Notes under the pieces: model-generated
What the model was told of the DNA's origin: nothing
Database searches by the model: none
The model's input: only the letters and a program-made list of their open reading frames with translations
Shown here: positions 1-64,000 of the stretch, one piece after another
Position numbering within the stretch: position 1 is the stretch's first letter
How the letters are laid out: each line of letters begins with the position of its first letter
IMG/VR virus record: IMGVR_UViG_3300045988_131126
Origin: a virus
Strand: one strand, 5' to 3'
Length of the DNA stretch: 64,000 nt
Made by a program: the position numbers and the translations under genes

Positions 1-851
1 ATATCCTTAGGATCATTCTGTAATATAGTATCAATATCAATAGTTTTATATCTAAAAGAAACTATTTCTTGTAAATGAACGTAATAATTTCTTTTATCCA
101 TATCATATAATACTAATAAGAATCCTTTAGTTCCTTCTTCTCCATGCTTATATCTTAAAGCACTTCCAGTATAATAGAAGTCTGTATGAAAACATCCGCC
201 AGTATGGACATGACCACTTATAATAGGTCCTAAGCAATATTGGAAATCTTCCATTGTAAATAATCTTCCTTGTCCTACTCTATCTCCATATACAGCTCCT
301 TGTATAGTACCATGCATAAAACACATATCATACCACCCAGATTCAAATAGATACTGCCTATAAGTTTCTTCTGGCACTCCGTATAATTCTGGTATACATA
401 ATATACGTGCTCCTTTTACATATTGAAATTGAATAGTTTCTGCTATTCTGATATCAATATCCGGATCTTTCAAGTAATGATAAAACAATCTTAACTGATC
501 GGCTTCATGTCCATCAGTTCCTTTTATTAATAATAAAGTGATTTTGTTATCTTTACATAATTGAACCAAATCTCCAATAAACATACTAGCATATAATATA
601 GCATCTGTATTTGACATAAATTTTCTATCAAATATGTCACCATCTACAGATACGAGATCTAATGGAAGATCTCGTATTTTATCTATAAATTGCTCTCTTA
701 ATATTTCATAATGAGTTTTAGCAGGTATATTTTTTACAGTAAAATGTAAATCTGCTATATGTGCTTGTTTCAATATACCCCTAGAAGTTTTTCTTTCAAG
801 TAATTCAAAATATTGTGTTTCTTCTTCATATTCATGATATATTGGGTTCAT
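1..851 (-). CDS. calcineurin-like metallophosphoesterase, SbcD/Mre11-type nuclease (partial, C-terminus beyond window edge)
   Basis: Own translation from ATG 851..849 (MNPIYHEYEEE...) stays open to position 1. Motifs IADLHF, VDGDIFD, KGTDGHE and GHVHTGG match the phosphoesterase motifs. SD GGAGGAATAAA lies upstream. Confidence 0.6.
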   Translation of the reverse strand, partial: MNPIYHEYEEETQYFELLERKTSRGILKQAHIADLHFTVKNIPAKTHYEILREQFIDKIRDLPLDLVSVDGDIFDRKFMSNTDAILYASMFIGDLVQLCKDNKITLLLIKGTDGHEADQLRLFYHYLKDPDIDIRIAETIQFQYVKGARILCIPELYGVPEETYRQYLFESGWYDMCFMHGTIQGAVYGDRVGQGRLFTMEDFQYCLGPIISGHVHTGGCFHTDFYYTGSALRYKHGEEGTKGFLLVLYDMDKRNYYVHLQEIVSFRYKTIDIDTILQNDPKD

Positions 852-852
852 T

Positions 853-1458
853 TTATTCCTCCAATTCAAATATTTTGTATATTAATCCTTTCATTATTGT
901 ATGTAACGGAATATAATAGAACGCATTTACCGGATTTATTTTAGCACCATATAAATGATTTTCCGGTTTCCATCGTCTCAAGTACTGCATGAAATAATCA
1001 GTGTCTGGTTCAAATACTGGTATATTGGATAATGCACCTTCATATAATTTATATCCAGTATTTAATTTAATACGTATTTCTCCATTAATATGCTTATCTG
1101 GTACAGAAAACGTTATTTGTTCTTTTACATCAGTGAGGTCCAATTTCTGCTTGTATAGATTATACTCGTATTTTTCAATTGCTAATATATACAATCCATC
1201 ATTATTATTTATACGACAGTCATACTGATTTAATCCAGTATTTATATGAATAATATTGGATTTTCCTTTTTCTGAAAGCTTATCTAAAATCCATTGATAA
1301 TCTATAAAAGCCATCTTATGAAATACAAGTTTATCTCTAATCACTCTCTTTAATCTCATTTTATAAAATGGTAATTTAATCTTAGAAATGAATGTGTCTT
1401 TCATTTCTAATAATACGTAATTCTTATATAATTCTGCAAGTGTATTGGTCTCTTTCAT
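853..1458 (-). CDS. hypothetical protein (201 aa)
   Basis: Track ORF with ATG and SD GGAGGG upstream. No motif recognised. Confidence 0.7.
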   Translation of the reverse strand: MKETNTLAELYKNYVLLEMKDTFISKIKLPFYKMRLKRVIRDKLVFHKMAFIDYQWILDKLSEKGKSNIIHINTGLNQYDCRINNNDGLYILAIEKYEYNLYKQKLDLTDVKEQITFSVPDKHINGEIRIKLNTGYKLYEGALSNIPVFEPDTDYFMQYLRRWKPENHLYGAKINPVNAFYYIPLHTIMKGLIYKIFELEE

Positions 1459-1483
1459 TTTTATACCCTCCGATCTAATACTA

Positions 1484-1741
1484 TCATCTCCAATATTTCA
1501 AACTCATTACCAAGTCATATATTGCATATATTATTATTAAAATTATTGCTTTTATTTCTAAGTAATAAATATCTTTAAAAGTAATTATTGTATAAGCTTT
1601 TGATAATAAATGCATAAGAATAATACCAGCTGCGATTTTCGTAATAAATTTCGCAATAGGCTTATTTATAAACAGATTGGGTATTTTGTGAATCAAATAT
1701 AATATATCCATAGCACCTATCACGAATAATAAATTGACCAT
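1484..1741 (-). CDS. small 3-TM membrane protein (85 aa)
   Basis: Start moved to ATG 1741 (MVNLLFV...), preceded by SD AAAGGAGGA; TAATG overlap with the upstream gene. Three hydrophobic helices. Confidence 0.7.
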   Translation of the reverse strand: MVNLLFVIGAMDILYLIHKIPNLFINKPIAKFITKIAAGIILMHLLSKAYTIITFKDIYYLEIKAIILIIIYAIYDLVMSLKYWR

Positions 1742-2010
1742 TATTGTCTGTCCTCCTTTTTGATCCATAAAATAATATGAATGCTACCCATTATCATTAC
1801 TAATAAATATATCACAAGTAAGACTAATTCTATGGAACTCATATCCATAGAATTAGTCCAATATAATAAAGTTATAATTATGAATGATAATACGCAAAAT
1901 AAACTACTTCTTACATAAATTCTCCTAAGTTTATTATGATCGCTGTTATATAAAACGTCCATAATCAATAATCCAAGTATAGCAATACTAATAATAAACC
2001 AGTTATTCAT
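1741..2010 (-). CDS. small 3-TM membrane protein (89 aa)
   Basis: ATG with SD AAAGGAG. Three hydrophobic segments. Confidence 0.7.
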   Translation of the reverse strand: MNNWFIISIAILGLLIMDVLYNSDHNKLRRIYVRSSLFCVLSFIIITLLYWTNSMDMSSIELVLLVIYLLVMIMGSIHIILWIKKEDRQ

Positions 2011-2034
2011 GATAATTTAACTCCTTTTATAAAA

Positions 2035-2304
2035 TTATTTTAAAATATCCATAATAATACGTAATAATATATACGTTGGTATTGTGATATTCTGAAACAG
2101 ATCTATATCATCTATATTAATTAATGTGTATAATACGCTAAGTATAGATATTGTAGCCACTATACAACATGTGCTATATTTAATCGAAACTCTGAAAGGT
2201 TCAGTAGATATTTTGTGTAGTATGGCGATATATGTAATTATACATCCTACCAATACTATTATGAATAATGGATGTAATTGACATAATTTATCGTAAATAA
2301 ACAT
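2035..2304 (-). CDS. small 3-TM membrane protein (89 aa)
   Basis: ATG with SD AAGGAGA. Three hydrophobic segments. Confidence 0.7.
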   Translation of the reverse strand: MFIYDKLCQLHPLFIIVLVGCIITYIAILHKISTEPFRVSIKYSTCCIVATISILSVLYTLINIDDIDLFQNITIPTYILLRIIMDILK

Positions 2305-2314
2305 ATTTATCTCC

Positions 2315-2581
2315 TTATTCTTTCAATCCAAATTTTATAGTATACACGTATATCGTATACATCACAATAGATATCATATACTCTTTATCACCACTAAGTA
2401 TATCATATGCTGTGACTATAAGTATGAATAATCCGAATACAAGAAATATATCTAATAGTACTATCGGTTCTTTTTTGGTTCTACGGGCACATTTGATATC
2501 TTCGGCAACACAATACTTATAGATATAAAGATCCCAACCAAATATAAAACAAGCTATTATTTTTATAATCTCTTCATTCAT
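2315..2581 (-). CDS. small 3-TM membrane protein (88 aa)
   Basis: The track start is TTG. ATG at 2581 (MNEEIIK...) has SD GAGGAA 6 nt upstream. Hydrophobic. Confidence 0.65.
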   Translation of the reverse strand: MNEEIIKIIACFIFGWDLYIYKYCVAEDIKCARRTKKEPIVLLDIFLVFGLFILIVTAYDILSGDKEYMISIVMYTIYVYTIKFGLKE

Positions 2582-2669
2582 ATTCAATTCCTCAACGCAA
2601 ACATAATTAATTTTATAGTCATATTTACTACAAAATAAATTGTTAGATATTTTAATGTATTTTTCATAT

Positions 2670-3404
2670 TTACTCCTTTAGACTTATATGATCGAAAGTA
2701 TATTGTACTCTCATCACATAGTAATATGTATGGACCAATGATAAGAAAGCTTCTTCGCATTGATCTATAAATTCTACAGCTTCTTCTTTATTGAAATAAA
2801 ATCCTATTTCTTTAAAGTCTGATGTATTCTTGTCAAGCATTAATATAATGCAACCACCATCTATATCAATTCCTTCTACTTCTTTAAGAAGATACTTATA
2901 TGCTGATAATTGCATAAAATGCTTGTAGTTAGACATTTTGCTAGTCTTAAAATCTACTAAATAAACTTTACCGTTTATCTTTATAAGTAGATCTAATGTA
3001 CCGCCAAAATATTTACATACTAACGACTTCTCAGCCATTAATATTTCTATATCTTGCGATGATATTATTTCCCACCATCTTAAGAATGCTTGAAAAGCAT
3101 TCTTAGTTTTATTTCTTATATTAGTATCTAATAAAGTATTAAAATCAGGTAATGTACCATACATAATATAATTATGAATAAAATCATGTACGTATGTACC
3201 TATCGCTAATGCTTCATCTTGATATACTGTATGACTTTTTCTTTGAAATCTTCCTACTTTATTGGCCCATTCTAATAAGTATGGAGAACTTATCATATCC
3301 AATATATCATTCACCCTAGGTATAGGATGATCTTCGTACAAATAAGTTACTTTTGATGGGTCTATTACTAGACCCATATCAAAAGGTATTACATCATTTA
3401 CCAT
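2670..3404 (-). CDS. PD-(D/E)XK (RecB/Cas4-like) nuclease
   Basis: GTLDLL...VYLVDFKTSK...QLSAYKYLL matches the D...(D/E)xK plus QxxxY nuclease motifs. No Cys cluster. Confidence 0.6.
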   Translation of the reverse strand: MVNDVIPFDMGLVIDPSKVTYLYEDHPIPRVNDILDMISSPYLLEWANKVGRFQRKSHTVYQDEALAIGTYVHDFIHNYIMYGTLPDFNTLLDTNIRNKTKNAFQAFLRWWEIISSQDIEILMAEKSLVCKYFGGTLDLLIKINGKVYLVDFKTSKMSNYKHFMQLSAYKYLLKEVEGIDIDGGCIILMLDKNTSDFKEIGFYFNKEEAVEFIDQCEEAFLSLVHTYYYVMRVQYTFDHISLKE

Positions 3405-3888
3405 ATCGTTTCTCCTTATAATCTAAATACTTTATACAAATAATTTTCTTTAATCTAGAATTATAATCTGGATTATTCAAAACTATGTTTCCAAAGCGTT
3501 TATACTTAATAGCTTCAAATTGCTTCTTGAATTCTCTAAGAGTATGTGTATCTAATTCAATAGTAAAATGTACGATATCCCGTGAGTTAATCTTTTGCTC
3601 TGGTGATAAATCTCCACCATGCTCGAATATATCTAGCATCTCTTTTTCTGATTTAGAGGTAATACAAGTGTCTCCGTTATTATAAACTTCAATTATTTGC
3701 CATTTGGTTTTGAATTCTGTATCGCGTTTTTCGTTTAAACCTAAAACTTCAGGTAAGCATTTCTCACAATAATACTCTGGTGCCGCGTCGCTTCTTCTTT
3801 TTATGGTTATAGGTTGACTGTCTAAGCATTTTTCCTTTTTGCATTTATCACAAATGCATCTAAATTTCACTACTGATGTTACTCCCAT
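3394..3888 (-). CDS. hypothetical zinc-ribbon protein (164 aa)
   Basis: CICDKCKKEKC ... YCEKC cysteine pairs. SD AAGGAGG. Confidence 0.6.
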   Translation of the reverse strand: MGVTSVVKFRCICDKCKKEKCLDSQPITIKRRSDAAPEYYCEKCLPEVLGLNEKRDTEFKTKWQIIEVYNNGDTCITSKSEKEMLDIFEHGGDLSPEQKINSRDIVHFTIELDTHTLREFKKQFEAIKYKRFGNIVLNNPDYNSRLKKIICIKYLDYKEKRYGK

Positions 3889-4029
3889 TTTGTTTTCCTC
3901 CTTAAAATGTATTATAAGTTAACTTTTACGTTATTATAATATACCATTTATATCAAAGTTAAAATCCATGTATATTTATAACCCGTAACATACCATTAAA
4001 ATGAGCCTAATAAGGAGGGTTAAGACCAT

Positions 4030-4971
4030 ATGGGTGCTGAAACTAGAAATTATGGCAACACTTATTTTTACTCAAAAGGTAAATATGAAGAGGCCGTTTA
4101 TAAGTTTATTATGTCCGCAGAACGTGTTGATAAAAACGACAAATCATTTGAAGATATTAGATATGAGGTAAAAAGGCGTCAGATTTATAAATCAATCGTA
4201 AACGTACTCGACAATCAAAATATATTATTATTATACAATGAGAATGGTCCATTACCAAGATCTTTCAAAATATTCACTTGTAAAGATCCTAAATCTGGTG
4301 ATGGCAAAAAGAAAGTATTTATTGATGTAACTGGTATTATCTCACAAGTAGATGGTGCATATACTATCAAGTCTAGATCTGTAGATACTTTTATAGCTTA
4401 TCTTATCGCTGCTATGATAGAGGCGATATATTATACAGATCCAAATAAATTAGTTAATAAGAATGATATCATTGTATCTGGTGGAAAATGTTTTGCTAAA
4501 TTAGTATTCTATATTATTGATTATTTAAGAATTGGTAACGTAGAAAAAGTTAGAGAAAAAACTTTATATTTAGCATCTAGATATTATGAAGAATGCTTAT
4601 TAGGAAAATCAGGAGAAACAGTAGAAAATAGAGCAAAGAATTTGTCTGGATTAACTAAAAGAGAAATCGATGTATTAAATCTTTACATCGATCCCGATTC
4701 TTTTAAGAATATTGATACATTTATATGCACATTATCTAAAGCCTTAAAAGATGATAGATTAAATACAACTATCTTCTTCGAAAAATGGAGATGGTTATTC
4801 GGAGCATCTACGGCATTTGCTACAGAATTATTTACCGTATTTGCTAAAATGATTACTGATGTTTATGTAGCTACTTACATTAATAATCAGAAGACTATTG
4901 AAAATGTAACTAAACCGACATATATCGAATTTAGTAAAGCTTTATTGCAGATAGGGAGTGAGTTATTTTGA
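4030..4971 (+). CDS. hypothetical protein (313 aa)
   Basis: ATG with SD AAGGAGGG. First gene of a plus-strand operon. Confidence 0.75.
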   Translation: MGAETRNYGNTYFYSKGKYEEAVYKFIMSAERVDKNDKSFEDIRYEVKRRQIYKSIVNVLDNQNILLLYNENGPLPRSFKIFTCKDPKSGDGKKKVFIDVTGIISQVDGAYTIKSRSVDTFIAYLIAAMIEAIYYTDPNKLVNKNDIIVSGGKCFAKLVFYIIDYLRIGNVEKVREKTLYLASRYYEECLLGKSGETVENRAKNLSGLTKREIDVLNLYIDPDSFKNIDTFICTLSKALKDDRLNTTIFFEKWRWLFGASTAFATELFTVFAKMITDVYVATYINNQKTIENVTKPTYIEFSKALLQIGSELF

Positions 4972-7900
4972 TTAATGTAAAAGACATAAAGTCTCTTAAG
5001 AATCAATCTTTATATCCTACCAGTAATGAAAAATATGTTTTGACTAAAAGATCAGAGAGAATAGTAAGAAGCCCAGAGTATAAAATTCTGGGCTTTTTGC
5101 ATAATTTTTGTTATTCTTTTTCTAATTACTATGTGACTAGAAGCAATTTAGATGGTGTAATATTATCCAAAGCTTATATAGGCGATATAGAATATGGAGC
5201 TTTTAATGAAAACGTAGATTTCTTTTATTTATATAAAAATAAAAAATTTTATAAAGTTGATAAGAATCTTAATATAGAATGGGAAATAGAAACAGATGAC
5301 TATATAAGAAATATTACAGAAGATTCAAATGGACATGCTTTTATAGTATATAAAAATAGCCGTATTATTCATGAATATCTTCCCGATAGTTCTAGATTAA
5401 GATCATTCAGAGATAGTGATGATGTCACTAATAAAACAAGAATATTTAAAGCCTTTGTAAATAAAGGTAGAACCGAGATGTATACTATAGGTTCTATATT
5501 TGTAAAAACAGATAAACCTTTTGTATCATCCACAAAGCAGTCTTTACTCATTACAGAAGAAGGCAAATTCCTTATGGATGAGAAAGATAATCCTATAATT
5601 ATATCTGTATTAGTTAATCAGATTAATACTGACTATATGGCTCAGTATGCTGAAACTTTTATAGATACTTATGATCTAATTACAGGATTGAGATCTTCGC
5701 ATAAAATATTATCTAAAGATTATGGTGTTAAATCTACCGATCCTTATTATAATTTCGATAATATTTATGTAAACGGAAATAATATTTATATATACTCTAA
5801 TGAGTATATACAAAAAGTCAATAAATCAATGGTTAATATATGGAAGCATTATTTTGGTTATAATGCTGCTACTAAAAGATATAATCAATTAGGTCATATA
5901 GAATATGATGATAACGATTACAATGAATCATTATATTTCTTAGAAGACTTATACGAAACAGATGGACACGCCTTTGGTAAATTAACTACTAAAGGCGATC
6001 TTATTTGGAAAATAGGTTTTGATAAGAGTATAGTAGACTCTAAATTTTCTTTTGGTATATATAAAGGGAATATGTTTACTTCTCATAAATCCATCATAAA
6101 TGTAGTAGATAACTATTATCTCGCAGTAAATAACTATAATACTGTATTTGAAACTAGAGATAATAAGCTTATAAAAATTATAAGAAATAATGAAGATGAA
6201 ATATATTCTAATGAATATTATGACAGTTATACATTATTAGCAGATGTAATTAAAAATACTGTACCTGAATATATTTCTAGACCATTATATATTAGAGGTA
6301 ATGAGCCTCTTCTAAATGAAGATGGCGAACCTATACTCGTAGACGAGTATAATACTCATTATCTTGATCCAGAAAATTTTGATACTTTTGTATTAAAAGG
6401 ATTAGAGGTTAGAGACACTCCTTATCCTAATGGAGCTATCGTAACTAAGCAGAATGGTTATATTATTCAAACTTTAAAGAAAAAAATAATTAGTACTCTT
6501 AAAGCAGTAAAACCGCCCAAAATAAACGAACCATCATCTTCTATTGCTATAGGACAAGCAAGAATAGGTTTAGCTAAAATGGGAGGATCTACAGAAAACG
6601 CTGTTAAAGATATAATATACTTTGCTGGTATAGGTATAGGTCGTATAGGTAAAGCCAAAATACTTAAAGATTATATTCCGCCAGAAGAGTATTTTGAATA
6701 TACTTTTAATCTTTGTGGAGATAGACATATATTCAGAAATAATATTATCACAAAGAAAAAAGGATTGACTATATTAACTAAACGTACTGGAGCTTCTATA
6801 ATGAAGAAAGTAAAGAATTATTACAAATTCATATTTAGAAGATTCCAAGATTTAGATATAGTATTAGAATTTATTAAGCAAAGTGGTATATTAAATACTA
6901 AATTACCTAAATTTGCAGATAAACTTATTCATCATACAAGACATATGATAGAAGATATGCAGACAGCCCATGTGCCAGTTTCATATGATTTGAAAGCACA
7001 AAAAATGTTTTCATATTATTTCGATTCTTGGGAAATGCCTATTAGAACTTTAAAAACCCAAGTGTATCTTTGTCACAATTTACCTTGGATGAGAAAGAGA
7101 GATTCAGATAGTATTTTCATTGATAGTATGGCTAATGTAATTAATAGTGAAATTATGAAACCATTTATCATGTTTATCGATGGAAAAGCTATCAAATGGT
7201 CTAATATGACTATAGTTCATAACTGGGAATATGATTATATTATTATTTCTAATATAGATCATGATATCTCATATAAATATGAAGTAAATAGCATTCTATT
7301 ACCATGTCTTATTAGATATGGAGAGGATGAAAATGTACTTCCTATTGAATGTGAAAAATTCTTATTTGATACGAATGGTAGATACGTAAATAATCCAGAA
7401 GCAGATGGAATACGTGTAGAAATTATAGATCCTAATATTTCTGGAAATACTTATAAGTACGATATAAATACTAATTATATTCAATTAGAAGCTGATTATA
7501 ATCAGATTTCTTCTGATAAGAATATATTGATATTCGAGGATAATAAATTTAATCCTACTAATATTGATTATCTTACATATCATGGAAAGAATATTTATAC
7601 TTATAATAAAGATACATTTGCTTATATGAAAACTTTCTATTACATTAAAGCAAATGATACTAAGAATATATTAAATAAATTACCACATCAAACTCAGGTT
7701 GATAAAGATATTCAAACTAATATATTTGATGATAATAGCAATGGTTATCTTGATAATTTCCGTAATAACAATTTTGATTATTCTTATAATAAGAGATATT
7801 CTTATAACGAGAATGTATCAAGAGCTATTGAATATATTATGGGATATGATATGTCTTTACTTAATAAATACTACACAGATGAAGCTAATATCTGTTGTAT

Positions 7901-9224
7901 GTGTTTCAGTGGTAAAGATATATTAGACAGAGTAAATGGTAATTACTTAGAAATGCCAAGAGATAGAAAATACGGATTAGATGATTATGTTGTAGTATAT
8001 AAGAACGGTAAATTATATGAAAGATTTAGAGAGATAGAATATAAAGCTAGTATGTTTAAGATACCAGTGAACGGTTCTATTAATGAATCAGATACTATAG
8101 AAATCGTTCATTATAAACACGTAGAAAATATGTCTTATCCTACAAGATTAACTCATATGTCTCCAGAAGAGCAAAAAATATTAGGAAAGATTCCTGCTAT
8201 AGATTATGCAAAATTAGATTTTGCTCAATTATACGAGAATAATTGGTATTATAGTAGAATTACTTCCGATGGATTACCTGTATATGATTATAAAAATTAT
8301 CTTACAAGACATCTTAGATATGGAGATTTACTTATATTCGGAAATAATAAATCTGGATCTGAAAAGTATGACGATTTTATTAAAGATGATAATTATATAC
8401 AATATCCTGTAAAATTTGTTTATAGGAATAATAAAGATGAGTATAATAGATATCAAGATACAGAGATAATAATAGAAGATAGATATTATAAATACAAAAT
8501 GCTGAACTTTACTTCTAGCAGACAGTTTAGGCAAATGTATTATAACGTTTTCGAAGAACAATCTATATTTGATCTTGATCAATCTTTTAGATTCTGTCAG
8601 AATAAAAAGCAATACTTAGTATTCGTCAATGGAAAGAAATTAAACTTTAATGAGTTTGATTTATTGATTCCTAGAATGGATAAGTATACTATTTATACTA
8701 TAAGAGCATTGACTGATTCAAATGGTAATGTAATACTTGTGAATGATAAACCATTAGAAGTATTAAATACTGAAGCAGAAGATATATATACAGAAACAGA
8801 TAGAATGTCTATCAGAACAAATATTCCTTTAAACCAAGGGGATATTATAGATATATTATACGTACCAGATCCTTACGATGAAATTATTTTAAATAATTAT
8901 ATTCCTAATGAAAATGGCGTAGTAGAATTAGATAGAGAAATATTACAATATCCATTTAGTAAGGATTTATTCCTTATATATATGAATGGAAAGAAAGTAT
9001 CTAACGATCTAATTGAAGATATATCAAAAAATAAAATCAGAATCAAATCTATATCAGACGATGATAAGATTAATATGAAAAATATCACTATATGTAAATA
9101 TATAATTCCGGATAAAGTATTAAAAGAATTGTATAGTTATGGTGATGATTGGTCTGACTCTGTCGATAAATTAAATGATTCTGATTTCCATAAATTATTT
9201 GTAGATCTTAAGAAACTAGTATAA
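4968..9224 (+). CDS. very large hypothetical protein (1418 aa, N/Y/D/I-rich); possibly virion-associated
   Basis: Uninterrupted 4.2-kb ORF. TTG start overlaps the upstream TGA (TTGA), with SD GGGAG 9 nt upstream. No recognisable motif. Confidence 0.8.
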   Translation: MINVKDIKSLKNQSLYPTSNEKYVLTKRSERIVRSPEYKILGFLHNFCYSFSNYYVTRSNLDGVILSKAYIGDIEYGAFNENVDFFYLYKNKKFYKVDKNLNIEWEIETDDYIRNITEDSNGHAFIVYKNSRIIHEYLPDSSRLRSFRDSDDVTNKTRIFKAFVNKGRTEMYTIGSIFVKTDKPFVSSTKQSLLITEEGKFLMDEKDNPIIISVLVNQINTDYMAQYAETFIDTYDLITGLRSSHKILSKDYGVKSTDPYYNFDNIYVNGNNIYIYSNEYIQKVNKSMVNIWKHYFGYNAATKRYNQLGHIEYDDNDYNESLYFLEDLYETDGHAFGKLTTKGDLIWKIGFDKSIVDSKFSFGIYKGNMFTSHKSIINVVDNYYLAVNNYNTVFETRDNKLIKIIRNNEDEIYSNEYYDSYTLLADVIKNTVPEYISRPLYIRGNEPLLNEDGEPILVDEYNTHYLDPENFDTFVLKGLEVRDTPYPNGAIVTKQNGYIIQTLKKKIISTLKAVKPPKINEPSSSIAIGQARIGLAKMGGSTENAVKDIIYFAGIGIGRIGKAKILKDYIPPEEYFEYTFNLCGDRHIFRNNIITKKKGLTILTKRTGASIMKKVKNYYKFIFRRFQDLDIVLEFIKQSGILNTKLPKFADKLIHHTRHMIEDMQTAHVPVSYDLKAQKMFSYYFDSWEMPIRTLKTQVYLCHNLPWMRKRDSDSIFIDSMANVINSEIMKPFIMFIDGKAIKWSNMTIVHNWEYDYIIISNIDHDISYKYEVNSILLPCLIRYGEDENVLPIECEKFLFDTNGRYVNNPEADGIRVEIIDPNISGNTYKYDINTNYIQLEADYNQISSDKNILIFEDNKFNPTNIDYLTYHGKNIYTYNKDTFAYMKTFYYIKANDTKNILNKLPHQTQVDKDIQTNIFDDNSNGYLDNFRNNNFDYSYNKRYSYNENVSRAIEYIMGYDMSLLNKYYTDEANICCMCFSGKDILDRVNGNYLEMPRDRKYGLDDYVVVYKNGKLYERFREIEYKASMFKIPVNGSINESDTIEIVHYKHVENMSYPTRLTHMSPEEQKILGKIPAIDYAKLDFAQLYENNWYYSRITSDGLPVYDYKNYLTRHLRYGDLLIFGNNKSGSEKYDDFIKDDNYIQYPVKFVYRNNKDEYNRYQDTEIIIEDRYYKYKMLNFTSSRQFRQMYYNVFEEQSIFDLDQSFRFCQNKKQYLVFVNGKKLNFNEFDLLIPRMDKYTIYTIRALTDSNGNVILVNDKPLEVLNTEAEDIYTETDRMSIRTNIPLNQGDIIDILYVPDPYDEIILNNYIPNENGVVELDREILQYPFSKDLFLIYMNGKKVSNDLIEDISKNKIRIKSISDDDKINMKNITICKYIIPDKVLKELYSYGDDWSDSVDKLNDSDFHKLFVDLKKLV

Positions 9225-9229
9225 AAAAT

Positions 9230-9261
9230 AAAGGAGTATATCTTTTTAGATATACTCCTTT
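9230..9261. terminator. bidirectional hairpin terminator between convergent genes
   Basis: AAGGAGTATATCT-TTTT-AGATATACTCCTT flanked by A-run and T-run. Confidence 0.7.
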
Positions 9262-9270
9262 ATTATTAAT

Positions 9271-9837
9271 TCACAGCGTCGTTTTGTAAAATGATTTAAG
9301 ATCGCTCATCATTCTTGATAAAAGTTCAGATGTAAGCTTATCAGATAATTTGAACTTGAGTTTTGTCAATGTAGGTAAAGTATTTATTTGTAGTAATGCA
9401 TCCATGTTGATACCATATTCATTAAGCTTATTTACGCAGTAATTTATATCGGTACTTTGTATTCTAATTACTTTTTTGCTATTTAAATCTATATGAATAA
9501 TTAATGATACCATAGTATCTTCTAATGATGAAAATATCATAGTAACTCTAGATTGTTTCTCTGCAAATTCGTGATATGCAAATTTTTTATCATTAGATAT
9601 AAATAAATATGTTTCAGTTTCATCTGTATTAGTTTTATAAAATTTGAAATTATTATTTTTCTTAAAAGCATCATCAACATCTACTATCTGTTCTAATATT
9701 TTAAGCCTGCATTTAGATTCATCTAAAAATATTTGCAAAAGTTCAACTATAATACTGGTTACAAAGAATATTATAAATAAAATATCAATAGCCATAATTA
9801 AAGCATATGTGTTATTATCAAAATAATTAGTCATCAT
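9271..9837 (-). CDS. membrane-anchored hypothetical protein (1 N-terminal TM)
   Basis: Track ORF starts at TTG 9846; ATG at 9837 is preferred, but the start is ambiguous. One hydrophobic N-terminal helix. Confidence 0.6.
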   Translation of the reverse strand: MMTNYFDNNTYALIMAIDILFIIFFVTSIIVELLQIFLDESKCRLKILEQIVDVDDAFKKNNNFKFYKTNTDETETYLFISNDKKFAYHEFAEKQSRVTMIFSSLEDTMVSLIIHIDLNSKKVIRIQSTDINYCVNKLNEYGINMDALLQINTLPTLTKLKFKLSDKLTSELLSRMMSDLKSFYKTTL

Positions 9838-10441
9838 AATTTTCAAAATCTCCTTTTGAATAATAGTCTAAAATAGATATCGCTTTAAATAATTCATCAT
9901 CTTCAGATTGTTCGGCATCTTCTGCTATTAACGATGATATTGTTTTTACTATATCTTTTCCAAAACGAACTATGTATGTATACATCATAATCTCACCAGA
10001 ATATGGATATCCGTTAATACTATTGTTTTTACATGTTAATATCTCTTGATCTCTTGTATTTATAACTACATCATATACATTTTTGATAATTCTATCAGCA
10101 TTCAATATTACGTGCAATTCTGTAAATGTTTCAGATTCGATCGGTATATGTCGCGATGCTGAATAAATATGTACAGTTTTGGTGTTTAAATATATCTCCA
10201 AACTACAACTATTATCACTTTTAATATATTTACCGTCTTTTCCGTATGTATTTACTAAATATATAAAGATATAAGTTATATATAAATACACCATATAATA
10301 TTGAAAATCTTTTGGATAGTTATTTTGCCTATCGCATGAGATAGTTTTAACTGTATTAAACATTTCTAATTTATCTATCTTATTTCCAAATAAGCATATA
10401 GTACCTAAAAATACCCCCAGAATTATAATAATACGCATCAT
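9827..10441 (-). CDS. membrane protein (2 TM plus soluble domain)
   Basis: ATG 10441 (MMRIIIILGV...) with SD GAGGTG 6 nt upstream; TGATG overlap with the upstream gene. Confidence 0.65.
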   Translation of the reverse strand: MMRIIIILGVFLGTICLFGNKIDKLEMFNTVKTISCDRQNNYPKDFQYYMVYLYITYIFIYLVNTYGKDGKYIKSDNSCSLEIYLNTKTVHIYSASRHIPIESETFTELHVILNADRIIKNVYDVVINTRDQEILTCKNNSINGYPYSGEIMMYTYIVRFGKDIVKTISSLIAEDAEQSEDDELFKAISILDYYSKGDFENYDD

Positions 10442-11034
10442 CACATACACCTCATATCATGTTCTATATCTAACAACTCTTTTCTAAGCTTACTTAAATT
10501 ATTTCTAATTAATATTAAATAGCATGTATTGCTAGTATTACCCTTGGTTGCATTCCAAGCACATGTAAATTTATCTATCGCATCTATATAATATTTTATA
10601 TGATTTTCCTGAAAACTGATAGATTTATTAAATGTGCACCAATGGTATAATCCATCTACCCCTTTAAATCTAAAAGTATTATGATCTTCTGATATTTTCA
10701 ATAAAGACTTATCAAGTGAAATCCCATTATCTCTCTCCATAAGATAAAAGCCATAGAATTCGTCTTTCGTTTTATTTAAAGTATCATATATGCATTCTTT
10801 TGTTTTGTAATATTTTTCGTTTATCTCTTTACTTTTCTTATATTTTTGAACATATACAATCGGTAATGTTACTAACCACCCTATTTCTACAAGTAATGAA
10901 AATATAGAAAATGCTAAATACACATTATTAGATACACTTCCTCTTTGATACTTACATACTATACAAATTAGATCTCCGAAAAAAGCTACGAACGAACACA
11001 TTAAACCGAAAAATAATATGCCATCTTTATCCAT
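10441..11034 (-). CDS. membrane protein (2 TM plus soluble domain)
   Basis: ATG 11034 (MDKDGILFF...) with SD GAAAGGAAG. The longer track ORF would run through the terminator hairpin. Confidence 0.65.
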   Translation of the reverse strand: MDKDGILFFGLMCSFVAFFGDLICIVCKYQRGSVSNNVYLAFSIFSLLVEIGWLVTLPIVYVQKYKKSKEINEKYYKTKECIYDTLNKTKDEFYGFYLMERDNGISLDKSLLKISEDHNTFRFKGVDGLYHWCTFNKSISFQENHIKYYIDAIDKFTCAWNATKGNTSNTCYLILIRNNLSKLRKELLDIEHDMRCM

Positions 11035-11060
11035 TTTATAATCTTCCTTTCTTGAAAATA

Positions 11061-11092
11061 ATAATCCGGTATGAATTACCATACCGGATTAT
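11061..11092 (-). terminator. rho-independent terminator
   Basis: ATAATCCGGTATG / CATACCGGATTAT stem, then TATTTTC on the minus strand. Confidence 0.65.
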
Positions 11093-11095
11093 ATA

Positions 11096-12058
11096 TTATT
11101 CTTCATCTACGCTTTCAAATTCTTTAATACTATTAAATATTGCTTCGTAGTCTCCCTCAATAATACAAATAGGAGAGTCTTTTACTTTAGCTTTATCAAG
11201 TACACTTTTATATGAAGCTATAAGCGTATCTCTTGTGTATTTAGTGGATCCAAAGTATGTTTCAAATAATGGATTATTACCTTTAGTTCTAGCTTCACAA
11301 ATATACTCTTTAGAAATACATCTATTATTAGATACAAGATTATTGACGTTTTTGTAAGATATTGCAAATGTTTTGTATCTATTTCGAATAACGTTTCTAA
11401 ATATGTAACCTGCATTATCAATATCTTCTAAGCATAATACGGCATCTTGCATTCTTAAATAATCGCCTAATAATAGATGATACATATTATCAGATTCCAT
11501 ACAGATATTTACAAAATTAAGAGCATCTAATACGGATTTCTGATAGTCATCATTTTCTGATATATAAATTAATCTAGGTATAATAATATTATCATTATAT
11601 AAAGATTTTACATTAGTTACATAAGTTCCATTTACAAATTCCGTATTAAAGAAATAATACGGATATTTATTGGCAAACATTTTCGGAGTAATATCTGAAT
11701 GATTTACAATGTTTACTGTATATATATTGCACATTGCTAATCTTTCTTCTGATATCATTTTATGTTTTTCTTTCATAGTTTCTATGATATCATCAGGAAG
11801 ATTATATATTCTTTTCAATACTACAAACTGGTTTGATGGATTGAATTGCACAAAGCAAGAAGAATTCTCGAATGTAATGATTCCCTCTTCTTCATTAAAT
11901 TCATATCTCTTAACTTTATCTACATCTCCACCGCCAATACAAATATATGTATTTAAAATTCTTTCATCTGGGTTTAAAAATTCTGATCCTCCAATTGGGT
12001 CTTCTAAACATAAGTACTGCTTATTTTCGATTGCTTTAATAATATCTTTATTATTCAT
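11096..12058 (-). CDS. hypothetical protein (320 aa)
   Basis: ATGA overlap with the upstream gene. Followed by a terminator. Confidence 0.75.
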   Translation of the reverse strand: MNNKDIIKAIENKQYLCLEDPIGGSEFLNPDERILNTYICIGGGDVDKVKRYEFNEEEGIITFENSSCFVQFNPSNQFVVLKRIYNLPDDIIETMKEKHKMISEERLAMCNIYTVNIVNHSDITPKMFANKYPYYFFNTEFVNGTYVTNVKSLYNDNIIIPRLIYISENDDYQKSVLDALNFVNICMESDNMYHLLLGDYLRMQDAVLCLEDIDNAGYIFRNVIRNRYKTFAISYKNVNNLVSNNRCISKEYICEARTKGNNPLFETYFGSTKYTRDTLIASYKSVLDKAKVKDSPICIIEGDYEAIFNSIKEFESVDEE

Positions 12059-12348
12059 GATTCAACCTCCATTGATGTATATACAACTCTTGGTCCTAAT
12101 GGTATACAGCGTTCATATAATTCTGGTTTATCTATATCAATTCCAAAAGTTTCTCCCCATTTACCAAAATTAGCTCTTGCTTTTATTTTTACATACTTTT
12201 TGGTATACCATTTGATAGCTTCATTTTCATTTAAAAATAATTTTGCTCCCGATATTTCGGTACTGACAGATTCGACCCCTCTCGCATAATATATCGCTCC
12301 ACTATTACCGACATAACCGATAACGTATCTTTTGTCAACTGTACACAT
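12055..12348 (-). CDS. small hypothetical protein, paralog of 12350..12598
   Basis: ATG 12348 preceded by AAAAGGAGGA. C-terminal ARANFGKWGETFGIDIDKPELYE resembles ARSNIYRWKKEFGINVDKPYFIE in the neighbouring gene. Confidence 0.7.
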   Translation of the reverse strand: MCTVDKRYVIGYVGNSGAIYYARGVESVSTEISGAKLFLNENEAIKWYTKKYVKIKARANFGKWGETFGIDIDKPELYERCIPLGPRVVYTSMEVES

Positions 12349-12349
12349 A

Positions 12350-12598
12350 TTAATCCTCCTTTTCAATTTCGATGAAATATGGTTTATCTACATTTATTCC
12401 AAACTCCTTTTTCCATCTATAAATATTAGATCTAGCTTTTAATTCTGGATAGCGCATTGTATAATACTCTGTAGCTTCTCGCATATTCCCGAAACTCATA
12501 GCATGATCAGTAGTTATAGTGCACGGGCTTGAATAATCTCTTGTGGTTAAGTAATTGCTTTTTCCACTAATTTTGTTCTTAAATGCTATTACTATCAT
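12350..12598 (-). CDS. small hypothetical protein, paralog of 12055..12348
   Basis: ATG with SD AAAAAGGAGAA. Shares the C-terminal motif with the neighbouring gene. Confidence 0.7.
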   Translation of the reverse strand: MIVIAFKNKISGKSNYLTTRDYSSPCTITTDHAMSFGNMREATEYYTMRYPELKARSNIYRWKKEFGINVDKPYFIEIEKED

Positions 12599-12644
12599 AA
12601 GTTTTCTCCTTTTTAATTATTTTTTCATAATTATAATATATAAC

Positions 12645-13922
12645 TTATTTAGTTATTCGATCTTTAGAATCCATCAATAATAATTGATTATTGAAATACT
12701 CTAAATCCATGTAAATAGTTATATTTACCTTATTCTCTATAACTGGAGAATTTATTATAATCTTGTATTTTTCCCAATCTATTTTTATATCAGATTCCTT
12801 ATGTACGTTATAAATTTTTATATTTAAAAATATAGAAGGAGATAATCCACTTTCGACATGGTTATGTAATACTTTTAATAGTTTACTTTCTGACAATAAT
12901 TCTTCAAATTCTATTACCTTCTCTTCATCTTTATCGAAGTAATAATCTGTAGTTATATATTGTCTCCAATTATGTTCATCTACATCTGGCGGATCTATAT
13001 TATCAAAGTCAAAACTATATAATCTTAATAAAGAATTTCTTTCTTCGAATTCTTTCTTTAAAGTTTTATTGGTATAATAGTAATAAAATGCTGGTGCCGG
13101 AAAGTGTAATGTACATTGCATTTCTAAATGAAAGTTTTCATTATTCATTCCAACTTGTTCACCATCATCCTTCTCTATATTCTCCAAATTGTATATTCTC
13201 ACGAACGTATCTTTCATTCTAATGAAAAATTCACTATTACCGTTAGCACTCCTAAACTTATAAAGAAATGGTATATGTGAATGAGAATTTAAGTATTTCA
13301 TAAATCCACATATATTTACTATTCTAGGTCTATTATGACAATCATTAACAATTTCGAATCCTGTATCTTTGGCAATATTCAGCATTATTTCGTATGGTAC
13401 ATGAATATCCATATTAATGTATTTACCAGTAGTACATCCAGATCTAAATGCTAATCTCATATACTCTAATAAATCTAATTGTAATGATCTCGTATCTACT
13501 CTTATTTTAAATACAAAATTCATCTCTATCTGTTTCATTCTTATTCCTAAGAATTGATTATTCTCATAATCTTGTAAAAATCCAGTATTGAAAAATTTAG
13601 TTCTTCTTGTAAGAACCTCTCTACCACCTTCAAATAAATCTACATGATCTCTATCATATTCAGTATTTATTGTAGGTTGTATAGCAAGCATAGGTGTTTC
13701 TTTTACTATAGGCATATTCTGATTAAATTCTTTAAAATCATCAAATATATATTTTCCATCTACATATACCGATTTAAAGAATCCTTCTTCAAATTGAGAT
13801 AAAAACCAATATCTCATAAATTCTACAGCTAATCCATAACTATGAGCTATAGAAGGAATAGATATGTTTCTTTTTAAGGCAATATCATTAAAATAAGTAT
13901 TGTCATCTGTTCTTAATATCAT
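12645..13922 (-). CDS. hypothetical protein (425 aa)
   Basis: The track start is TTG. ATG 13922 (MILRTDD...) has SD AAAGGGTGAG. Confidence 0.75.
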   Translation of the reverse strand: MILRTDDNTYFNDIALKRNISIPSIAHSYGLAVEFMRYWFLSQFEEGFFKSVYVDGKYIFDDFKEFNQNMPIVKETPMLAIQPTINTEYDRDHVDLFEGGREVLTRRTKFFNTGFLQDYENNQFLGIRMKQIEMNFVFKIRVDTRSLQLDLLEYMRLAFRSGCTTGKYINMDIHVPYEIMLNIAKDTGFEIVNDCHNRPRIVNICGFMKYLNSHSHIPFLYKFRSANGNSEFFIRMKDTFVRIYNLENIEKDDGEQVGMNNENFHLEMQCTLHFPAPAFYYYYTNKTLKKEFEERNSLLRLYSFDFDNIDPPDVDEHNWRQYITTDYYFDKDEEKVIEFEELLSESKLLKVLHNHVESGLSPSIFLNIKIYNVHKESDIKIDWEKYKIIINSPVIENKVNITIYMDLEYFNNQLLLMDSKDRITK

Positions 13923-13942
13923 AATCTCACCCTTTCTGGTCA

Positions 13943-13953
13943 ATTACATAATT
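13943..13953 (-). promoter_or_regulatory. AATTATGTAAT motif upstream of 12645..13922
   Basis: Lies directly between the terminator at 13973..14002 and SD AAAGGGTGAG. Confidence 0.4.
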
Positions 13954-13972
13954 GTTTCAGAAGGCAAAAAAT

Positions 13973-14002
13973 AAAGGACTAGAGTCATCGCTCTAGTCCT
14001 TT
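13973..14002 (-). terminator. rho-independent terminator
   Basis: AAAGGACTAGAG / CTCTAGTCCTTT stem, then a T6 run on the minus strand. Confidence 0.75.
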
Positions 14003-14007
14003 TATAA

Positions 14008-14631
14008 TTATTTTGATTTGAGTATTGGAGAATCCAAAGGTAATGGTTTCTCTGTTGTAAAATCTGCAGGATAAAATTCTTGAGAAGTAATATATTGATT
14101 ATTCCTTCTATATTCATGTATACTGTATTTTAATTTTCTTCCGCTAATTTTATCATTTTCATTAAATTCTATACGAGTAATTTCCCTATACGTTTCATCT
14201 ATTAATTCAGTATATGGGAAAATTGTATAGTCTCCATCTGTAATATCAGGATCTTCTACCGCCGTGATTATCCAGTTATCAATACAGAATGATAATGCTT
14301 CATATGTAGATAATCCTCCTATTACACAAAATGTAGCTGCAGGATTTCCGATTATAATCTGTTTAATTTGATCAAGATTATAGTATGCTACATTTGGTAC
14401 TATATATGGACAATGTGTTTTATCATTAGTTAATACCAAATGAAATCTATTATCCAATGGAAAATATTCTTCATCAAATGTTTTTCTTCCTATAATCATA
14501 TTTGGATATAATGTAGTAATTGTTTTAAACCTGTGCATATCTGATGGTAAATTATACATAAGCTTACCATCTTTAGACATTTCGCCATTTGGTCCGATAC
14601 ATACTAATGCTATTACTGTCGCTCTTTCCAT
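14008..14631 (-). CDS. folA: dihydrofolate reductase with about 45 aa C-terminal extension
   Basis: LPSDMHRFKTIT...MIIGRKTFDE and VIGGLSTYE match the DHFR motifs (LPxDxxxFK, MGRKT(W/F)ES, VIGGxxxY). Confidence 0.8.
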   Translation of the reverse strand: MERATVIALVCIGPNGEMSKDGKLMYNLPSDMHRFKTITTLYPNMIIGRKTFDEEYFPLDNRFHLVLTNDKTHCPYIVPNVAYYNLDQIKQIIIGNPAATFCVIGGLSTYEALSFCIDNWIITAVEDPDITDGDYTIFPYTELIDETYREITRIEFNENDKISGRKLKYSIHEYRRNNQYITSQEFYPADFTTEKPLPLDSPILKSK

Positions 14632-14646
14632 AATTAATTTCTCCTT

Positions 14647-15387
14647 TTATTCTATATTATCTATGTCAAAAACTACTGTCGAATTTTTATATTTTTCTGG
14701 ATAATGAAGATAGCTCTTAGTATTCAGATAATTTATGCATTTATCTTTGTCTTCGGTTAAAAACCTATATACTCTAGAAAATACAATTAGATCTGGATCT
14801 GGTTGAGAGTTTGGAGTAGGGATTGCACCAAAAAACATTAGCTGATTAATTAATGTGTCGTTGTATGTAGTTGTGAGTAATTTTAATATATTAGTTGTAA
14901 AATCAGCGTAATAATCGTAGAAATCAAATCTTCTATCATCTGTCAGTACAGTATCATATGTTAATTTTCTGAGCATCATATCAGGTCTAGGAGTATAAAT
15001 ATTATTAATATTTGAAAAAGAAGATATATTAAGATATAATAATTCTCCTCTTCTTGTCTCAAATTCGAAAATTAAACTTTTATACATCTCTGGAACCCAA
15101 CGTATTCGATCTAATTGTTCTGTTTTTGGTGAGCTTAAGTAATAATCAAAATCATAGCGTCTGCGAACTTCGTCTAAATCAAAATAGTTCACACATTGTA
15201 TATATAATTCGAAAAGTTTATTTATATTTTCGAATTTAATAGCATTTAACGGGTTATTTGTTAAAACCGGAATAGGCTTACCATTTATCAATATTGTCTC
15301 ATTGCCAAAATATACAGGAAATACATCTGTATTGTCTTTATTTGCTTTTCCTTCAAAATACATTACATATTCTTTTTTATCGCTCAT
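14647..15387 (-). CDS. hypothetical protein (246 aa)
   Basis: ATG with SD AAAGGAGAA. Confidence 0.75.
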   Translation of the reverse strand: MSDKKEYVMYFEGKANKDNTDVFPVYFGNETILINGKPIPVLTNNPLNAIKFENINKLFELYIQCVNYFDLDEVRRRYDFDYYLSSPKTEQLDRIRWVPEMYKSLIFEFETRRGELLYLNISSFSNINNIYTPRPDMMLRKLTYDTVLTDDRRFDFYDYYADFTTNILKLLTTTYNDTLINQLMFFGAIPTPNSQPDPDLIVFSRVYRFLTEDKDKCINYLNTKSYLHYPEKYKNSTVVFDIDNIE

Positions 15388-15411
15388 ATTTATTTTCTCC
15401 TTTATAAAAGA

Positions 15412-15441
15412 AGAGTCTATAGATATATAACTATAGACTCT
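15412..15441 (-). terminator. hairpin terminator after the beta-prime N-fragment gene
   Basis: AGAGTCTATAG / CTATAGACTCT stem, then TCTTTTAT. Confidence 0.6.
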
Positions 15442-15447
15442 AAATTA

Positions 15448-16992
15448 TTAGTTACTTTTACTCATTTTCTGTAACTGCACTAATTCATCTGCAGTATATA
15501 ATTTTCTTCCTAACGATACAAATGTATTAGTATTAATTATGACATCTCGCTGATGATTCAACCTATTATCAAACGATCCATCATTCCTACTAATATACAT
15601 ACTCTTCGCAGGATTAAATACTCTATTTGCTGCACGATAAAATTCATCATTTATAATATACCAAATATTCAATGTATCACCGTCAAAGTCAGCACCCAAT
15701 GATACAAGGACACCGAGAGGTAATTCCATAGTATAGGAATATGTTATACCTACACAATACATCTGTAATATAGATCCATAGTTAATGGTTGGGTTTCTAT
15801 TAATAATAATAGGAATACCTTTCCCGCTCTTATGTTTCTTGATCATACTTTCAATGATTCTTACGATTAATGGATCTGTATTTATCTTTGCTGCATACCA
15901 TCTATTGTATGCATCCTGAGAAGATAAATTATATGATTTCTTAAGAATATTGATAATGGAAGCATGTAATAATTCCACTAAAGAATTATAGCTAAGTAAT
16001 ACTTGATCGTTTCTTAATTTCGGATTAGATACAATTACACATCTACCTGTAAAGTTATATCTACCAGCAAATAAAGATCTAATTGTACCTTTCTTACCTT
16101 CACAAATTGTAACGATATTATCATATAATTTCATGAATTCTACTTGAATATCGTATAATAATTGTGCTGTAGGTTTAATCTTCTTATTAGAATTAAACTT
16201 AGATTTGGCAAAGTTTAATTCAGATACTAACTTATTAATCTTAGTATAAATAGCATTAGATTCTTCAAAATAGAATGATTCTTTATCTTCATTGAATGGT
16301 CTAAGCATTGTACTGAATACAGGAATAGATTGAGTAAATACTTTATCTCTATTCTCCATAATATTCTTATAATACTCGATTTTATTTGGAAATTTTGCTT
16401 TATAATAATCCATAATCTCATCAAACCTATTATGGAATTCTACCATACCAATTCCATAGAATGGTTGATCTTCGTTCTCGATTATATGGATATGTCCATC
16501 TTCATCAATCTGAGCATCATATTTGATAATACTATCTAATTCTGTTTTACCTATTAAGAATTCAATAGATTTAAATAGATTACAATGTATAACAAAAAAA
16601 TCGTCAGATTGGATTACTATCCAACCTGTGTATCTGGGATTTGTTTCTACATTCTCTACTTTCTGTCCGCAGAATTTACATTTTAATCCAAGATTAATCT
16701 TGGATCTTGTCATTCCACATTTACATCTAAATGTATTCTGGAATTGATCTTGATCAGAAAGATTGTTTCCATATTTAGATGAAAATATAGAATGATCATC
16801 TTTAAGATCTTTTTTGATTCCATTTGTGGGAGATACAATAAATCCGTTACCAGATCTAATGTCTTGCACTCTCTCTTCGTCGAAATTGATTCTTTCCAAT
16901 TCCGTTGTGAATATCCAGTCTGGATTATGCGGATATGAATAAGTAAAATCCAATCCAACCCTTCCATCTGGAAGTTTCTTTAGACATTTCAT
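15448..16992 (-). CDS. phage multisubunit RNA polymerase, beta-prime N-terminal fragment (zinc ribbon to catalytic DFDGD)
   Basis: CKCG...CKFCG zinc motif, NRNPT, and GADFDGDTLNIW, which corresponds to the NADFDGD Mg-binding loop. Has its own SD AAAGGAG. Confidence 0.85.
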   Translation of the reverse strand: MKCLKKLPDGRVGLDFTYSYPHNPDWIFTTELERINFDEERVQDIRSGNGFIVSPTNGIKKDLKDDHSIFSSKYGNNLSDQDQFQNTFRCKCGMTRSKINLGLKCKFCGQKVENVETNPRYTGWIVIQSDDFFVIHCNLFKSIEFLIGKTELDSIIKYDAQIDEDGHIHIIENEDQPFYGIGMVEFHNRFDEIMDYYKAKFPNKIEYYKNIMENRDKVFTQSIPVFSTMLRPFNEDKESFYFEESNAIYTKINKLVSELNFAKSKFNSNKKIKPTAQLLYDIQVEFMKLYDNIVTICEGKKGTIRSLFAGRYNFTGRCVIVSNPKLRNDQVLLSYNSLVELLHASIINILKKSYNLSSQDAYNRWYAAKINTDPLIVRIIESMIKKHKSGKGIPIIINRNPTINYGSILQMYCVGITYSYTMELPLGVLVSLGADFDGDTLNIWYIINDEFYRAANRVFNPAKSMYISRNDGSFDNRLNHQRDVIINTNTFVSLGRKLYTADELVQLQKMSKSN

Positions 16993-17065
16993 AATTATCT
17001 AACTCCTTTCTGTATAACGCTATAATAATATATCGTTATTTAAGTGTTTCAGATATAGTAAAAAT

Positions 17066-17092
17066 GGACATATAGGATACCCCTATATGTCC
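17066..17092 (-). terminator. hairpin terminator between the HNH-like gene and the beta-prime N-fragment gene
   Basis: GGACATATAGG / CCTATATGTCC stem, then ATTTTTAC on the minus strand. Confidence 0.65.
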
Positions 17093-17102
17093 GCATATTG
17101 CT

Positions 17103-17693
17103 CTAATGCATGTCTACATTATTTTTCTCTTTCCATACTTCAGCTCTTAATTTATTTACTATTTTCATTATATATCTTTCTTTAAAGAATCTTTTATTTA
17201 TTTCTTTAATATATCCAGATTCTTTTAATAAATAAATAATCTGAGTATTGGAAATATAATGTTTAATACAATATCTTATATACTTTTCTAAAGCATCTTG
17301 TTTAGCATTTCTAAAAGTAAGTAAAGCGTTAGTTTCATCAGAGTTAGCCCACATTAAATTTTCTGGTCTGAAATTGCTGTAATCTCTATCCTTGATATAT
17401 ACTTGATTTCTCTCAAAAAACTTATCTGATCCATTTCTAGGAATATATGTAGTAGCAACTAATCTTGAAATCTTATATTCTTTTTCTATCGCGTATTTAT
17501 CGTAATATACAATACCATCTATCATATTATATTTACAAACTTTTAGTTTTACGACTTTACCTTTATCAGAGTTGTACGATTTTAAAGGAGTATTACTTCC
17601 TTTCATATATACAACCCCATTAACCGTTATAGAATATGATTCAGCCAACGTATATTTGTCTGAATCTAAAACTAAAGGCATTTTTTGCATCAT
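17103..17693 (-). CDS. HNH_3/NUMOD-like homing-endonuclease-like protein, apparently lacking the first catalytic His
   Basis: ISRLVATTYIPRN...VYIKDRDYSNFRPENLMWAN aligns by eye to (VH)RLVAxxF...VxHxDGxxxNNxxxNLEW. The position of the first His is Ile. SD GGGAGGA lies inside the upstream gene's end. Confidence 0.5.
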   Translation of the reverse strand: MMQKMPLVLDSDKYTLAESYSITVNGVVYMKGSNTPLKSYNSDKGKVVKLKVCKYNMIDGIVYYDKYAIEKEYKISRLVATTYIPRNGSDKFFERNQVYIKDRDYSNFRPENLMWANSDETNALLTFRNAKQDALEKYIRYCIKHYISNTQIIYLLKESGYIKEINKRFFKERYIMKIVNKLRAEVWKEKNNVDMH

Positions 17694-17695
17694 AA

Positions 17696-18940
17696 TTATT
17701 TATCCTCCCATTCTCCGAATACTGTATCAAGTGGTATTTCAGTTAACTGCTCTGTGGAATCGTGGAAAGACTTCATTGATATATTTTTCAAAGTAGAAGG
17801 AATTTTAGATTCTGTTATACCAGCATTCTTTATACCTATTCTGTATAACATATTACCTGCACACTTATTACATATACCTGTCTTAGATTCACACATAGAA
17901 GCAAATCTGAACTTGACAACTTTATTTAAATAGTTATCTACATTTTCAGATGTCAATTCTACAAGCTTGCCTTTATCGACTATATAAGAATACATCCAAA
18001 ATGATACATTCTTTTTGGTTAAATGAACTTCTACTGTATCTTTTGTATGACAATCTGATCCAGGAGCATCTAACGTGACATGCTGTAGTGTATATACAAA
18101 TAACTTTTCCCAATAACCACCATCGGCAGTTTTTCTTGCTCGTTTAAATGGACCAGCAGCTAATGAGTTAGCTATCAATGAATATTCATCTGCTTTGATT
18201 CCGTCTATATAGTTGGATGTAGCAAATTTGTATTTCTGTTTAGCATAAGGATCAGGATCTTTAATAACTCCTTTTACAACGAATATATTCTTAAAGTTAT
18301 TACCTACAGATCCTCTAGCACCAGAATTATATACATCCATAGACGGATCGTCTCCCATATAATCTAATGCATACTGTAATAATTCCTTCTCGACTTTATT
18401 ACCTACAACTTCATCCCCTCTGTCTAATGCTTCTTTATTTTTTGCTAAAAGTTCTTCTTTCTTTTTCTTAATAGCATCACTACAAGTAAGCATTTTATCA
18501 GTATAATTAGGAGCAAGTATAGTTACATAAGGCATTATCTTTTGTGTCTTATTTAAATAATGCTTTAAATAATCAAGCTGTATTTTATCTTCCAATAAAG
18601 CATAAGATAATTTCTTATTAATATCTCCAAATAAATCATCATCTACAGACTTATTTATATAATGAAATAAATCGAATAATTCATTTTCAAAAAAGAATTT
18701 ATTATATATAAATAAACCTACTGTAGTAGTAAATGAATTTTTGTTTTTCTTTTGCGGATTTGGACCGTAAGAATTTGCAGGAATAGTGACTATATCATAC
18801 GGATTATATTTTCTTTTTCCATCAAATTCTCCAAAAGTCTCCATTATAAAAGATAGAGTTATATCTTCTTCTTTTAAATCAACCAGGGCTTTTATTTCAT
18901 CTGGATTAGTGATCATTTTTGATTTACGTTTACTAGCCAT
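17696..18940 (-). CDS. phage multisubunit RNA polymerase, beta-prime middle fragment (region F bridge helix to first half of trigger loop)
   Basis: NSGARGS; EYSLIANSLAAGPFKRARKTADGGYWEKL resembles the bridge helix ([22 protein letters not shown]); CNKCAG and MKSFHDS resemble MRTFHTGG. Confidence 0.8.
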   Translation of the reverse strand: MASKRKSKMITNPDEIKALVDLKEEDITLSFIMETFGEFDGKRKYNPYDIVTIPANSYGPNPQKKNKNSFTTTVGLFIYNKFFFENELFDLFHYINKSVDDDLFGDINKKLSYALLEDKIQLDYLKHYLNKTQKIMPYVTILAPNYTDKMLTCSDAIKKKKEELLAKNKEALDRGDEVVGNKVEKELLQYALDYMGDDPSMDVYNSGARGSVGNNFKNIFVVKGVIKDPDPYAKQKYKFATSNYIDGIKADEYSLIANSLAAGPFKRARKTADGGYWEKLFVYTLQHVTLDAPGSDCHTKDTVEVHLTKKNVSFWMYSYIVDKGKLVELTSENVDNYLNKVVKFRFASMCESKTGICNKCAGNMLYRIGIKNAGITESKIPSTLKNISMKSFHDSTEQLTEIPLDTVFGEWEDK

Positions 18941-19077
18941 ATAATTATTTCCTTTCTTATAATACTAGTCTTAGATTACAGTATTGTTGAACTTAGGAAG
19001 AATTATAGAAAAAATAAAAAATAAATTAATCAGGCTTAGCCTGGACCCCTAGCTAATGCTAGAGGTCTTGGTTCTTC

Positions 19078-19419
19078 TTACTTACGAATTTTATTCATAA
19101 GCTTGAAGAACAATTTTTGGCCTGCCAGTGCTCCTCCGATGGAGCATGTATAAGTTCCTATAACACACATAAGAGTCTTGAAATTTTCATTGCAAGACTC
19201 TCTTCTTTTCTTTCTCTGATCTTTAGCTACGAGTTTATTGGTAAACTCATTCGCGAGATCAATCATGTCTTCACGAGTAAATGTTTCCTCGCGGAGAACA
19301 TTGTCGTAACCGTCACTGACTGTTATAGTGACAGAATTATCACTATTGTTTTTGTATGTATTCTTTCTAGTTACGACTTTTGCTCTTGCGTTTTTAAGTT
19401 CTGCGTTATTGTTCATCAT
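19078..19419 (-). CDS. hypothetical protein with C-terminal TM anchor (113 aa)
   Basis: ATG with SD AGAAAGAGG. Hydrophobic C-terminus LMCVIGTYTCSIGGALAG. Confidence 0.65.
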   Translation of the reverse strand: MMNNNAELKNARAKVVTRKNTYKNNSDNSVTITVSDGYDNVLREETFTREDMIDLANEFTNKLVAKDQRKKRRESCNENFKTLMCVIGTYTCSIGGALAGQKLFFKLMNKIRK

Positions 19420-19519
19420 AAGTTACCTCTTTCTACCTAGTTGATGAGACTAGGATTTATTAGATTATTATTGTTTATCACTATAATATTATATAATCAA
19501 AAAATAAAGATATTACAAA

Positions 19520-19551
19520 TACCCCATAGTGTAATATTACACTATGGGGTA
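19520..19551 (-). terminator. hairpin terminator
   Basis: Perfect 32-nt palindrome TACCCCATAGTGTAAT/ATTACACTATGGGGTA. Confidence 0.65.
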
Positions 19552-19557
19552 TATATT

Positions 19558-20289
19558 TCATTTGAATGTATAGATATTGTCTAATCTTTTAGCACATTCT
19601 TCTAAATTGCCATAGGCTCTCTGTCCTTCAAACTGAGATTTAAATATAGTCAAGAATTCATTTATTCTTCTTCTTGTACCTGCTACTTTGTTCCAGAAAT
19701 TATCTCTTTCTTTATCATCGATCATCCATTTTTCTGGACTTTTAACATAAGCAAATCTCATCGCAATATGCTCATTTTCTATATCGTATACTTTCTGGCA
19801 ATATTCTTTTACTATCTTCAGGAAATCGTTTACATCTGCATATTGACAATCATATTGATACACTTTGTCGAATATATCATCATCTACAACGAATAAATAA
19901 TCATATACTTTTGTAAGCATAGTATCGTAGTCTTTATCTCTATTTCCTTTTACTTTGTATCTATAACTTGTTCTCCAGAGATTGTTTCTTGTAGATATAA
20001 TACCAATAGCAATATTTCTATTCTCGTATTTTACATATACAAGTTTATCTAACTCTCTATTATATTCTCTATCGAATAATTCATGTACTCTTCTAATCTC
20101 TGTTTCAGGTGATCTGTATTTATCTTCTACAATCATCTTATCCATCACAGATACAATTTCTCTATCTACAAATTCTTTGCTAAGTTCAAATGTATAATAG
20201 TTAGACATTTTCACTACTCTGGCGAAGTCTTTATCAGACTCCGCCTTTTTTGTATAGAATACTTTAGTTTCTTTCTTGCCTGTTTTCAT
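19558..20289 (-). CDS. hypothetical protein (243 aa)
   Basis: ATG with SD AAAAAGGAGAA. Terminator downstream. Confidence 0.75.
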   Translation of the reverse strand: MKTGKKETKVFYTKKAESDKDFARVVKMSNYYTFELSKEFVDREIVSVMDKMIVEDKYRSPETEIRRVHELFDREYNRELDKLVYVKYENRNIAIGIISTRNNLWRTSYRYKVKGNRDKDYDTMLTKVYDYLFVVDDDIFDKVYQYDCQYADVNDFLKIVKEYCQKVYDIENEHIAMRFAYVKSPEKWMIDDKERDNFWNKVAGTRRRINEFLTIFKSQFEGQRAYGNLEECAKRLDNIYTFK

Positions 20290-20304
20290 TTCTTGTTCTC
20301 CTTT

Positions 20305-20976
20305 TTAATTCTCACTTAATGGTATTAATATTTCACTACTTACAGATTTGGTATATAATTTATCGTTTCCTGGTTTCTTTATACTGATATCATATACAAC
20401 TGCTAATTTTTCTGCATATGTACCAAGATTTAATATATTCTTTTCTGTAAGTCTTTTATAAGTTGAATCAACAACTCCAAAATCGCTAAATGCATATCCC
20501 CATAATTGGTAAAATTGATCAGTATATCCTTCTATACTGAATATATTGTAATATGAGTTATTGTCATCAATCCAAAATCCATCTTGATTAAGTCCATGAT
20601 AAGTATCGTCCATAGTATCTTGTGTAATGCCATTAATCTGCGGACTAGTAGATTTTAATAATATATCGGCATGTACGTGATCAATGTATACCTGATATCC
20701 ATCAGGTAGACCAAGAGTTTGAACTTCCATACCAATATTTTTGGAATCTGTAACTCTCCATTTACTAATATTATAACCTTTTACAGTATAATTACATTTT
20801 AATTTAAAATCTTCACCATTGATTTCTAATTCCTGCTCTAGTTTAGGTTTTTCTACATTGACGTTTATAGAATCCGTAGTAGTATCTTTTTCTATAGTTT
20901 CGGATTCACATCCGCTTAATGATAGTATTAATACTATCATTAAACACATCATAATTTTATTCAGTTTTTTCTTCAA
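20305..20976 (-). CDS. putative lipoprotein
   Basis: TTG start with SD GGAGG 8 nt upstream. Signal peptide MKKKLNKIMMCLMIVLILSLSGC with lipobox LSLSG/C. Confidence 0.7.
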   Translation of the reverse strand: MKKKLNKIMMCLMIVLILSLSGCESETIEKDTTTDSINVNVEKPKLEQELEINGEDFKLKCNYTVKGYNISKWRVTDSKNIGMEVQTLGLPDGYQVYIDHVHADILLKSTSPQINGITQDTMDDTYHGLNQDGFWIDDNNSYYNIFSIEGYTDQFYQLWGYAFSDFGVVDSTYKRLTEKNILNLGTYAEKLAVVYDISIKKPGNDKLYTKSVSSEILIPLSEN

Positions 20977-21256
20977 TTTTTGGTACCTCCAATTTATTAA
21001 TAGAATTTAATTGTAAAGTAATTTTTACAATTTCTAATGTGTTGATATCTAAAACTTTATTTATTTTACGTGCCATTAATTCTTCAAAATTATCACCAAA
21101 CCATTCTCTCGCATCTTCAATGCAACTGAATAGTTTAGCACACATTGGATTAGAGTGTAATATCATGCTGGTTATATATACATATTCACCAGTATCTTTT
21201 CTTTTACCCCTTATGACATATCTAGTTTCTCCTAAATTTATTCTACCCAATCTCAT
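20957..21256 (-). CDS. small hypothetical protein (99 aa)
   Basis: ATG with SD GAGGGGG. Confidence 0.65.
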   Translation of the reverse strand: MRLGRINLGETRYVIRGKRKDTGEYVYITSMILHSNPMCAKLFSCIEDAREWFGDNFEELMARKINKVLDINTLEIVKITLQLNSINKLEVPKIEEKTE

Positions 21257-21265
21257 ATTACCCCC

Positions 21266-21664
21266 TCAAATATTTAAATAATCGTAATGTATATCAAATT
21301 TAATATATCCTTCTTCACCAATATTATCAATTGAAAGTACATAATCATCTGCAGTTATTAAAGTTTTCTCTTGTTTCCCGGTGTGTATATAATGTCCAAA
21401 GACAATATCAGTTTCTCCGTCTATATCAGATAATACTTTTTCTATATCTAATAAACGATTTATACTTGCACTATAAGATGGATTAGTATCATCATTAGAA
21501 AATGTAATTATCTTTTCTTCTTCTGAGTATCTATAATCGTTTATAGGAGCAACTATAGAAGAATTGTATTCACCATTAAATTTAAGAGAATACATTACAC
21601 TGTAATGTATTCTATCGTGTGTATCTAACGCTTTTATAATAGGTAATAACTCTTTTGCTTTCAT
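21266..21664 (-). CDS. hypothetical protein (132 aa)
   Basis: ATG 21664 preceded by GGAGGAAATTTAAT, the same junction as at 21998. Confidence 0.65.
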   Translation of the reverse strand: MKAKELLPIIKALDTHDRIHYSVMYSLKFNGEYNSSIVAPINDYRYSEEEKIITFSNDDTNPSYSASINRLLDIEKVLSDIDGETDIVFGHYIHTGKQEKTLITADDYVLSIDNIGEEGYIKFDIHYDYLNI

Positions 21665-21665
21665 A

Positions 21666-21998
21666 TTAAATTTCCTCCAAAAATTCTTCAGTCTCTTCAA
21701 GTTTCATTTTACATATTTCAGGATGCTCGGTATCGAAGAAATGAATGAATGGTCTTTCTTTTTCATATTCTTTACTATACATCCAACCATATGTTTTCCA
21801 ATATCTTTTTATATCATTTATGGTTTCCCATTTGGAATCTGATGAGTAAATACTAAAAAATCCATATTTTGCCGGATTTATAAAAACATATTCTTTCCCT
21901 ATAATTTTATTTCCAATCTCGAAATAATCATCTTCTATTAGAACATTTGGTCTTCTTTTTACTCTTATTACATATCCTTCTTTTAATGTAGTACTCAT
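21666..21998 (-). CDS. small hypothetical protein, tandem paralog of 22000..22341
   Basis: EGYVIRVKRRPN... versus ESYAIRFKKKGA.... Both proteins contain (T/I)(E/D)HP(E/Q)I and end in EEI. Confidence 0.7.
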   Translation of the reverse strand: MSTTLKEGYVIRVKRRPNVLIEDDYFEIGNKIIGKEYVFINPAKYGFFSIYSSDSKWETINDIKRYWKTYGWMYSKEYEKERPFIHFFDTEHPEICKMKLEETEEFLEEI

Positions 21999-21999
21999 A

Positions 22000-22341
22000 T
22001 TAAATTTCCTCCATAATCTCTGTTGTTCTAGTAATTTGTATCTTTACAATTTGCGGATGATCGATATCAAAATACGTTCCTATTTCCTTCATAATCATAG
22101 AATATTGATCATCTTCAATCATAAAAGATTTCTTACAAAAATTCCATAAGTTTTTCAATTCATTTATAGACAAATTTTGGCAATCTGGTATATATGGATA
22201 TTGTCCGAATTTGCCTAATCCTCGACGTGTAGGATTAAAATATAAATAATCTCCTTTCATTTCAAAATTGTCTTTTGGTAGTAAACATGCTCCTTTCTTT
22301 TTGAATCTTATAGCATAAGATTCAATAGTTGCTTTATCCAT
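22000..22341 (-). CDS. small hypothetical protein, tandem paralog of 21666..21998
   Basis: As for 21666..21998. SD AAGGAGGAA. Confidence 0.7.
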   Translation of the reverse strand: MDKATIESYAIRFKKKGACLLPKDNFEMKGDYLYFNPTRRGLGKFGQYPYIPDCQNLSINELKNLWNFCKKSFMIEDDQYSMIMKEIGTYFDIDHPQIVKIQITRTTEIMEEI

Positions 22342-22389
22342 AAGTAATTCCTCCTTGTATTTTATTCACGATTATAATATACAAAAGAA

Positions 22390-22416
22390 ATCCCATTTAC
22401 CATTGGTAAATGGGAT
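22390..22416 (-). terminator. rho-independent terminator
   Basis: ATCCCATTTACC / GGTAAATGGGAT stem, then TTCTTTTGT. Confidence 0.7.
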
Positions 22417-22422
22417 ATAATT

Positions 22423-23244
22423 TTAATAATAAATTTGATATGTAATATCAATACCTTTAGTTAAATCTCTTAAAGATTCATTACTAAAGTTTAATTTAGT
22501 TAATGGTTGGATATCTTGATATACTGTATATCCATCAATAGTTTTCGGATATGCTGTAAGTAAGGATATTGTATTAACTTCGCAATTATTAATACCTGTA
22601 GTAGCTTCATAATAATCTCTAAAATCATATTTATTTACAGACATAGTAAGCTCTACATATGTTCTAACTTTCTGTTTATTTTCGGATGTATATACATTTT
22701 CATCTACTGGAGTTCCATCCATATATATAGACTTACATATAGGATCAGCGTCGAACGCTTTAAAGAAGTAGGCAACTCTGTCTAATTCTTTTAATTCTTT
22801 TCTACCAAAATATTTCCCTCTTAATTCATCATTAAGATCATTATCAGAAATACAATATCTAAATGGAATTAAATGATCTTTATCAATCCATTTAGTATAG
22901 TCTACATCATAAATTTGAGAACCTTCTGGTCCACAACCATCCGTACCCATAGCGAATAATATTACTATTTCATTCAATTTTTCTTCCGGAGTTAATGCTA
23001 CAGTATTGTCAAGGTCTAATTCTTTATTGTAATTAGGTAGTTGTACAGGTAATTTAATACCAGGGAAATGCTTTTGTAATGTATAAAAAGATCCTGGTAA
23101 TATTACTTTGTTCCATTTTTCGAATATAACGGTATTAGTAATAGGATCTCTGGCTATAACTCGACCTTCATGTTGTGCGAAATGTACTTCATCTTCATTT
23201 ATTTGATAGCGAGGGATATCCTGAAACACTTTCTTTTTAATCAT
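22423..23244 (-). CDS. hypothetical protein (273 aa), monocistronic
   Basis: SD TGGAGG. Flanked by terminators on both sides. Confidence 0.75.
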   Translation of the reverse strand: MIKKKVFQDIPRYQINEDEVHFAQHEGRVIARDPITNTVIFEKWNKVILPGSFYTLQKHFPGIKLPVQLPNYNKELDLDNTVALTPEEKLNEIVILFAMGTDGCGPEGSQIYDVDYTKWIDKDHLIPFRYCISDNDLNDELRGKYFGRKELKELDRVAYFFKAFDADPICKSIYMDGTPVDENVYTSENKQKVRTYVELTMSVNKYDFRDYYEATTGINNCEVNTISLLTAYPKTIDGYTVYQDIQPLTKLNFSNESLRDLTKGIDITYQIYY

Positions 23245-23323
23245 TATATTAAACCTCCATTTATTCGTGTCTACAATTATAATTATGTTTCAGGCTATAA
23301 ATTCCTAGTATCGTAGAAAAAAT

Positions 23324-23353
23324 AAAGATGGGTGAAATATTTCACCCATCTTT
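23324..23353 (-). terminator. rho-independent terminator
   Basis: AAAGATGGGTGAAAT / ATTTCACCCATCTTT stem, then ATTTTTTC. Confidence 0.75.
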
Positions 23354-23363
23354 ATACTACATT

Positions 23364-23960
23364 TTATTTTCTTTCAGGATGCATCATAGCATACTCATAA
23401 TTTCTATTATATAATCTCACATTATCATATACAGAATTTGTCAACGTATCTATCTGTTTCTTTATTGGAGAAAATTTATAGAGCTTATACGTATTACGGT
23501 TTTTCTCCTGATATTCTCCATATTTTATAATAATTAAATTTACAGCAGCATTGAAGTCTTCTAATAATTTATCGACTTCATATTTATAAACACCTTCAAG
23601 ATATTTTCTATCCGAATTATATAACGATAATCTTGTATTCATATAAACCAGATAAGAAAACTTTGAATTTGTCTCAATGGATAAGCTGTAGGATGTTGTT
23701 AAATCATCCTGTACAAATTCAACTCCAAATGTTTTATAAAAATTTGTTCTAAGAGTTGTTCTATAATTGATCTTTCTATTGATAGATCTTCTGTCATCGT
23801 CGGACAGATATTCTTCGTATTTATCAAGAAGCGGCTTAACTTTAGATAAGTCGTTATCGTTTACACTGTCAATAGTACAGATAATAGTGTCAACTACTTC
23901 TTTAATTTCTTTTTCTGTTGCTGGTACTTTTCCTTTTGATAAGATCTTCTGTTCACCCAT
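23364..23960 (-). CDS. hypothetical protein (198 aa)
   Basis: SD AAGGAGGAA. Overlaps the end of the upstream gene. Confidence 0.7.
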   Translation of the reverse strand: MGEQKILSKGKVPATEKEIKEVVDTIICTIDSVNDNDLSKVKPLLDKYEEYLSDDDRRSINRKINYRTTLRTNFYKTFGVEFVQDDLTTSYSLSIETNSKFSYLVYMNTRLSLYNSDRKYLEGVYKYEVDKLLEDFNAAVNLIIIKYGEYQEKNRNTYKLYKFSPIKKQIDTLTNSVYDNVRLYNRNYEYAMMHPERK

Positions 23961-24420
23961 TGTTTCTTTCCTCCTTAAATTTCCCTGTTTCGATGTAATA
24001 TTTTACAATTTCAAAATCTCTTTCGTTTAAGATATTTCCTAAACAAGTAGATTTATCAAATTGCATTCCTGCTAATCCTACTAATTTTTTAATGGAATGG
24101 CATACTGTTATCACCTGCCATGTAGGTAGCTTAGTAAAACAAATTTCTTCATAGTCATTTATTATATTCAATAAAGTGCTACTATGAATAGAAATTTGTT
24201 TGATGGTACACATATCTGTCTTAGTTTCGATATGTTTTGACAGTATCTTTAATGTAAAAGATATATGTGTCATCAAATTAATATAAGCTACACAATTTTC
24301 TTTATATAATGAATTTAATTCATTATAATACTTATTGTACAACTTATCACAGATCTCTTTTATTTTGTTTGTATCGTTTGTCCATGCTAGATCTGCAAGA
24401 AGCATTATGTCATTTGACAT
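23953..24420 (-). CDS. hypothetical protein (155 aa)
   Basis: SD AAAGGAGAA. Confidence 0.7.
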   Translation of the reverse strand: MSNDIMLLADLAWTNDTNKIKEICDKLYNKYYNELNSLYKENCVAYINLMTHISFTLKILSKHIETKTDMCTIKQISIHSSTLLNIINDYEEICFTKLPTWQVITVCHSIKKLVGLAGMQFDKSTCLGNILNERDFEIVKYYIETGKFKEERNNG

Positions 24421-24531
24421 TTATATTCTCCTTTCTTTTGTATTTTAATAGATATTCTTAATCATTCTGAATACTATCAATATTATAATATATTATTTTA
24501 ATAATTTATTATTACATTCTGAGCTATTAAG

Positions 24532-24561
24532 AACCCCATATATCTATAGATATATGGGGTT
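24532..24561 (-). terminator. hairpin, probable terminator
   Basis: AACCCCATATATCTA / TAGATATATGGGGTT palindrome. The T-run is better on the plus side than on the minus side. Confidence 0.5.
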
Positions 24562-24565
24562 TATT

Positions 24566-27124
24566 TTAATCTAAATATACATAGTCTTCTATCAAACAGC
24601 TATCTTTAAACGTAATTTTTGTATTGCTTCTCATATTATCAGCATTTCTTATATACTCTTCCCATTCGTATGTATGAATAAATGATTCTAATTTATCCTC
24701 TATACTTATAGTATCATCATATACGATGGTTATTAATAGATTAACTATCTTGTCAAATACAGGAATAAATTCGTTTGGTATAAACGGTTTGAACCAATAG
24801 ATATCCATATACATTTTATCTTTAGGTACGCATTTACTCATATAAGTAATATGATTTAAGAAATGTTTAAAATCATCAGATTTAATATACTCAGGGAATT
24901 CTTCTGATACATTATAAATCATATCATCTATTACAGGTATTCTATTTTCATATATATCATCGAATATATACATATTATTTGTATGGATCAGATCTACTTT
25001 GTGGGACTTAAAAAACATTATTACTTCAAATAAGTATTCTTTAATATAATCTAATGACACAGTAGGTATATTCTGGAATATATATTTAAACTCATCTCTA
25101 TCTATATATAAATATATATTTTCTGTAATATAATTTATATATTTAGATATCTCCAATTGTCTTTCACTTTTCTTAGTAATAGATTCACATTTCTTTATTA
25201 TTGTATATAATGGAGCGCACTTATCTCCTAATACTTCTCTATAAGTTTTAGGAGGTTTTCCATTGTTTCCATATTTATTAAAGTATCCAAAATTGCATTT
25301 AGTTATGAATAATGCTTCATATAAATCGTGATATATATCCCACTCTCTTCTATTATTAGCATTATACATAGCTTCTTGTAAATATTTGTACACTTTCTTA
25401 TTGGATCTATATACTTCTACTAATTGATCAAAAGATAATATAGTATTAGGATTTTTAAATCCACTTATTCCTACATCTTCTGGTGTTAATCCTTTATTAG
25501 CTAAATCAGAAGTTATTAATTCCATATTAGCTTCAAAATTAAAGCCTTTTATAGCTAACGCTTGCACTGGATCGTAGATAATATTATCTTGTGTTTCGTT
25601 ATATAAATACATCAGACTATATAAGCATATCATTAAATCTACTAATTCAAATTCTGTTTTACTATTTAATTCTGGTACTTGTAGTTTTACCATAGTTAAA
25701 TCTATATCAGAATACAGAATCATATTAATGAAATATGCTAATTGGAATGACATTTCTGCTACAGAATATATTGCTGATACTGATATATATTTAGTAATTC
25801 TAGCATTAAATATTCTTTCGGATATAGTATGCTTTACAAATTCTTTAGTATAAAATCCTTGCCAATATATATCTTCTCCAGCAATATCGTCATATTTCTT
25901 CCAATTTCTTTTATCTCTTACACATTCATCAAAACTACTATTCTCAAATGGCACTTTTAAGAAAGTTAATTCATAATTATTATCAACGTCATCTATATCA
26001 TCTCCTGTTTTAGGATCTTCTATGACGTCATTTCTATATTCTCCATTTTCATCAAATAATGGTACTTTCATTAACCAATATTTGAATAATTGGATATTAT
26101 CAAAACCGAATAATTTAGATATATCTATCAGGTTCTTATCACATGATTTATATTTAATTAATCTATTTAAATTCTTTACTAATCTTTTCTGATATTTTAA
26201 TGGTATATCAGGGAAGAATTCTACACCACATGAATCGAATATATATTGTATAGTACGTAAATCAAATACATCTCTTCTTATGATATATTCTGGTGCTCTT
26301 ATAATCATATCATCAAAAGCCTGTACTATAATCATTATCATCATTATTCTATCATAGTATTTATTTCTATATTTATATGCATCAGAATAAGAAGTTTGCA
26401 AAAAATAAACTCTATTTATTTCGAGTCTTTCCACAAACTTATTGTATACTTCAGTAGTTTCTACTGGAGGAATATATAATACTGAAAACTTTTGTGCTCT
26501 TCTAGCAAAATTAGGATCTATTTTCTTTTCTCCTAAATGCCATAAATACTTACATTTTAAATCACCGTTATCATCTAACGTATCTTTATACATTGATTTA
26601 TATTTATCTATTATACCAAATGCTTCTAATATAAGTATTTGATCATTAGTCATTTTATGTATTGGATTTCCATCATTCTCAAAATTTACTGTTATAGTAT
26701 CTAGATCTTCTCTAGTTAAATATATACCAGGATCTCCTACATTAGGTAATCCATTAAGCATTCTATAATAATTATTTAATTCTTCATAATTCTCTAAAAA
26801 TCGATTTTTAGCTAACTCAGTCAATTGAGGTTTGATACTATCAGGAATAAGAGAATTGTCACGAGCATATGTAAGACAATCTCTACGGGATAGTGTTGGT
26901 ATTCTTTTTAATAGTAATATGTCATATTTAAACATGGTAAAATTATAAGTACCTCTTATAATATTAGCATATATATCAGACTGTCTTAAAGATTCTACTG
27001 TTTCATTTTCATCAGCTCTTGTTTCATCCTTTAATATCAATCCATTCATCATTATCTGACATTGATATATGATCTCGTCTAATAGAGGATATTCAGACGC
27101 CTGTTTGCGAATTTCTTTGTCCAT
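24566..27124 (-). CDS. large hypothetical protein (852 aa); structural role possible
   Basis: SD GAGGAGAA. ATTTATGTAAT motif upstream. No catalytic motif seen. Confidence 0.8.
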   Translation of the reverse strand: MDKEIRKQASEYPLLDEIIYQCQIMMNGLILKDETRADENETVESLRQSDIYANIIRGTYNFTMFKYDILLLKRIPTLSRRDCLTYARDNSLIPDSIKPQLTELAKNRFLENYEELNNYYRMLNGLPNVGDPGIYLTREDLDTITVNFENDGNPIHKMTNDQILILEAFGIIDKYKSMYKDTLDDNGDLKCKYLWHLGEKKIDPNFARRAQKFSVLYIPPVETTEVYNKFVERLEINRVYFLQTSYSDAYKYRNKYYDRIMMIMIIVQAFDDMIIRAPEYIIRRDVFDLRTIQYIFDSCGVEFFPDIPLKYQKRLVKNLNRLIKYKSCDKNLIDISKLFGFDNIQLFKYWLMKVPLFDENGEYRNDVIEDPKTGDDIDDVDNNYELTFLKVPFENSSFDECVRDKRNWKKYDDIAGEDIYWQGFYTKEFVKHTISERIFNARITKYISVSAIYSVAEMSFQLAYFINMILYSDIDLTMVKLQVPELNSKTEFELVDLMICLYSLMYLYNETQDNIIYDPVQALAIKGFNFEANMELITSDLANKGLTPEDVGISGFKNPNTILSFDQLVEVYRSNKKVYKYLQEAMYNANNRREWDIYHDLYEALFITKCNFGYFNKYGNNGKPPKTYREVLGDKCAPLYTIIKKCESITKKSERQLEISKYINYITENIYLYIDRDEFKYIFQNIPTVSLDYIKEYLFEVIMFFKSHKVDLIHTNNMYIFDDIYENRIPVIDDMIYNVSEEFPEYIKSDDFKHFLNHITYMSKCVPKDKMYMDIYWFKPFIPNEFIPVFDKIVNLLITIVYDDTISIEDKLESFIHTYEWEEYIRNADNMRSNTKITFKDSCLIEDYVYLD

Positions 27125-27149
27125 TGCATTATTCTCCTCTTCTCATAAT

Positions 27150-27160
27150 ATTACATAAAT
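27150..27160 (-). promoter_or_regulatory. ATTTATGTAAT motif upstream of 24566..27124
   Basis: Reverse complement of ATTACATAAAT. Lies between a terminator and the SD. Confidence 0.4.
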
Positions 27161-27178
27161 GTGCTAATCATATAAAAG

Positions 27179-27207
27179 AATCCACTATATCTAAGATATA
27201 GTGGATT
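27179..27207 (-). terminator. rho-independent terminator
   Basis: AATCCACTATATCT / AGATATAGTGGATT stem, then TTCTTTTAT. Confidence 0.65.
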
Positions 27208-27214
27208 AAAATAT

Positions 27215-28150
27215 TTATAAATTAATGTAATGTGGCTCATTACGATTTAATTCCGTTTTGTTTACTTTATTAATATTTACGCCTTGTAAAGGTCTTAAGT
27301 TTCCCACATATTTTTCTATTATTGAAATATTTTTATTACAAAGAGCTATTTGTTTTGATACTAATTCAACAGGTTTAAGTGCATAAAATTTTATATTACT
27401 GGAAATATTAGTTATACTCATAGCGGCATTGATACGATTATTAGCTTTAGAATCTTCGCTATTTTTTTCATCCTCTTTTTCCCATTTTTTACATAACTTT
27501 TCCGCATTCTCCAATGTAGATAACACATTATCGTAATTTGATTTCGCCAATTTCAAAAGTTTTTCTGCTTCGTCTAAGTCTTTTTCTATATTTTCGAAAT
27601 GTTTTTTATCAATATAATTGAGATCTACTGCTCTGTAATAATCTTTTTCATCAAAAGTTCTTTTACCTGGAACTAAGTTTTCAAAATTACCAATACCACT
27701 AAATTTAATTTTAAATTTTTTATGGTCTTCTTCAAATTCCTCATTAGAATTATAATTGTATTTGTCAACTTTATTTACAAACTCTGCAAATATACTTAAA
27801 GTATTTTTTGTTGTGTTTACCATTTCTTTACATAATCCTATGCCTCTTGGAGTTATATATTCATATGTAACGTCGACTTTAATTTTTTTACCTTTATCGA
27901 ATCTCTTTCTTAAACGGGTATTTTTTATTTTCCCATTTTTGATTTTATTAAATAATTCTGGAATTTTCTTTGTAAATAAATCTTTAATAAATTCTATTAT
28001 TTCTTTTAATTTACTAATCGCAAAACCCCATGCTTTTTTTGCAACAGATTTTACATCTTCTTGCACATATTGTGCTGATTCGAGAGCTATACTCAATATC
28101 TCTATTTGTCCTTGATCGTAGAGATAATCACTTTCTAATAAATAATCCAT
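27215..28150 (-). CDS. MDYxxE-family paralog 1 (311 aa)
   Basis: N-terminus MDYLLESDYLYDQGQIEILS...KKAWGF...IKDLF is shared with the 4 other genes in 29.2-34.0 kb. Confidence 0.75.
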   Translation of the reverse strand: MDYLLESDYLYDQGQIEILSIALESAQYVQEDVKSVAKKAWGFAISKLKEIIEFIKDLFTKKIPELFNKIKNGKIKNTRLRKRFDKGKKIKVDVTYEYITPRGIGLCKEMVNTTKNTLSIFAEFVNKVDKYNYNSNEEFEEDHKKFKIKFSGIGNFENLVPGKRTFDEKDYYRAVDLNYIDKKHFENIEKDLDEAEKLLKLAKSNYDNVLSTLENAEKLCKKWEKEDEKNSEDSKANNRINAAMSITNISSNIKFYALKPVELVSKQIALCNKNISIIEKYVGNLRPLQGVNINKVNKTELNRNEPHYINL

Positions 28151-28163
28151 TTCTATATTCTCC

Positions 28164-28174
28164 TTTACAATAAT
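28164..28174 (-). promoter_or_regulatory. ATTATTGTAAA motif upstream of MDY paralog 1
   Basis: The motif abuts SD AAAGGAGAA. Confidence 0.35.
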
Positions 28175-28220
28175 CTATTAATTGATTGTGAAAAAATAAA
28201 ATTATTTAATTATTAAAAAT

Positions 28221-28248
28221 AAGGGGTAGAGAATATTCTCTACCCCTT
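28221..28248 (-). terminator. rho-independent terminator
   Basis: AAGGGGTAGAGAAT / ATTCTCTACCCCTT stem, then ATTTTTAAT. Confidence 0.7.
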
Positions 28249-28253
28249 ATATA

Positions 28254-28553
28254 TTATAGTCCTATTTTATTCATGGCCAATATAGCCATTTTGTTATATT
28301 TAGTACCGCCTTGATCTCTTCCTAAATAAGGAATGCCATCCATAGGTACATCGTATCTCAATGAGAAATAATCCATTATGTCTTTCTCGTTATTGTAGTT
28401 TTTGTCATTCTCACATCTAGCAACGTAAGAATTGACTACACCCACCTTCTCAGGTGTGTTCATTTGATCATAGTTGTCTTCGAGATTTATTTGTGAATCC
28501 CATAAATCTCCTATAGTTTTAATATTATTATTTTTAAATGAATAATTAGACAT
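28254..28553 (-). CDS. small hypothetical protein (99 aa)
   Basis: ATG 28553 (MSNYSFK...) with SD AAAGGAGGA. The longer track ORF lacks an SD. Confidence 0.6.
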   Translation of the reverse strand: MSNYSFKNNNIKTIGDLWDSQINLEDNYDQMNTPEKVGVVNSYVARCENDKNYNNEKDIMDYFSLRYDVPMDGIPYLGRDQGGTKYNKMAILAMNKIGL

Positions 28554-28677
28554 AATAATGTCCTCCTTTGTAATAATATTAATATAGCTATTCAACCATA
28601 TCAATATAATAATATACAATTATATATTTCTTATTGTACACTTTTAGGGAGGATAAAAGCATCATAACCCAATATGG

Positions 28678-29115
28678 TTATGATGCTTCGTTCTGATTTG
28701 GCGTAGTGTTTATTTCGGTAGCATAAGATATTACTGCTAGTTGTATTTTTTCATATATTATGTCTTCTAATTTCTGATCATTATAAATATATTTTAGCTT
28801 CTGTAATTGCAATTGAGATATATTATTAAGAATTTTAGTTAATATATATTTTTCCATATTAGAAATATTTTCATCAGACATATATTGAATACCATTAGGT
28901 TCATTTACTATAATATGATATTTGCTGACTTCTTCAGTTATCATTAAATCTATAATATCAAAATCTTCTTTTTTAGGTTCTATAGTCATTTCTAATTTTA
29001 ATAATTCTAAATCATTTTTCTGATGTAAAGAATTCGTTATGCTTACCATTAATATTAAAATTGTTATAGAAAAGCATAATATTATTGATAAAATTATAAG
29101 ATATATGTAATCCAT
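28678..29115 (-). CDS. N-terminally membrane-anchored hypothetical protein (145 aa)
   Basis: MDYIYLIILSIILCFSITILILMV TM helix. SD GGGAGGG. Confidence 0.7.
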   Translation of the reverse strand: MDYIYLIILSIILCFSITILILMVSITNSLHQKNDLELLKLEMTIEPKKEDFDIIDLMITEEVSKYHIIVNEPNGIQYMSDENISNMEKYILTKILNNISQLQLQKLKYIYNDQKLEDIIYEKIQLAVISYATEINTTPNQNEAS

Positions 29116-29138
29116 ATTCTACCCTCCCGATTTATCGT

Positions 29139-29170
29139 ATTTACAAATAATTAATATATTAATATGTAAA
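29139..29170. promoter_or_regulatory. divergent pair of ATTATTTGTAAAT (minus) and ATTAATATGTAAA (plus) motifs
   Basis: Lies between divergent genes 28678..29115 and 29188..30033. Confidence 0.4.
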
Positions 29171-29187
29171 GTGAGGTTATAAAATAT

Positions 29188-30033
29188 ATGGACTACTTAA
29201 TGGAAGCAGATATATACCGATATAATTGCGAAATAAATATATTAAGTGAAACTGCAATTTGCTATATAAACGAAGATAATAAACTTGAAAAAGTAGCACA
29301 TATTATTGCAGAAAATCTAAAAAAGATCATAGAAAAAATAAAGGAATTTATTCGTGATGTGATAAAACCGAAAATAAAGAAAATCAAAGATAAAATAACA
29401 GAAATAAAGACTAAAAATATTGCTAAAAAATTTGAAAATAATAAAGAAATAAAAATAAGAAATATTGCTAATGCGTCATTCCGTGAATTAGATCCTAAAT
29501 TAGAACCAGCTGTAACAGAATTATTAGAGAATGCTGATAATATAAGTAATACAATGGAACTATTTGTGAAAAAATTTACTTTTGCTAAAGATGAAAGTAA
29601 TTTGCAAGAATATTTTACGAAATACCAAAATGACACACAAAAATTTCTCGAATTAAAGCATATAGATAAAAATGATGTAGAAAGCAATCCTTTTCCAATA
29701 GAAAAGTATAATAAAATAATAAAAATAAAATCTTTCAGTAAAACTGATTATGAAAAATATACTAAAGATCTCGAATCTATGAGTAAATTTTATGATAATA
29801 TAAATAAAAAATATGATACATTTACAGAAAGATTAGATAACGTATATGGTATTATTCTCAAAAATAATAATAATACGGTACTTCCGACTAATATAGTAAA
29901 TTTGATTATGGAACATATTAATATTAGTCGTAGATATATGGGAGTTGCAAGAAATATAATAGATAACAGAATATCGTGCGATGCAAATAATATTAAACTT
30001 ATGGAATTATGTTTGGGAAAAGATGAAGCATAG
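29188..30033 (+). CDS. MDYxxE-family paralog 2 (281 aa)
   Basis: MDYLMEADIYRYNCEINILS.... The 5' region is shared with paralog 3. Confidence 0.75.
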   Translation: MDYLMEADIYRYNCEINILSETAICYINEDNKLEKVAHIIAENLKKIIEKIKEFIRDVIKPKIKKIKDKITEIKTKNIAKKFENNKEIKIRNIANASFRELDPKLEPAVTELLENADNISNTMELFVKKFTFAKDESNLQEYFTKYQNDTQKFLELKHIDKNDVESNPFPIEKYNKIIKIKSFSKTDYEKYTKDLESMSKFYDNINKKYDTFTERLDNVYGIILKNNNNTVLPTNIVNLIMEHINISRRYMGVARNIIDNRISCDANNIKLMELCLGKDEA

Positions 30034-30105
30034 ATACTTAGTATCTATCTCAATTTATCATCTACAAATAATTAATATACAAAGTAAGTGAGGTTATAAA
30101 ATATT

Positions 30106-31044
30106 ATGGATTATATAATGGAAACAGAATTGCTTAATTATGAAACGCAAATAAATATGCTCAAAGAAGCAGCTTATAGTACTCGCATAGACGAATCTTT
30201 GATTACTGAGGAATTTTCTATCAAGAAAGCATGGGACTCTTTTGTAAAATGGCTTAAAGAAAAAGTAGGTCCGATAATTAAAAAATTATTCAATTGGGGT
30301 AAAGAAGTGGTATCTTCTGAAGAAAAGAAAGATGAAAAAGCAAAAGAAGATATAGATTTTATATTAAAATATCAAAACCAAATGAAAAATGCTTATGCCG
30401 GAAATGCCATAGAAAAGAAAAAAATATGTCTGTATGCGCTTGATGCGAACTCTGAAGAACCGGTAGTGGATATTGTAGTGAGAAATGATACTTCTCCAAT
30501 AGATGTCCACATATTCGGACTTAAACGAAGTTCTTTCATATTGAAAACAATACTTGGAATGAGTAATGAAAAATTTGAAGAAGAAAAAAAAGAGCATATG
30601 AAAAAACAAGAAGAAATAAATAAATTGAAAATAAACGATATTGAAAAATGTTTTTACAAAAAAGAAATTAGGGATGACTGGTTGATCAACGATGCCTACT
30701 ATATCACAAATTCTATGAAACGTATAGTCGAAGATAAAAATGGTATTAAAGACGCAGAGAAAAATCTCAGTGCAATAAATGATATATATTACTCCATGCA
30801 GAAAGAGGTAAATGATTTTGATAAAAAATATGGAGGCAGTCCAGATGAAGGGGTTAAAAATACTATAGCTTATGGAAATATGGTTGTTAAAGAAATTATC
30901 GATACGGGAACTGTTATTAGAACTTGTATCCAATTATACAAAAAAGATAAAGATCATCAATATATGTTTTTAAAACAAGTTAAAGCTTTAATGAAAGAAG
31001 CACTCGATAGAGGAGAATCTGTAGCTGTTCCTGATTTTGCATAA
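30106..31044 (+). CDS. MDYxxE-family paralog 3 (312 aa)
   Basis: MDYIMETELLNYETQINMLK...KKAWDSF...IKKLF. Confidence 0.75.
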   Translation: MDYIMETELLNYETQINMLKEAAYSTRIDESLITEEFSIKKAWDSFVKWLKEKVGPIIKKLFNWGKEVVSSEEKKDEKAKEDIDFILKYQNQMKNAYAGNAIEKKKICLYALDANSEEPVVDIVVRNDTSPIDVHIFGLKRSSFILKTILGMSNEKFEEEKKEHMKKQEEINKLKINDIEKCFYKKEIRDDWLINDAYYITNSMKRIVEDKNGIKDAEKNLSAINDIYYSMQKEVNDFDKKYGGSPDEGVKNTIAYGNMVVKEIIDTGTVIRTCIQLYKKDKDHQYMFLKQVKALMKEALDRGESVAVPDFA

Positions 31045-31049
31045 TTTAT

Positions 31050-31081
31050 ACTCCTAACCTCTAATTAAGGAGGTTAGGAGT
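31050..31081 (+). promoter_or_regulatory. 12-bp-stem hairpin enclosing the SD of gene 31085
   Basis: ACTCCTAACCTC-TAATTAAG-GAGGTTAGGAGT. AAGGAGG (31067..31073) lies in the loop and 3' arm, 4 nt before ATG 31085 counted from the end of the hairpin. Confidence 0.5.
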
Positions 31082-31084
31082 TCT

Positions 31085-31810
31085 ATGGACGAAAATAAAG
31101 TAAATGAAATACCTGATATATATTTTGAATTTGACGAAACGCAAAACCCTATAGTATCTTCTCCTAATAGTGAATTTTCTATACAGTTTGAACAAACCAA
31201 AGAATCTTTGCTAGAGATAGATACTTATAAGAATTTTATATCAAATGCTGTTGCTCAGTTTAGGCATTCTAGATTCTATAAGCAATATAAATCATATTTA
31301 ATAGATCTAGGTCTAAATAGATGTCAATACTTTCCTAATATTACAGTAGATTTATTAGGAGCTAATGGTATAGAAATGCATCATAATTTTTTAACTATTT
31401 ATGATATAGCGCTTATGATATGTGAGCATGTATTAAATACAGAAGGCCATATTACTACATTTAAATTAATTCATCTATTGAAAGAAGAGCATTCTGAAAA
31501 TAGAATACCCATAGTAATGCTTTCTAAAACAGTACATCAAATGTATCATAATAATGAAGAATTTGTTATACCTGCAAGTCAATGCTTTGGATTCTGGATG
31601 GAGTTATTATATAAGTATAGAAATGGTATTACTATCAATATAGCAAATAAAGTAATAAATTTCTTACAAGCTAGTCTAGAAGAAATAAAAGGTATAAATA
31701 GTTCTTCTAATTATGCTAATACTCTGTTACAATTAAGAGATCATGTATACAATTGGTCTATATATAATGAATATCTAGATAGAGCTAAAATAGGACAAAT
31801 AGTATATTAA
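31085..31810 (+). CDS. hypothetical protein with HH...TVHxxxH motif, paralog of 44549..45397
   Basis: FYKQYKSYL...IEMHHNFLTIYD...LSKTVHQMYHN...FVIP aligns by eye with EYRQLVNYL...IHIHHCPFTLYE...LAETVHDLVHK...LFIP. Confidence 0.7.
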   Translation: MDENKVNEIPDIYFEFDETQNPIVSSPNSEFSIQFEQTKESLLEIDTYKNFISNAVAQFRHSRFYKQYKSYLIDLGLNRCQYFPNITVDLLGANGIEMHHNFLTIYDIALMICEHVLNTEGHITTFKLIHLLKEEHSENRIPIVMLSKTVHQMYHNNEEFVIPASQCFGFWMELLYKYRNGITINIANKVINFLQASLEEIKGINSSSNYANTLLQLRDHVYNWSIYNEYLDRAKIGQIVY

Positions 31811-31814
31811 AAAT

Positions 31815-31843
31815 ATCCCATATACCAATTCGGTATATGGGAT
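31815..31843. terminator. bidirectional terminator between convergent genes
   Basis: ATCCCATATACC / GGTATATGGGAT stem flanked by A/T runs. Confidence 0.65.
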
Positions 31844-31848
31844 AAAAT

Positions 31849-32975
31849 TTATGCGGCTTCAGAAGAAGATCCTGCTGCAATAGCTGACAAATATCCAGCT
31901 AAAGTGACTTTATACTTAATCACGAATTGAGCTGATGTGTTTATTATTTCGTTGCTTCTAGTAACATGCTTTCTGAAAAATTGCATATCGCTACCGAAAG
32001 CTCCGTACGCATGATAGCCTTTTCTTCCTTCCATTTTATGAATCTTATCGACGTATAATTGTACTTTTTGTCTAACTTTTGCTAATTCTTTGTCAGATTG
32101 GCTAATTATTTTTTCTAATCTATCTTGAATACTATCAATGTATTTTTTATTGGTATTAATAACCTGAATTATTTCTTTGTGAATTTTTCGTTTTCCTTCA
32201 GATAACTCTTGAATTGTGTAAGTTTCATCTTCTAGAAACGCTTTTGCTGGATTGTAATATTCAGCGTGCAATCCATACCTAACTGCAATTTCTCTTTCAG
32301 AGAATCGGTTTTCGCTTTTAGAAAACTTATCATAATTGTTTTTCTCAGGATTTTCAAAATCTAACGATTTAAATAATTTATCCATGCTATTAATGCAAGA
32401 AGATATAGCATGGATATTCTGTTGAGCAGATGCAAGAAATTCTCCAACTTTTTGCGTATTTATAGTCTTTACAGTACATCTTCCAGGTTTTGCATTCGTA
32501 TCCGTTTTTGATACATTTCCTTTAGTTATTGGAATTATATCAGATTTAGTATCGGTATTATCATTGTCTGATCCTGATTTCTCTATTTCTTTGTCTTTCA
32601 TTTCTATCTGTTTATTGAGATTCATAGTTATTCTCATGATATTACTTACTGTTTTGGTAGCTTTAGATTCGGCCTGTTCAGGGGTTGCTTTATCAATATT
32701 ATCTGCAGCTTGTTCAGCTTTCTTTTCTGCAGATTCATATGCAGCATCTGCTACTTTGGATTTTCTAAAAACAAAATCTAATATCTTTTTCAAAAATCCT
32801 CTTGCGCTGTCGATCCATCCTAAAACAGTTTTACCTATATTCTTAATTTTTCTTTAATATTAGCTCCTTCGTTTACAAATTTATTTTCATCTATTCCGAT
32901 GCATTCTAAAGAATACTCAAGCATATTCAATTGATTACATCCTTCATAGATATCGGCTTCTAATATATAATCCAT
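31849..32975 (-). pseudogene. MDYxxE-family paralog 4, interrupted by a -1 frameshift at an A5 run (pseudogene, sequencing error or slippage site)
   Basis: The ATG 32975 ORF (MDYILEADIY...EKLRI*) stops at 32835. The body ORF is open from 32853 to 31849. Joining the two at GAAAAAT (32846..32852) gives ...NIKEK/IKNIGKTVLGWIDSARGFLKKILDF, which matches the family KKAW...IKKLF region. Confidence 0.6.
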
Positions 32976-33000
32976 ATCATTATTCTCCTTTAAACTAAAT

Positions 33001-33011
33001 TTTACAATATA
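33001..33011 (-). promoter_or_regulatory. TATATTGTAAA motif upstream of MDY paralog 4
   Basis: Located about 10 nt before SD AAAGGAGAA (about 25 nt before ATG 32975). Confidence 0.35.
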
Positions 33012-33084
33012 TATTAATATTATGCAACATACAGGAAAATCAAAACACATTTCTATAAAGTATAATATAAAAGGAGATTAAAAG

Positions 33085-33981
33085 ATGGATTATATATTAG
33101 AAATGGACATATTAAACGAATCTGCACAATTTGATATGAGAAATACTATAATAGAATCTTTTGAATTAGAAGCTATTAGAGAGGGATTTTCTAGAAAATC
33201 ATTAGCAAACTTTTTTAGAAAAGCCGTAGAAATGGTAACAGGATGGGCAAATACATTAAAAGCTTGGGCGACCAAAATATTCGGTCCCATTATAAATAAA
33301 TATAAAAAATATAGAGCCGCAAATCTTAACAAAGCGTATCAATCAGGAAAAATGATCAAAGTAAATTGTCCTTACTACGAGGTAAAGGTTAAAATATTTA
33401 ATGCTGCATTGGCAGAAGGAAATAATAATCAGAAAAATATTTTTGAAGGGATAAAATATATAGAATCCAACATAGATAAATTTCTGTCTAAAAAAATGAA
33501 TGTTAATCTTGGTGATGAAAGAATTTGGAAAATGATAAAAACAGATAGGTCTCAGCTTCCAGCTCCGTTAAATAAAGCGAGTAAAATTGAAGATTTTATG
33601 ACTAAATACAATTTTGGATATGTAGATAAGGAACTTGTTAATTTGATACTTCAAAATCAAAAAAACTTAGATATAATGAGTAAAAGTATTGATAATAATA
33701 TAAAGCAAATATTACAATTATATGCAGGAATTAACGAAAGAGCAGAAAAATACGAAAATATGATGTCCAAAGACTCCGGGGAAGATATGCCAGGAGCAGC
33801 CGATGTTGTTCATTGCTATAATATACTGCTTAAAGGTACAGCATTAACTGGAAATATATTTAATTCCTTACGGACTATAGCAATGAGAGGAATTAATGAA
33901 TATTGTAATGTAGTAAATAAAATTATGAAAGCAATTGGAGCTGATTCTCAACCAGCTAGCGCAGCAGCTGGAATGCAGTAA
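33085..33981 (+). CDS. MDYxxE-family paralog 5 (298 aa)
   Basis: MDYILEMDILNESAQFDMRN.... SD AAAGGAGA. Confidence 0.75.
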   Translation: MDYILEMDILNESAQFDMRNTIIESFELEAIREGFSRKSLANFFRKAVEMVTGWANTLKAWATKIFGPIINKYKKYRAANLNKAYQSGKMIKVNCPYYEVKVKIFNAALAEGNNNQKNIFEGIKYIESNIDKFLSKKMNVNLGDERIWKMIKTDRSQLPAPLNKASKIEDFMTKYNFGYVDKELVNLILQNQKNLDIMSKSIDNNIKQILQLYAGINERAEKYENMMSKDSGEDMPGAADVVHCYNILLKGTALTGNIFNSLRTIAMRGINEYCNVVNKIMKAIGADSQPASAAAGMQ

Positions 33982-34006
33982 AAATAAAAATTATCTTTAA
34001 ACACAT

Positions 34007-34040
34007 TATACCCCATAAGCGAAATTGCTTATGGGGTATA
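34007..34040 (+). terminator. hairpin terminator after MDY paralog 5
   Basis: TATACCCCATAAGC / GCTTATGGGGTATA stem. Weak T tract. Confidence 0.55.
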
Positions 34041-34168
34041 AATGCTTTCATACACTTTAAAAAGGAGTTAACTTATGCAATTACCAAAGTACGTAACCGG
34101 TAAATTTTAACACAAGATGGAAATCAAAGCATCCTGTATTATTCTAAATGTTACAAAAGTTTTAATTT

Positions 34169-34834
34169 TTACATATATTTTACAGATTGTAAAACATTTA
34201 AGCTTTTTATTATATCATCATATAATCTTTTTGCAACTTCAGTTTTATCGGAAATGTAATCTTGATATATGTCTAACGTCTTTCTAAAGTATCTTGTAAG
34301 ATCTGTTATCATATAAAGATTTTCATATGGGCATTGTTTCTTTAATCTTTTATCCATAGCAGTAACACTACTTCTCATTCTTTTTAATTGGTCTTTAGCA
34401 AATATTATGTTCTTGTCAGATAAAACAATATATTCGTTCATCTTTCTTTTAATAAGTGCTTCTTTAGAACTAAGGTCATCTGTTAATTCACTGTATGGGG
34501 TATAAGTATGAAGCTTAAACTGTTCATACATATATTTCAACGGAGCTTTTGGATAATTAGGATCTCTATCTAATCCAAGATCATCTTTCATAAATTTGTA
34601 ATATAATTCAGTATTACGAAATTTATCTGCTGGTATTAAAATTTCTTTATCGAATCTATCTCTATATTCTTCATAATGAGTAATGTAAAATCCTAATTTA
34701 AGATAAGTAATATCTTTAGGCATTTCGAATCCTTCTGGTGGAAAGAAATTCTCTAAAGTATCTAAGTTACAGTTAAAAATATTATTTATAGAATTATCAT
34801 TGTCCATATTTGGTAAGCTAATTGTAAAACTCAT
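34169..34834 (-). CDS. hypothetical protein (221 aa)
   Basis: SD GGAGGA in the end of the upstream gene. Confidence 0.7.
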   Translation of the reverse strand: MSFTISLPNMDNDNSINNIFNCNLDTLENFFPPEGFEMPKDITYLKLGFYITHYEEYRDRFDKEILIPADKFRNTELYYKFMKDDLGLDRDPNYPKAPLKYMYEQFKLHTYTPYSELTDDLSSKEALIKRKMNEYIVLSDKNIIFAKDQLKRMRSSVTAMDKRLKKQCPYENLYMITDLTRYFRKTLDIYQDYISDKTEVAKRLYDDIIKSLNVLQSVKYM

Positions 34835-34837
34835 ATT

Positions 34838-35179
34838 TTAATCCTCCAATTTAAATGTGCCTAATTCTTCTTTTTCTTTAGTAAGGGTAAATTTCACTAA
34901 AGTTATTTCATTATCAAGTTGATCTAAATATAATTTGTTATAATTAGATATAAAATCTAATATCGCATTTTTATATTTATCTATAAACCATAAAGCGTAT
35001 TCTTTATTACAAAAACCATTTTTGATTATGAGTGAATATGATTCAGTTTTGAATATATTGAAATTAACTGTAAGTGTGTTGGTTTTGCTTATATCAAAAG
35101 CGTAACTCGGTGAAATATATAATGCTGAATTATAAGTTATATTTTTCAATTTTAATACATAAACTTCTCTGGTTTCCAT
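34838..35179 (-). CDS. small hypothetical protein (113 aa)
   Basis: ATG 35179 (METREVYVL...) with SD GAAAGGAA. Confidence 0.6.
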   Translation of the reverse strand: METREVYVLKLKNITYNSALYISPSYAFDISKTNTLTVNFNIFKTESYSLIIKNGFCNKEYALWFIDKYKNAILDFISNYNKLYLDQLDNEITLVKFTLTKEKEELGTFKLED

Positions 35180-35195
35180 AATTATATATTCCTTT

Positions 35196-35558
35196 CTAAA
35201 CTGACATTTCAAAATGATCGAACTTTACATCTGGCATATCATTTGTGCATAACACTATACTTATCTTATTAGAAAGATGCCTAGTCGTAATAATGTCTTT
35301 ATTTACTTTATTTATATATATCTTGATATTGTCTGAATATATGGTGTAATAATATATAGCTTCTGCCATATCATAAAATGAGTATTTTTCTATATCATTT
35401 TTATTTAAACACTTACCAATACCATGTGATAGAAATTTTAGTTTATTCCTTTTGAAAAATCTATCGTTTTTGCCTATATATACTATAGGTTCATTTCCGT
35501 CTTCATATGGCTCTATTTTTAAAAAGAATCCTTGGACATTGCTTGTTAATCCTCTCAT
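35196..35558 (-). CDS. small hypothetical protein (120 aa)
   Basis: ATG 35558 (MRGLTSN...) with SD GAGGAGAG, directly after the upstream TAA. Confidence 0.6.
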   Translation of the reverse strand: MRGLTSNVQGFFLKIEPYEDGNEPIVYIGKNDRFFKRNKLKFLSHGIGKCLNKNDIEKYSFYDMAEAIYYYTIYSDNIKIYINKVNKDIITTRHLSNKISIVLCTNDMPDVKFDHFEMSV

Positions 35559-35559
35559 C

Positions 35560-35790
35560 TTATCTCTCCTCTTCTTCATATTTAACTATTTTGATGCATT
35601 TATCAGCAAATTCTTTCGGATTCATTCCTGTAAATGCGGTTATTTCTTTTGCGAGGTACCATGTATAACTAGATATTCTGTGTCGAACTAAATCTTCGTT
35701 CGAACATAATTCAGCTTTAGTAATATCCTCAGTTAATCCATTACTAGAATCTATATAGTATTTGTCATTTATGCAAGCTACGTATTTCAT
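35560..35790 (-). CDS. small hypothetical protein (76 aa) sharing its module with the C-terminus of 35792..36412
   Basis: GMNPKEFADKCIKIVKYEE versus GMTYKSFLDKCIKIIKYKN. Confidence 0.65.
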   Translation of the reverse strand: MKYVACINDKYYIDSSNGLTEDITKAELCSNEDLVRHRISSYTWYLAKEITAFTGMNPKEFADKCIKIVKYEEEER

Positions 35791-35791
35791 A

Positions 35792-36412
35792 TTATTTCTC
35801 CTTATTATCTAGATTTTTATATTTTATTATTTTGATACACTTATCTAAAAATGACTTATAAGTCATTCCAGATAATGCTTCAAATGCCTCACTATCTTTT
35901 ATTACCATTTTCGTGATAAAAGATTTAGCCTCTTGCTCTGTATTAAATAAAAGAAATATACCTTTTTGATCTATTCTACTAAAATATTTAGCCTTATTTA
36001 AATAATATTCACCATTGATTTGTATTACATATTTATCGTCTTCGTGAATATTTACTTTTAACTTAGTAGCAAGGTTCGATTTAATATTTACATTAAAATC
36101 TACAGTTACTGGTATTATTTCAAGCAAAGATTCAGATTCAGTTTCTAATCTCTTTTTAAATTCATCATCTTTATTTAAAAACGTTAAGTGGTATTCGATA
36201 TCATTTTTATTTGACATTATAGCGTTTTTAGTTTCTTCTAATGTATCAAACCCATAATCCAGAACTTGTTTATATAATTCTCTGTATTTTAATAATTTAA
36301 AATAGTGTCTATCGTTAGAAATGCATGATTTACCAATGTAATAATCAGTCCCAGATACTTTATCTGTATATCTGATTAAGTATTTCATATCTCTAATATC
36401 TATAGTATTCAT
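35792..36412 (-). CDS. hypothetical two-domain protein (206 aa)
   Basis: The C-terminal half repeats the module of 35560..35790. SD GGAGGAA. Confidence 0.7.
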   Translation of the reverse strand: MNTIDIRDMKYLIRYTDKVSGTDYYIGKSCISNDRHYFKLLKYRELYKQVLDYGFDTLEETKNAIMSNKNDIEYHLTFLNKDDEFKKRLETESESLLEIIPVTVDFNVNIKSNLATKLKVNIHEDDKYVIQINGEYYLNKAKYFSRIDQKGIFLLFNTEQEAKSFITKMVIKDSEAFEALSGMTYKSFLDKCIKIIKYKNLDNKEK

Positions 36413-36413
36413 A

Positions 36414-37214
36414 TTATTTTATTCCTCCTAAACTATATTCCATTACATTTGCATATAACTCTCTCAATAAATTTCCATTATATGATATATCTAATAATTC
36501 AAGATTTTCTGGAGTATTGTTTAAATGATGTACACCATATCTATGATTATACATCACTATATCATACATAGACATATTATCAAAGTTTCTATAACAGTCG
36601 ATGGACAATTGCTTATTTATATATTTTTTATAAGTATCACTTATATAATCAATAGCTGTTGGACCATCACCATTACTTATATACCATAAAGTATTACATA
36701 TGATATCTAATATTCCATTCTTATGAAATTCCAATTTACTATCGTTAATACCTTTCACATCTATTATTTCAGTATTACTCTGTCTATCTAATCCATAATA
36801 TATTTCCATATTTGCTAATTTTAAGAAAGAAGTATATGTGTTTTTATTAAGGAATCTTATATTTCCTATTGACGCACAAGTAGGTATCTTATTTATAACA
36901 AATATAGCATCGTTCTTGATACTTAAAATATCTTCTTCATTTAATTCATTCATTTCTAAAAAGCTTTTTCTAATTTCCGCAAGTCCTTCTTCAAATGCTC
37001 TATTAATTCTTTCATCTTTTAAAATATAGCCAATATGAACTTGTCTATACTCTCTAGACAAGTTCATTATTTTCGTATATTCTTCTTTATTTATTATCCC
37101 TTTATAAAGTAAAATATTTACATTACATTTTGAAATATCGTATTCCCTTATATAAGTATTAAATAAATACTTGATAGGTAATGTATAATTCTTTCTTTCA
37201 TATAATTCTGACAT
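36414..37214 (-). CDS. hypothetical protein (266 aa)
   Basis: SD GGGGGAG. No secure motif. Confidence 0.7.
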   Translation of the reverse strand: MSELYERKNYTLPIKYLFNTYIREYDISKCNVNILLYKGIINKEEYTKIMNLSREYRQVHIGYILKDERINRAFEEGLAEIRKSFLEMNELNEEDILSIKNDAIFVINKIPTCASIGNIRFLNKNTYTSFLKLANMEIYYGLDRQSNTEIIDVKGINDSKLEFHKNGILDIICNTLWYISNGDGPTAIDYISDTYKKYINKQLSIDCYRNFDNMSMYDIVMYNHRYGVHHLNNTPENLELLDISYNGNLLRELYANVMEYSLGGIK

Positions 37215-37530
37215 TTTTATTAGCTCCCCCAGTTATTTTACAATAATATTTTAATGTTTTTCCTTTGCGTTTTCTAATGTACCTAAAACTGTAGTTTCCA
37301 TAAATGCAATTTGTTTTTAAAGCCCCAATATTCTTTGATTGAAATTCTAATCTGTGATTTCTATAGATAAAATGATAAGGTACATACATAACGCAATGGA
37401 AAAATTTCAAAGATATTAATGAAATTATACTTTCGTCCACGTCCATATTATTTACTATCTCATATAGAGTTAATTCCGGCCAATCTAATTCTTTTAAAGA
37501 TTGTACATTTGATTTTAAAAATTCTTTCAT
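37198..37530 (-). CDS. small basic hypothetical protein (110 aa, MKEF...)
   Basis: ATG 37530 with SD GAGGTGG. TAATG overlap. Confidence 0.55.
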   Translation of the reverse strand: MKEFLKSNVQSLKELDWPELTLYEIVNNMDVDESIISLISLKFFHCVMYVPYHFIYRNHRLEFQSKNIGALKTNCIYGNYSFRYIRKRKGKTLKYYCKITGGANKNVRII

Positions 37531-37832
37531 TAGTAATACCACCTCGATGCTTGCGCTTGGGTTCTTAGAGTATTTTCACATAAACGTTTTCTAGTTTTTA
37601 AAGATCTACTATAGTTAGATGTGCGTTTATATGAGTATAAAGGAAGAACGCCTTTAAGTATCATTCCTTTGTGTATACCATCGCTTTCTCTATAAGAATG
37701 ACAACCAATTTTTCTACTAAATTTATATGCATCTTCATCCAATTTACTTATTACTAAAAAATATAAATCAATAGGATCTCTTAAATAATCTTGTATTCTG
37801 GTTGTCGTATTTATTGTTTTAAATTTTTTCAT
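37530..37832 (-). CDS. small basic hypothetical protein (100 aa, MKKF...)
   Basis: ATGA overlap with the upstream gene. Weak SD. Confidence 0.55.
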   Translation of the reverse strand: MKKFKTINTTTRIQDYLRDPIDLYFLVISKLDEDAYKFSRKIGCHSYRESDGIHKGMILKGVLPLYSYKRTSNYSRSLKTRKRLCENTLRTQAQASRWYY

Positions 37833-38146
37833 GAATCGTTCACATCTCTCTTTCTATAATAACTTATAGGACGTCTAGCGTCGTGTGATTTAAACCAAAG
37901 TGGAAAATAACGTCGTATATATCCATATTGGCACAATGTTCTAATATACGTGTACATTATCGGTTTATATTTAGAATATACCATTGCGATATTACACTCA
38001 TTTTTTAGCTTATATTCTTTCAATATTTGTAGTACTTTTTTATTATTAGAATTAATAAATTTAGCAATGTATCCCAATGGAGTATATGCTATATCTCTAT
38101 ACGATGTAAATGGTCCCCATTTGTAGTTGGTTTTGAATTCTTTCAT
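37829..38146 (-). CDS. small basic hypothetical protein (105 aa, MKEF...)
   Basis: ATG 38146 preferred. The track start is GTG, inside the palindrome. Confidence 0.55.
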   Translation of the reverse strand: MKEFKTNYKWGPFTSYRDIAYTPLGYIAKFINSNNKKVLQILKEYKLKNECNIAMVYSKYKPIMYTYIRTLCQYGYIRRYFPLWFKSHDARRPISYYRKRDVNDS

Positions 38147-38173
38147 AATTTTCACCAAATATACCACTAGGTT

Positions 38174-38620
38174 TTAACCTAGTGGTATTCCTCTATTTGT
38201 CATTATCTGCATGTATCTTTCTTGATCAATATCATAATTATATAATCCTGGAACAGAAAATGATGAATCATCATAATAATCTATATCAGATATATCATTT
38301 ATCATCTGATAATTATATCCATATCTCTGCTGTATGAATTTTGCTAACGATTCATTTAAAAAATCTAATACGTTACCATTACTGATACATATATAGATAT
38401 CTTCACCAGCCATTAATAATTGTATAATTCTAAAGAACGATATGAAATTATCATCGTTATTATATACAACTTCGGCAAAATATTTATCAAATTCTGGACT
38501 AGAAACATCTATAGATTCCATTCCATTAATAGATAATTTTTCTGTAGATTCATTCATCCCGGTGAAATTAACCGGGATGAAATTATCTGGAATATTATTA
38601 AATTTCCCAAATACAAGCAT
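38174..38620 (-). CDS. hypothetical protein (148 aa), shares a domain with 38620..39318
   Basis: FISFFRIIQLLMAGEDIYI...LAKFIQQRYGYN versus MSFFASILAALHQGINIVM...LVQYIQQQFGIV. Confidence 0.7.
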   Translation of the reverse strand: MLVFGKFNNIPDNFIPVNFTGMNESTEKLSINGMESIDVSSPEFDKYFAEVVYNNDDNFISFFRIIQLLMAGEDIYICISNGNVLDFLNESLAKFIQQRYGYNYQMINDISDIDYYDDSSFSVPGLYNYDIDQERYMQIMTNRGIPLG

Positions 38621-39318
38621 TACTTGCCTCCCCCATTTAATAATACAGAACTGTAATCATGATGAATAACATCTATTGGCTCTCTACCAGTACTAGCTAT
38701 TCCAATCAATGTATTCTTATATTCCATTATAGCTCTCATCTTTTCATTATAATCATTATAATTCACAATTCTGAGTCCTATTTGCATACATAATCGATCA
38801 ATTAGATCTGCATTCATCTCTCTGCTGTAATTTAAGAGAAAATCTATATGTGTGACAAGGTTATTTATATATAATAGCAATATATTCGCACTGTCATAAG
38901 AATCATTATACATATATTGATTCTCTGTAGTTGCTCCAACAATACCAAATTGCTGTTGTATATATTGTACTAATACTGCCGGGTATCGTAGATCCATTAC
39001 AGATCTTGGAAAATACATGACTATATTTATACCCTGATGTAATGCTGCTAATATAGAAGCGAAAAATGACATCGTATCTGGATTTCCTAATTGATCAGAA
39101 TATTCTAAATCAAACTCATCCTGATATCCATCTATAAATTTTTCCAGAATTTTATAATCTGGAACTAATGGCATAGATATAATAAATCCATATTGATCTA
39201 TTATATTTTTTTCTTCTATTGGATCTCCTAAATAGAGCACCTTCCATCCGGAGATGGAAGCGCTCATTGCTGTATTGATATCTGTTGTTACGGATAAAAT
39301 TCCTCTAAAAATTGACAT
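38620..39318 (-). CDS. hypothetical protein (232 aa)
   Basis: SD AAAGGAGA. Shares a domain with the downstream gene. Confidence 0.7.
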   Translation of the reverse strand: MSIFRGILSVTTDINTAMSASISGWKVLYLGDPIEEKNIIDQYGFIISMPLVPDYKILEKFIDGYQDEFDLEYSDQLGNPDTMSFFASILAALHQGINIVMYFPRSVMDLRYPAVLVQYIQQQFGIVGATTENQYMYNDSYDSANILLLYINNLVTHIDFLLNYSREMNADLIDRLCMQIGLRIVNYNDYNEKMRAIMEYKNTLIGIASTGREPIDVIHHDYSSVLLNGGGK

Positions 39319-39340
39319 AATATTATCTCCTTTTCAAAGA

Positions 39341-40786
39341 TCAATATCCATCGTCCTCAACATCTTCTTCTGGGATATGATCTTCGGTATTTTCTTCTTG
39401 TGGTTGAATATATTCTTTATTTTCAACCACATGTTCTTCTTGATTTTCCAGATCTTTAATATCTGGAGTATTATCCATATAAGTTCCTGGATCAACATTC
39501 GTTTCCACAGGAGCTGGATCAATCATATCTTTGTTTTTGTAGATATTACTTTCAACAACAGGGGAATCTGAGACAGATGTATTGTTGTTGAAATTATCTT
39601 TGCTATTCTTCTGAGTTGACATATTATTTCTATTGTAATATCCAGGATCATTTCTTCCTAAATATTTTTTGTTGTTATTCTGCTTATATGGCTTATCCTG
39701 TCTAGGTCTATTATCTTTGTGATAATTTCTGTCTCTTTCACTATGATCTTTATAAGCTGGTTTTACAGTTACAACTCTTTCTTTTACAGGTTCTTCTTTA
39801 ACAACTGGAATTACTTCTTTAGGTTCTTCATTTTTAGGCTGATAATCTGATGAGACCTCTTCTACTTTAACATCACCTCCATCATGCGTAATTTTTACAC
39901 GACTCTTTGCAGGGATGAAGTTCGTTTTCTTCATATTATTCCCTAAATCTCTTTCCATTACAACCTTACTTCCTCTTGTGACTTTGATCTTCATATTCGG
40001 ACCTCCTGATTTCTTAATAAATTTTTGGTTATTTTCTTCTGATTCTTTTGCTAACTCTTTTGCAAATACTCGTTTTCCGCATTTAGTACATATAAAATTA
40101 TTAAATCCGATATCGTAATCAATCTCTCCTAAACAATATCCTGTTGGAGAATATGGATCTTTATTATGACATACTAATTTAGCAGGATCTAATTCTACCA
40201 AATATGGAAAATCTAATAATACGGGACCAAACCCTTTTCTTAAACCGTAATTTAAGTAATAATCTGATCCTATATCCTCTAGTGCGTAAGTATTGTTTGA
40301 TAAAAATTTGTATATCAAATCAAATACATCCGGTGCTATAGACATGAACTGCTCTAAAGATGTTATAGGTTCTACCCTTTCAAACATCCCTACTTGTCCA
40401 AATTCTGATACTTCAAATACTTTGGTTACAAATGGTTTCAAAAGCATTTGATTTCTAAATTCATCTGGAGTATCTTTAAGTCCAACTCTATCTATTGCAA
40501 CTTTACATACTATTTCAGGATATGTAAAGTTTTTGTAGCATATTCTATTGGTACCCTGAACTAACTTTCTAAAGTTTCTTGATTCCATAACTTCGTTTAA
40601 CAACTTAGTTTTCTTCGATATTTTAGAAGCTAATTTTGGATTAGTAGCTATAGAGTTCATATATCTTATATCGTATGGTGACAATAAATCATATAAACCA
40701 ACTGGTGGTCGTAATGATTCAAAATGAAACTCCAGAGGAGACATCTTTTTCGTATATAAAATACTTAATAAATCTGCTCTAGCCAT
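39341..40786 (-). CDS. hypothetical protein: possible protein-kinase-like fold, Cys4 zinc ribbon and disordered charged tail
   Basis: IVCKVAIDR (VAIK-like), ALEDIGSDYYLNYG (D...N loop), VLLDFPY (DFG-like), CHNK...C...CTKCGK, then a K/E/N/D-rich low-complexity tail of about 200 aa. Confidence 0.3.
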   Translation of the reverse strand: MARADLLSILYTKKMSPLEFHFESLRPPVGLYDLLSPYDIRYMNSIATNPKLASKISKKTKLLNEVMESRNFRKLVQGTNRICYKNFTYPEIVCKVAIDRVGLKDTPDEFRNQMLLKPFVTKVFEVSEFGQVGMFERVEPITSLEQFMSIAPDVFDLIYKFLSNNTYALEDIGSDYYLNYGLRKGFGPVLLDFPYLVELDPAKLVCHNKDPYSPTGYCLGEIDYDIGFNNFICTKCGKRVFAKELAKESEENNQKFIKKSGGPNMKIKVTRGSKVVMERDLGNNMKKTNFIPAKSRVKITHDGGDVKVEEVSSDYQPKNEEPKEVIPVVKEEPVKERVVTVKPAYKDHSERDRNYHKDNRPRQDKPYKQNNNKKYLGRNDPGYYNRNNMSTQKNSKDNFNNNTSVSDSPVVESNIYKNKDMIDPAPVETNVDPGTYMDNTPDIKDLENQEEHVVENKEYIQPQEENTEDHIPEEDVEDDGY

Positions 40787-41546
40787 TTTTCTGTCCTTGC
40801 CTTTTCATAAGTTCTTGCAAAAACTTTTCTCTTCTTTGTTGATATTCATTCATAACCCTTAAATTTGATGGTAATGATACTTCCATATCATCTAAACTTA
40901 TAGGTTGAATATTATCATAATTCTGCTGATAACCAACTACATTATTATGCATATTAAGCAACTGCTGATAGCTCTGTTGATTATACAACTGCTTCAAATT
41001 CTGTTCTTTTTCTCTCTTCTCCCTCTCTACAATATCATACGTAATCTTATAACCATTTTCCATAAAATAAAATAAATCAGCATCTGGCGGCATGATAGAA
41101 TCATCATGCTGTTTCTGCTTATTCATATTCACCAAATGATTTACTTTCTTTGATGGCATATAAGATTTATTCTTCTTTGTTGCGTGGTAATTTCCTCCAA
41201 TACTCTGACTCGCAATACACTCTTGATTATATTTTTGAATATCAGCTAATTGCTCTTGAGTGTAATGATATACATCTCTTACGATTTCTGGAGAATCTGT
41301 TTCATTGTAAACAAAAGAAGCTTTGTTTAATCTCTTAGTTAAGTCTTGCTGTTTTTTCATTTCTCTATTATAAGCTTCTTGTTGTTGCCTCATCATCTCT
41401 TGATAGGCGTATGGATTATACATATTATAATTTCCATTATAATATCCAGGCATATATCCTGGTATACCTTGTTGGTAATATGGATTATTACCAAAATTAT
41501 TCGGACCTACTCCATATTGAGTAGGCCCTGGTCCTGTATAAATCAT
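40779..41546 (-). CDS. hypothetical protein with Q/N/Y/G/P-rich N-terminal low-complexity domain
   Basis: MIYTGPGPTQYGVGPNNFGNNPYYQQGIPGYMPGYYNGNYNMYNPYAYQ..., followed by a charged, helical-looking region. Confidence 0.7.
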   Translation of the reverse strand: MIYTGPGPTQYGVGPNNFGNNPYYQQGIPGYMPGYYNGNYNMYNPYAYQEMMRQQQEAYNREMKKQQDLTKRLNKASFVYNETDSPEIVRDVYHYTQEQLADIQKYNQECIASQSIGGNYHATKKNKSYMPSKKVNHLVNMNKQKQHDDSIMPPDADLFYFMENGYKITYDIVEREKREKEQNLKQLYNQQSYQQLLNMHNNVVGYQQNYDNIQPISLDDMEVSLPSNLRVMNEYQQRREKFLQELMKRQGQKNG

Positions 41547-41598
41547 AATTGTTATCTAGTCCTTTCTTAGTTTAGTACTTATATAATATACAAGACAA

Positions 41599-42312
41599 TT
41601 ATTCATTACTATAATCTTTTATGGAATCACTAAAAGCTTCTAATTCCATTGACTGAGAAATGTATATCATGATAGATCTCAACAGTGAGTCATGATATAC
41701 TACAAGTAAAGGATAAATGATGCTAAACATTTTTCCTTTTTCTGTATCTGATATACCATTTTCGACACACATAACTAAAATATTAGCATGTAATTCGTTG
41801 AATACTTCAGCAACAAATTTATCTACTGCTAATATGACAGTACTAGTGATATCCTGTGGTGGCATTGGTATTTTTGACATCAACTCGATAATCGATAAAA
41901 ATAAATTCGTAGTTATATTAGGATTCATTTTTGTAAGATTCTGTGCGAATCTAATACCTGTATCTATATTGTAAAAATACTCTATAGTATTTTTTACAGA
42001 TAATCCGAGTGACGCTAAAGAATCCATTAAAATATGAATGAATCTATCAGAATTTATCATACCAGATAATTCTTTAGCTTCTGTCGCAATCTTTCCTTTA
42101 TACTTATATTCTGGATATATAGATTCAATGTCTTTATTAATACATTCATACACTGAATTATATGCGATAACTTTAGATGCTTCTCCATTTGGGTTGTACT
42201 CATCTGGATCATCAGTACCAATTACATTTTCTGTAAGAGATGAAAAATAATCATGATAAACTACAACACTGTCATCTGTACCATTTGTTGGTAAATTGTT
42301 TTCTTTCTGCAT
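41599..42312 (-). CDS. hypothetical protein (237 aa)
   Basis: ATG 42312 (MQKENNL...) with SD GAAAGGAGAA. The track start is TTG. Confidence 0.7.
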   Translation of the reverse strand: MQKENNLPTNGTDDSVVVYHDYFSSLTENVIGTDDPDEYNPNGEASKVIAYNSVYECINKDIESIYPEYKYKGKIATEAKELSGMINSDRFIHILMDSLASLGLSVKNTIEYFYNIDTGIRFAQNLTKMNPNITTNLFLSIIELMSKIPMPPQDITSTVILAVDKFVAEVFNELHANILVMCVENGISDTEKGKMFSIIYPLLVVYHDSLLRSIMIYISQSMELEAFSDSIKDYSNE

Positions 42313-42328
42313 AATAGATTCTCCTTTC

Positions 42329-43216
42329 TTATTCTGCAACTGGGATATTCTTTATTTGATCGTGATGTTTGTAATCAATAAGTTTGATATCCGATTCAGT
42401 GAAATCGTAAAATGATGGTTCTTCTTTGTTGCAACTTAATTCATATTTTGGAGCTTCGTAAGGCTCTCTAATGATCATCTCTTTAATCATGTCTATATGC
42501 CTATCATAAATATGACAATCACCAATTTGATGAATTAATTTTCCTGGTGTATATCCTGTAGCTTTAGCAATAAAAATAAGCAGAGCTGCATACTGACATA
42601 CATTCCAGTTATTTGCGGTTAAGAAATCTTGAGATCTTTGCGTAAGCATCATATCAAGATACTTAGTCCCGCTTTTATCTGTTCTTACATTCCATTGCGT
42701 TAAAAATGCGCATGGCTCTAATCCCATTTTAGAAAGATCATCTATATTATAAATGTCTGTAATAATTCTTCTAGAGGTGGGATTATGTATTAATTCATTA
42801 ATGATATAGTCTGTCTGGTCAAGTTCTAAAATTTCTCCAGTACAACTTCCATCACTATGCAAGCATTCTACGCTTACTGGTCTGAATCTATGTCCAATTT
42901 GATATCCATAAGCTAATCCGATCTTTCCATCAGATGTAGCCCATTGATCCCAAATATGGGAATTTAATTCTTTAATGTCATTGGATTTCTTCTGGAAAAT
43001 CCATAAAATTTCATCTACACAAGCTTTAAGATTAATAGGTCTTAAAGTCAATGCAGGAAACTCTCCTTTAGATAAATCGTATACTGTGTGTACATCAAAT
43101 ACTTTTAATGTTTTTGCTGGAGTTCCATCTGGCCATATAGCTCTTACCGGAACTTCTTCACCTTCATCTAAAATTCTTTTTGCAGTTTCGATAAACTTCT
43201 GATCTGCATAACTCAT
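42329..43216 (-). CDS. thyA: thymidylate synthase, B. subtilis ThyA / phage ThyP3-like subtype
   Basis: ILWIFQKKSNDIKEL..IWDQWA..GLAYGYQ, SRRIITDIYN, EPCAFLTQWNV (catalytic Cys), QRSQDFLTANNWNVCQYAAL (Asn retained), GDCHIYDRHI. True start is ATG 43216 (MSYADQKF...) with SD AAAGGAGAG. Confidence 0.9.
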   Translation of the reverse strand: MSYADQKFIETAKRILDEGEEVPVRAIWPDGTPAKTLKVFDVHTVYDLSKGEFPALTLRPINLKACVDEILWIFQKKSNDIKELNSHIWDQWATSDGKIGLAYGYQIGHRFRPVSVECLHSDGSCTGEILELDQTDYIINELIHNPTSRRIITDIYNIDDLSKMGLEPCAFLTQWNVRTDKSGTKYLDMMLTQRSQDFLTANNWNVCQYAALLIFIAKATGYTPGKLIHQIGDCHIYDRHIDMIKEMIIREPYEAPKYELSCNKEEPSFYDFTESDIKLIDYKHHDQIKNIPVAE

Positions 43217-43268
43217 AGTTTGTTCTCTCCTTTTTATATGTAATTTTATAAGAAAGTTGCCCAAGATA

Positions 43269-43976
43269 TCAAAAATGATATCTTGGGTCAATTAACTTTT
43301 TATATTTATTGATTTCTTCTATAGTGAAATTAGATAATTTTTCTATAGGTCTTAATAAAATAGGAATGTTTTCTGAATACTGTAAAGATTCTCTTGTACT
43401 ATTATCTACATAATCATTGCACTCCAGCATCTTTATCATCGTTTCTTTATCTATTTTTCCTATACCTACAGTTCCATTATGTTGATCAAATTTGGACATA
43501 GCCTTTTCTACTTCGCTATCTTTATTAAAATTTATATGTCCTTTAATATGGAAGAAAGATACATCAATATTATATGTAATAATCATATTCATGATACTAG
43601 TTATAATATTCTGATTTGCTACCTTTTCTCCAGATGAATTTAATAGATATCCTTTATCATCTAAAGTCCATCCATCAAACCATTCTCTTAACCCTTTGAC
43701 AGATATAAGCGAATCACTAAATATATTAATATATTTTGGCTGTTCAGACATTAATCGTCTTGCGTCAAAAGCCAGTTGTACAGCCATTTGTATGGCATAA
43801 ATTTCGCCGAAATTATTAGTAGTATTTCTATTGATTTGTATTTGTTCGGCAAGTTTCTGATCTCCAATCATAGCAACAAATCCAGAAGCTGAATCAAATC
43901 CATAATTCATATTTCTGACTGATGCATCTGTGAAGATATTTAATGTTGTTGGTTTAAAATTGATTCTTTCATTCAT
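43269..43976 (-). CDS. rnhA: ribonuclease HI with C-terminal extension
   Basis: IFTDAS, TNNFGEIYAIQMAVQLA, INIFSDSLISVKGLREWFDGW, HIKGH...ECNDYVD match the E. coli RNase HI D10/E48/D70/H124/D134 blocks. Confidence 0.85.
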   Translation of the reverse strand: MNERINFKPTTLNIFTDASVRNMNYGFDSASGFVAMIGDQKLAEQIQINRNTTNNFGEIYAIQMAVQLAFDARRLMSEQPKYINIFSDSLISVKGLREWFDGWTLDDKGYLLNSSGEKVANQNIITSIMNMIITYNIDVSFFHIKGHINFNKDSEVEKAMSKFDQHNGTVGIGKIDKETMIKMLECNDYVDNSTRESLQYSENIPILLRPIEKLSNFTIEEINKYKKLIDPRYHF

Positions 43977-44026
43977 AAGCTAATTCTCCTTTTCTTAAAT
44001 TTCATATAAATAATATACCAACAAAC

Positions 44027-44065
44027 GAAATATTCCTCTATACTACATACATTGTAGTATAGAGG
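44027..44065 (-). terminator. rho-independent terminator
   Basis: 17-bp stem TATTCCTCTATACTACA / TGTAGTATAGAGGAATA, then TATTTCGTTTGTT. Confidence 0.7.
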
Positions 44066-44150
44066 AATACACGTACTTGTACTAAAAGAAAGGCTAAGAT
44101 AATAATTATGATTATATCATAATTATGTCATTTTATTTATTATTTTCTAA

Positions 44151-44510
44151 TTACTCAGTATACTTGACGAAATTGAAATCTTTTTTCAATTCTCCAATAT
44201 TAAGTTTTCCGATATCGGATTCTCTTAATACAATATTGATTCTCTTTCTATCAATATTGTATAAACTTTCGATAGATGACATAGCTTCTTCCAAAGTTGC
44301 TTCATTTTCAGCCATATATCTTTCCAAGTTATTAGCAAATTCAACCATAAATGGTCCTTCAGATTCTCTCATTACAATAATTTTTTCTGTAGTAAACCCT
44401 AATAATTTAGCCTGATTTTCAGTAATTTCCTGTAAGGAATTAAAATCAGAATTGATCTTAAGATCAGAAGTTAACTCACTCTCTAAAAGAGACATAACAC
44501 TTTCTTTCAT
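44151..44510 (-). CDS. small acidic hypothetical protein (119 aa)
   Basis: SD AGGAGGAA. Terminator downstream. Confidence 0.7.
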   Translation of the reverse strand: MKESVMSLLESELTSDLKINSDFNSLQEITENQAKLLGFTTEKIIVMRESEGPFMVEFANNLERYMAENEATLEEAMSSIESLYNIDRKRINIVLRESDIGKLNIGELKKDFNFVKYTE

Positions 44511-44548
44511 GTATTTATTCCTCCTATCAATATTAATTTATTGTTTAC

Positions 44549-45397
44549 CTATACAGATGTGTACAAATCCGAATAATCATGATAAATAGGCATAATCATA
44601 TTACCATCTTTAGAATAATCATGATATATCGGATTTATCATAATTACATTATTATCGTAAGTATTAGTTCCAATAGCTTTCTGTTCTGGCGCACCTTTAA
44701 TCTCTTTTATTCTATTAAACATAGAATCTATCAAAGCTTCCATATTCTCTGCATTTGGAATTATGTACGATCCTTCTTCTGGTTTCAGTTCTATATAAAC
44801 AGGTTTTCTTTCTAAAATAGACATATTATACGATTGATTATATAATTCTGTCTGTTTTCTCATAGCTTCCAATTTAGTCTTGCTCTCTTCTGGTATAAAT
44901 TGAGAGTAATTTTGTTCAAATAATTGATAGTTTCCCATTACATTATCTAATGGTATAAATAATACTTGCTTATGTACTAAATCGTGTACAGTCTCTGCTA
45001 GCGGTATTAAACCAACCATTAAGAAGTAATGCAGATACATTACTTCGTGAGCTACAAGTTCTATATTTAAAGGTTCTCTCATGTACATACGTTTATTAAA
45101 TACTGTAATAAAATATTCGTATAATGTAAATGGACAATGATGAATATGTATTTTTATCTTAAAAGATTCCTCATTAGATACATTTTGAAATATACTGCAC
45201 TTATTCATATCCATATAATCTCTTAGATAGTTGACAAGTTGTCTGTATTCAAATGACCCTCTTATGAGTTTTTCTCCATCAGCTACATATTTAGCAAAAT
45301 CTTTTTTATCAAATAAATCATATTCTTCTTCACAGAATGGTGGTATGTTATCCATTACAAGTATACTTTTATCTTCGTATACTGTTAAATCGTTCAT
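44549..45397 (-). CDS. hypothetical protein with HH...TVHxxxH motif, paralog of 31085..31810
   Basis: ATG 45397 with SD GAGGTG. The C-terminus carries a PIYHDYS x2 repeat. Confidence 0.7.
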   Translation of the reverse strand: MNDLTVYEDKSILVMDNIPPFCEEEYDLFDKKDFAKYVADGEKLIRGSFEYRQLVNYLRDYMDMNKCSIFQNVSNEESFKIKIHIHHCPFTLYEYFITVFNKRMYMREPLNIELVAHEVMYLHYFLMVGLIPLAETVHDLVHKQVLFIPLDNVMGNYQLFEQNYSQFIPEESKTKLEAMRKQTELYNQSYNMSILERKPVYIELKPEEGSYIIPNAENMEALIDSMFNRIKEIKGAPEQKAIGTNTYDNNVIMINPIYHDYSKDGNMIMPIYHDYSDLYTSV

Positions 45398-45470
45398 GTT
45401 TATCACCTCTTATTATTTTACCTAATTGTATACTATATTAATAATAAAAGAAAAGGAGGAAGTTGTAATT

Positions 45471-46394
45471 ATGAAAACAACTATCAAAAAACCAATTATT
45501 CCTGGAGTAGGAGAAAGAATGAATATACCACATATTCAAACCTGTAGTGCTGAATATAATAATATGATTCTTGAATCTCCTATTAAATCAATCGAAAGCA
45601 AATATTATTTCGATGTCAATCCTATGTATCTGGTAAATGCGTTCAATATGACAGGAGTTATGCTGGAAAGTTATTATGGTCCAAAAGATGAAAGTCCTTC
45701 ATATTTTATTTTATCTCCTGAAGATGCTATTAGATTAGGTAATTCTATTATAGATGCAGCTAATAAATGCGCAGAATATAATAAGATTCTCTATAATAGA
45801 GATAAGATGGTTAATATGCTTAAATCTAATATAGAGAAAGGCTATGTAGATACACTGGTTATTAAATATCATAAAAAATGTAGTATGGAGGTCAATAATC
45901 CTTATACGCATATTTACAATGTATATCCCATTTATAAAGAGAAAATTAAAAATAATCATTTTAATTTTAATATTCCATTGACTATTACAGATTTCACTAC
46001 TATAGATGGAACAGATATCAATCCAAATGATTTAATTCGTGGTATGAAGGATAGTATATATGCTATGTTTTGTAATCACACATATTATTCTTGTTTATCA
46101 GAAGAAGAGAATAAAAAGCTTGATGAAATGAGAAAGTTCAAAATCAAATTTGCAAATATGAGAAAGGTAATCGAAAGAGATTATAATACATCAGTAATTG
46201 ATAATAAACGAAATAAAGAAAAATATAAAGAGAATCAAAAATTACTTTTAAACAACGCTCAATATGCAGCTGAAAGAGATGCTAGATTAGCAGAATCTCT
46301 TAAAGATGTACCTAGAGATAAAAACGGTAGAATTAATTTTGCCGAAGCAGTAAAGGCTATGGGTATTAAATTAGACTTTAATGGGAAGAAATAA
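45471..46394 (+). CDS. hypothetical protein (307 aa)
   Basis: ATG 45471 (MKTTIKKP...) with SD AAAAGGAGG. The track start is TTG. Confidence 0.75.
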   Translation: MKTTIKKPIIPGVGERMNIPHIQTCSAEYNNMILESPIKSIESKYYFDVNPMYLVNAFNMTGVMLESYYGPKDESPSYFILSPEDAIRLGNSIIDAANKCAEYNKILYNRDKMVNMLKSNIEKGYVDTLVIKYHKKCSMEVNNPYTHIYNVYPIYKEKIKNNHFNFNIPLTITDFTTIDGTDINPNDLIRGMKDSIYAMFCNHTYYSCLSEEENKKLDEMRKFKIKFANMRKVIERDYNTSVIDNKRNKEKYKENQKLLLNNAQYAAERDARLAESLKDVPRDKNGRINFAEAVKAMGIKLDFNGKK

Positions 46395-46396
46395 TA

Positions 46397-46696
46397 ATGA
46401 CAATATTATATGTAGATTCTAAAGCAAATAAAGCGGAAGTGATGGATAATATAACATCTCAAACTATTGTATCATTCTATATATCAGAAGGAAGTTTAAA
46501 ATCAATAAAATCCTCACAAGACGCTGAAGGTATATCATTTTGCAATATACCTATTGGTATAAGTTATAATAATCAACACATAGTAATTTCTGTTAATAAT
46601 ATGGATAGAATAATAACTATTATTCTGAATGATATATTAACTAGAGAGATTACAAATAGAATAGATATCACTTTTGAAAATATCTATATAAATTAA
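46397..46696 (+). CDS. small hypothetical protein (99 aa)
   Basis: Coupled to the upstream gene and followed by a strong terminator. Confidence 0.6.
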   Translation: MTILYVDSKANKAEVMDNITSQTIVSFYISEGSLKSIKSSQDAEGISFCNIPIGISYNNQHIVISVNNMDRIITIILNDILTREITNRIDITFENIYIN

Positions 46697-46706
46697 TCAA
46701 AAATTT

Positions 46707-46746
46707 AGGGTAAATCTTATAAGATTTACCCTATTTTTATTTTTTC
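46707..46746 (+). terminator. rho-independent terminator
   Basis: AGGGTAAATC...GATTTACCCT stem, then ATTTTTATTTTTT. Confidence 0.8.
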
Positions 46747-46836
46747 TAAAAACTTTTTTCGTCCACAGCTATCCAAATTTGGTACAATAAAGCATTTTTG
46801 GAAATAGTTAGATAAACTAAACTTTTTTTCAATTAC

Positions 46837-46858
46837 AGATTATATTTGTAATATAATT
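46837..46858. repeat. left arm of a 22-bp perfect inverted repeat
   Basis: AGATTATATTTGTAATATAATT. Its partner is at 47109..47130. Confidence 0.85.
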
Positions 46859-46952
46859 CATATTACCATTAAAAAAAGTAAAATAAAGATTTAATAGAAA
46901 TCCTAAAAGTTTAAGTTAAATACTAAGATAGATAAATGAAAAATACTAACGG

Positions 46953-46962
46953 TTTATGTAAT
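46953..46962 (+). promoter_or_regulatory. TTTATGTAAT motif inside the 46.75-47.24 kb non-coding region
   Basis: Same 10-mer core as at 27150 and 57187. Located about 280 nt upstream of ATG 47243. Confidence 0.35.
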
Positions 46963-47020
46963 CTACATAGATAAATACTATATTGAAGTAAGTTCTTGTA
47001 GAATTACTGCCTCAGGCAGA

Positions 47021-47034
47021 TAGAAACTTGTAGA
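47021..47034 (+). promoter_or_regulatory. 14-nt element perfectly complementary to the SD-to-AUG spacer of gene 47243
   Basis: TAGAAACTTGTAGA (47021..47034) is the exact reverse complement of TCTACAAGTTTCTA (47229..47242), which directly abuts ATG 47243. Confidence 0.45.
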
Positions 47035-47108
47035 ATCTTATAGCCAGTTAAATAAGAATCGCTATTAACTTGCTTAGTAGAGAATGGTTTAAAGTGAAAT
47101 AAAAGTAA

Positions 47109-47130
47109 AATTATATTACAAATATAATCT
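47109..47130. repeat. right arm of a 22-bp perfect inverted repeat
   Basis: AATTATATTACAAATATAATCT is the exact reverse complement of 46837..46858. Confidence 0.85.
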
Positions 47131-47242
47131 CTGTCATCACTTTTTATACTTAAAAACCTAGATATAGTAATAATTTTAGAATATATCTATTACAAGAAGA
47201 TAATTATACTATTATTTTCTAGAGGAGGTCTACAAGTTTCTA

Positions 47243-48241
47243 ATGTTCAATTTAGTCAAAAAAATAAAAGAATTATACAGAAAAACAGAAGTAAGAAATA
47301 GAAAGAAAGATACAGATGAAGAAGTAGCTAAAGTTATTAAAATAGAAGATTATGGAGATTACAATATTCAAATTGTATATGTAAATGACTATATTAATAA
47401 ATCTTTTTCAGAAGAAGATCTAAATAAAATAGAACCTTATATAGTATTTTCTATTATTTTTGATATAGATAAAGAAGATATTACCAAGGACTTCTACAAC
47501 AACTTACTGCCATTTTTAGATACAATTCCATCGGCAAAATATACTAGTTCATATGATAGTGAGAATAGAAAATTATATTCTTATATAGGTCTATATGGAT
47601 TTAGTTTAGATTTTATATTCGATATGTATTATTCTAAAGGAAAGAATATATCATTTATATTATCTAATATGATTCAATTGATATACGAAGAATTAAATAA
47701 TACTAGGTTTAGTCAATTTATTCCTATGAAATTTATAAATCAATCAGATGAATTACCAGATTATAAAGGTACTTTTAGAACTACTTCTACAAGTACTTAC
47801 AATATACTTGGTATTGATAAAATTCCAAACGTAAATAATATATTTAGCACTAATCAATTAGTATATATGGCTAATATTTATATATGTATGGATTATACAA
47901 AAAATCAAGATATTGGATATCCAGAAGGGTTCGGTTATACATACAGTTTATTTAAATTCTTACGATCTATATATAAATCTGCAGATATATATACTAGAAA
48001 TAAAGATATTATATTTCAGATTGAAAATGATGCATATTTTACCATAAATGGTATAAATTTACGCAAGTATGCACAACAATGTAAATTTATAAAATATAAC
48101 ATCTATAGTGATGAGTCTGAATTATACAATGACGTGGATGAAGTATTAGAAGAAAATGAAACTATGGGTAAGGATTCAAATTCTACGCTTCAACCTATCG
48201 ATTTTGATAATGATGACTTTGATGATATAGATGAATATTAA
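47243..48241 (+). CDS. hypothetical protein (332 aa) with acidic C-terminal tail ending in an aromatic residue
   Basis: SD GAGGAGG 14 nt upstream. C-terminus ...PIDFDNDDFDDIDEY. Confidence 0.75.
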   Translation: MFNLVKKIKELYRKTEVRNRKKDTDEEVAKVIKIEDYGDYNIQIVYVNDYINKSFSEEDLNKIEPYIVFSIIFDIDKEDITKDFYNNLLPFLDTIPSAKYTSSYDSENRKLYSYIGLYGFSLDFIFDMYYSKGKNISFILSNMIQLIYEELNNTRFSQFIPMKFINQSDELPDYKGTFRTTSTSTYNILGIDKIPNVNNIFSTNQLVYMANIYICMDYTKNQDIGYPEGFGYTYSLFKFLRSIYKSADIYTRNKDIIFQIENDAYFTINGINLRKYAQQCKFIKYNIYSDESELYNDVDEVLEENETMGKDSNSTLQPIDFDNDDFDDIDEY

Positions 48242-48276
48242 ATAAAAATTATATTAAAGAAGAGGAGATTATATCC

Positions 48277-48753
48277 ATGGCTAAGAATTTTCAGAAAAAA
48301 GAAACTACTAGAAGAAAACCAGATCCTAAAATCTTCAGAAAGCATTTCGCTAAATTTGAAGAAGCTATCGAGGGATTAAGAGAAGCAGATGCAGCTATTG
48401 CTGACATCTTTGCTAAAGATGTAGATGGTAAAGCTATATCAGAACCAATTGATTCTCCAAAAGATGCAATTCAGTACGTTTTAAATGATTTCGCCAATTA
48501 TGCACCAGATCTTCTTGGTAATGAGAATATCTACTGCTCTTTAAACACATCATCCAATAAGCTTACATACAGAATTAATAAAGAAGTTGGATTCGGTTGG
48601 GTTATTTCATACTCTATCGAAAACAAACATGCTGTTATTAATGACGTATCTGTACAGATTATTGTATATGATGAGTCTGAGCAGGGAACAAAGAATCTCA
48701 TGCTTGATCTTACTGCAGCAGGATGGGATCAGATTAAAATTAAAACTAAATAA
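48277..48753 (+). CDS. hypothetical protein (158 aa), probably abundant
   Basis: SD AGAGGAGA. Visibly GC-richer, biased codons compared with its neighbours. Strong terminator. Confidence 0.75.
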   Translation: MAKNFQKKETTRRKPDPKIFRKHFAKFEEAIEGLREADAAIADIFAKDVDGKAISEPIDSPKDAIQYVLNDFANYAPDLLGNENIYCSLNTSSNKLTYRINKEVGFGWVISYSIENKHAVINDVSVQIIVYDESEQGTKNLMLDLTAAGWDQIKIKTK

Positions 48754-48759
48754 ATGCTT

Positions 48760-48792
48760 ATACCCCTATAACCAATACGGTTATAGGGGTAT
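48760..48792. terminator. bidirectional terminator between 48277..48753 and the beta-like gene
   Basis: ATACCCCTATAACC / GGTTATAGGGGTAT stem, then TTATTTTTT. Confidence 0.75.
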
Positions 48793-48799
48793 TTATTTT

Positions 48800-51700
48800 T
48801 TATTCTATTTTATAAGGTATATCTAATATATCTTTACAAGATCTAGTAAGTTCTACTAATAACTTATTAAGACTACCTACTTTGATTACCGATGTAACCA
48901 TACGTGCATTGATGCCTCCTAATGATACTAATGAATCCATCTTTTCATTTTTTCTGAAATCTGAATATGGTTCATCTCCTTTAGGGAAGATATCTTTTAC
49001 TACACCTTTTACAGCAGAATAATATATAAGTTTATCACCTACAGACATCTTATCGTTATATTTAATATTTATTTCTATATATAATCCATCTACTTTCTTT
49101 AATTTACCTTGATTATCAAGTTTATCTGTAGATTCTACATCGGAAGTATCAATACCATACTTCTTCATAATAGATTTCTGTTTATTGATATTTCCTTCGT
49201 ATTTATTCCATAATTTTAATAATGTATCAGACAATTCAGATTTTTCACAAGTACGTTTTATTACAATAGATTGTATTGTACCGGTTACTTCTGCTTTGAT
49301 ATTAGTTCTACCTAATTCACTTATCATATCACTTTCATCATCTGATAAGTTTCTTAATATCTGGTCTACATATTCATCGTCAGAAGCCATCTGTAAAGTA
49401 AACAGAGTGTCGCCTTCTTTTACAGCTTGTCTTTCTTTTACCATATTATATATATTAGCATCTTTAGGAACTGATTTAGTTACCTGTAATATTACTTCTG
49501 ATGCCATATCTTCTGATAACTTTTGAGATATAATAGCACTATCTTCATATCCTTCATCTGTATTTAATAAAGCTACTTTACAGAAAGTACCTATATTATA
49601 TTCTATATTATCAGTAGTACCAGTTTTATTAGAATAAGCTAAAGGGTCATATGCTAAGATATCATTTTTACCAAACTTATCCCCAACTTTTAACTTACTA
49701 TCTAATTGAATACCAATATAGAAACCATTACTGGAGTTCTTTTCTGCTTTATCTTTAAAGGATATAAAATCATGAGTACCGTTATCGTATTCTACGACCA
49801 TATAATCATTAGTTTTTTCTATTACTTTGCCTTTATCTTTGGATTTAAAAGAGAAAGTATTAGAAGTCAAATATGGTAAAGCTTCATCTGCTCCTGTTGT
49901 TACTAATAATGGATCGCTCTTAGCACATCTCATACCATGTTTAGATGTCTGAATAAAGTTCATAGCACTACGCATAGGGTCATCACCTGTGGTACCAAAA
50001 GGAGTCAAAGCTTCTGTCATACATAAAGTTTTAATAGGATTTAATTCTTTTTCTTTGCCATCATCATTTGAAAGTATTCTACCGTATGCATCTACATTAG
50101 CATCTATAGTAGCCTGACGTACAATACCTACATTACCAGCAAAACCTGTTGACAAAGATAAAGTACCAAACATTGAATCATCATATGAACGTTTATCAAG
50201 ACCATAAGATCTATCACTATTCATACCAGAATGACCTTTAGGAGTTACAGCAGAATATGATTCATATTCTTGAAGAGGATTAATTACAGATAAATCACTA
50301 GAAGTATTTAACTTCATGAATTCATCTATAACTGCTGATTGTTTTAAACTAAATCCTTTATTTCTTCCATGTTTAATAGAAGTATTATATCCAGCATATT
50401 CTCTTGCTAATACTGCGTATAATAAGTCTACTATCTGTTGTTTACGTTTTAATTGCCTTGTATTAGCAATATTAGTATGCTTTACATATTTATTATCAGC
50501 TAATAATTGATTAGCGTATAATAATACTGATACATAGTCTGTTGGTAACTTATAAGATACTAATTGCTGATAGGTATTATTATCAATCATCAAATCATAA
50601 AAGTTATCAAGACCATCGGCTATAATTCTACCGCCAAATAGATCTAAGAAAGCTAAATAAGTAGTACGTTTATTCATATCAGAAATAGATACTTCTGATA
50701 TAGGGCAATCTCTCAATCCATTTAATAATAATGAAGAATCATATGTAACTTCGAAAGATAAATATCCATCTTTAAATCTAATACTATCCCAGTTATAAGG
50801 TAAATCTTTTGGTTTTTCTTCACTGAGATCATATTTAATATTTGCTTTCTTTAATACTACGTCTAATCCTTCGTGATAAGCACATAAAACTATTAAAGGT
50901 ATCTTTTGTGACATTATACTAGCTCTAGAATACGTATATTTGGTAGCTTTAGAAGCTTTAACAAAGTCAGAATAAAAAGTTGTACCTTCCATTTGGGTTG
51001 ATATTAATGAAGCTAAATAATCGCTGAAAATACCATTTTTAGAAGTATAATATTCTACTTTTTTATTTTTTGTATCATAAGCAAAAGGTACTCCTTTTGA
51101 ATCATCTACATTATATTTCTTTCTAATTTCATCTTGGTTAAAATAGAAAGTATAATTCTTAGTAACTATTTTACTATATACACTAGATAAATCTATATAG
51201 TCGACAGGTAATTCATATTTACTACAAACCCTAGCATTCATACCTGTATATACTTTTAAATTAGGATATTCTTTTTTATTTAAAACTTTCATGAGTTTAC
51301 CAGAAGATATAATACTCTTACCAGCAGCAGAGCCAAATCGTCTTATGAAAATCTTGTTATAATTAGATACAATCTGTACTGTATCTTCGTCAGTTTTGAT
51401 AATAGGCATCAAGAATAACTGGTTAGGCAATTCTTTTCTATTACCTCTTAATTTAATATATTTACCATCTATAAATTTAGGTATATCAAGTTTAACAGTA
51501 AATCTTTCTCCTCTTCCAGATTCGTATTTAACTTCATAAGTTTCTACAGCATCCTCAGAAGTAGAAGTATCTGTGACTGATATATCTCTAATATATAATG
51601 GATTAGATAATTTAGACAATGATTCAAAAGTACGTACAATATCATCATCCATATTATATGAATTATCTATATTAGGAAAAGTTAAATTCTCCCATTCAGG

Positions 51701-53674
51701 ATTAACACTATCTACTTTAAGATCAATAGGTTCTATTTTCTTATTCTGTTGCTCTATAGGTAAAGGTTTTCCTTCATCTAAGATATCTTTAATTGATTTA
51801 CCTTTAATCTCTTTAGATAATAAATCATTTTGCAATTTAAGATTTCTATTAGCCCTAGCAGCTGTAACTACTGGCTGTCCTTCATCTGGATTATCGTTTA
51901 AGAAATCCAGAATATCTTTAACCTCGTCATCATCTAACTTATCTAAAGCTATATCTGTATCGCTACTATTTTTAGCAGCCTTATCTATTTTATCTACTAA
52001 TTCTTTTTTCTTTTCTGCTTTCTGTACAGCAGCTTTACTTGTAGAAGCAGGTTTAATTTCTTCTTTGTCTAAAGAATCAATTTTAACACCCTGAGTTATT
52101 TCTACTTTATTTATAATATTATCTTTAATAACCTTTGGAGAATCTTGTACGTCTTCAGGTTCTTCTGGTATAATAGTATTTTCATCTATAAGCATTTTAA
52201 TTAATCTGATATAAGAAGCTTTTAATTTTTTATAGTCTACTTTAGCAAAATTAATTGTAAAGTATCCTTTATTAGATAAAAATACGAATGTATTATCACC
52301 ATATTTCTTCAAAGAATCTATATCAGACATTAATCTTTTATAGATTACAGATATAGGATTTATAGTATCTTGAATCATCCATAATCTTCCGCTACTAATA
52401 GCATTCCAATCGTCTAATGGTATAGTTATAGTTTTATTAGCATATCCTGCATCGTTTATTTCTTTATCCATAATTAATCTATCCATTAATCTGGAATAAA
52501 TATTATAGCCTCTAAGATTTTTAAATGTACTATTTTTAAGATAAGTTTCATTATACCAATAAGTATCAAAAAACAGATTCAAATTTTTATATTTAGAAAT
52601 ATCATGATAAGTATATTTGATAGTAGGATTATCGGTTTTTACTTTATCATATATAGCTTGCATATCTTTTCTTGTTTTAATACGATCTTTATAAAGCATT
52701 TTCTTTAGTATTGAATCTTGAGCATCTTCTAAAAGAACGTAATCATTTTCTGTTAAAGGTAAAAGATCGTATAATTTAGAATAGTAATTTTCTTCAATTG
52801 GTTTATCAAATACTGAATAATTAGTAACGTTTTCATATAAACGATCTATATTAAAATAATCTAATACGTTATTTATAGTATCATTTACTGGTAGATATAA
52901 AGAAAATAATTTTACTAATTCTTTGGTATTATTATTCTTTAGCACTACGTCTTTATAAAATACTCTTCTATTACGCTCCATGTATGATACTATACATGGA
53001 CACAATGTTTTTAAATTTTTAGCAAAAGGCCAAATCCCTTTTTTAGAATAATAATCATATAAACCGCTTTCTACTAAAGCAGTCCCATATAATAAAGACT
53101 TATTTATTGATGAATTAGCTCTATTGATCAAATAAACCATAAGAGTAAATTTGACATAAGTTTCATAATCTACAAATAAATCTCTATTAAAAGTATACCT
53201 AGATTCTAAATACAGTACCGTTGTAGTTGGTTCTCTTAAATATCCTCTTCTGTATACTTCTACGTTTATAGTTTCAGGGAATTCTATGCCGTTAGGTAGT
53301 CCTTTTTGGATACTCGATAAATAATCTCCTGTTATTACACTTTCTACTTCTTTTATATCTGATTCTAATCCGTTAAATACAAAATTAGTTTTTGGACTAT
53401 CGAATAATTTTTCATAATCCTCTAATATAGACACTGATTCTTCTACAGGTTCTTCTTTTGTCCCATCTATGTAATACATTACTGGTCTTCTCATAAAATA
53501 AGAATAATAATATCTATATCCAAGAAATTCGTTATTCATTATAGATTTAGAAGACTCGTAACTCGGGGCCAATAATATAGCTACAGAACCTTTCTTTCTA
53601 TCTTTGTCGCTGATAGGCATTAAAGCTTTTTTACGTTTGATCATTAAATTAGGAATTTCGTCTATGAAATACAT
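48800..53674 (-). CDS. phage multisubunit RNA polymerase beta-like subunit (1624 aa) with large non-homologous N-terminal extension
   Basis: IPKFIDGKYIKLRGNRKELPNQLF (aa 731-754) resembles IPLMTxxGTFIINGxERVIVSQL. NPLQEYESYSAVTPKGHSGMN...GNVGIV resembles NPLSE..RRxSALGPGGL...PNIGLI. DDPMRSAMNFIQTSKH resembles DDANRALMGANMQRQA. EGYEDSAIISQK resembles GYNFEDSILxSE. GDKLIYYSAVKGVV...SLGGINARM resembles GDKxAGRHGNKGVxS...NPLGVPSRMN. Confidence 0.85.
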   Translation of the reverse strand: MYFIDEIPNLMIKRKKALMPISDKDRKKGSVAILLAPSYESSKSIMNNEFLGYRYYYSYFMRRPVMYYIDGTKEEPVEESVSILEDYEKLFDSPKTNFVFNGLESDIKEVESVITGDYLSSIQKGLPNGIEFPETINVEVYRRGYLREPTTTVLYLESRYTFNRDLFVDYETYVKFTLMVYLINRANSSINKSLLYGTALVESGLYDYYSKKGIWPFAKNLKTLCPCIVSYMERNRRVFYKDVVLKNNNTKELVKLFSLYLPVNDTINNVLDYFNIDRLYENVTNYSVFDKPIEENYYSKLYDLLPLTENDYVLLEDAQDSILKKMLYKDRIKTRKDMQAIYDKVKTDNPTIKYTYHDISKYKNLNLFFDTYWYNETYLKNSTFKNLRGYNIYSRLMDRLIMDKEINDAGYANKTITIPLDDWNAISSGRLWMIQDTINPISVIYKRLMSDIDSLKKYGDNTFVFLSNKGYFTINFAKVDYKKLKASYIRLIKMLIDENTIIPEEPEDVQDSPKVIKDNIINKVEITQGVKIDSLDKEEIKPASTSKAAVQKAEKKKELVDKIDKAAKNSSDTDIALDKLDDDEVKDILDFLNDNPDEGQPVVTAARANRNLKLQNDLLSKEIKGKSIKDILDEGKPLPIEQQNKKIEPIDLKVDSVNPEWENLTFPNIDNSYNMDDDIVRTFESLSKLSNPLYIRDISVTDTSTSEDAVETYEVKYESGRGERFTVKLDIPKFIDGKYIKLRGNRKELPNQLFLMPIIKTDEDTVQIVSNYNKIFIRRFGSAAGKSIISSGKLMKVLNKKEYPNLKVYTGMNARVCSKYELPVDYIDLSSVYSKIVTKNYTFYFNQDEIRKKYNVDDSKGVPFAYDTKNKKVEYYTSKNGIFSDYLASLISTQMEGTTFYSDFVKASKATKYTYSRASIMSQKIPLIVLCAYHEGLDVVLKKANIKYDLSEEKPKDLPYNWDSIRFKDGYLSFEVTYDSSLLLNGLRDCPISEVSISDMNKRTTYLAFLDLFGGRIIADGLDNFYDLMIDNNTYQQLVSYKLPTDYVSVLLYANQLLADNKYVKHTNIANTRQLKRKQQIVDLLYAVLAREYAGYNTSIKHGRNKGFSLKQSAVIDEFMKLNTSSDLSVINPLQEYESYSAVTPKGHSGMNSDRSYGLDKRSYDDSMFGTLSLSTGFAGNVGIVRQATIDANVDAYGRILSNDDGKEKELNPIKTLCMTEALTPFGTTGDDPMRSAMNFIQTSKHGMRCAKSDPLLVTTGADEALPYLTSNTFSFKSKDKGKVIEKTNDYMVVEYDNGTHDFISFKDKAEKNSSNGFYIGIQLDSKLKVGDKFGKNDILAYDPLAYSNKTGTTDNIEYNIGTFCKVALLNTDEGYEDSAIISQKLSEDMASEVILQVTKSVPKDANIYNMVKERQAVKEGDTLFTLQMASDDEYVDQILRNLSDDESDMISELGRTNIKAEVTGTIQSIVIKRTCEKSELSDTLLKLWNKYEGNINKQKSIMKKYGIDTSDVESTDKLDNQGKLKKVDGLYIEINIKYNDKMSVGDKLIYYSAVKGVVKDIFPKGDEPYSDFRKNEKMDSLVSLGGINARMVTSVIKVGSLNKLLVELTRSCKDILDIPYKIE

Positions 53675-53741
53675 TTTAGAAATCCTCCTTTCAATATTAC
53701 TATTCTGTTTAAAATATCAAATTTGGCAGAATTAGAGATAT

Positions 53742-53775
53742 AAATTTACATTATCTGCCACATTAATGTAAATTT
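53742..53775. promoter_or_regulatory. divergent pair of ATAATGTAAATTT / ATTAATGTAAATTT motifs (candidate promoters for the beta-like gene and the 53797 operon)
   Basis: AAATTTACATTA-N10-TAATGTAAATTT inverted repeat in the divergent intergenic region. Confidence 0.45.
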
Positions 53776-53796
53776 TAAAAGAAAAGAGGAGAAATT

Positions 53797-54297
53797 ATGC
53801 AAGTATTAAATAATCATAGAATCAAAATAAACTGCAGAATAGAATATATTATTCAATATGCAAAAGATTATAACCCTAACTCTGATTTAAAAGTCGTTAA
53901 TTCGTCTCTTGATAAAATCAAGACAATATACGATGATGTAAATACTTTTGAAACGAATATAATTCCAGATCTTAAAGATAGAGTAAGGGCTGATCTTTTA
54001 CCAAAAAGATATAAATCCATGCAGATGTTCTTAGAGAATGGAGTTCCGGTATTATTATTTTCAGGAGATAATATGATAATAGATACTACTGGTGCATCTC
54101 CTATTTTATATATGAATAAAACAATACGTGTTAATATTTATGAAAAGAGCTTAAAAGAATATGCCAGTACTAATATAAATAAACCTGAATGGGAATCTGG
54201 CGTACCAGTAGATGAGATAAGAAAATTATCATTAGACGATATATTCAATTTATATCATCAAACAATGCATACAGGTGTGAAAATAATAATTGATTAA
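53797..54297 (+). CDS. hypothetical protein (166 aa)
   Basis: SD AAGAGGAGAA. Confidence 0.7.
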   Translation: MQVLNNHRIKINCRIEYIIQYAKDYNPNSDLKVVNSSLDKIKTIYDDVNTFETNIIPDLKDRVRADLLPKRYKSMQMFLENGVPVLLFSGDNMIIDTTGASPILYMNKTIRVNIYEKSLKEYASTNINKPEWESGVPVDEIRKLSLDDIFNLYHQTMHTGVKIIID

Positions 54298-54312
54298 AGA
54301 AAGGGCGATATT

Positions 54313-55374
54313 ATGGTTTGTAAAGAAGAATTAAATAGAAAAATTATTATTAGATATAAAGCGTCCACCAATTCTCCAGATGATAAGGACTTTATCATTA
54401 ATAGTTCGACTTCCTTAATGAAAGTACCAGAAATTGGGGAAAGACTTAATATCGGAAAAATGCAATATACCGTAGAGAATGTAACTACGAATTTAAATAT
54501 ACCTAATCCTACTACTCATAATAATTATAAAATGGATGAGTTTGATGGTGCAAGTTACTATATAAAAATTACAAGGGAGAATAATAATGAAACCAAAGGC
54601 AAGAAAGAAAACTTGGAAAGAGAATCTAATAGACAGGTTGATGAATGTACTGTCAATAATTTATCTGATAGTACAAATAATTCTGATAATTTTGATAATA
54701 ATACCGTTGAGTTTAATTCAGATGATATGCGAGATATTAAACAAAATCTTGAAAAAATAAAATCCATATTATCTACTACATTAACTGAACTTGATATGAA
54801 AGAACTCAAAGATTATATTAAAGATCTTTTTAATAATAAGCAACCAGTAGTATCTCATAACGTTGCTGTTAAAGAAGCTACAATAGAAGAAGATCCGGAA
54901 GATGATAAAGGATCTAAAATTCTTACTATTAATAAAGCGTATAGACTATTTACTAAAAAAGATAGAAATACATCCGAATATACATTATGGGAATTTGGTT
55001 CTGAAGGAGATACTTATTCAGTAATAAGAGGTATTAAAGTAAAGACTAAAGAAGTTAAAGAAGGAAAGATCTATTGCAATAATAGCTATTTATGTGCATT
55101 AGACAAAGTAATCAATTATTCATGTAATAAATATATCGGATATGAATACAATGATATTTATATCATATTATCCGAATTAGAGAATCATTTAAAACAGGAT
55201 GGTACTATAGGATTAAAAGATACAATATTTGAAGACAACATCAATTATTCTGTAGAAGATCTTATAAAATTCTCTATATTATATCCTGAATGTGTACACA
55301 TCAAAACTACTATTGGTGAAAGTAAACATTCAAATACCTCAATGATAATTAATCAATTTATTCGTAACAAATAG
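54313..55374 (+). CDS. hypothetical protein (353 aa)
   Basis: SD AGAAAGGG. Central N/D/S-rich linker. Confidence 0.7.
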   Translation: MVCKEELNRKIIIRYKASTNSPDDKDFIINSSTSLMKVPEIGERLNIGKMQYTVENVTTNLNIPNPTTHNNYKMDEFDGASYYIKITRENNNETKGKKENLERESNRQVDECTVNNLSDSTNNSDNFDNNTVEFNSDDMRDIKQNLEKIKSILSTTLTELDMKELKDYIKDLFNNKQPVVSHNVAVKEATIEEDPEDDKGSKILTINKAYRLFTKKDRNTSEYTLWEFGSEGDTYSVIRGIKVKTKEVKEGKIYCNNSYLCALDKVINYSCNKYIGYEYNDIYIILSELENHLKQDGTIGLKDTIFEDNINYSVEDLIKFSILYPECVHIKTTIGESKHSNTSMIINQFIRNK

Positions 55375-55402
55375 GTAGAATGAAGAAAGGTAACTATAAG
55401 TT

Positions 55403-55543
55403 ATGAGTAAGAAACAGCATATAAGCAGAGAAGATTTCTTATATATAATGAAATCTATGGATGCTAAGCAAATGCAAAAGTATATAGAATCAAAAGGAAA
55501 AGATCCCAAGTTATTTAATCCAATAATGCATTGCGTTAAATAA
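55403..55543 (+). CDS. possible small protein (46 aa, MSKKQHISREDFLYIMKSMDAK...)
   Basis: Own reading. ATG 55403 with weak SD AGAAAGG. Fills a gap otherwise covered only by an antisense shadow ORF. Confidence 0.35.
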   Translation: MSKKQHISREDFLYIMKSMDAKQMQKYIESKGKDPKLFNPIMHCVK

Positions 55544-55624
55544 CACAAATATGATAAATTAGGAATAGTAAACTATTACATACCTAACTATTAGGAAATA
55601 GAAAAATATTAGGAGGACTTAATT

Positions 55625-56134
55625 ATGTCTAAAGTTGAAGAGTTAGTAAATGGTATCAAAGAGAATCTTAAACAGACTTCATCATCTCAGAAAGATGAAG
55701 TAGCTGTAATGCAGGCTATGCTTAATAGCCCTGATTATGAAGTAGGTGTTTACAGCAAAGACGGTCAAATTGGAACTTATAATCCATGCAAAGACTACAG
55801 AGGAATGCTTACAAACGTATTATCAACAGCAGGTGGAATTACTAAAACAGAAGCAACTACTAAAGTAGAATCTTATCAGGCTTCTAAATCTGATGCAGAA
55901 ACAATGGTAAATATCTCTAAAGAGTATATGAATACCTATCTTGATACTGGAAGAAAGATCAAACTTGGAGGAAGAGAATCTTCTGACTTCGGTATGTCTA
56001 TCAAGAGAGTAGAAGCATCAACAAGATCTTTCCCAATCAAGAACGATGATGGAACTACATCATTCGGCAAAAAAGAAGTTCCTGCTCACAATAGTATTAG
56101 AGTATATGGATCTTGCCCATCTTGGGTTAAATAA
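55625..56134 (+). CDS. hypothetical protein (169 aa), probably abundant
   Basis: Strong SD TAGGAGGA. GC-richer, biased codons. Strong terminator directly downstream. Lies upstream of the tape-measure-like gene. Confidence 0.75.
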   Translation: MSKVEELVNGIKENLKQTSSSQKDEVAVMQAMLNSPDYEVGVYSKDGQIGTYNPCKDYRGMLTNVLSTAGGITKTEATTKVESYQASKSDAETMVNISKEYMNTYLDTGRKIKLGGRESSDFGMSIKRVEASTRSFPIKNDDGTTSFGKKEVPAHNSIRVYGSCPSWVK

Positions 56135-56173
56135 TAAAATACAATTAAATATGTTTTAAACTTGCTGATAATG

Positions 56174-56203
56174 AATCTCACTACTAATATTAGTAGTGAG
56201 ATT
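56174..56203 (+). terminator. rho-independent terminator
   Basis: AATCTCACTACTA / TAGTAGTGAGATT stem, then TTTATTTTT. Confidence 0.8.
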
Positions 56204-56227
56204 TTTATTTTTAAGGAGGATATATTT

Positions 56228-57130
56228 ATGATTATAATACCATTTAAATCAAAGAACCCAGAAAAATCTTACAAGCATTATTCGTATGCAGAATATTATT
56301 CTGTAAGTATAAAATCCGAAACCGATGTATTTTCAAAGGATTTTACATATGATTTTATTAGAGAATATGATACTTTTTACGATAGTCAATTTAACAAAGA
56401 AACAGTGCAACGGTATTTTGCCGGCGATCCTGATACAGACAAAGTGCAATTAGTTTCAGATAATGGATATACATATACTATTGATTTGAAAAATGATATA
56501 TGTATTAATAAAGGAAATGCTTTATATTTCATACCGAAAGGTAAAATGTTTAAGAAATTTTATTCTATTAATCAAATAAGAAATTTCGTGGACATTATTG
56601 TTAAGATTAAAGATTATGATCTATTGAAGAAATATTCTAAATTGATAGATGAAGATTTTAGCTCTTTAGATGCAGAAGATGTATATAATTTAGTGAATAT
56701 AGAAAAAGAAATAAACAAAACCAAAGAGGAATACAATAAATACGACTATTTATTATTCAGAAACTATTTCGAAGGTGAAAACCTATTAGATACTTATCTA
56801 ATGACAGAAATAAAAAGAGACATATGTGATATGTATAAAATCGATCAAAATTCTAATATTTACTATAGTTCTACTCTTAAACCAGCATATTGCAAAATAT
56901 CACAAATTTATGAGAATAGGTACGAGTATTTGAATGGATCAACTTTGGAAATACTTCCATATATAAGATCTAATATGATTTCTCTTGGATTTATGAAAAA
57001 AGAAGAGCAATTAGATGAGGTTATTCTTAAATTAAAAGAAAATAAATCAGATGAATTTAATGATATAATGGATATGGTTTATTTAAAAGCTAATCATGAT
57101 ATGAATAATAGTTATCAAGGTGGATTTTAA
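56228..57130 (+). CDS. hypothetical protein (300 aa)
   Basis: ATG 56228 (MIIIPFKSK...) with SD AAGGAGGA. The longer track ORF would include the terminator hairpin. Confidence 0.7.
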   Translation: MIIIPFKSKNPEKSYKHYSYAEYYSVSIKSETDVFSKDFTYDFIREYDTFYDSQFNKETVQRYFAGDPDTDKVQLVSDNGYTYTIDLKNDICINKGNALYFIPKGKMFKKFYSINQIRNFVDIIVKIKDYDLLKKYSKLIDEDFSSLDAEDVYNLVNIEKEINKTKEEYNKYDYLLFRNYFEGENLLDTYLMTEIKRDICDMYKIDQNSNIYYSSTLKPAYCKISQIYENRYEYLNGSTLEILPYIRSNMISLGFMKKEEQLDEVILKLKENKSDEFNDIMDMVYLKANHDMNNSYQGGF

Positions 57131-57135
57131 AATTG

Positions 57136-57167
57136 TACCCGTAATACCTTAATTGGTATTACGGGTA
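57136..57167 (+). terminator. rho-independent terminator
   Basis: TACCCGTAATACC / GGTATTACGGGTA stem, then TCTTTTG. Confidence 0.7.
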
Positions 57168-57184
57168 TCTTTTGCCTCCTAAAA

Positions 57185-57200
57185 CATTTATGTAAATATT
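57185..57200 (+). promoter_or_regulatory. CATTTATGTAAATATT motif upstream of the tape-measure-like gene
   Basis: Located 4 nt before SD TAGGAGG, just after the terminator at 57136..57167. Confidence 0.4.
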
Positions 57201-57219
57201 GAATAGGAGGTACTTAATT

Positions 57220-60200
57220 ATGCCTAATCCTGTCAAATGGATAACAAATGTTGGTAAATCTATATCATATTCATTTATAGACGAAATGAAAGAATTAAAC
57301 CCAGCTTTGGCTTCCTTTAAAGAAGATAACGGAGATTTTGCAAAATCTGTAAAAAGTACGATATCTATAAAAAGCATAAAAGATGCTTCAAAGAATTTAT
57401 CTAGTAATGAATATTTTAGTATAGCGAAAGATACTATAAATAATCTAAAAAGTGATATTAAAACAGGTAATCTGTATAATAGAGAAAGAGAGAAGAAGGC
57501 TGAAGATCAATTCGCTTCTAAAATGATGGGATTTGATGATTCAGATTTCGGATTTGATGATAGCGGAGACATGAATTTTAATTTTGATGAAGATGTAACT
57601 GATTCTATAGATCAATCTACTAAATCAACTAATGATATGGTAGATTTAGTAGGTAAGAAAACATCTTTAGCTATATCTAATGCTGTTGTTGGATCTTCCG
57701 AATATATGGCTAAATCATCAAGAAAAAATACAAAAATATTGTTCGATCAGAACAATATTTTATTTAGCAAGTTACATTCTGATTTAGGTACAGTTAATCA
57801 GAATATAGGATCTATATTAGAGTTTAATAAAGAAGCTACTACGACTCATTATAATAACTCTGCTGCATATTATTCGAATATGACTTCTAAAATGGAAGAA
57901 ACCACTTCCATGCTGAAAGAAATGCTTGAAATGCAAAAAGAGTATTATGGAAAGAAGAACGATTTTAATGGAATTTATGGATCAAATGAAAGAAGTTATT
58001 CTGGAATATCGAATAAAGGAGTAATAAATTTAGAAGCATTTTTTAAGAATATAAAAGGTAATGTAAAAGATAAGTTATCTATGCTTGATATGCTTGGAAG
58101 TATGGTTACTGATACAGGAATGGGAGGTATGTTATCTGCATCCCCTGGTAAGTATTTAACGCAAGGACTAGTTAAAATGCTTACACCTAAAATGCTCAAA
58201 GAATCTATGAAAGATTTTAACGAGACATTATCTGGTGTATTAGCAAATGCTATATTAAAAATAAATGATGAAGCCGGAGATTTTAGCTTTAAGCAGATAT
58301 TGGCTAGTTTGTTTAAAACAAATGAATCTCTTAAAACAGAGATAAATCCATCAGGATATAAGAAAGATGCTATACCTTTCGATGGAGTAACAAAGAAAGC
58401 TATTACAGAGGTTATACCTACATATTTGGCAAAAATATTATCTGCTGTGTCTAATCAATCAGAAACTAGATACGACTACGAAAAAGGTAGATTTGTATCT
58501 ATGGATGAAATAAAGAGAGAGTATCAAAATATAGTAAAAAATAATTCTAAAATGGCATCATGGAATATGAGTAATTCTATGATGGATTTAGCTAATAATA
58601 CTATTAAATTTGATAAAGATGATAAAGGCAATTTTATTTCTAAGAAGCAATTCCAAAAAGATTTGGAAGCTTTCTTCGAATATCAATATAAAAATGCTAA
58701 AGTATTTAATGGTAGAAAAGAAAATATAGATCCTGCTACATACGGAATGAAAGGTGGACAGAAATCCGAAATTAGTGCTAAACTAATTAAACAGATGTGG
58801 AATGCTCTGCCTAATAAAGAACGTATGAAATTAGCTGGGGAAATATTAGATCAGAGACAAATGCAAAATACTACCATGAGAGACATAGAAAGTAATTCGA
58901 ATAGTAGTATAATTAATTTGTTTAATGGCTCTGGAGCTACTAAAACTGGTAGTGCTTTTAAATCTAAAAAAACATCATCTGATAGTCCTTATGCCAACTC
59001 TAGTAAATATTCTGGAGCTATCATCGATATACTTGGTGATATACGTAAAGAAGTATCTTATATTAGAGCTTATGGTATTGGCGAAAAGAATGGATTTGGT
59101 GGTAAGTCTAAAGGAAAACACAGTAAGAAGAAATCTAGAACTACGAATAATTATAATAGAACTGTAAGTTTCGAAAATTATAATCCTTATGATGATATTA
59201 ATATAAATGATTTTGATGAAGATGAAAATTATAGTTCTATGGATTTATCATTTATGAATGAGAATCTTGTAGGACCAGATGGTAAAGTGTTACCTCCTCT
59301 TGAAAAGAAAGATAATGAAACACAAGAAGAATTTGATCAAAGAGTCAGAGAACGATTCGAACAGATCAAATCTGGTAAAAAGAAAAACAAAGGTATATTC
59401 GGGAAGATAGCAGATGCTACTTCTGGAAATAAACTTGTAAAATCTATTGCCGGTGGTATAGACAAAATATTAGAAAAACCAGCACAATTTCTCACTACAG
59501 TAATACGTAAAGCAGATGAAACCGTATTTGATTTAGTATTTGGTAAAGCTGGTGATAAAGAGAACAAAGGTATCCTATATGAAATGAAAGTTGGTATTAG
59601 AAAAACTTTCACTAATATGGGAGACTGGTTACAGAAAAATGTATTAGATCCTATAAAAGAAAAATTTACAGCAAAAAATATTAAAGAGATGGGTCGCAAA
59701 TTTTTTGGTCTCTTTGGTATTGATATAGATAAGACTGTAAAAAGTGTAAGAGAAAAATTATTTGGTGTAAAAGGAGAAGACGGTAAGCGCCAAGACGGGA
59801 AAAAGGGCATCTTTGGACAGTTTATAGACGATACTAAAGACTCTTTTAAGAAAGCCTTTGGGTGGTTTAAAGGAACTTTTAAAGAAGCAGCTGAATGGGC
59901 AGGATTTAAAGGTACTTTAAACGAAAAAGGTAAAACCAAACAGAAGAAAAAAGATATAGCTCAAGACGTGATGCGTCGAGCTATGAATAACGAAGATAAA
60001 AGAGCTGCTCAGAGAGTACATGAAAAAAATAAAGAGAAAAAAGAAGAAGACAAAAGAAGAAGAACCGGAGAAGAAATATTAGGCCAAGCTGCAGCTGGAT
60101 TAAGGCGAGTACCTAAAACAGGTGTATATGCTTTATCAGAGGGCGAAGCCGTTATTCCTCCAGATCATGATCCTGCTAAAATAAAAAGAAGATATGCTAA

Positions 60201-63200
60201 TGAAGCTAGAGCTATAGATAGATATAAAAAGCATGGCGGAATTAGTATGTTTGCTGAAGGAACAGAAGGACCTTCAGAAGACGATAAGGATACTAATAAA
60301 AAAGACAAAAAATCTAATTATGATCGTGCAAAAGAAATATACGATAGTATTAAATTTGAATACGATGACTACGAAGAAGGACAAGCTCCATTAGGAATGG
60401 AGATAATGAAACAACTATCCAATCTTCTTAAACTTGGTAAAGCTTTTGCTGGAGATGTATCTGACAAAGTTATGTCTCAAAAAGATGCAGACAATAAAGT
60501 CAAAGAAGATGTAAGCAATATATTCTGTAAAGTAATGAATCTTGCTCCAGAAGTAAAGAACGCTTTACCTAATATGACTGTTGGTGCCGTAATAGGTTCT
60601 GGCGTATCATTAATTAGTGGTATGATAGGAGGTCCTTTATTAGGGGCTGCTGTTGGTGCCGCTAGTGGATTAGTAATAAAAAGTAAAACTGTACAGGATT
60701 TATTGTTCGGAAGTACAGATAAAGATGGAAATTATAAAGCTGGATTGATTCCTAAAAATGTATCTGATACTATAAAGAAATATGTACCGACTATGGCTAA
60801 AGGATCTACTTTAGGTATGATCACTTCTCTCATACCATTTGTTCCTGGTGGTCCTATGGCTGGTATCTTATTAGGATCAGCTGCAGGCGTTGTAGCAAAA
60901 AATGAGAAAATATATAATGCATTATTTGGTGAAGATTCTATATTACCTGATTTTCCTAATAGGATTAAGAAAGCGTTGCCAAAAATGGGAGCAGGAGCCG
61001 CTGTAGGCTTAGTTGCCGGACCATTTGGTGTTGCTACAAATATCTTATTAGGATCAGCGGTAGGATTTGCCGCAGATAGTGATAAATTCAAAAATGTATT
61101 CTTTGGAGAAAAAGATAAGTATGGTAAAAGAGTTGGTGGTATTTATAATACAATAGTAGATACTATATCAGCTCCTATAAAAGATATGACTCAGAAATTC
61201 GGAGATTGGTTCAATGAAACAATCAAACGAAATCTGAACGATTTCTTTACGCCTTTAAAGAATTCTGCATTACATGCTGTGGATACAATAAAAGATTTCT
61301 TTAAAGATAAAATTAATGATAAAATAGTAAGACCTATAGAAGAAAGATTAAAATCATTATTAAAACCATTTGCTAAATTATTTGGATTTGCTTTTAATAC
61401 TGGGAAAAATATATTAAAAACTGGTATAGGATTACCGTTTAATATGCTTGGTGGTATTGGACGTCGTATGACAAGACATCAAGTCAAAAATGGTAGAGCC
61501 TATGATATGACAGCAGCTGAAAGGAATGAATATAGACGTACTCATAAGCTTGGTATTATAGGAAGGGATAAAGCATCTCGAATGGACCAAACTCTGGAAC
61601 AGATGGGATCAGAGGACCTTCAATCAGCTAAAGATGCTATAGAGTTCCTTAGAACTGGCGATAGAGATAATAAGAAAGTAATAAATGAAAATACAAAAAA
61701 GATACAGAATAGTATTAATGCTAATATAGGTAAATTACCTGCTAAACAGCAAAAAGATATTATTAAGTATCTTAATAAAGGTAAATATAAACAAGCTATA
61801 GGATACTTAGATAAAATAAATATATCTGATCCTAGCGCTAAATCTGCTTTGATTAAAGATATAGAAGCCTCTGGTAAAGAAATAGCAAAAGCCAGATATG
61901 CTATGAATTACAATAAAAATGGTGAATATAGAACTAAAGCAGAAGATAAATTAAAATCTTTAGGGTTTGATACTAATTCATTAAATCTTAGAGATATGAG
62001 TAGATTACTTGACACTGAGTTAGCAGATAGAAATAATTCTGATGCTTATGAAGAATCTAAGAAATCTGAGAATTTTCAGAATGATATATTGAAAGATATT
62101 CAAGAGATTATTCTTCAGATGAAGATGCTTAATAAGGGATTACTTGGATCTGATATTGATGTAGAAAGTATCACCACTAAAAATTTAGATAAAAAGATAA
62201 AGAAAGCTCAAGATAAAGCTGAAAAGAGAAACGAACAGCAAGAGCATATAGATAGAGGAGAAGCTCGCACTAAATTTGGTAGAGCTAGGCAAAAAATCTT
62301 TGGTGGTATAAAAGGAGCTGTTGGTCATACATTTAATAGATTAGGTGGATGGGTATTTGCTGACAATACTACTGAAGATGGAAATGTTGTAGATAGAGCT
62401 GCTTATAAAGGAGTAAAAGCTGCTGAAACTCTCGGCAGAGGTGTAATTAATTCTCCTAGAAGAGCTAAAAGAGCTGTTGCTAAATGGGCAGGAAGAAAAT
62501 TAAATAAATTTAAAGGTAGAAATGATCGACTTAGAAGATTTATGGATGAATACTTCGACGATCATGATGTAGATGGACAAGCTGCTGAGGGATTATATGG
62601 AGTTCCATATAGCGGATTATATGCTTTATCTGAGGGTGAATATGTAATACCTAGTTTAGCAGAAGGAACCGAACTACCTACCAATAGAAAAAATAATACC
62701 ATAGTCTTACGAATAATGATGGTTGGTGACAAATTACGAGCATCATTAGGAATGGGCAAAGGGAAAAAAATTAGAAGAAATAAAAATAAGGACGAAAATA
62801 GTTATCAGGGAGATAATAATGAAAAGACTACAACAAGTTTTTATAATGGTCTTCCTATTAAAAATAAAGTAGATGCTAATGGTAATGTAGAGCCTGATAC
62901 GTCTGATGCTGAAACAGTAAATACTCTTAGAGAAAGAGATGAAGATAGAGCCAATCAAAAAGGTATATTTGATACCATTAAAGGTATTCCTTCTAAGATT
63001 GGTGAAATTTTTGGTATCGGTAAAAAGAAAGATAAAAAGAAAGATAATCTTTTAGGAAAGATATTAAAAGCTGCTGGAATTGCAATGCTTGCAGCATTCT
63101 TTGCACCTAAGATTATAAACTTTATTAAGAAAACTGTAGCTCCATTTATAGAAGATACAGTTGTTCCTGTATTTAAAGAAAAGATTCTTCCTGCAATAGA

Positions 63201-64000
63201 AGAAAAACTTAATGATGTTAAAAATGGATTCATGAAAGGATTCTTAGGAGATAGCTATACTGGAGATGAGCCAGAAGGAGTTGTTGGAGCCTTTGGAGAA
63301 AAGATCGGTGAAGGAGTAGCTGCAACTAAGAGTTATATGGAAGAAACAGTATTACCTTGGATTACTAATACAGCTATACCTGCTATTGGTAATATGCTTG
63401 GAGAAGTTCTTCCTCAAATATTAGCTAATGCAATTCAGAATTTACCTAAAACATTAGGTTTCTTAGGCAAAACTGGATTAAAAACTATGGATATCTTATT
63501 AGGTAATGGTAATAATGCTGGCGGAACTACTACAATAAATCCAAATCAATTACAATCTGGTGAAACTGGAATGTATGATGAGAATGGAAATGTTTTAACA
63601 GCAGAAGATATTCAGAATGGTAATTATAAAAAGATATACAATTCTCAAGGTGTAGAAGGAACCGTAGAAGATGGACAGATCAAATTCAAAGATCAATCCA
63701 TGGTTGGTGGAACTACATTTAAGAAAATTGGAAATGGTATGGGTCATGCTTTTGCCCATGGTAAGCAAGGTGTGATGAATAAACTTTTAGGCAAAAGCTC
63801 TAATGTTTTAAAACATCTTGGAATAGGTGGTAAAGCTGCATCTGTTGCAACAAAAGTAATATCAAAACCTATAGAATTAGCTGGTAAAGCTGGTGCTAAA
63901 GTATCTAAAGGATTTGACAAATTTGTATCTAAAGCTACATCATCTGCTGCTGGTGAGGCTGTAGAACATGTAACTGGAGATGTCGTAGAGAATACAACTG
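57220..64000 (+). CDS. giant tape-measure-like / virion-associated protein (over 2260 codons, 3' end beyond window)
   Basis: I read every codon from ATG 57220 (SD TAGGAGG) to 63999 and found no stop. Three Gly-zipper hydrophobic segments at about 60586..61080. Two copies of G(V/L)YALSEGExVIP. KGIFG repeats. Lys-rich, helical-looking sequence. Confidence 0.55.
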   Translation, partial: MPNPVKWITNVGKSISYSFIDEMKELNPALASFKEDNGDFAKSVKSTISIKSIKDASKNLSSNEYFSIAKDTINNLKSDIKTGNLYNREREKKAEDQFASKMMGFDDSDFGFDDSGDMNFNFDEDVTDSIDQSTKSTNDMVDLVGKKTSLAISNAVVGSSEYMAKSSRKNTKILFDQNNILFSKLHSDLGTVNQNIGSILEFNKEATTTHYNNSAAYYSNMTSKMEETTSMLKEMLEMQKEYYGKKNDFNGIYGSNERSYSGISNKGVINLEAFFKNIKGNVKDKLSMLDMLGSMVTDTGMGGMLSASPGKYLTQGLVKMLTPKMLKESMKDFNETLSGVLANAILKINDEAGDFSFKQILASLFKTNESLKTEINPSGYKKDAIPFDGVTKKAITEVIPTYLAKILSAVSNQSETRYDYEKGRFVSMDEIKREYQNIVKNNSKMASWNMSNSMMDLANNTIKFDKDDKGNFISKKQFQKDLEAFFEYQYKNAKVFNGRKENIDPATYGMKGGQKSEISAKLIKQMWNALPNKERMKLAGEILDQRQMQNTTMRDIESNSNSSIINLFNGSGATKTGSAFKSKKTSSDSPYANSSKYSGAIIDILGDIRKEVSYIRAYGIGEKNGFGGKSKGKHSKKKSRTTNNYNRTVSFENYNPYDDININDFDEDENYSSMDLSFMNENLVGPDGKVLPPLEKKDNETQEEFDQRVRERFEQIKSGKKKNKGIFGKIADATSGNKLVKSIAGGIDKILEKPAQFLTTVIRKADETVFDLVFGKAGDKENKGILYEMKVGIRKTFTNMGDWLQKNVLDPIKEKFTAKNIKEMGRKFFGLFGIDIDKTVKSVREKLFGVKGEDGKRQDGKKGIFGQFIDDTKDSFKKAFGWFKGTFKEAAEWAGFKGTLNEKGKTKQKKKDIAQDVMRRAMNNEDKRAAQRVHEKNKEKKEEDKRRRTGEEILGQAAAGLRRVPKTGVYALSEGEAVIPPDHDPAKIKRRYANEARAIDRYKKHGGISMFAEGTEGPSEDDKDTNKKDKKSNYDRAKEIYDSIKFEYDDYEEGQAPLGMEIMKQLSNLLKLGKAFAGDVSDKVMSQKDADNKVKEDVSNIFCKVMNLAPEVKNALPNMTVGAVIGSGVSLISGMIGGPLLGAAVGAASGLVIKSKTVQDLLFGSTDKDGNYKAGLIPKNVSDTIKKYVPTMAKGSTLGMITSLIPFVPGGPMAGILLGSAAGVVAKNEKIYNALFGEDSILPDFPNRIKKALPKMGAGAAVGLVAGPFGVATNILLGSAVGFAADSDKFKNVFFGEKDKYGKRVGGIYNTIVDTISAPIKDMTQKFGDWFNETIKRNLNDFFTPLKNSALHAVDTIKDFFKDKINDKIVRPIEERLKSLLKPFAKLFGFAFNTGKNILKTGIGLPFNMLGGIGRRMTRHQVKNGRAYDMTAAERNEYRRTHKLGIIGRDKASRMDQTLEQMGSEDLQSAKDAIEFLRTGDRDNKKVINENTKKIQNSINANIGKLPAKQQKDIIKYLNKGKYKQAIGYLDKINISDPSAKSALIKDIEASGKEIAKARYAMNYNKNGEYRTKAEDKLKSLGFDTNSLNLRDMSRLLDTELADRNNSDAYEESKKSENFQNDILKDIQEIILQMKMLNKGLLGSDIDVESITTKNLDKKIKKAQDKAEKRNEQQEHIDRGEARTKFGRARQKIFGGIKGAVGHTFNRLGGWVFADNTTEDGNVVDRAAYKGVKAAETLGRGVINSPRRAKRAVAKWAGRKLNKFKGRNDRLRRFMDEYFDDHDVDGQAAEGLYGVPYSGLYALSEGEYVIPSLAEGTELPTNRKNNTIVLRIMMVGDKLRASLGMGKGKKIRRNKNKDENSYQGDNNEKTTTSFYNGLPIKNKVDANGNVEPDTSDAETVNTLRERDEDRANQKGIFDTIKGIPSKIGEIFGIGKKKDKKKDNLLGKILKAAGIAMLAAFFAPKIINFIKKTVAPFIEDTVVPVFKEKILPAIEEKLNDVKNGFMKGFLGDSYTGDEPEGVVGAFGEKIGEGVAATKSYMEETVLPWITNTAIPAIGNMLGEVLPQILANAIQNLPKTLGFLGKTGLKTMDILLGNGNNAGGTTTINPNQLQSGETGMYDENGNVLTAEDIQNGNYKKIYNSQGVEGTVEDGQIKFKDQSMVGGTTFKKIGNGMGHAFAHGKQGVMNKLLGKSSNVLKHLGIGGKAASVATKVISKPIELAGKAGAKVSKGFDKFVSKATSSAAGEAVEHVTGDVVENTT

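Follow-up and report, generated by a model that had tools for sequence, protein, structure and literature searches.

The late promoters of Bacillus phage AR9, a member of Takahashivirus PBS1, are read by a non-virion RNA polymerase (RNAP) with the sigma-like protein gp226 (PMC5312081; PMC5449584; PMC9209446) and follow the consensus AACA-N6-T-A/G(+1) (PMC5312081). AR9 has a deoxyuridine (dU) genome, and template positions -11 and -10 must carry U instead of T to be recognized; thymine at -10 was tolerated by its enzyme only once V206G had been engineered, and dU phages are without thymidylate synthase. In phiKZ, the late promoter is 5'-T(-3)ATG(+1), used by a non-virion RNAP with gp68, and all four bases are required (PMC7598289). 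Early promoters, including AAATATATATTAT-6N-G in AR9, TATATTAT in the Staphylococcus jumbo phage MarsHill, and those of phiKZ, are used by the virion RNAP. According to reviews, sequence does not allow prediction of late promoters in jumbo phages that encode RNA polymerases (PMC7598289), and in the Staphylococcus phages related to AR9 a MEME search missed them (bioRxiv 10.1101/2020.12.14.422802).

[quoted passage not shown] Protein identity is 40-45% to the relatives G004 and G005 and only about 25-37% to AR9. Gene 15448-16992 is a homolog of AR9 g270, the N-part of the non-virion RNAP beta' subunit (E = 8e-19; PF00623); the remaining non-virion RNAP subunit genes lie outside the window. Our comparison set consisted of the window, a 148-kb contig of the same phage (G002), G004, G005, and 55 further related loci (685 kb), and the AR9 consensus (PMC5312081) was used as a hypothesis set before counting. 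A preliminary description of the window had proposed ATT(A/T)(A/T)TGTAA(A/T) (ATTWWTGTAAW) as a phage-specific promoter, with nine listed instances and six weaker copies. All nine strings are present in the sequence with the positions and strands reported for them, and they lie, as described, between a terminator or divergent gene and an SD, with terminator-like hairpins numbering 24 vs 3.6 in shuffles.

In the window, AACA-N6-TAA (AACANNNNNNTAA) occurs nine times, with eight copies in intergenic DNA and one in 60 kb of coding sequence, which gives a 128-fold ratio of intergenic to coding density (p = 1e-9); dinucleotide shuffles predict 1.6 +/- 1.3 intergenic copies. All eight intergenic copies are oriented to a start codon 23-45 nt downstream. 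Copies directed toward and away from a gene number 20 and 2 in G002 (5.1 expected), 71 and 3 in G004 (13.2 expected), and 35 and 0 in G005 (14.5 expected), with z = 4.9-16.7 over shuffles, and the 55 further loci contain 61 sense and 11 antisense copies. In a spacing scan, the N6 spacer gave sense/antisense counts of 8/0 in the window, 20/2 in G002, 71/3 in G004, and 35/0 in G005, and the other spacers from N2 to N11 gave at most 2, 5, 21, and 14 sense matches, respectively. From upstream regions stripped of the SD, de novo EM recovered 'ACA-N6-TAAT' and 'tTGTATATTATA', and the same pipeline applied to AR9 as a positive control found AACA-N6-TA 76 times toward a gene and 12 times away. The best explanation of the whole, in which we have high confidence, is that AACA-N6-TAA is a real signal and an AR9-type late promoter, most likely the box of the phage's own non-virion RNAP. 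AACA, the exact 6-nt spacer, TA at the start, and the strict orientation are common to the AR9 late promoters and this phage, and in both the box is placed before genes for virion proteins and for the virion RNAP. This class of promoter is already known; the DNA of the present phage, however, probably contains ordinary thymine, in contrast to the uracil DNA of AR9.

Late boxes stand before virion structural genes, the tape-measure gene, and two virion-RNAP genes. For AR9 g189, g204, g242, g259, g260, g264, and g281, late 5' ends are listed at the A/G of the box (PMC5312081 Table S3) and expression kinetics are late (PMC5312081 Table S4); the leaders of these seven orthologs with mapped late starts measure 24-61 nt. 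By analogy, we infer late timing for the phage boxes; the initial A of TAA would be the start site, which leaves 22-45 nt to the start codon. Upstream of the virion structural gene 24566-27124, a homolog of AR9 g260, is the variant CACATTTATGTAA (27151..27163, minus strand, 28 nt before the gene), which includes the listed instance 27150..27160; in AR9, the g260 late start was mapped at ctgaacataaagatA with a 24-nt UTR (PMC5312081). Likewise, AACAGAATAGTAA (53697..53709, minus strand) lies 24 nt upstream of the virion-RNAP beta gene 48800-53674 and is the counterpart of aacaaatagatA, where the AR9 g189 late start was mapped with a 26-nt UTR (PMC5312081); this box, rather than the 53742 copy of the preliminary description, is likely the promoter of the gene. 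The box AACATTTATGTAA (57183..57195, plus strand), which includes instance 57185..57200, is found 26 nt upstream of the tape-measure-like gene 57220->64000, a homolog of AR9 g204, itself with a mapped late start. The gene for the virion-RNAP beta' C-part (17696-18940, AR9 g264 homolog) has AACAATACTGTAA (18976..18988, minus strand) 37 nt upstream, which is the 'weaker copy before 18940'. Two further virion genes, 22423-23244 (AR9 g259 homolog) and the structural gene 4030-4971 (AR9 g281 homolog), are preceded by AACATAATTATAA (23277..23289, minus strand, 34 nt) and AACATACCATTAA (3987..3999, plus strand, 32 nt), respectively.

The box AACAATTATGTAA (13944..13956, minus strand) includes instance 13943..13953 and places the putative +1 A (13945) 23 nt upstream of the ATG of gene 12645-13922, with a terminator hairpin (13973-14002) upstream; the orthologs of this gene carry AACATATACATAA in G004 and GACATTTGATTAA in G005. 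Across orthologs in these two relatives (~40% protein identity), the box is retained at the same distance and the spacer sequence has changed. Other boxes in the window include AACAATAAATTAA (44533..44545, minus strand), 24 nt before gene 44151-44510, and the variants CACATTAATGTAA (53759..53771, plus strand, including instance 53762..53775), 27 nt before gene 53797-54297, and TACAAGAAGATAA (47191..47203, plus strand), 41 nt before gene 47243-48241. The variant TACAATTAGGTAA (45418..45430, minus strand), 22 nt before gene 44549-45397 (AR9 g242 homolog), is arranged back to back with, and overlaps, the early-like box TATACTATATT of gene 45471 (45429-45439, plus strand). The non-virion RNAP beta' N-part gene 15448-16992 is preceded by both the late box AACACTTAAATAA (17036..17048, minus strand) and, directly after it, the early-type box TATATTATTAT (17022-17032), and therefore has dual promoters. 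Of the boxes assigned in the window, about half have C or T instead of the first A, or T at the fourth position. The first box position tolerates C or T in this phage; boxes that deviate at either position are weaker matches, and some may be due to chance.

The nine listed strings had been taken as copies of one motif. Four of them (13943, 27150, 53762, 57185) fall within [A/C]ACA-N6-TAA boxes and are boxes with TG at -3/-2, but the nine form neither a single class nor an independent set, and three (28164, 33001, 53742) have no box in register. The word ATTWWTGTAAW is enriched in intergenic DNA of the window (4 vs 0.3 expected, with 5 in coding sequence), but this does not generalize. There are 3 copies vs 0.8 expected in G002, whose other 84 kb add no instance, none in G004, 3 vs 1.9 expected in G005, and 2 sense and 2 antisense copies in the 55 further loci, and the full word is absent upstream of orthologous genes in the relatives. 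It is therefore very improbable that the word itself is the recognition element, in the manner of the TATG-centered phiKZ promoter as had been suggested, with the start at G. Such a reading would account for the enrichment in the window, for TATG at -5..-2 in three boxes, and for the preference for G at -2 (13 of 25 boxes of the phage, or 52%, p = 4e-6; 1 of 77 in AR9), and the phage does resemble phiKZ in having a short start-site element and a phage multisubunit non-virion RNAP. However, neither the TGTAA core (intergenic/coding ratio 1.0-1.4) nor TATG (ratio 0.9) is enriched intergenically, TG occupies -3/-2 in only 4 of the 25 boxes, and the orthologous promoters retain AACA and TAA, not TG. 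Furthermore, phiKZ has no upstream box, whereas the phage boxes depend on AACA at -11..-8, which together with T(-1)A(+1)A(+2) is the informative element; in the three boxes TATG just happens to be present. Within the AR9-type late promoter, A occupies +2 in 71-87% of the clade's sites (31% in AR9), and 'GTAA' is a real local extension because G at -2 and A at +2 are additions of this lineage. The proposed motif amounts to the start-site half (-7..+3) of some of the late promoters, into which opposite-strand mirror images, duplicated paralog leaders, and members of a second promoter class were mixed.

Both the mirror images and the duplicated leaders are found in a paralog cluster at 27-33 kb, which contains four of the nine instances (28164, 29139, 29158, 33001), a further point against the word as recognition element. 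Three of the four precede members of the MDY(I/L)xE family; gene 28678-29115, behind instance 29139, has no match to this family. A quasi-palindrome read directly from the sequence (29142..29168) consists of two overlapping divergent boxes, TACAAATAATTAA (29142-29154, plus strand) for gene 29188 and TACATATTAATAT (29156-29168, minus strand) for gene 28678-29115, and the 'TGTAAA' copies at 29139 and 29158 are the complements of the opposite-strand TTTACA boxes. The back-to-back copies described for the divergent regions are thus in part mirror images of the ACA box on the other strand. The variant CACAATCAATTAA (28178..28190, minus strand) lies 29 nt before paralog 27215-28150, and the copy at 28164..28174 is downstream of this CACA box, in the presumed 5' leader. 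A second TACAAATAATTAA variant (30063..30075, plus strand) precedes paralog 30106-31044, whose upstream region duplicates that of gene 29188, and CACATTTCTATAA (33046..33058, plus strand), before paralog 33085-33981, overlaps an AACA-N6-TAT two bases upstream. Outside the cluster, a perfect 12-bp inverted repeat with a 10-nt spacer, AAATTTACATTA / TAATGTAAATTT (53742..53775), overlaps a CACA late box with its right arm; its left arm is the minus-strand 53742 copy and has no ACA box in register.

The second promoter class has the form (T/G)GTATATTAT(A/T)AT, with a TATATTAT core, and is early-type; the preliminary description had merged it with the late AACA-N6-TAA class. Its boxes precede the RNase H/ThyA genes, the non-virion RNAP beta' N-part gene, and small genes of unknown role. 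The box TATATTATTTA (context TTGGTATATTATTTATATG; 44007..44017, minus strand) lies before the RNase H gene 43269-43976, with the ThyA gene downstream, and an early promoter is likewise annotated for RNase H (g241) in AR9. In addition, TATATTATAAT (12630..12640, minus strand) precedes gene 12350-12598, and more early-type boxes are present on the minus strand at 3933-3943, 19483-19493, 22371-22381, 24482-24492, 28606-28616, and 41580-41590. The TATATTAT core is common to this class and the known early promoters, and the flanks differ, with TTG or TGG upstream in the window and AAATA in the known promoters; presumably, the class is read by the virion RNA polymerase. It explains only four of the six 'weaker copies' (those before 19419, 43976, 12598, and 45471) and none of the best instances; that before 18940 is the AACA box described above, and nothing convincing was found before 55625.

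TGTAAT and TATAAT-like strings resemble the -10 hexamer, and the early-type TATATTATAAT contains TATAAT, so the strings might be read as host sigma-A promoters that lack a -35 element and are used by the host polymerase. We consider this most unlikely. Sigma-70-like bipartite sites (-35 TTGACA and -10 TATAAT, 16-18 nt apart) number 135 vs 160 +/- 12 in shuffles, and none is located at the boxes, in agreement with the earlier view of a phage-specific signal; dependence on orientation and on AACA at exactly 6 nt is not a sigma-A feature, and a -10 hexamer at the box position would place the start within or beside the SD. The phage has its own virion and non-virion polymerases, and neither AR9 nor phiKZ depends on the host polymerase for transcription (PMC7598289). 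The boxes are most likely read by the encoded multisubunit RNA polymerase. Equally slight is the chance that the motif works in RNA, as a leader processing site or translational operator on read-through transcripts. Its placement 5-25 nt before the SD, the TGTAAA that adjoins the SD in the paralog cluster (28164, 29158), and the conserved motifs of unknown role reported in AR9 leaders (PMC5312081) would fit such a function. Nevertheless, strong terminator hairpins lie directly upstream of most boxes, so read-through RNA would be scarce, and the conserved AACA would be upstream of the transcript; moreover, the orthologous positions in AR9 are listed as primary 5' ends, and AR9 promoters are active in vitro.

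By analogy with AR9, the non-virion RNA polymerase would use the late promoter with the help of a sigma-like subunit similar to gp226, and this subunit would recognize the template strand of the AACA element. Genes for gp226-like proteins were detected by HMM in the near-complete relatives G004 (E = 5e-23) and G005 (E = 3e-27), and the sole PDB match of the G005 protein is AR9 gp226 (7S01_A, E = 1e-5). With relatives in 66 further viral-contig loci, 68 loci carry such genes in all; no homolog was found in the window or the phage's own contigs, which are 24-54% complete. The window also contains a thymidylate synthase (ThyA) gene (42329..43291, minus strand; TIGR03284, 147.5 bits vs a cut-off of 108.35) with the catalytic motifs PCAF, SRRII, QRSQD, NNWNV, and GDCHIY, and a dUTPase-family gene is present in G002, whereas AR9 has neither protein. 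Gene content thus argues that this phage, unlike AR9, probably has thymine in its DNA and, judged in this way, does not share the dU genome that accompanies the AR9-type promoter. Given ThyA and the dUTPase-family protein, the recognition chemistry cannot be identical to that of AR9, and the template strand probably reads TTGT, not UUGU. The valine that excludes thymine in AR9 (V206) is not conserved in the gp226 homologs of the clade. We regard it as an evenly balanced proposition that this gut jumbo phage clade uses an AR9-type, template-strand-read AACA-N6-TA late promoter on thymine DNA, with a gp226-like sigma that is naturally thymine-tolerant.

Overall, the motif first proposed needs correction: the TGTAA word is not the recognition element but arises locally from duplicated leaders together with G at -2 and A at +2. 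The AR9 consensus is sharp enough in this clade for late transcription units to be annotated directly, which makes it possible to assign temporal classes in hundreds of uncultivated jumbo phages of the gut. The presence of ThyA and a dUTPase-family gene raises the question of how a gp226-type sigma reads the same box on a thymine template. If the clade's sigma is indeed naturally thymine-tolerant, uracil dependence would be a derived specialization of the PBS1 group rather than something inherent in the promoter class.

The window has a G+C content of 27–28% with dense coding, and it carries parts of two multisubunit RNA polymerases (RNAPs). By tblastn against the genome of AR9, a Bacillus jumbo phage with uracil-containing DNA, a 1624-aa beta-like protein (48800–53674, minus strand) corresponds to g189, the virion RNAP beta, a 414-aa piece (17696–18940, minus strand) to g264, the virion RNAP beta' C-part, and a 514-aa beta' N-part (15448–16992, minus strand) to g270 of the non-virion RNAP. 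The virion proteins g260 and g259 are matched by genes 24566–27124 and 22423–23244, and the tape measure g204 by the gene from 57220 onward. No sequence of the phage collection matched 10 kb of the window by megablast; the closest cultured phages by protein (~32% identity) are Staphylococcus jumbo phages (S6, MarsHill), Bacillus PBS1/AR9/Goe21, and Listeria LPJP1. Near-identical contigs were found in IMG/VR, the longest being G002 (148 kb), and so were relatives sharing 40–45% protein identity, among them the 95% complete G004 (236 kb) and G005 (313 kb), which has terminal repeats.

AR9 late promoters have the consensus AACA-(6N)-T-A/G, where the final base is the start site, and its early promoters AAATATATATTAT-(6N)-G (PMC5312081). 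The late consensus was set as the hypothesis before testing. Nine copies of AACANNNNNNTAA are present in the window, eight of them intergenic and all eight directed at a start codon 23–45 nt downstream; the 60 kb of coding sequence holds one copy, a 128-fold difference in density (p = 1e-9), and shuffled intergenic DNA holds 1.6 ± 1.3. The late box, of the type AACA-N6-TAA (AACA at −11 to −8, putative +1 at the first A of TAA), points toward genes 20 times and away twice in G002 (5.1 expected from shuffles), 71 and 3 times in G004 (13.2 expected), and 35 and 0 times in G005 (14.5 expected), with 61 sense and 11 antisense copies in 55 further loci. The spacer is exactly 6 nt, as all other lengths from 2 to 11 nt are at background. 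An expectation-maximization motif search without a prior recovered "ACA-N6-TAAT" and "tTGTATATTATA" from upstream regions after the Shine-Dalgarno (SD) sequence had been cut away, the SD site being all that was returned when it was retained. Run on AR9 as a positive control, this pipeline placed AACA-N6-TA 76 times toward genes and 12 times away, in agreement with the experimental map, which has 94 consensus late promoters.

The variant AACT-N6-TAA (G002 125698 and 134626; window 43246–43258) is also directional (in G002, 12 copies face a gene and 1 faces away), and the fourth box position may accept T; its AR9 counterpart, −8, shows no preference between U and T and faces the solvent. Two late promoter cassettes (13957–13990 and 57150–57182) are nearly identical over ~30 nt, TTTTGCCT(T/C)CT(G/A)AAACA(A/T)TTATGTAA; "CTGAAACA" is seen again at 17036 and 23277, and ctgaaca also occurs in AR9 g260 and g281. 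These shared bases may mark a weak element extending upstream.

In the window, strict late boxes stand before the virion structural genes 4030, 22423–23244, and 24566–27124 (the last with CACA), the tape-measure gene, both virion-RNAP genes, and genes 12645–13922 and 44151–44510. In the G004 and G005 orthologues, an ACA-N6-TAA box is kept at a similar distance and the six spacer bases vary freely. For the AR9 orthologues g189, g204, g242, g259, g260, g264, and g281, the mapped late 5' end coincides exactly with the A/G of the box, giving leaders of 24–61 nt (Table S3, PMC5312081), and expression rises from 0–2 FPKM at 5 min to 300–1300 at 40 min (expression table, PMC5312081). These mapped 5' ends of orthologues are the strongest evidence available for the predicted late promoters of the present phage.

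The preliminary description had instead put forward ATT(A/T)(A/T)TGTAA(A/T), i.e., ATTWWTGTAAW, as a phage promoter, possibly phiKZ-like, and both the observation and its interpretation held only in part. All nine listed strings lie where they had been placed, and the sites do follow terminators, as 24 hairpin terminators were found versus 3.6 in shuffles. The motif is enriched in the window (4 intergenic copies versus 0.3 in dinucleotide shuffles of intergenic DNA; 5 in coding sequence) but not as a genome-wide signal: intergenic copies number 3 in G002 (0.8 expected; none new beyond the window's own region), 0 in G004, and 3 in G005 (1.9 expected), and 55 further related loci hold two sense and two antisense copies. 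The TGTAA core, which should have been more frequent upstream of genes, has the same density between and inside genes (ratio 1.0–1.4). Host sigma-A promoters, already doubted there, are rejected by the count of sigma-70-like sites (135 versus 160 ± 12 in shuffles). The proposed phiKZ-like TATG element is likewise rejected, with a between/inside gene density ratio of 0.9 and TG at −3/−2 in only 4 of 25 boxes. G at −2 is found in 13 of 25 sites (p = 4e-6) and A at +2 in 80% (71–87% in relatives), whereas AR9 late promoters have them in 1 of 77 and 31%, respectively. Therefore, the "GTAA" around the start site is a genuine extension of the AR9 consensus specific to this lineage, and T at −3 has no part in it. 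The feature is an AR9-type late promoter, a known class, with this extension.

Taken site by site, 13943, 27150, 53762, and 57185 are real late boxes that by chance carry (T/A)TG at −4 to −2, while 29139 and 29158 are the reverse complements (TGTAAA = TTTACA) of a pair of divergent TACA-N6-TA boxes that overlap within a quasi-palindrome. Site 28164 lies within a leader, downstream of a CACA box, and 33001 has no box in register. Neither has 53742, which forms the left arm of an inverted repeat; the other arm overlaps the box at 53759–53771. The RNAP beta gene's own late box is at 53697–53709. The repeat (53742–53775; AAATTTACATTA / TAATGTAAATTT, perfect over 12 bp, 10-nt spacer) thus coincides in part with the late box of gene 53797 and might form a leader hairpin or serve a dimeric regulator as its operator. 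Sites 28164, 29139, 29158, and 33001 all fall inside a 27–33 kb cluster of paralogues with MDY(I/L)xE N-termini (27215–28150, minus; 29188–30033, 30106–31044, and 33085–33981, plus), for which PHROGs, Pfam, and NCBIfam gave no family match. The promoter/leader regions of these paralogues are duplicates, so the four sites are not independent instances. A fifth member (31849–32965, minus) is split by a frameshift, with the N-terminal "MDYILEADIYEG..." running ~46 codons to a stop in one frame and a 314-aa remainder in another; programmed slippage, decay to a pseudogene, or an error of assembly could each account for it.

The weaker copies, described as the same motif, proved to be a mixture: that before 18940 is a strict late box, those before 19419, 43976, 12598, and 45471 are early-type boxes, (T/G)GTATATTAT(A/T)AT, and before 55625 there is nothing convincing. 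The 250-nt gap before gene 55625 contains a 47-codon ORF with an SD (MSKKQHISREDFLYIMKSMDAKQMQKYIESKGKDPKLFNPIMHCVK) at 55403–55546 (plus strand), below the gene-call length cut-off. The early-type class is enriched and directional, with TATATTATWAT pointing toward genes 6 times and away 0 times in the window (8 and 0 in G002), and its core is common to AR9 and MarsHill early promoters. Such boxes precede RNase H and ThyA, the non-virion beta' N-part gene (alongside a late box), and small unknown genes. Most genes behind early boxes received no functional assignment from PHROGs, Pfam, or NCBIfam. The 546-nt gap at 46697–47242 has a terminator hairpin at its start and, before gene 47243, a TACA late-type box and an early-like box at its end; it contains no ORF of at least 60 aa, and no tRNA or Rfam family was found in it or elsewhere in the window.

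In the AR9 non-virion RNAP holoenzyme, the sigma-like subunit gp226 reads 3'-UUGU-5' on the template strand, recognition is lost when thymine occupies −11 or −10, and V206 blocks the 5-methyl group at −10, a block lifted by V206G (PMC9209446). When AR9 gp226 was compared by tblastn with the window and relatives, nothing matched; homologues in G004 (E = 5e-23) and G005 (E = 3e-27) were found only by a family HMM. In PDB, the G005 protein matched only AR9 gp226 (7S01_A, E = 1e-5), and relatives of it are encoded at 66 further viral-contig loci (68 in total). No homologue was found in the window or in this phage's partial contigs, so its gp226-like subunit is inferred. Most of the 68 homologues are single ORFs of 500–550 aa. 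The gene consists of two ORFs 340–570 nt apart in G004 (23648–24613 and 25185–25754) and G005 (80309–81322 and 79362–79970). The stretch between them could be an intron or an inserted element, or the two ORFs could truly be separate genes.

The window encodes a complete thymidylate synthase ThyA (42329–43291, minus strand; TIGR03284, 147.5 bits versus a cut-off of 108.35) with the catalytic motifs PCAF, SRRII, QRSQD, NNWNV, and GDCHIY, and G002 has a dUTPase-family gene (C1:145500–145844); G005 has both kinds of gene and G004 has ThyX. By contrast, AR9 lacks ThyA, ThyX, and a dUTPase-family gene. This gene content suggests that the DNA of the present phage probably holds thymine, in which case the recognition pocket must differ. 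The V206-equivalent residue is Leu in G005 and Pro in G004, and among 51 clade homologues it varies (G 9, V 8, K 6, I 5, T 5, and others) while the neighboring W208 is kept. A prediction of thymine tolerance from this position was dropped: the conserved valine is lost, but residues so variable allow no prediction, and the pattern is compatible with a differently built pocket without proving tolerance. Judged from the sequences, the AR9-type late promoter probably works on thymine DNA in this phage.

Follow-up and report, generated by a model that had tools for sequence, protein, structure and literature searches.

The window analysed here (the whole 64,000-nt stretch of DNA) contains five genes within 6.8 kb whose products share an N-terminal module. 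In our assessment they probably encode internal head proteins of the phiKZ_IP type (PF12699-like) that have diverged very far and have undergone a lineage-specific expansion in this human-gut jumbo phage, a relative of AR9, PBS1 and phiKZ. The family was not recognised in the initial annotation. Rather than a separate new system, these genes (hereafter the MDY family, p1-p5; Table 1) most likely form a new branch of a described protein family, the phiKZ-type internal head ('inner body' or ejection) proteins, from which they have diverged strongly. The source phage, recovered from human gut metagenomes, is AR9/PBS1/phiKZ-like, has a genome of ~274 kb and encodes both virion and non-virion multisubunit RNA polymerases (RNAPs). 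Its placement in the AR9/phiKZ group follows from the split nvRNAP beta subunits, the large vRNAP-like subunit and the virion proteins encoded in the window. No prohead protease gene was found within the window.

Table 1. Features of the MDY gene cluster and its surroundings (window coordinates)
Feature	Position	Strand	Remarks
RNAP subunit genes	15448-16992, 17696-18940, 48800-53674
852-aa virion structural protein (flanking gene)	24566..27124	-	Homologues PBS1 gp153, AR9 gp259, phiR1-37 g234
Late-type motif of the 852-aa virion gene	27152-27162		ACATTTATGTA; assigned by motif only
Hairpin terminator 3' of p1	27182..27204	-
p1	27215..28150	-	311 aa; subfamily p1/p2; intact ORF
AR9-late-type motif upstream of p1	28179..28189	-	ACAATCAATTA
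Non-family gene within cluster	28254..28553	-	99 aa; early-type promoter motif TATATTAT at 28609-28616
TM145 (non-family gene within cluster)	28678..29115	-	145 aa; membrane anchor at N-terminus
Late-type motif upstream of p2	29143..29153	+	ACAAATAATTA
Mirror late-type motif, for TM145 gene	29157-29167	-	ACATATTAATA
p2	29188..30033	+	281 aa; subfamily p1/p2; intact ORF
Late-type motif upstream of p3	30064..30074	+	ACAAATAATTA
p3	30106..31044	+	312 aa; intact ORF
HH241 (non-family gene within cluster)	31085..31810	+	Homologue of AR9 gp260/gp241 (phrog_12252), BLASTP E 7e-13
Hairpin terminator common to convergent HH241 and p4	31817..31841	.
p4	31849..32975	-	Interrupted; leader ORF 32975..32835 (46 codons + TAG); body open in -1 frame, 32853 to 31849
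A5 homopolymer, site of p4 frame loss (1 nt)	32847..32851	-	One extra A restores frame
Variant motif upstream of p4	33015..33025	-	GCATAATATTA; first base off consensus; weaker than others
Late-type motif upstream of p5	33044..33055	+	AACACATTTCTA; complete match to AACA(N6)TA
p5	33085..33981	+	298 aa; intact ORF
Hairpin terminator 3' of p5	34010..34037	+

Four of the five genes initially described are intact open reading frames (ORFs); the fifth, p4 (1127 nt), is not a single ORF. Its MDY frame ends at a TAG (32837-32835), and the remainder continues in the -1 frame. Orthologues of p4 are intact, at 375-378 aa and, over the set P0002-P0016, 367-384 aa; for P0005, an ATG further upstream was taken as the start, which gives 397 aa. 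They read ...NIKEKIKNIGKT... across the break without interruption. The same truncated 71-aa p4 ORF call is recorded for two contigs (P0026), and analogous A-run breaks are also present in relatives. The sequence of p1 is identical to that of P0001, encoded on a 273,875-bp contig.

The five MDY genes are true paralogs. Their N-terminal similarity survived alignment and profile comparison: BLASTP pairs are all anchored at residue 1:1, and the four subfamily profiles match each other (HHalign probability 94-98%, E 1e-7 to 1e-12) over a module of ~40-70 aa within the first 80 residues. Codons of the shared leader differ among the copies, which indicates that conservation acts at the protein level and does not reflect recent gene conversion. 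The bodies (residue 81 to the end) have no detectable sequence similarity between subfamilies (HHalign probability <4%), in keeping with the strong divergence described initially. This does not hold for every pair, as p1 and p2 are alike throughout; p2 matches both p1 and a 291-aa allele from relatives over the full length (44-63 bits within the body). The common 5' regions of p2 and p3 (TACAAATAATTAATATA...AAGTGAGGTTATAAAATAT) were likewise borne out.

The leader is ~35 aa long and acidic (net charge -5 to -7), ends at [V/I/L]-x-E and is followed by a basic helix. The MDY(I/L)(L/M)E start given in the initial annotation is found in p1, p2, p3 and p5, and the window copies have [IL]-x-E6. In more distant relatives (the L011 sister clade), E6 is replaced by N or D; this first hydrophobic-x-E is therefore no universal cleavage site. 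The [V/I/L]-x-E column at residues 29-36 is invariant in all family members and sister clades, hydrophobic-x-E being frequent in these sequences.

A link to internal head proteins comes from profile comparisons. The MDY family is very small: an exhaustive A2 profile search of 1.84 billion representative proteins yielded 18 clusters, among them P0041 (E 6e-5). P0041 matches PF12699 (phiKZ_IP, phiKZ-like phage internal head proteins) with 35.7 bits (E 7.6e-9), above the gathering cut-off of 27 bits. The window proteins are all below this cut-off (p1 8.3 bits, p2 7.8 bits; no match for p3, the p4 orthologue and p5). Sub-threshold scores were also obtained for P0035 (16.8 bits) and a 371-aa protein of L013 (23.7 bits). 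The matches of P0035, the 291-aa allele, p1 and p2 fall at profile positions 87-189, as does that of P0041, and P0034, a divergent p5 orthologue, matches weakly in the C-terminal register (positions 285-385). The neighbour of P0041 scores 36.7 bits on a family HMM built without either of the two proteins, and its own relatives bear PF12699 at E ~1e-24; together, P0041 and its neighbour match three 'internal head protein' PHROGs.

These relatives of the P0041 neighbour belong to the 'MRNIYDIIAEQK...' clade, whose members are metagenomic proteins annotated with PF12699 (L013 genes 3216-4373, 8686-9801 and 10001-11110; P0059-P0074). Like the MDY family, this clade has several paralogs side by side, in each of which an invariant leader precedes (Y)[V/I/L]-Q-E-G, an IEFIKK-type basic helix and a variable body. 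It differs in its leader sequence, phage lineage and gene neighbourhood, and many of its members exceed the Pfam threshold. HHalign relates the clade to the MDY family (94.8%, E 5e-8) as well as to phiKZ gp92-96 (94.6%). The PF12699 link is transitive and covers ~50 residues, which lie in an amphipathic helix rich in K, I and E; such a composition can inflate profile scores. By subfamily, the values are 93% for p1/p2, 94% for p4, 88% for p5 and 3.9% for p3, the last being connected through the leader only. Compared directly with phiKZ gp92-96, p1/p2 gave 69% (P 4e-5). No MDY-family homologues were found in the AR9, phiR1-37 and Fusobacterium-phage regions examined.

Structure prediction points in the same direction. 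The AlphaFold models of p1 (pLDDT 75, pTM 0.70) and p4 (orthologue P0002; C-terminal domain, residues 165-370, confident with pLDDT ~90) both have a beta-alpha-alpha-beta-alpha-alpha body topology, despite no detectable sequence similarity. Foldseek matches of the p1 model are mostly jumbo-phage virion proteins (AR9, 201phi2-1, Noxifer, Psa21, SL2) at probability 1.0 and TM 0.45-0.54, with marginal E-values (1e-4 to 1e-2). Among the top matches (TM 0.47-0.54, probability 1.0) are BFVD models of AR9 A0A172JI05 and A0A172JIC4 and of phiR1-37-like G4KKD6, which come from the nearest characterised phage group and have no detectable sequence similarity to p1. The p4 model retrieved only generic helical-bundle matches. 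The alpha-pore-forming toxin fold (ClyA/MakA/AhlC) was considered and rejected (Foldseek against PDB: E 0.05-0.3, probability <=0.3, TM 0.11-0.15); the MDY proteins have no hydrophobic segment (maximum Kyte-Doolittle 19-residue window <=1.17).

Among near-identical phages, MDY genes are gained, lost, exchanged for divergent alleles and frameshifted, with 2-5 copies per relative. In L003 and L006 the p1 slot is occupied by the different allele of 291 aa, L001 has no gene in this slot, p2 is found only in the window's phage (four close relatives compared), and p5 is missing from L001. Orthologues of p3 are merely 56-59% identical, compared with 97-99% for flanking genes. The dN/dS of the paralogs is ~0.3 (0.24-0.35 at dS 0.6-1.1) versus ~0.05 for neighbours. 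Several genomes have one or more frameshifted copies: besides p4 of the window, p3 of L003 is broken into 164+148 aa, p5 of L003 is frameshifted at the C-terminus, and L011/L012 carry a frameshifted 62+213 aa pair. Such breaks might suggest decaying duplicated DNA, the copies being dispensable relics without current function and the leader similarity residual. We regard this as very improbable, given that divergent alleles hold long open frames at the dN/dS values above, that the leader and [VIL]-x-E are kept across clades although synonymous change is saturated, and that a separate ribosome-binding site, promoter motif and terminator are retained for each copy.

The predicted promoters of the paralogs, assigned from motif alone, resemble the AR9 late consensus, A(-11)ACA(N6)T A/G(+1) (PMC7598289). 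ACA(N6)T[A/G] occurs 30-55 nt 5' of the ATG in 20 of 68 genes (3.6-5.7 expected) and is common to p1, p2, p3, p5 and four virion genes (4030, 22423, 24566 and 48800). This element is better supported than the TGTAAA motif proposed initially, which is only modestly enriched (39 observed, 25 expected). Late-type motifs on helical, highly charged proteins would also fit late-made proteins that are not kept in the virion, that is, scaffold- or core-like or other late helpers of common descent with internal head proteins, which would be lost at maturation by degradation or exclusion. Giant phages have no identified scaffold protein, and core or scaffold roles have been suggested for long propeptides (PMC5694885). 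Nevertheless, we consider this explanation unlikely: a scaffold that is essential would show neither the copy-number variation described above nor frameshifts nor replacement by 30%-identical alleles between flanks that are 97-99% identical, and the nearest fold matches are annotated as mature-virion proteins.

Alleles that turn over rapidly, copies that come and go and an elevated dN/dS recall arms-race genes, and a gene with an early promoter motif and a membrane protein sit within the cluster. These features might point to non-packaged host-interaction effectors (anti-defence, exclusion or takeover) made in the infected cell, with the leader serving folding, localisation or regulation. The initial annotation had listed host-takeover effectors as one variant. 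An early-expressed form of this variant is not supported, as no early-type promoter was found upstream of the paralogs: the conserved early motif GTATATTAT is absent there, the sole loose match being TATAATAT, 24 nt before p5. Since their own motif also occurs on virion genes, and homology and fold links lead to internal head and virion proteins, this reading appears quite unlikely.

The preferred reading, internal head proteins, agrees with the initial suggestion of a common packaging or targeting leader on diversifying cargo, for which ejected internal virion proteins and inner-body-like proteins were named. It is favoured by the PF12699 link, the p1 fold matches, the late-type motif common with virion genes and the pattern seen in SPN3US, where gp53 and gp54 have diverged except for their N-termini, which are identical, and the prohead protease removes the propeptides (PMC5694885). 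From sequences and models, we infer that MDY proteins are probably made late, packaged into the head, processed by a protease and ejected, with a putative function in the host. Each gene would be transcribed late and on its own by the non-virion RNAP, alongside the other virion genes. The acidic leader, from its MDY-hydrophobic start to the invariant [V/I/L]-x-E, and the conserved basic amphipathic helix would target the protein, with its variable helical body of predicted beta-alpha-alpha-beta-alpha-alpha fold, into the assembling prohead. There the prohead protease probably cuts the leader off at the x-x-E site; the mature basic protein may then remain with the packaged DNA and probably be ejected into the host alongside it. 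We propose that the diversification of the bodies, and the gain, loss, exchange and inactivation of copies, arise because the phage can do without any single copy, which is perhaps host-specific. A more speculative extension, for which we see a limited chance, is that the leader and basic helix constitute a portable head-packaging tag and the five bodies rapidly exchanged ejected effectors, such as anti-defence proteins that reach the host before genes are expressed. Cassette replacement would then reshuffle the repertoire among gut jumbo phages that circulate together, and slippage in lysine-codon A-runs would turn effectors on or off.

The closest known proteins are the phiKZ-type internal head proteins phiKZ gp92-97, gp153, gp162 and gp163 and SPN3US gp53/gp54 ('paralog family A'). 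Known phiKZ-type members form 2-7 clustered paralogs per phage; ejection and tolerance of insertions are each described for several of them (PMC5694885; bioRxiv 10.1101/2024.03.24.586471; PMC12676376); ejection has been demonstrated only for phiKZ gp92, gp93, gp95 and gp97 (bioRxiv 10.1101/2024.03.24.586471). The MDY genes resemble them as clustered multi-copy paralogs, variable in number, of jumbo phages encoding their own multisubunit RNAPs. They also have a conserved N-terminus on strongly diverged proteins, an acidic leader with x-x-E motifs, individually dispensable copies, a remote sequence link and virion-protein fold similarity. In contrast to phiKZ_IP proteins, the window proteins are far under the Pfam threshold and shorter (281-375 aa versus 371-547 aa), their conserved site is [V/I/L]-x-E instead of S/A/G-x-E, and they are encoded in mixed-orientation single-gene units with own terminators rather than one co-oriented operon, in a phage of the AR9/PBS1-like branch. 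Their leader (~35 aa) is also shorter than the ~125-aa propeptides of SPN3US gp53/gp54 (PMC5694885), and the Pfam domain of phiKZ gp92-96 starts at residue 58-180.

The T4 internal proteins IPI, IPII, IPIII and Alt, which likewise carry a conserved N-terminal tag, the capsid targeting sequence (CTS), on unrelated or variable bodies, may be regarded as a functional analogy only. The internal-protein set differs between T4-like phages, and the T4 CTS, MKTYQEFIAE, has no sequence similarity to the window leaders (MDY[IL][LM]E...). T4 is without a PF12699 domain, its leaders are shorter (10-20 aa versus ~35 aa), and the window proteins are much larger (33-43 kDa). In T4, the prohead protease cleaves the short N-terminal CTS, which ends in hydrophobic-x-E, and the internal proteins enter the head with the DNA and are ejected (PMC5694885).

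Both the membrane-anchored and the HH protein initially reported within the cluster were found. TM145 was tested for membership in the MDY family and is not a member; its conservation in relatives is 92-99%, and the 99-aa gene is kept in all relatives compared.

Four of the five MDYxxE paralogs (p1–p5, see the table) are intact open reading frames beginning with MDY[IL][LM]E, as initially annotated. The exception is p4, which has the MDY start but not the single reading frame proposed for it. Its MDY frame comprises 46 codons before a TAG stop, and the remainder, which includes the module's W and LKKIL elements, runs in the -1 frame, the break falling inside an A5 run. Twelve of 15 p4 orthologues from other assemblies are full length (367-397 aa) and read ...NIKEKIKNIGKT... 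unbroken. BLASTP alignments of all paralog pairs begin at residue 1 of both sequences (25-35 bits). We built four subfamily profiles (p1/p2, p3, p4 and p5), including orthologues from related contigs. The first 80 residues of every subfamily pair aligned with an HHalign probability of 94-98% (E 1e-7 to 1e-12), which bears out the shared N-terminal module, whereas residues 81 to the end gave <4% between subfamilies. The proposed divergence of the bodies holds between subfamilies only, as p1, p2 and a 291-aa allele of relatives are similar across their entire length. Since the codons of the leader (the N-terminal ~35 aa) are not alike between copies, conservation acts at the protein level. The upstream regions common to p2 and p3 were confirmed. 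The family HMM detected no additional members elsewhere in the window.

At normal thresholds, none of the five proteins matched Pfam or PHROGs. When 1.84 billion representative proteins were searched exhaustively with HMMER, 18 clusters were returned; the family is therefore very narrow. These clusters include divergent p5-, p4- and p2-like proteins (P0034, P0035 and P0040) and P0041 (E 6e-5; leader MRNIYDIIEEQK). With relaxed Pfam thresholds the single recurring family was PF12699, 'phiKZ-like phage internal head proteins'. P0041 exceeds its cut-off of 27 bits (35.7 bits, E 7.6e-9), P0035 scores 16.8 bits, and the E-values of P0034, the 291-aa allele, p1 and p2 are 0.11, 0.55, 1.5 and 2.3, respectively. 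All matches place family residues ~26-133 on profile positions ~87-189, except that of P0034, whose C-terminal part aligns to positions 285-385. P0041 and a neighbouring paralog also match three 'internal head protein' PHROGs. The neighbour scores 36.7 bits on a family HMM built without these two proteins, and many of its relatives have PF12699 (E ~1e-24). In profile-profile comparisons, the window family matched this PF12699-bearing clade with 94.8% probability (E 5e-8), and phiKZ gp92-96, confirmed here as PF12699 members, matched it with 94.6%; the direct comparison of the p1/p2 subfamily with phiKZ gp92-96 gave P 4e-5. Singly weak or indirect, these lines and the fold matches described below agree. 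The initial description of the family as unrecognised does not hold, and we regard the family as a distant branch, not annotated before, of a known kind rather than a new system.

Another metagenomic jumbo-phage lineage (contig L013) encodes three paralogs, P0041 among them, with an invariant MRNIYDIIAEQK leader and variable bodies. Its 371-aa copy scores 23.7 bits against PF12699, slightly under the cut-off, and the third copy is linked via the family HMM only (E 1e-15). Because these paralogs show it too, the leader-plus-variable-body design seems general for the superfamily. A tblastn search of isolated phages with P0041 found no relatives, nor did scans of IMG/VR and JGI with the leader pattern, P0035 and P0041. 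Word-index searching returned mostly p4 and p1 orthologues by full-length alignment and only 8 fragments by leader alignment.

The pattern resembles that of known internal head proteins, in a smaller format. In phiKZ, gp92-97, gp153, gp162 and gp163 have PF12699 in common and are proteolysed while packaging; several PF12699 proteins are injected with DNA, and their roles are termed an open question (bioRxiv 10.1101/2024.03.24.586471). Transposon insertions are tolerated in several of the phiKZ genes (PMC12676376). SPN3US gp53 and gp54 are identical over the N-terminal 15 residues and otherwise extensively diverged; the prohead protease removes their ~125-residue propeptides, for which a role like that of the T4 capsid targeting sequence has been suggested, and phages have two to seven PF12699 members (PMC5694885).

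In all copies, residues 1-35 are acidic (net -5 to -7, pI 4.1) and nearly lysine-free, residues 36-100 are strongly basic (net +2 to +14), and no hydrophobic segment is present in any of the paralog proteins. Besides MDY, two columns are invariant across the five window copies, the glutamates E6 and E29-36, both with I, L, V or M at -2. In a more distant phage (contigs L011/L012) position 6 is N or D and the second [V/I/L]-x-E is kept, as it is in a further clade in the form (Y)[V/I/L]-Q-E-G. In the AlphaFold2 model of a p4 orthologue (P0002), residues 165-370 form a confidently predicted C-terminal domain (pLDDT ~90), and the N-terminal half is of low confidence; the p1 model has pLDDT 75 and pTM 0.70. 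Both bodies are built in the same order (strand, helix, helix, strand, long helix, long helix), so that those called 'unrelated' probably represent one fold that diverged past sequence recognition. Sequence searches against solved structures gave no match. Foldseek searches of PDB and BFVD with the p4 model returned only generic helical bundles, and weak ClyA-like matches were rejected. Among predicted viral structures, p1 matched almost only jumbo-phage proteins (probability 1.0, TM 0.45-0.54, E 1e-4 to 1e-2), many of them annotated virion proteins: AR9 A0A172JI05, 201phi2-1 B3FJ18, B3FJ20 and B3FJA9, and proteins of Noxifer, Psa21 and SL2. A search of 76 kb of AR9 genome sequence did not turn up the AR9 proteins matched by fold.

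The window has a G+C content of 25-33% and encodes several 'virion structural proteins', as well as RNA polymerase subunits. The 852-aa protein adjoining the cluster is 22-25% identical (tblastn) to virion proteins of Bacillus phages PBS1/AR9, Yersinia phage phiR1-37 and Fusobacterium jumbo phages. Megablast of the region found no close DNA-level relative among isolated phages. A protein identical to p1 is encoded on a 273,875-bp JGI contig, and relatives occur on contigs of 250-280 kb that derive from the human gut, including Hadza samples. No prohead protease gene was found within the window. Synteny with the phiKZ inner-body operon was checked by comparing phiKZ gp87 with the 852-aa protein, which showed no similarity. 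The HH-motif protein encoded within the cluster is homologous to AR9 gp260 (BLASTP E 7e-13), whose gene adjoins that of gp259, the AR9 counterpart of the 852-aa protein. A second HH-type copy belongs to the same PHROG 12252 (E 3e-40), and the two copies mirror the AR9 pair gp241/gp260. Conserved His pairs suggest metal binding.

Features of the paralog cluster, its surroundings and related contigs
Feature	Sequence	Coordinates	Strand
p1	window	27215-28150	-
p2	window	29188-30033	+
p3	window	30106-31044	+
p4	window	31849-32975	-
p5	window	33085-33981	+
p4 TAG stop	window	32837-32835	-
p4 A5 run	window	32847-32851	-
p3 hairpin	window	31051-31080	+
HH-motif gene	window	31085-31810	+
Second HH-type copy	window	44549-45406	-
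852-aa protein (PHROG 20751)	window	24566-27124	
Split beta/beta'-like RNAP subunits (two)	window	15448-16992, 17696-18940	
1624-aa RNAP subunit	window	48800-53674	
GTATATTAT motif sites	window	28609-28617, 15653-15661, 3936-3944, 22374-22382, 41583-41591, 44010-44018	-
Thymidylate synthase	window	42329-43291	-
Dihydrofolate reductase	window	14008-14631	-
RNase H	window	43269-43976	-
Open frame leaving the window	window	57196-64000	+
Split fourth paralog	L011	11183-12039	-
Paralogs	L013	3216-4373, 8686-9801, 10001-11110	+

Each paralog has its own Shine-Dalgarno sequence and an inverted repeat 3' of the gene; the p4 hairpin is common with the convergent HH-motif gene, and that of p2 is short (13 nt). 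The p3 hairpin, a perfect 30-nt repeat between the p3 stop and the HH-motif gene start, holds the ribosome-binding site AAGGAGG of the latter gene, and could simultaneously act as a p3 terminator and gate translation of the HH-motif gene. The motif GTATATTAT, similar to the AR9 sequence AAATATATATTAT annotated as an early promoter, lies 40-65 nt 5' of about a dozen genes, including those of the non-virion RNA polymerase (nvRNAP) beta subunit and the 99-aa protein encoded within the cluster. In this phage it is likely to serve as an early promoter, read by the virion RNAP. A motif scan found it absent 5' of the paralogs, save a loose TATAATAT 24 nt before p5. The AR9 late promoter consensus is A(-11)ACA(N6)T A/G(+1) (PMC7598289). 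ACA(N6)T[A/G] begins 30-55 nt before the ATG of 20/68 genes, compared with 3.6 expected for random positions and 5.7 for shuffled upstream segments (maxima 11 and 13 in 2000 trials). Its carriers include p1, p2, p3, p5 and the membrane-protein gene of the cluster, as well as virion genes at 4030, 22423 and 24566 and the 1624-aa polymerase gene; p4 has a variant one base off. From these motifs we infer late timing of the paralogs. The TGTAAA motif, initially noted upstream of the paralogs, is mildly enriched (39 observed vs 25 expected) but was downgraded as a promoter in favour of ACA(N6)T[A/G]. Together, the PF12699 link, the p1 fold matches and the late-type motifs make inner-body-like, ejected internal proteins the best supported of the readings offered initially. 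The rival readings are effectors that are not packaged, proteins that act in assembly or as a scaffold and are not retained, and duplicates in decay.

We compared the cluster with those of three close relatives (L001, L003/L007 and L006) and the more distant L011/L012 lineage. Flanking genes are 93-100% identical (dS 0.05-0.5, dN/dS 0.03-0.18). Among these phages p2 occurs only in the window's, two relatives have a 30%-identical allele in place of p1 and a third has nothing there, and p5 is missing from one. Orthologues of p3 and p4 share 56-72% identity; dS (0.6-1.1) and dN are both elevated and dN/dS is 0.24-0.35, a pattern that points to divergent-allele replacement together with relaxed yet purifying selection, and not to the rival possibility of duplicates in decay. 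Even where flanks are 97-99% identical, internal-protein genes are present or absent, swapped for 30-70%-identical alleles, or broken, an argument for regarding each copy as accessory and selection on it as diversifying or fluctuating.

Often a one-base change within an A-run has interrupted one of the copies (window p4, L003 p3 and p5, fragments P0021-P0023). In L011 the fourth paralog falls into two parts of 62 and 213 aa, broken at CAGAAAAATTAA (A5, -1 frame) in a context resembling the p4 break (GAAAAATTAAG). The same split, at the same place, is found in L012, an independent assembly from a different sample of this ~255 kb phage. We read the breaks as real and as recurrent loss of function, arising at homopolymers of lysine codons in genes that are dispensable; possible alternatives are sequencing error and on/off switching. 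A programmed frameshift in p4 was rejected as the default, since the reading frame is continuous in most orthologues and the sequence at the break does not form a canonical slippery heptamer.

In the mechanism that we propose, nvRNAP would transcribe the paralogs late, and the acidic leader and conserved basic helix would recruit the protein into the prohead core. The prohead protease would then cleave at the conserved [V/I/L]-x-E, with loss of the leader, and the basic helical protein would stay with the DNA and probably be ejected. Packaging, cleavage and ejection are proposals; the analysis itself demonstrates sequence relationships, fold similarity, motif co-occurrence and evolutionary turnover only. 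The invariant leader with [V/I/L]-x-E is a compact candidate packaging and cleavage tag, which is testable and possibly reusable. Two fusions, if real, would put the leader on foreign cargo: P0025 joins it to a GNAT acetyltransferase at the A-run of the p4 frameshift (L010, 587 nt, coverage 1.3x), and P0028 to a DNA polymerase B (PolB) fragment directly after ...AIRE (L009, 636 nt). Because the contigs are so short, and that of P0025 so thinly covered, both are probable assembly chimeras and were set aside as evidence for a portable tag.

With this locus, the internal head protein family reaches into a gut jumbo-phage lineage that is uncultured, at a distance that standard annotation does not bridge. 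The main interest of the locus lies in the natural cassette-like variation, which between near-identical phages amounts to a clean natural experiment, and in the leader as a compact candidate for packaging. If the paralogs are not packaged, its worth shrinks to correct annotation.

Two further features of the window deserve mention. The open frame at its right end (at least 2268 codons within the window) is accompanied by positive GC skew and raised G+C, and possibly encodes a giant tail or tape-measure-like protein. AR9 and PBS1 use uracil-DNA. The pair of thymidylate synthase and dihydrofolate reductase genes suggests that the window phage, unlike them, may lack uracil-DNA, or that it may produce a modified pyrimidine.

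Follow-up and report, generated by a model that had tools for sequence, protein, structure and literature searches.

An inverted-repeat-bracketed non-coding module in an AT-rich jumbo phage as a candidate cis-acting DNA element

The largest non-coding region of the window, the stretch of 64,000 nucleotides analysed here, contains a module bracketed by two inverted 22-nt arms (46819–47149). The module is tentatively regarded as the functional unit of the region, a DNA-level, single-copy, cis-acting element of the origin or control type. Judged by comparison among lineages, the conserved unit is not the pairing between a leader and the start site of the following gene. The sequence-only reading of the region as a real multi-part non-coding element, with the 22-bp inverted repeat as its most striking part, is upheld, and every motif listed in it is present where it had been placed.

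Results

Phage, neighbourhood and adjacent genes

The source of the window is an AT-rich jumbo phage whose multisubunit RNA polymerase and whose early and late promoters are all of AR9 type. Its relatives, uncultured jumbo phages of the gut, form a clade with 189–265-kb contigs; the genome is at least 265 kb in size. Nucleotide-metabolism and RNase H genes occur in the neighbourhood. The upstream operon is short, of early type, and consists of two genes on the + strand closed by a terminator; the module is situated between this terminator and the early promoter that serves the following gene. The 57–64 kb part of the window, seemingly empty, is a single giant ORF running past the window end. 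No tRNA or tmRNA genes are found.

The gene that follows (start at 47243) encodes a 332-aa protein. The INPHARED phage collection contains nothing that matches the locus or the protein in DNA or protein searches. Neither Pfam nor PHROGs yields a match for the protein, and its AF2 model (pLDDT 58) has no significant match in PDB or BFVD (Foldseek). A profile search of 1.84 billion representatives recovers seven family members, none annotated. The 99-aa neighbour is, like the 332-aa protein, without recognisable fold or family. An SSB-like product, analogous to that of T4 gene 32 and ending in an acidic tail, had been suggested; no Pfam, PHROG or structural SSB match supports it, and three of five aligned relatives (P0004, P0005, P0006) lack the tail.

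Architecture of the non-coding region

The region (46697–47242, 546 bp) is the biggest inter-ORF gap of the window, as had been claimed. The longest ORF inside it has at most 28 codons, and none is conserved (small-ORF scan). Its parts are listed in Table 1.

Table 1. Features of the non-coding region, from left to right
Feature	Position	Strand	Characteristics
Bidirectional intrinsic terminator hairpin	46706..46733	both	12-bp stem with 4 G-C pairs, followed by a T-run
Relic second terminator hairpin (GCTAT..GGTACAATAAAGC)	46768..46795	+	3' half alone left
Left outer flank AAAC-TTTTTTT-CAATTAC	46819..46836	+	Conserved; adjoins the left arm
Left arm AGATTATATTTGTAATATAATT	46837..46858	+	Inner 7 nt conserved in lineages A–E
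Interior	46859..47108		250 bp, lineage-specific; left half AT-rich, right half GC-richer with a short hairpin
A-tract block CATTAAAAAAAGT	46867..46879	+	Conserved; 8–10 nt inside the left arm
TTTATGTAAT	46953..46962	+	Resembles the 3' half of a late promoter; ACGG or ATGG replaces AACA
CTTGTAGAAT x2 (46995, 47027) around the hairpin CTGCC-TCA-GGCAG (47007–47019)	46995..47036	+	Lineage A only
Upstream 14-mer TAGAAACTTGTAGA	47021..47034	+	Exact reverse complement of 47229–47242 in this strain
Right arm	47109..47130	-	Exact reverse complement of the left arm
Right outer flank ATCACTTTTTATAC	47136..47149	+	Conserved; 5–10 nt outside the right arm
Proximal early-type promoter region of gene 47243	47172..47222	+	AATTTTAGAATATAT block and degenerate core ACTATTAT-TTTCTA-G ending at the SD
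SD GAGGAGG, 14-nt spacer TCTACAAGTTTCTA and ATG of the 332-aa gene	47222..47245	+

The arms are 100% complementary and 250 nt apart, in agreement with the first description. The 22-mer is present in just two copies in 64 kb, even at three mismatches (0.07 expected), and the arms are the sole long-range perfect inverted repeat of the window. An inverted repeat of at least 22 nt is produced in 0 of 100 first-order Markov simulations of the region; the repeat exceeds chance. Each arm is quasi-palindromic in this strain (8-bp stem, 3-nt loop), as had been noted, but the internal palindrome is lost in other lineages.

The internal repeats reported earlier, AAATACTA (46918, 46941, 46973) and ATAGATAAAT (46928, 46967), are present but remain within chance expectation: 8-mers at three or more copies occur in 17% and 10-mers at two or more copies in 9% of the Markov simulations. 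The words proposed as operator candidates, TCTACAAG/CTTGTAGA, are confined to lineage A. In reverse complement, the right end of the interior reads TTTACTTTTATTTCACTTTAAACC.

Terminator hairpins equivalent to the first one precede the element in relatives L005, L007 and L148. The second terminator is intact in L007 (252–285), with a 16-bp palindrome and a T-run, and its other half is kept in L005. The upstream terminator insulates the module from read-through.

The sequence TTTCAATT(AC/GT) stands directly before AGATT in all lineages A–G, with hypervariable DNA further left. The A-rich stretch of the interior, where stability is lowest, opens with a block A(T/C)A(A/C)AAAAAA(C/G)T, found 28–33 nt from where the arm begins (lineages A, B, C, D, F and G). 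The right outer flank is (T/G)TC(C/A)ACTTTTTATA in lineages A, C, D and E, CACTATTTATC in B and CATCTTTTTATAC in G. Positions 46837–46936 are among the least stable 0.1–0.3% of 100-bp windows, and five of the twelve least stable 150-bp windows fall in 46.5–47.7 kb. Poor stability is to be expected wherever intergenic DNA is AT-rich.

Conservation of the arms among lineages

Seven lineages possess the same gap before the same gene, with 40–99% identity of the adjacent protein, and in each of them the gap has the same genes on either side. Two inverted arms are present in all seven, 206–420 bp from outer end to outer end; no conserved helical phasing is found in these distances. The perfect inverted repeat is 11–23 bp long over the seven lineages, and 20–23 bp in five. 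The outer 8–9 bp of the arms, (A/G)GATTATA, are invariant in all lineages, and the arm outer boundary is sharp. Variation in the central 7–8 nt is mirrored between the arms: lineages C, D and E have T-to-A and an additional T, and lineage G has TTTGTAA-to-TTACAAA, with reversed central polarity in both arms. In lineage F, 2 of 7 positions of the central spacer are unlike between the two arms. Complementarity of the inner arm half is lost in lineages F and G, where the inner element is not conserved; the outer sequence is fixed.

In the arm alignment 90.6% of cells pair and eight pairs are changed on both sides, a result reached by 0 of 500 shuffles; slid controls give 36–47%. No G-T/G-U intermediates are present at positions 2–19, and the few UG cells are all at positions 20–23. 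The lack of G-U in the conserved core favours DNA-level identity over an RNA helix.

Among 11 lineage-A sequences no arm position is variable, whereas the flanks vary at 21 of 145 (left) and 29 of 112 (right) positions; 47102–47107 and 47133–47135, next to the invariant right arm, vary in the same set. The arm 20-mer is present at one locus only in a contig of 147,886 bp, and no iteron-like copies of the arm core are found beyond the two arms in any gap. The outer flanks are conserved but asymmetric.

Interiors are unalignable between most lineages and share few similarities, mostly in forward orientation. TACTATA occurs in interiors 6 times versus 0.5 expected, which is not significant after correction for the number of words. 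Compared with L004, the interior of the window is 97% identical and the neighbouring genes 81–92%; compared with L150, the whole neighbourhood is 95–100% identical. A higher conservation of the interior than of the genes therefore holds against L004 but fails against L150, and mosaic recombination weakens any argument from interior conservation. Four short contigs begin 5–22 nt outside the left arm, which may reflect polymorphism among strains where the conserved block ends, or a structural cause.

Promoters

AR9 promoters are of two classes, early AAATATATATTAT-N6-G and late AACA-N6-TA/G (PMC5312081). Early promoters of the window, TATATTAT-N6-G, are located 26–58 nt before gene starts. Late AACA-N6-TAA occurs nine times in the window, eight of these intergenic and correctly oriented, and 0 times in this gap; AACA-N6-TA is absent from the gaps of six lineages. 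Without AACA, TTTATGTAAT probably has no late-promoter function. Gene 47243 has its own early-type promoter 3' of the right arm in relatives: near the SD the early core, exact or nearly so, is TATATTAT-TTTTTA in L005 and L007, and TATTTTAT in L009 and L012.

Discussion

Preferred interpretation

In the preferred interpretation, two inverted recognition sequences of ~22 bp would bracket a fast-evolving AT-rich spacer of 160–390 bp. A sequence-specific protein of the phage or of the host would bind both arms, and a nucleoprotein complex would assemble across the easily melted spacer, which opens with a phased A-tract. The role may be that of an origin-of-replication-type or an early-region control element. 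The identity of the arms would be kept through concerted evolution, by gene conversion or templated repair between them. Paired sites flanking low-stability DNA, a feature of origins that is permissive and not specific, are present. The GC skew in the window follows the coding strand and thus gives no independent origin signal.

Origins with inverted sites are the archaeal ORB-DUE-ORB arrangement beside orc1/cdc6, E. coli oriC (R1/R4) and HSV oriS (Box I/II). Like these, the module has an inverted pair of sites, a meltable AT-rich spacer with an A-tract and a single copy, and is located in a large intergenic region beside a conserved gene. It differs in that ORB or DnaA boxes vary between copies whereas the arms are identical and co-vary, in the putative nature of the initiator, and in a spacer that is longer and more variable than typical unwinding elements. 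Paired protein sites usually tolerate differences between copies. Perfect identity over 20–23 bp in five lineages is better explained by a need for identity or complementarity itself, as in a crossover region or in nucleic-acid pairing.

Alternative explanations

A crossover region is the basis of an alternative in which the arms are recombinase targets in inverted orientation and the interior is flipped, changing the expression of gene 47243. Each site would consist of an outer binding element AGATTATA, an asymmetric 7–8-nt crossover spacer and an inner element TATAATT; the recombinase, of tyrosine or serine type, would be encoded elsewhere in the genome of at least 265 kb or by the host. Known invertons include E. 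coli fimS, the cwpV and flgB switches of C. difficile flipped by RecV, and the invertible promoters of Bacteroides; their recombinase may be encoded far from the switch. The geometry is the same here: inverted repeats of 20–23 bp flank an intergenic segment of 160–390 bp with a gene just downstream. The differences among lineages A–E and G are all limited to the central 7–8 nt and are the same in both arms, as recombination would require because crossover regions must match. The repeat has a sharp outer boundary and an interior free to diverge, and the mismatched spacers of lineage F are consistent with a decayed switch. Against inversion, the interior has an identical orientation in 11 of 11 lineage-A sequences and is collinear within lineages B, C and D, and the clear similarities between lineages in a comparison of interiors in both orientations (C-D, C-E, B-C, G-C, G-F) are all forward. 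The single reverse-complement match of G to B (z 3.5) is rejected, being a low-complexity stretch of 52 nt in conflict with the forward G-C and B-C matches. The forward orientation is the one found in every assembled contig, where assemblies show the majority state only. End-specific blocks keep their sides, the A-tract on the left and AATGGTTT on the right. In further difference from known invertons, no integrase or resolvase Pfam domain is detected in the ~70 proteins of the 64-kb window, nor any recombinase in L150, L152 and L187 among genes called up to 10 kb away; the interiors carry no exact early or late promoter consensus, and their hairpins are without clear T-runs. Lineages F and G do not conserve the inner binding element. 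For viruses, invertons are to date proposals from metagenomes only (PMC13501310). That the early region of such a lytic-type jumbo phage, with multisubunit RNA polymerases of its own, holds a switch varying in phase by inversion is unlikely, and flipping of this interior by a recombinase is given the same low credence. Other mobile or integrated elements are rejected. A MITE or IS element is rejected because of the single copy, at one locus in 64 kb and in the 148-kb contig, and because every lineage has it at the same position, with flanks that are conserved and not duplicated. For a host or attB-like site, scanning 185,579 genomes gives 33 single arm matches in unrelated taxa, by a rough estimate of the order expected by chance in AT-rich genomes. 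The TATGTAA of the arm resembles a XerD half-site; an XerCD/dif-like site is nevertheless rejected, the arms being of 22–23 bp and not 28 bp and the outer half showing no similarity.

In the earlier proposal of a leader that occludes the start site, the 14-mer at 47021–47034 pairs with 47229–47242, possibly with autoregulation by an SSB-like product. The 14-mer is indeed perfectly complementary to the SD-ATG spacer in this strain. A 14-nt inverted repeat occurs in 2% of the Markov simulations of the region, and 0 of 200 shuffles match the 14 perfect bp between the initiation region and upstream DNA; the complementarity exceeds chance. In a hypothetical transcript of 46960–47262 the pairing is part of the minimum-energy and centroid folds (z = -4.9), and by this model occlusion appears physically plausible in this strain. 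In this strain an upstream segment can pair perfectly with the 14 nt from SD to ATG, a point in common with autoregulation of the T4 gene 32 type and with cis anti-SD leaders in general. The sequence-only reading had named conservation or covariation of the two 14-mers as its own test, and neither is observed. The pairing is present in 8 of 12 lineage-A sequences, but L001, L002, L003 and L133, with proteins 98–99% identical, have a 3-nt deletion in the SD-ATG spacer (11 nt left, TCTAGTTTCTA), which leaves a duplex of 8 bp and a fold with z = -1.0. L150 and L151 have an uncompensated G-to-A at 47030, which also mutates the second copy of CTTGTAGAAT. In lineages B, C, D and F the complementarity between initiation region and upstream DNA is not above shuffles. 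No canonical early or late promoter that could make a long leader is present in the gap upstream of 47021, and with the early promoter at the SD, as in relatives, the 14-mer would be outside the mRNA. The case thus differs from T4 gene 32 in the loss of the pairing even among nearly identical strains, in a product not recognisable as SSB, with no SSB signature and a lineage-specific acidic tail, and in the lack of an evident long-leader promoter. Such a leader is considered extremely doubtful. The pairing is, on comparison of these strains, a lineage-A peculiarity, strain-specific and dispensable; it could lower the translation of any long-leader transcript in this strain. An RNA panhandle, in which a transcript over both arms is closed by a terminal helix of 11–23 bp, would act as an RNase III-type processing or stability element around an RNA of ~250 nt, or as a long 5' leader of gene 47243. 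It agrees with the fact that complementarity itself, beyond sequence, is kept via changes on both sides, that the arm helix closes the whole element in four of four lineages tested (RNAfold), and that the A-rich + strand is like sense strands in this phage. Long-range complementarity of 11–23 bp around a few hundred nt with two-sided changes is also found in rRNA-type RNase III stems. However, the upstream terminator is strong, and no early or late consensus promoter is present between it and the left arm; unlike in rRNA, the enclosed sequence has neither an upstream promoter nor conserved structure. RNAalifold gives 0 pairs in the consensus of the interior right end, right arm and outer flank, z of the interior fold is -0.5 to -2.2 in three of four lineages and near zero in A and C, and Rfam searches of the window and four relatives, at gathering and permissive (E up to 5) thresholds, give no match in the element. 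An invariant outer part of 9 bp and a core without G-U pairs are unusual for an RNA helix at such divergence and differ from RNase III stems, and lineages F and G lose inner-half complementarity while the outer sequence stays fixed. The panhandle is rated improbable. The arms have also been read as convergent promoters (TTTGTAAT core) yielding an antisense RNA pair; a special divergent pair (TATATTAC, one mismatch from the early core), yielding the mRNA of gene 47243 and a short leftward RNA, is another form of this reading. On the + strand the right arm contains TATATTAC-AAATAT-A, one substitution from TATATTAT-N6-R, and is the best early-like match before the gene in this strain besides TATACTAT (47205–47219, one substitution). 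From the right arm a sigma-70-like ATGACA-16-TATAAT points leftward; as a sigma-70 promoter it matches at 11 of 12 positions on the minus strand, but is rejected by a -35 spacing of 16 nt here versus 20–21 nt in lineages C, D and E. The convergent form is not supported, the arms fitting neither the early nor the late class used by the window. The arms and TTTATGTAAT resemble fragments of both AR9/PBS1-type classes, but the arms carry TATATTAC or TATATTTG, and the orientation of the core is not conserved. In the window, TATATTAC and TTTGTAAT show no enrichment and no association with genes (TTTGTAAT 13 versus 9.6 expected), a 1-nt insertion breaks the TATATTAC core in lineages C, D and E, and the direction of any 'promoter' flips relative to the gene in lineage G, as the arm polarity is reversed. 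A single locus is odd for a promoter class. For the AR9-type virion RNA polymerase, single mismatches are reported not to be tolerated (PMC5312081), which counts against arm promoters. Promoter activity of the arms, as a convergent or divergent pair, is very unlikely.

Significance

The visually attractive 14-nt anti-start pairing is, as a negative result, not a conserved regulatory device. For jumbo phages with their own multisubunit RNA polymerases, cis-acting DNA elements beyond two promoter classes are, to our knowledge, almost unknown, and we know of no origin, packaging site or switch defined in the AR9/PBS1-like branch. Nor do we know of an inverton established for lytic-type jumbo phages. 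The module is conserved far beyond the surrounding non-coding DNA, with arms evolving in concert, and is therefore a testable candidate for such a site. An inversion switch, if it proved true, would mean phase variation inside a virulent-type phage, and the first inverton to control early gene expression in such a phage. A true origin would provide a handle for replicon engineering.

Gap preceding gene 47243

The gap upstream of gene 47243 (plus strand, 332-aa product) is the largest between ORFs in the window, as the sequence-only reading had it for this non-coding stretch; it is 546 bp long and contains no ORF of more than 28 codons. Two 22-nt arms, AGATTATATTTGTAATATAATT and its exact reverse complement, lie 250 nt apart. 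Even when three mismatches are allowed, the 64 kb contain the 22-mer only twice (0.07 copies expected), and the window has no other perfect inverted repeat at long range. TTTATGTAAT is present once, and CTTGTAGAAT twice, 32 nt apart, on either side of the hairpin CTGCC-TCA-GGCAG. The claimed internal repeats AAATACTA (three copies) and ATAGATAAAT (two copies) exist as well. Short internal repeats of this kind are at chance level, since 8-mers with at least three copies appear in 17% of simulations and 10-mers with at least two in 9%. The 14-mer TAGAAACTTGTAGA can pair without mismatch with the 14 nt that separate GAGGAGG from ATG 47243. Markov simulations of the region produce a 14-nt inverted repeat in 2% of cases; in a targeted test the complementarity was reached by none of 200 shuffles. 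The original observation is confirmed.

Positions of features (window coordinates unless a contig is named)
Feature	Position	Strand	Remark
Gap before gene 47243	46697-47242		
Left arm	46837-46858		
Right arm	47109-47130		
14-mer	47021-47034		
Strong bidirectional terminator	46706-46733		ends upstream operon
Terminator	48760-48792		ends two-gene unit beginning at 47243
Second terminator hairpin, 3' half	46768-46795		lineage A
Second terminator hairpin, 5' half	L005 ~440-500		lineage B
Second terminator hairpin, intact	L007 252-285		lineage C
Arms of lineage G	L187 5508-5538, 5897-5927		
AACA-N6-TAA, intergenic, correctly oriented	3987, 57183	+	late-type
AACA-N6-TAA, intergenic, correctly oriented	13944, 17036, 18976, 23277, 44533, 53697	-	late-type
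RNA polymerase beta-like gene	48800-53674	-	
Near-duplicate intergenic regions	29116-29187, 30034-30105		72 nt each
Genes following the near-duplicates	29188-30033, 30106-31044	+	adjacent
Divergent promoter region	45400-45499		70 bp
Second-largest apparent gap	55375-55624		250 bp
Promoter and terminator 5' of giant frame	57131-57195		
Giant open frame	57196-64000	+	to window end

Lineages and conservation of the arms

Only metagenomes yielded homologues of the 332-aa gene product and the 99-aa protein encoded upstream. Their contigs were fetched and form seven lineages: A (window and 11 others, 90-99% identity), B (L005 and L006, 48%), C (L007 and L008, 45%), D (L009 to L011, 44%), E (L012, partial), F (L148, 40%) and G (L187). 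The gap is approximately 550-640 bp in all seven, and both arms are present in each. Perfect inverted repeats extend to at most 22 bp in A, 20 in B, 23 in C and D, 11 in F and 15 in G; outer-to-outer spacing is 206 to 420 bp. The arm 20-mer is confined to one locus in a 147,886-bp contig, and no degenerate extra arm copies occur in the gap of any lineage.

(A/G)GATTATA at the outer arm ends is invariant in all lineages. Changes in the arms are mirrored: position 10 is T-to-A, with an extra T, in both arms of C, D and E, and the central TTTGTAA is reverse-complemented to TTACAAA in both arms of G. The arms of G remain complementary to each other; relative to A, their centre resembles an inversion of the loop of each arm's local hairpin. 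In the formal count 90.6% of cells are paired and 8 pairs are altered on both sides, a result reached by none of 500 shuffles (slid registers, 36-47%), and the conserved core holds no G-T/G-U intermediates. Within lineage A no arm position varies across 11 sequences; positions adjoining the right arm vary on its inner (47102-47107) and outer side (47133-47135), as do 15-26% of flank positions.

Interior and flanks

Interiors are not alignable between most lineages. The spacer is fast-evolving, AT-rich, A-tract-led and variable in length, and is among the least stable DNA of the window (lowest 0.1-0.3%). Conservation outside the arms is asymmetric: TTTCAATT(AC/GT) adjoins the left arm, a CACTTTTTATA-like sequence lies 5-10 nt outside the right arm, and an A6-7(C/G)T block stands 28-33 nt from the left-arm start. 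Lineage C retains the whole of an ancestral second terminator hairpin, which persists only as opposite halves in A and B; at first sight this mimics an inverted 13-nt match between lineages. Four independent short contigs (L006, L009, L010, L011) start 5-22 nt outside the left arm, far above random-end frequency; polymorphism among strains where the conserved block ends, the T7 homopolymer, or some physical or structural property could be responsible.

Pairing upstream of the start codon

In a hypothetical RNA (46960-47262) the 14-mer pairing appears in both the minimum-energy and centroid folds (z = -4.9), and is thermodynamically convincing as a prediction for the window strain. As a conserved mechanism occluding the start site, the proposed headline interpretation, it is not supported by the sequences compared. 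L001, L002, L003 and L133, whose protein is 98-99% identical, carry GAGGAGGTCTAGTTTCTAATG, a 3-nt deletion leaving 8 bp (z = -1.0); L150 and L151 have 47030 G-to-A with the partner segment unchanged; lineages B, C, D and F show no such complementarity above shuffles. No canonical promoter for a long leader was found: TTTATGTAAT matches true late promoters in its 3' nine bases, with ACGG or ATGG replacing AACA. Relatives have the exact early core TATATTAT-TTTTTA just 5' of the SD, so the interior would be left out of their mRNA. The pairing is real but, not being maintained in relatives, is confined to some members of lineage A and dispensable. In the window strain it may still damp translation of read-through or long-leader RNA.

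The SSB-style acidic tail proposed for the 332-aa protein is missing in three of its five aligned relatives, P0004, P0005 and P0006. Neither a family nor a fold match turned up for the protein, and a profile search of 1.84 billion representatives returned only seven relatives.

Phage context and transcription signals

Window GC is 27%. The locus matches no deposited phage. The 1624-aa RNA polymerase beta-like protein is ~32% identical to Staphylococcus S6-like, Listeria LPJP1 and Bacillus AR9/PBS1 jumbo-phage homologues; the match starts only at about residue 515-650, and PHROG, Pfam and tblastn give no match for the N-terminal ~500 residues. The window also encodes RNase H, DHFR, thymidylate synthase and a protein with an Rpb1 domain. 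Related contigs reach 189, 214 and 265 kb, which indicates an uncultured gut jumbo phage as the source.

With the AR9 promoter consensus (PMC5312081), the early motif TATATTAT-N6-G is found 26-58 nt 5' of at least 8 gene starts. Genes show strong avoidance of the late motif AACA-N6-TAA (9 window copies, 26.5 ± 5.3 expected); 8 of these copies lie between genes, in the correct orientation. AR9's two-promoter system is thus shared by this distant relative.

A frame of more than 2268 codons is open to the window end, which explains the absence of listed ORFs in this stretch; directly 5' of it are a terminator and a late-type AACA-N6-TAA promoter. The near-duplicate intergenic regions (…ACAAATAATTAATATA…GTGAGGTTATAAAATAT) suggest a tandem gene duplication at 29-31 kb that took upstream signals along. 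The divergent promoter region, between a minus-strand gene ending at 45406 and a plus-strand operon, shows 100% identity with L004 and L150 (flanking genes 81-96%); TTG 45426, annotated as the start, is probably incorrect, the ATG at 45471 having a GGAGG Shine-Dalgarno. The second-largest gap is not truly non-coding, since a small ORF inside it corresponds to a 46-aa gene called in both L150 and L152.

Nature of the element

The promoter role suggested for the arms fails for either class: TATATTAC and TTTGTAAT show no enrichment, the early-like core is disrupted in C, D and E, and arm-centre polarity is flipped in G. A MITE was rejected (single copy, constant position, no target duplication), as was a known RNA (no Rfam match).

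Invariant outer arm ends, two-sided complementarity free of G-T/G-U intermediates in the core and a fast-evolving, unstable AT-rich spacer point, tentatively, to a single-copy cis element (46819-47149) acting at the DNA level. The arms would be two inverted recognition sites for one putative protein around an easily opened spacer, their identity kept through concerted evolution, in a presumed origin-type or early-region control role. An RNA panhandle would agree with the arm covariation and is improbable: a promoter is missing, outer arm sequence is invariant, and structure is lacking, with no RNAalifold consensus pairs over the interior's right end, the right arm and the outer flank and weak interior fold z-scores in 3 of 4 lineages.

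An inversion switch with the arms as recombination targets is unlikely, if less so. An outer element that never varies, a central 7-8 nt matched to the partner arm and a conserved inner element make up the pattern seen in recombination targets. The module, however, has the same orientation in every contig, and all clear interior similarities (C-D, C-E, B-C, G-C, G-F) are likewise in one orientation; the sole reverse-complement match (G vs B) is low-complexity, 52 nt long and in conflict with them. Neither the 64 kb nor the genes called within 10 kb on three large contigs include a recombinase. As judged from these sequences, the element is not visibly invertible; viral invertons are so far proposals only (PMC13501310).

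Origin or control regions, and invertons, are the nearest known likenesses of the module. It fits no tested family and is new in detail; as a conserved, apparently concertedly evolving inverted-repeat module, it is an object of interest in these phages.
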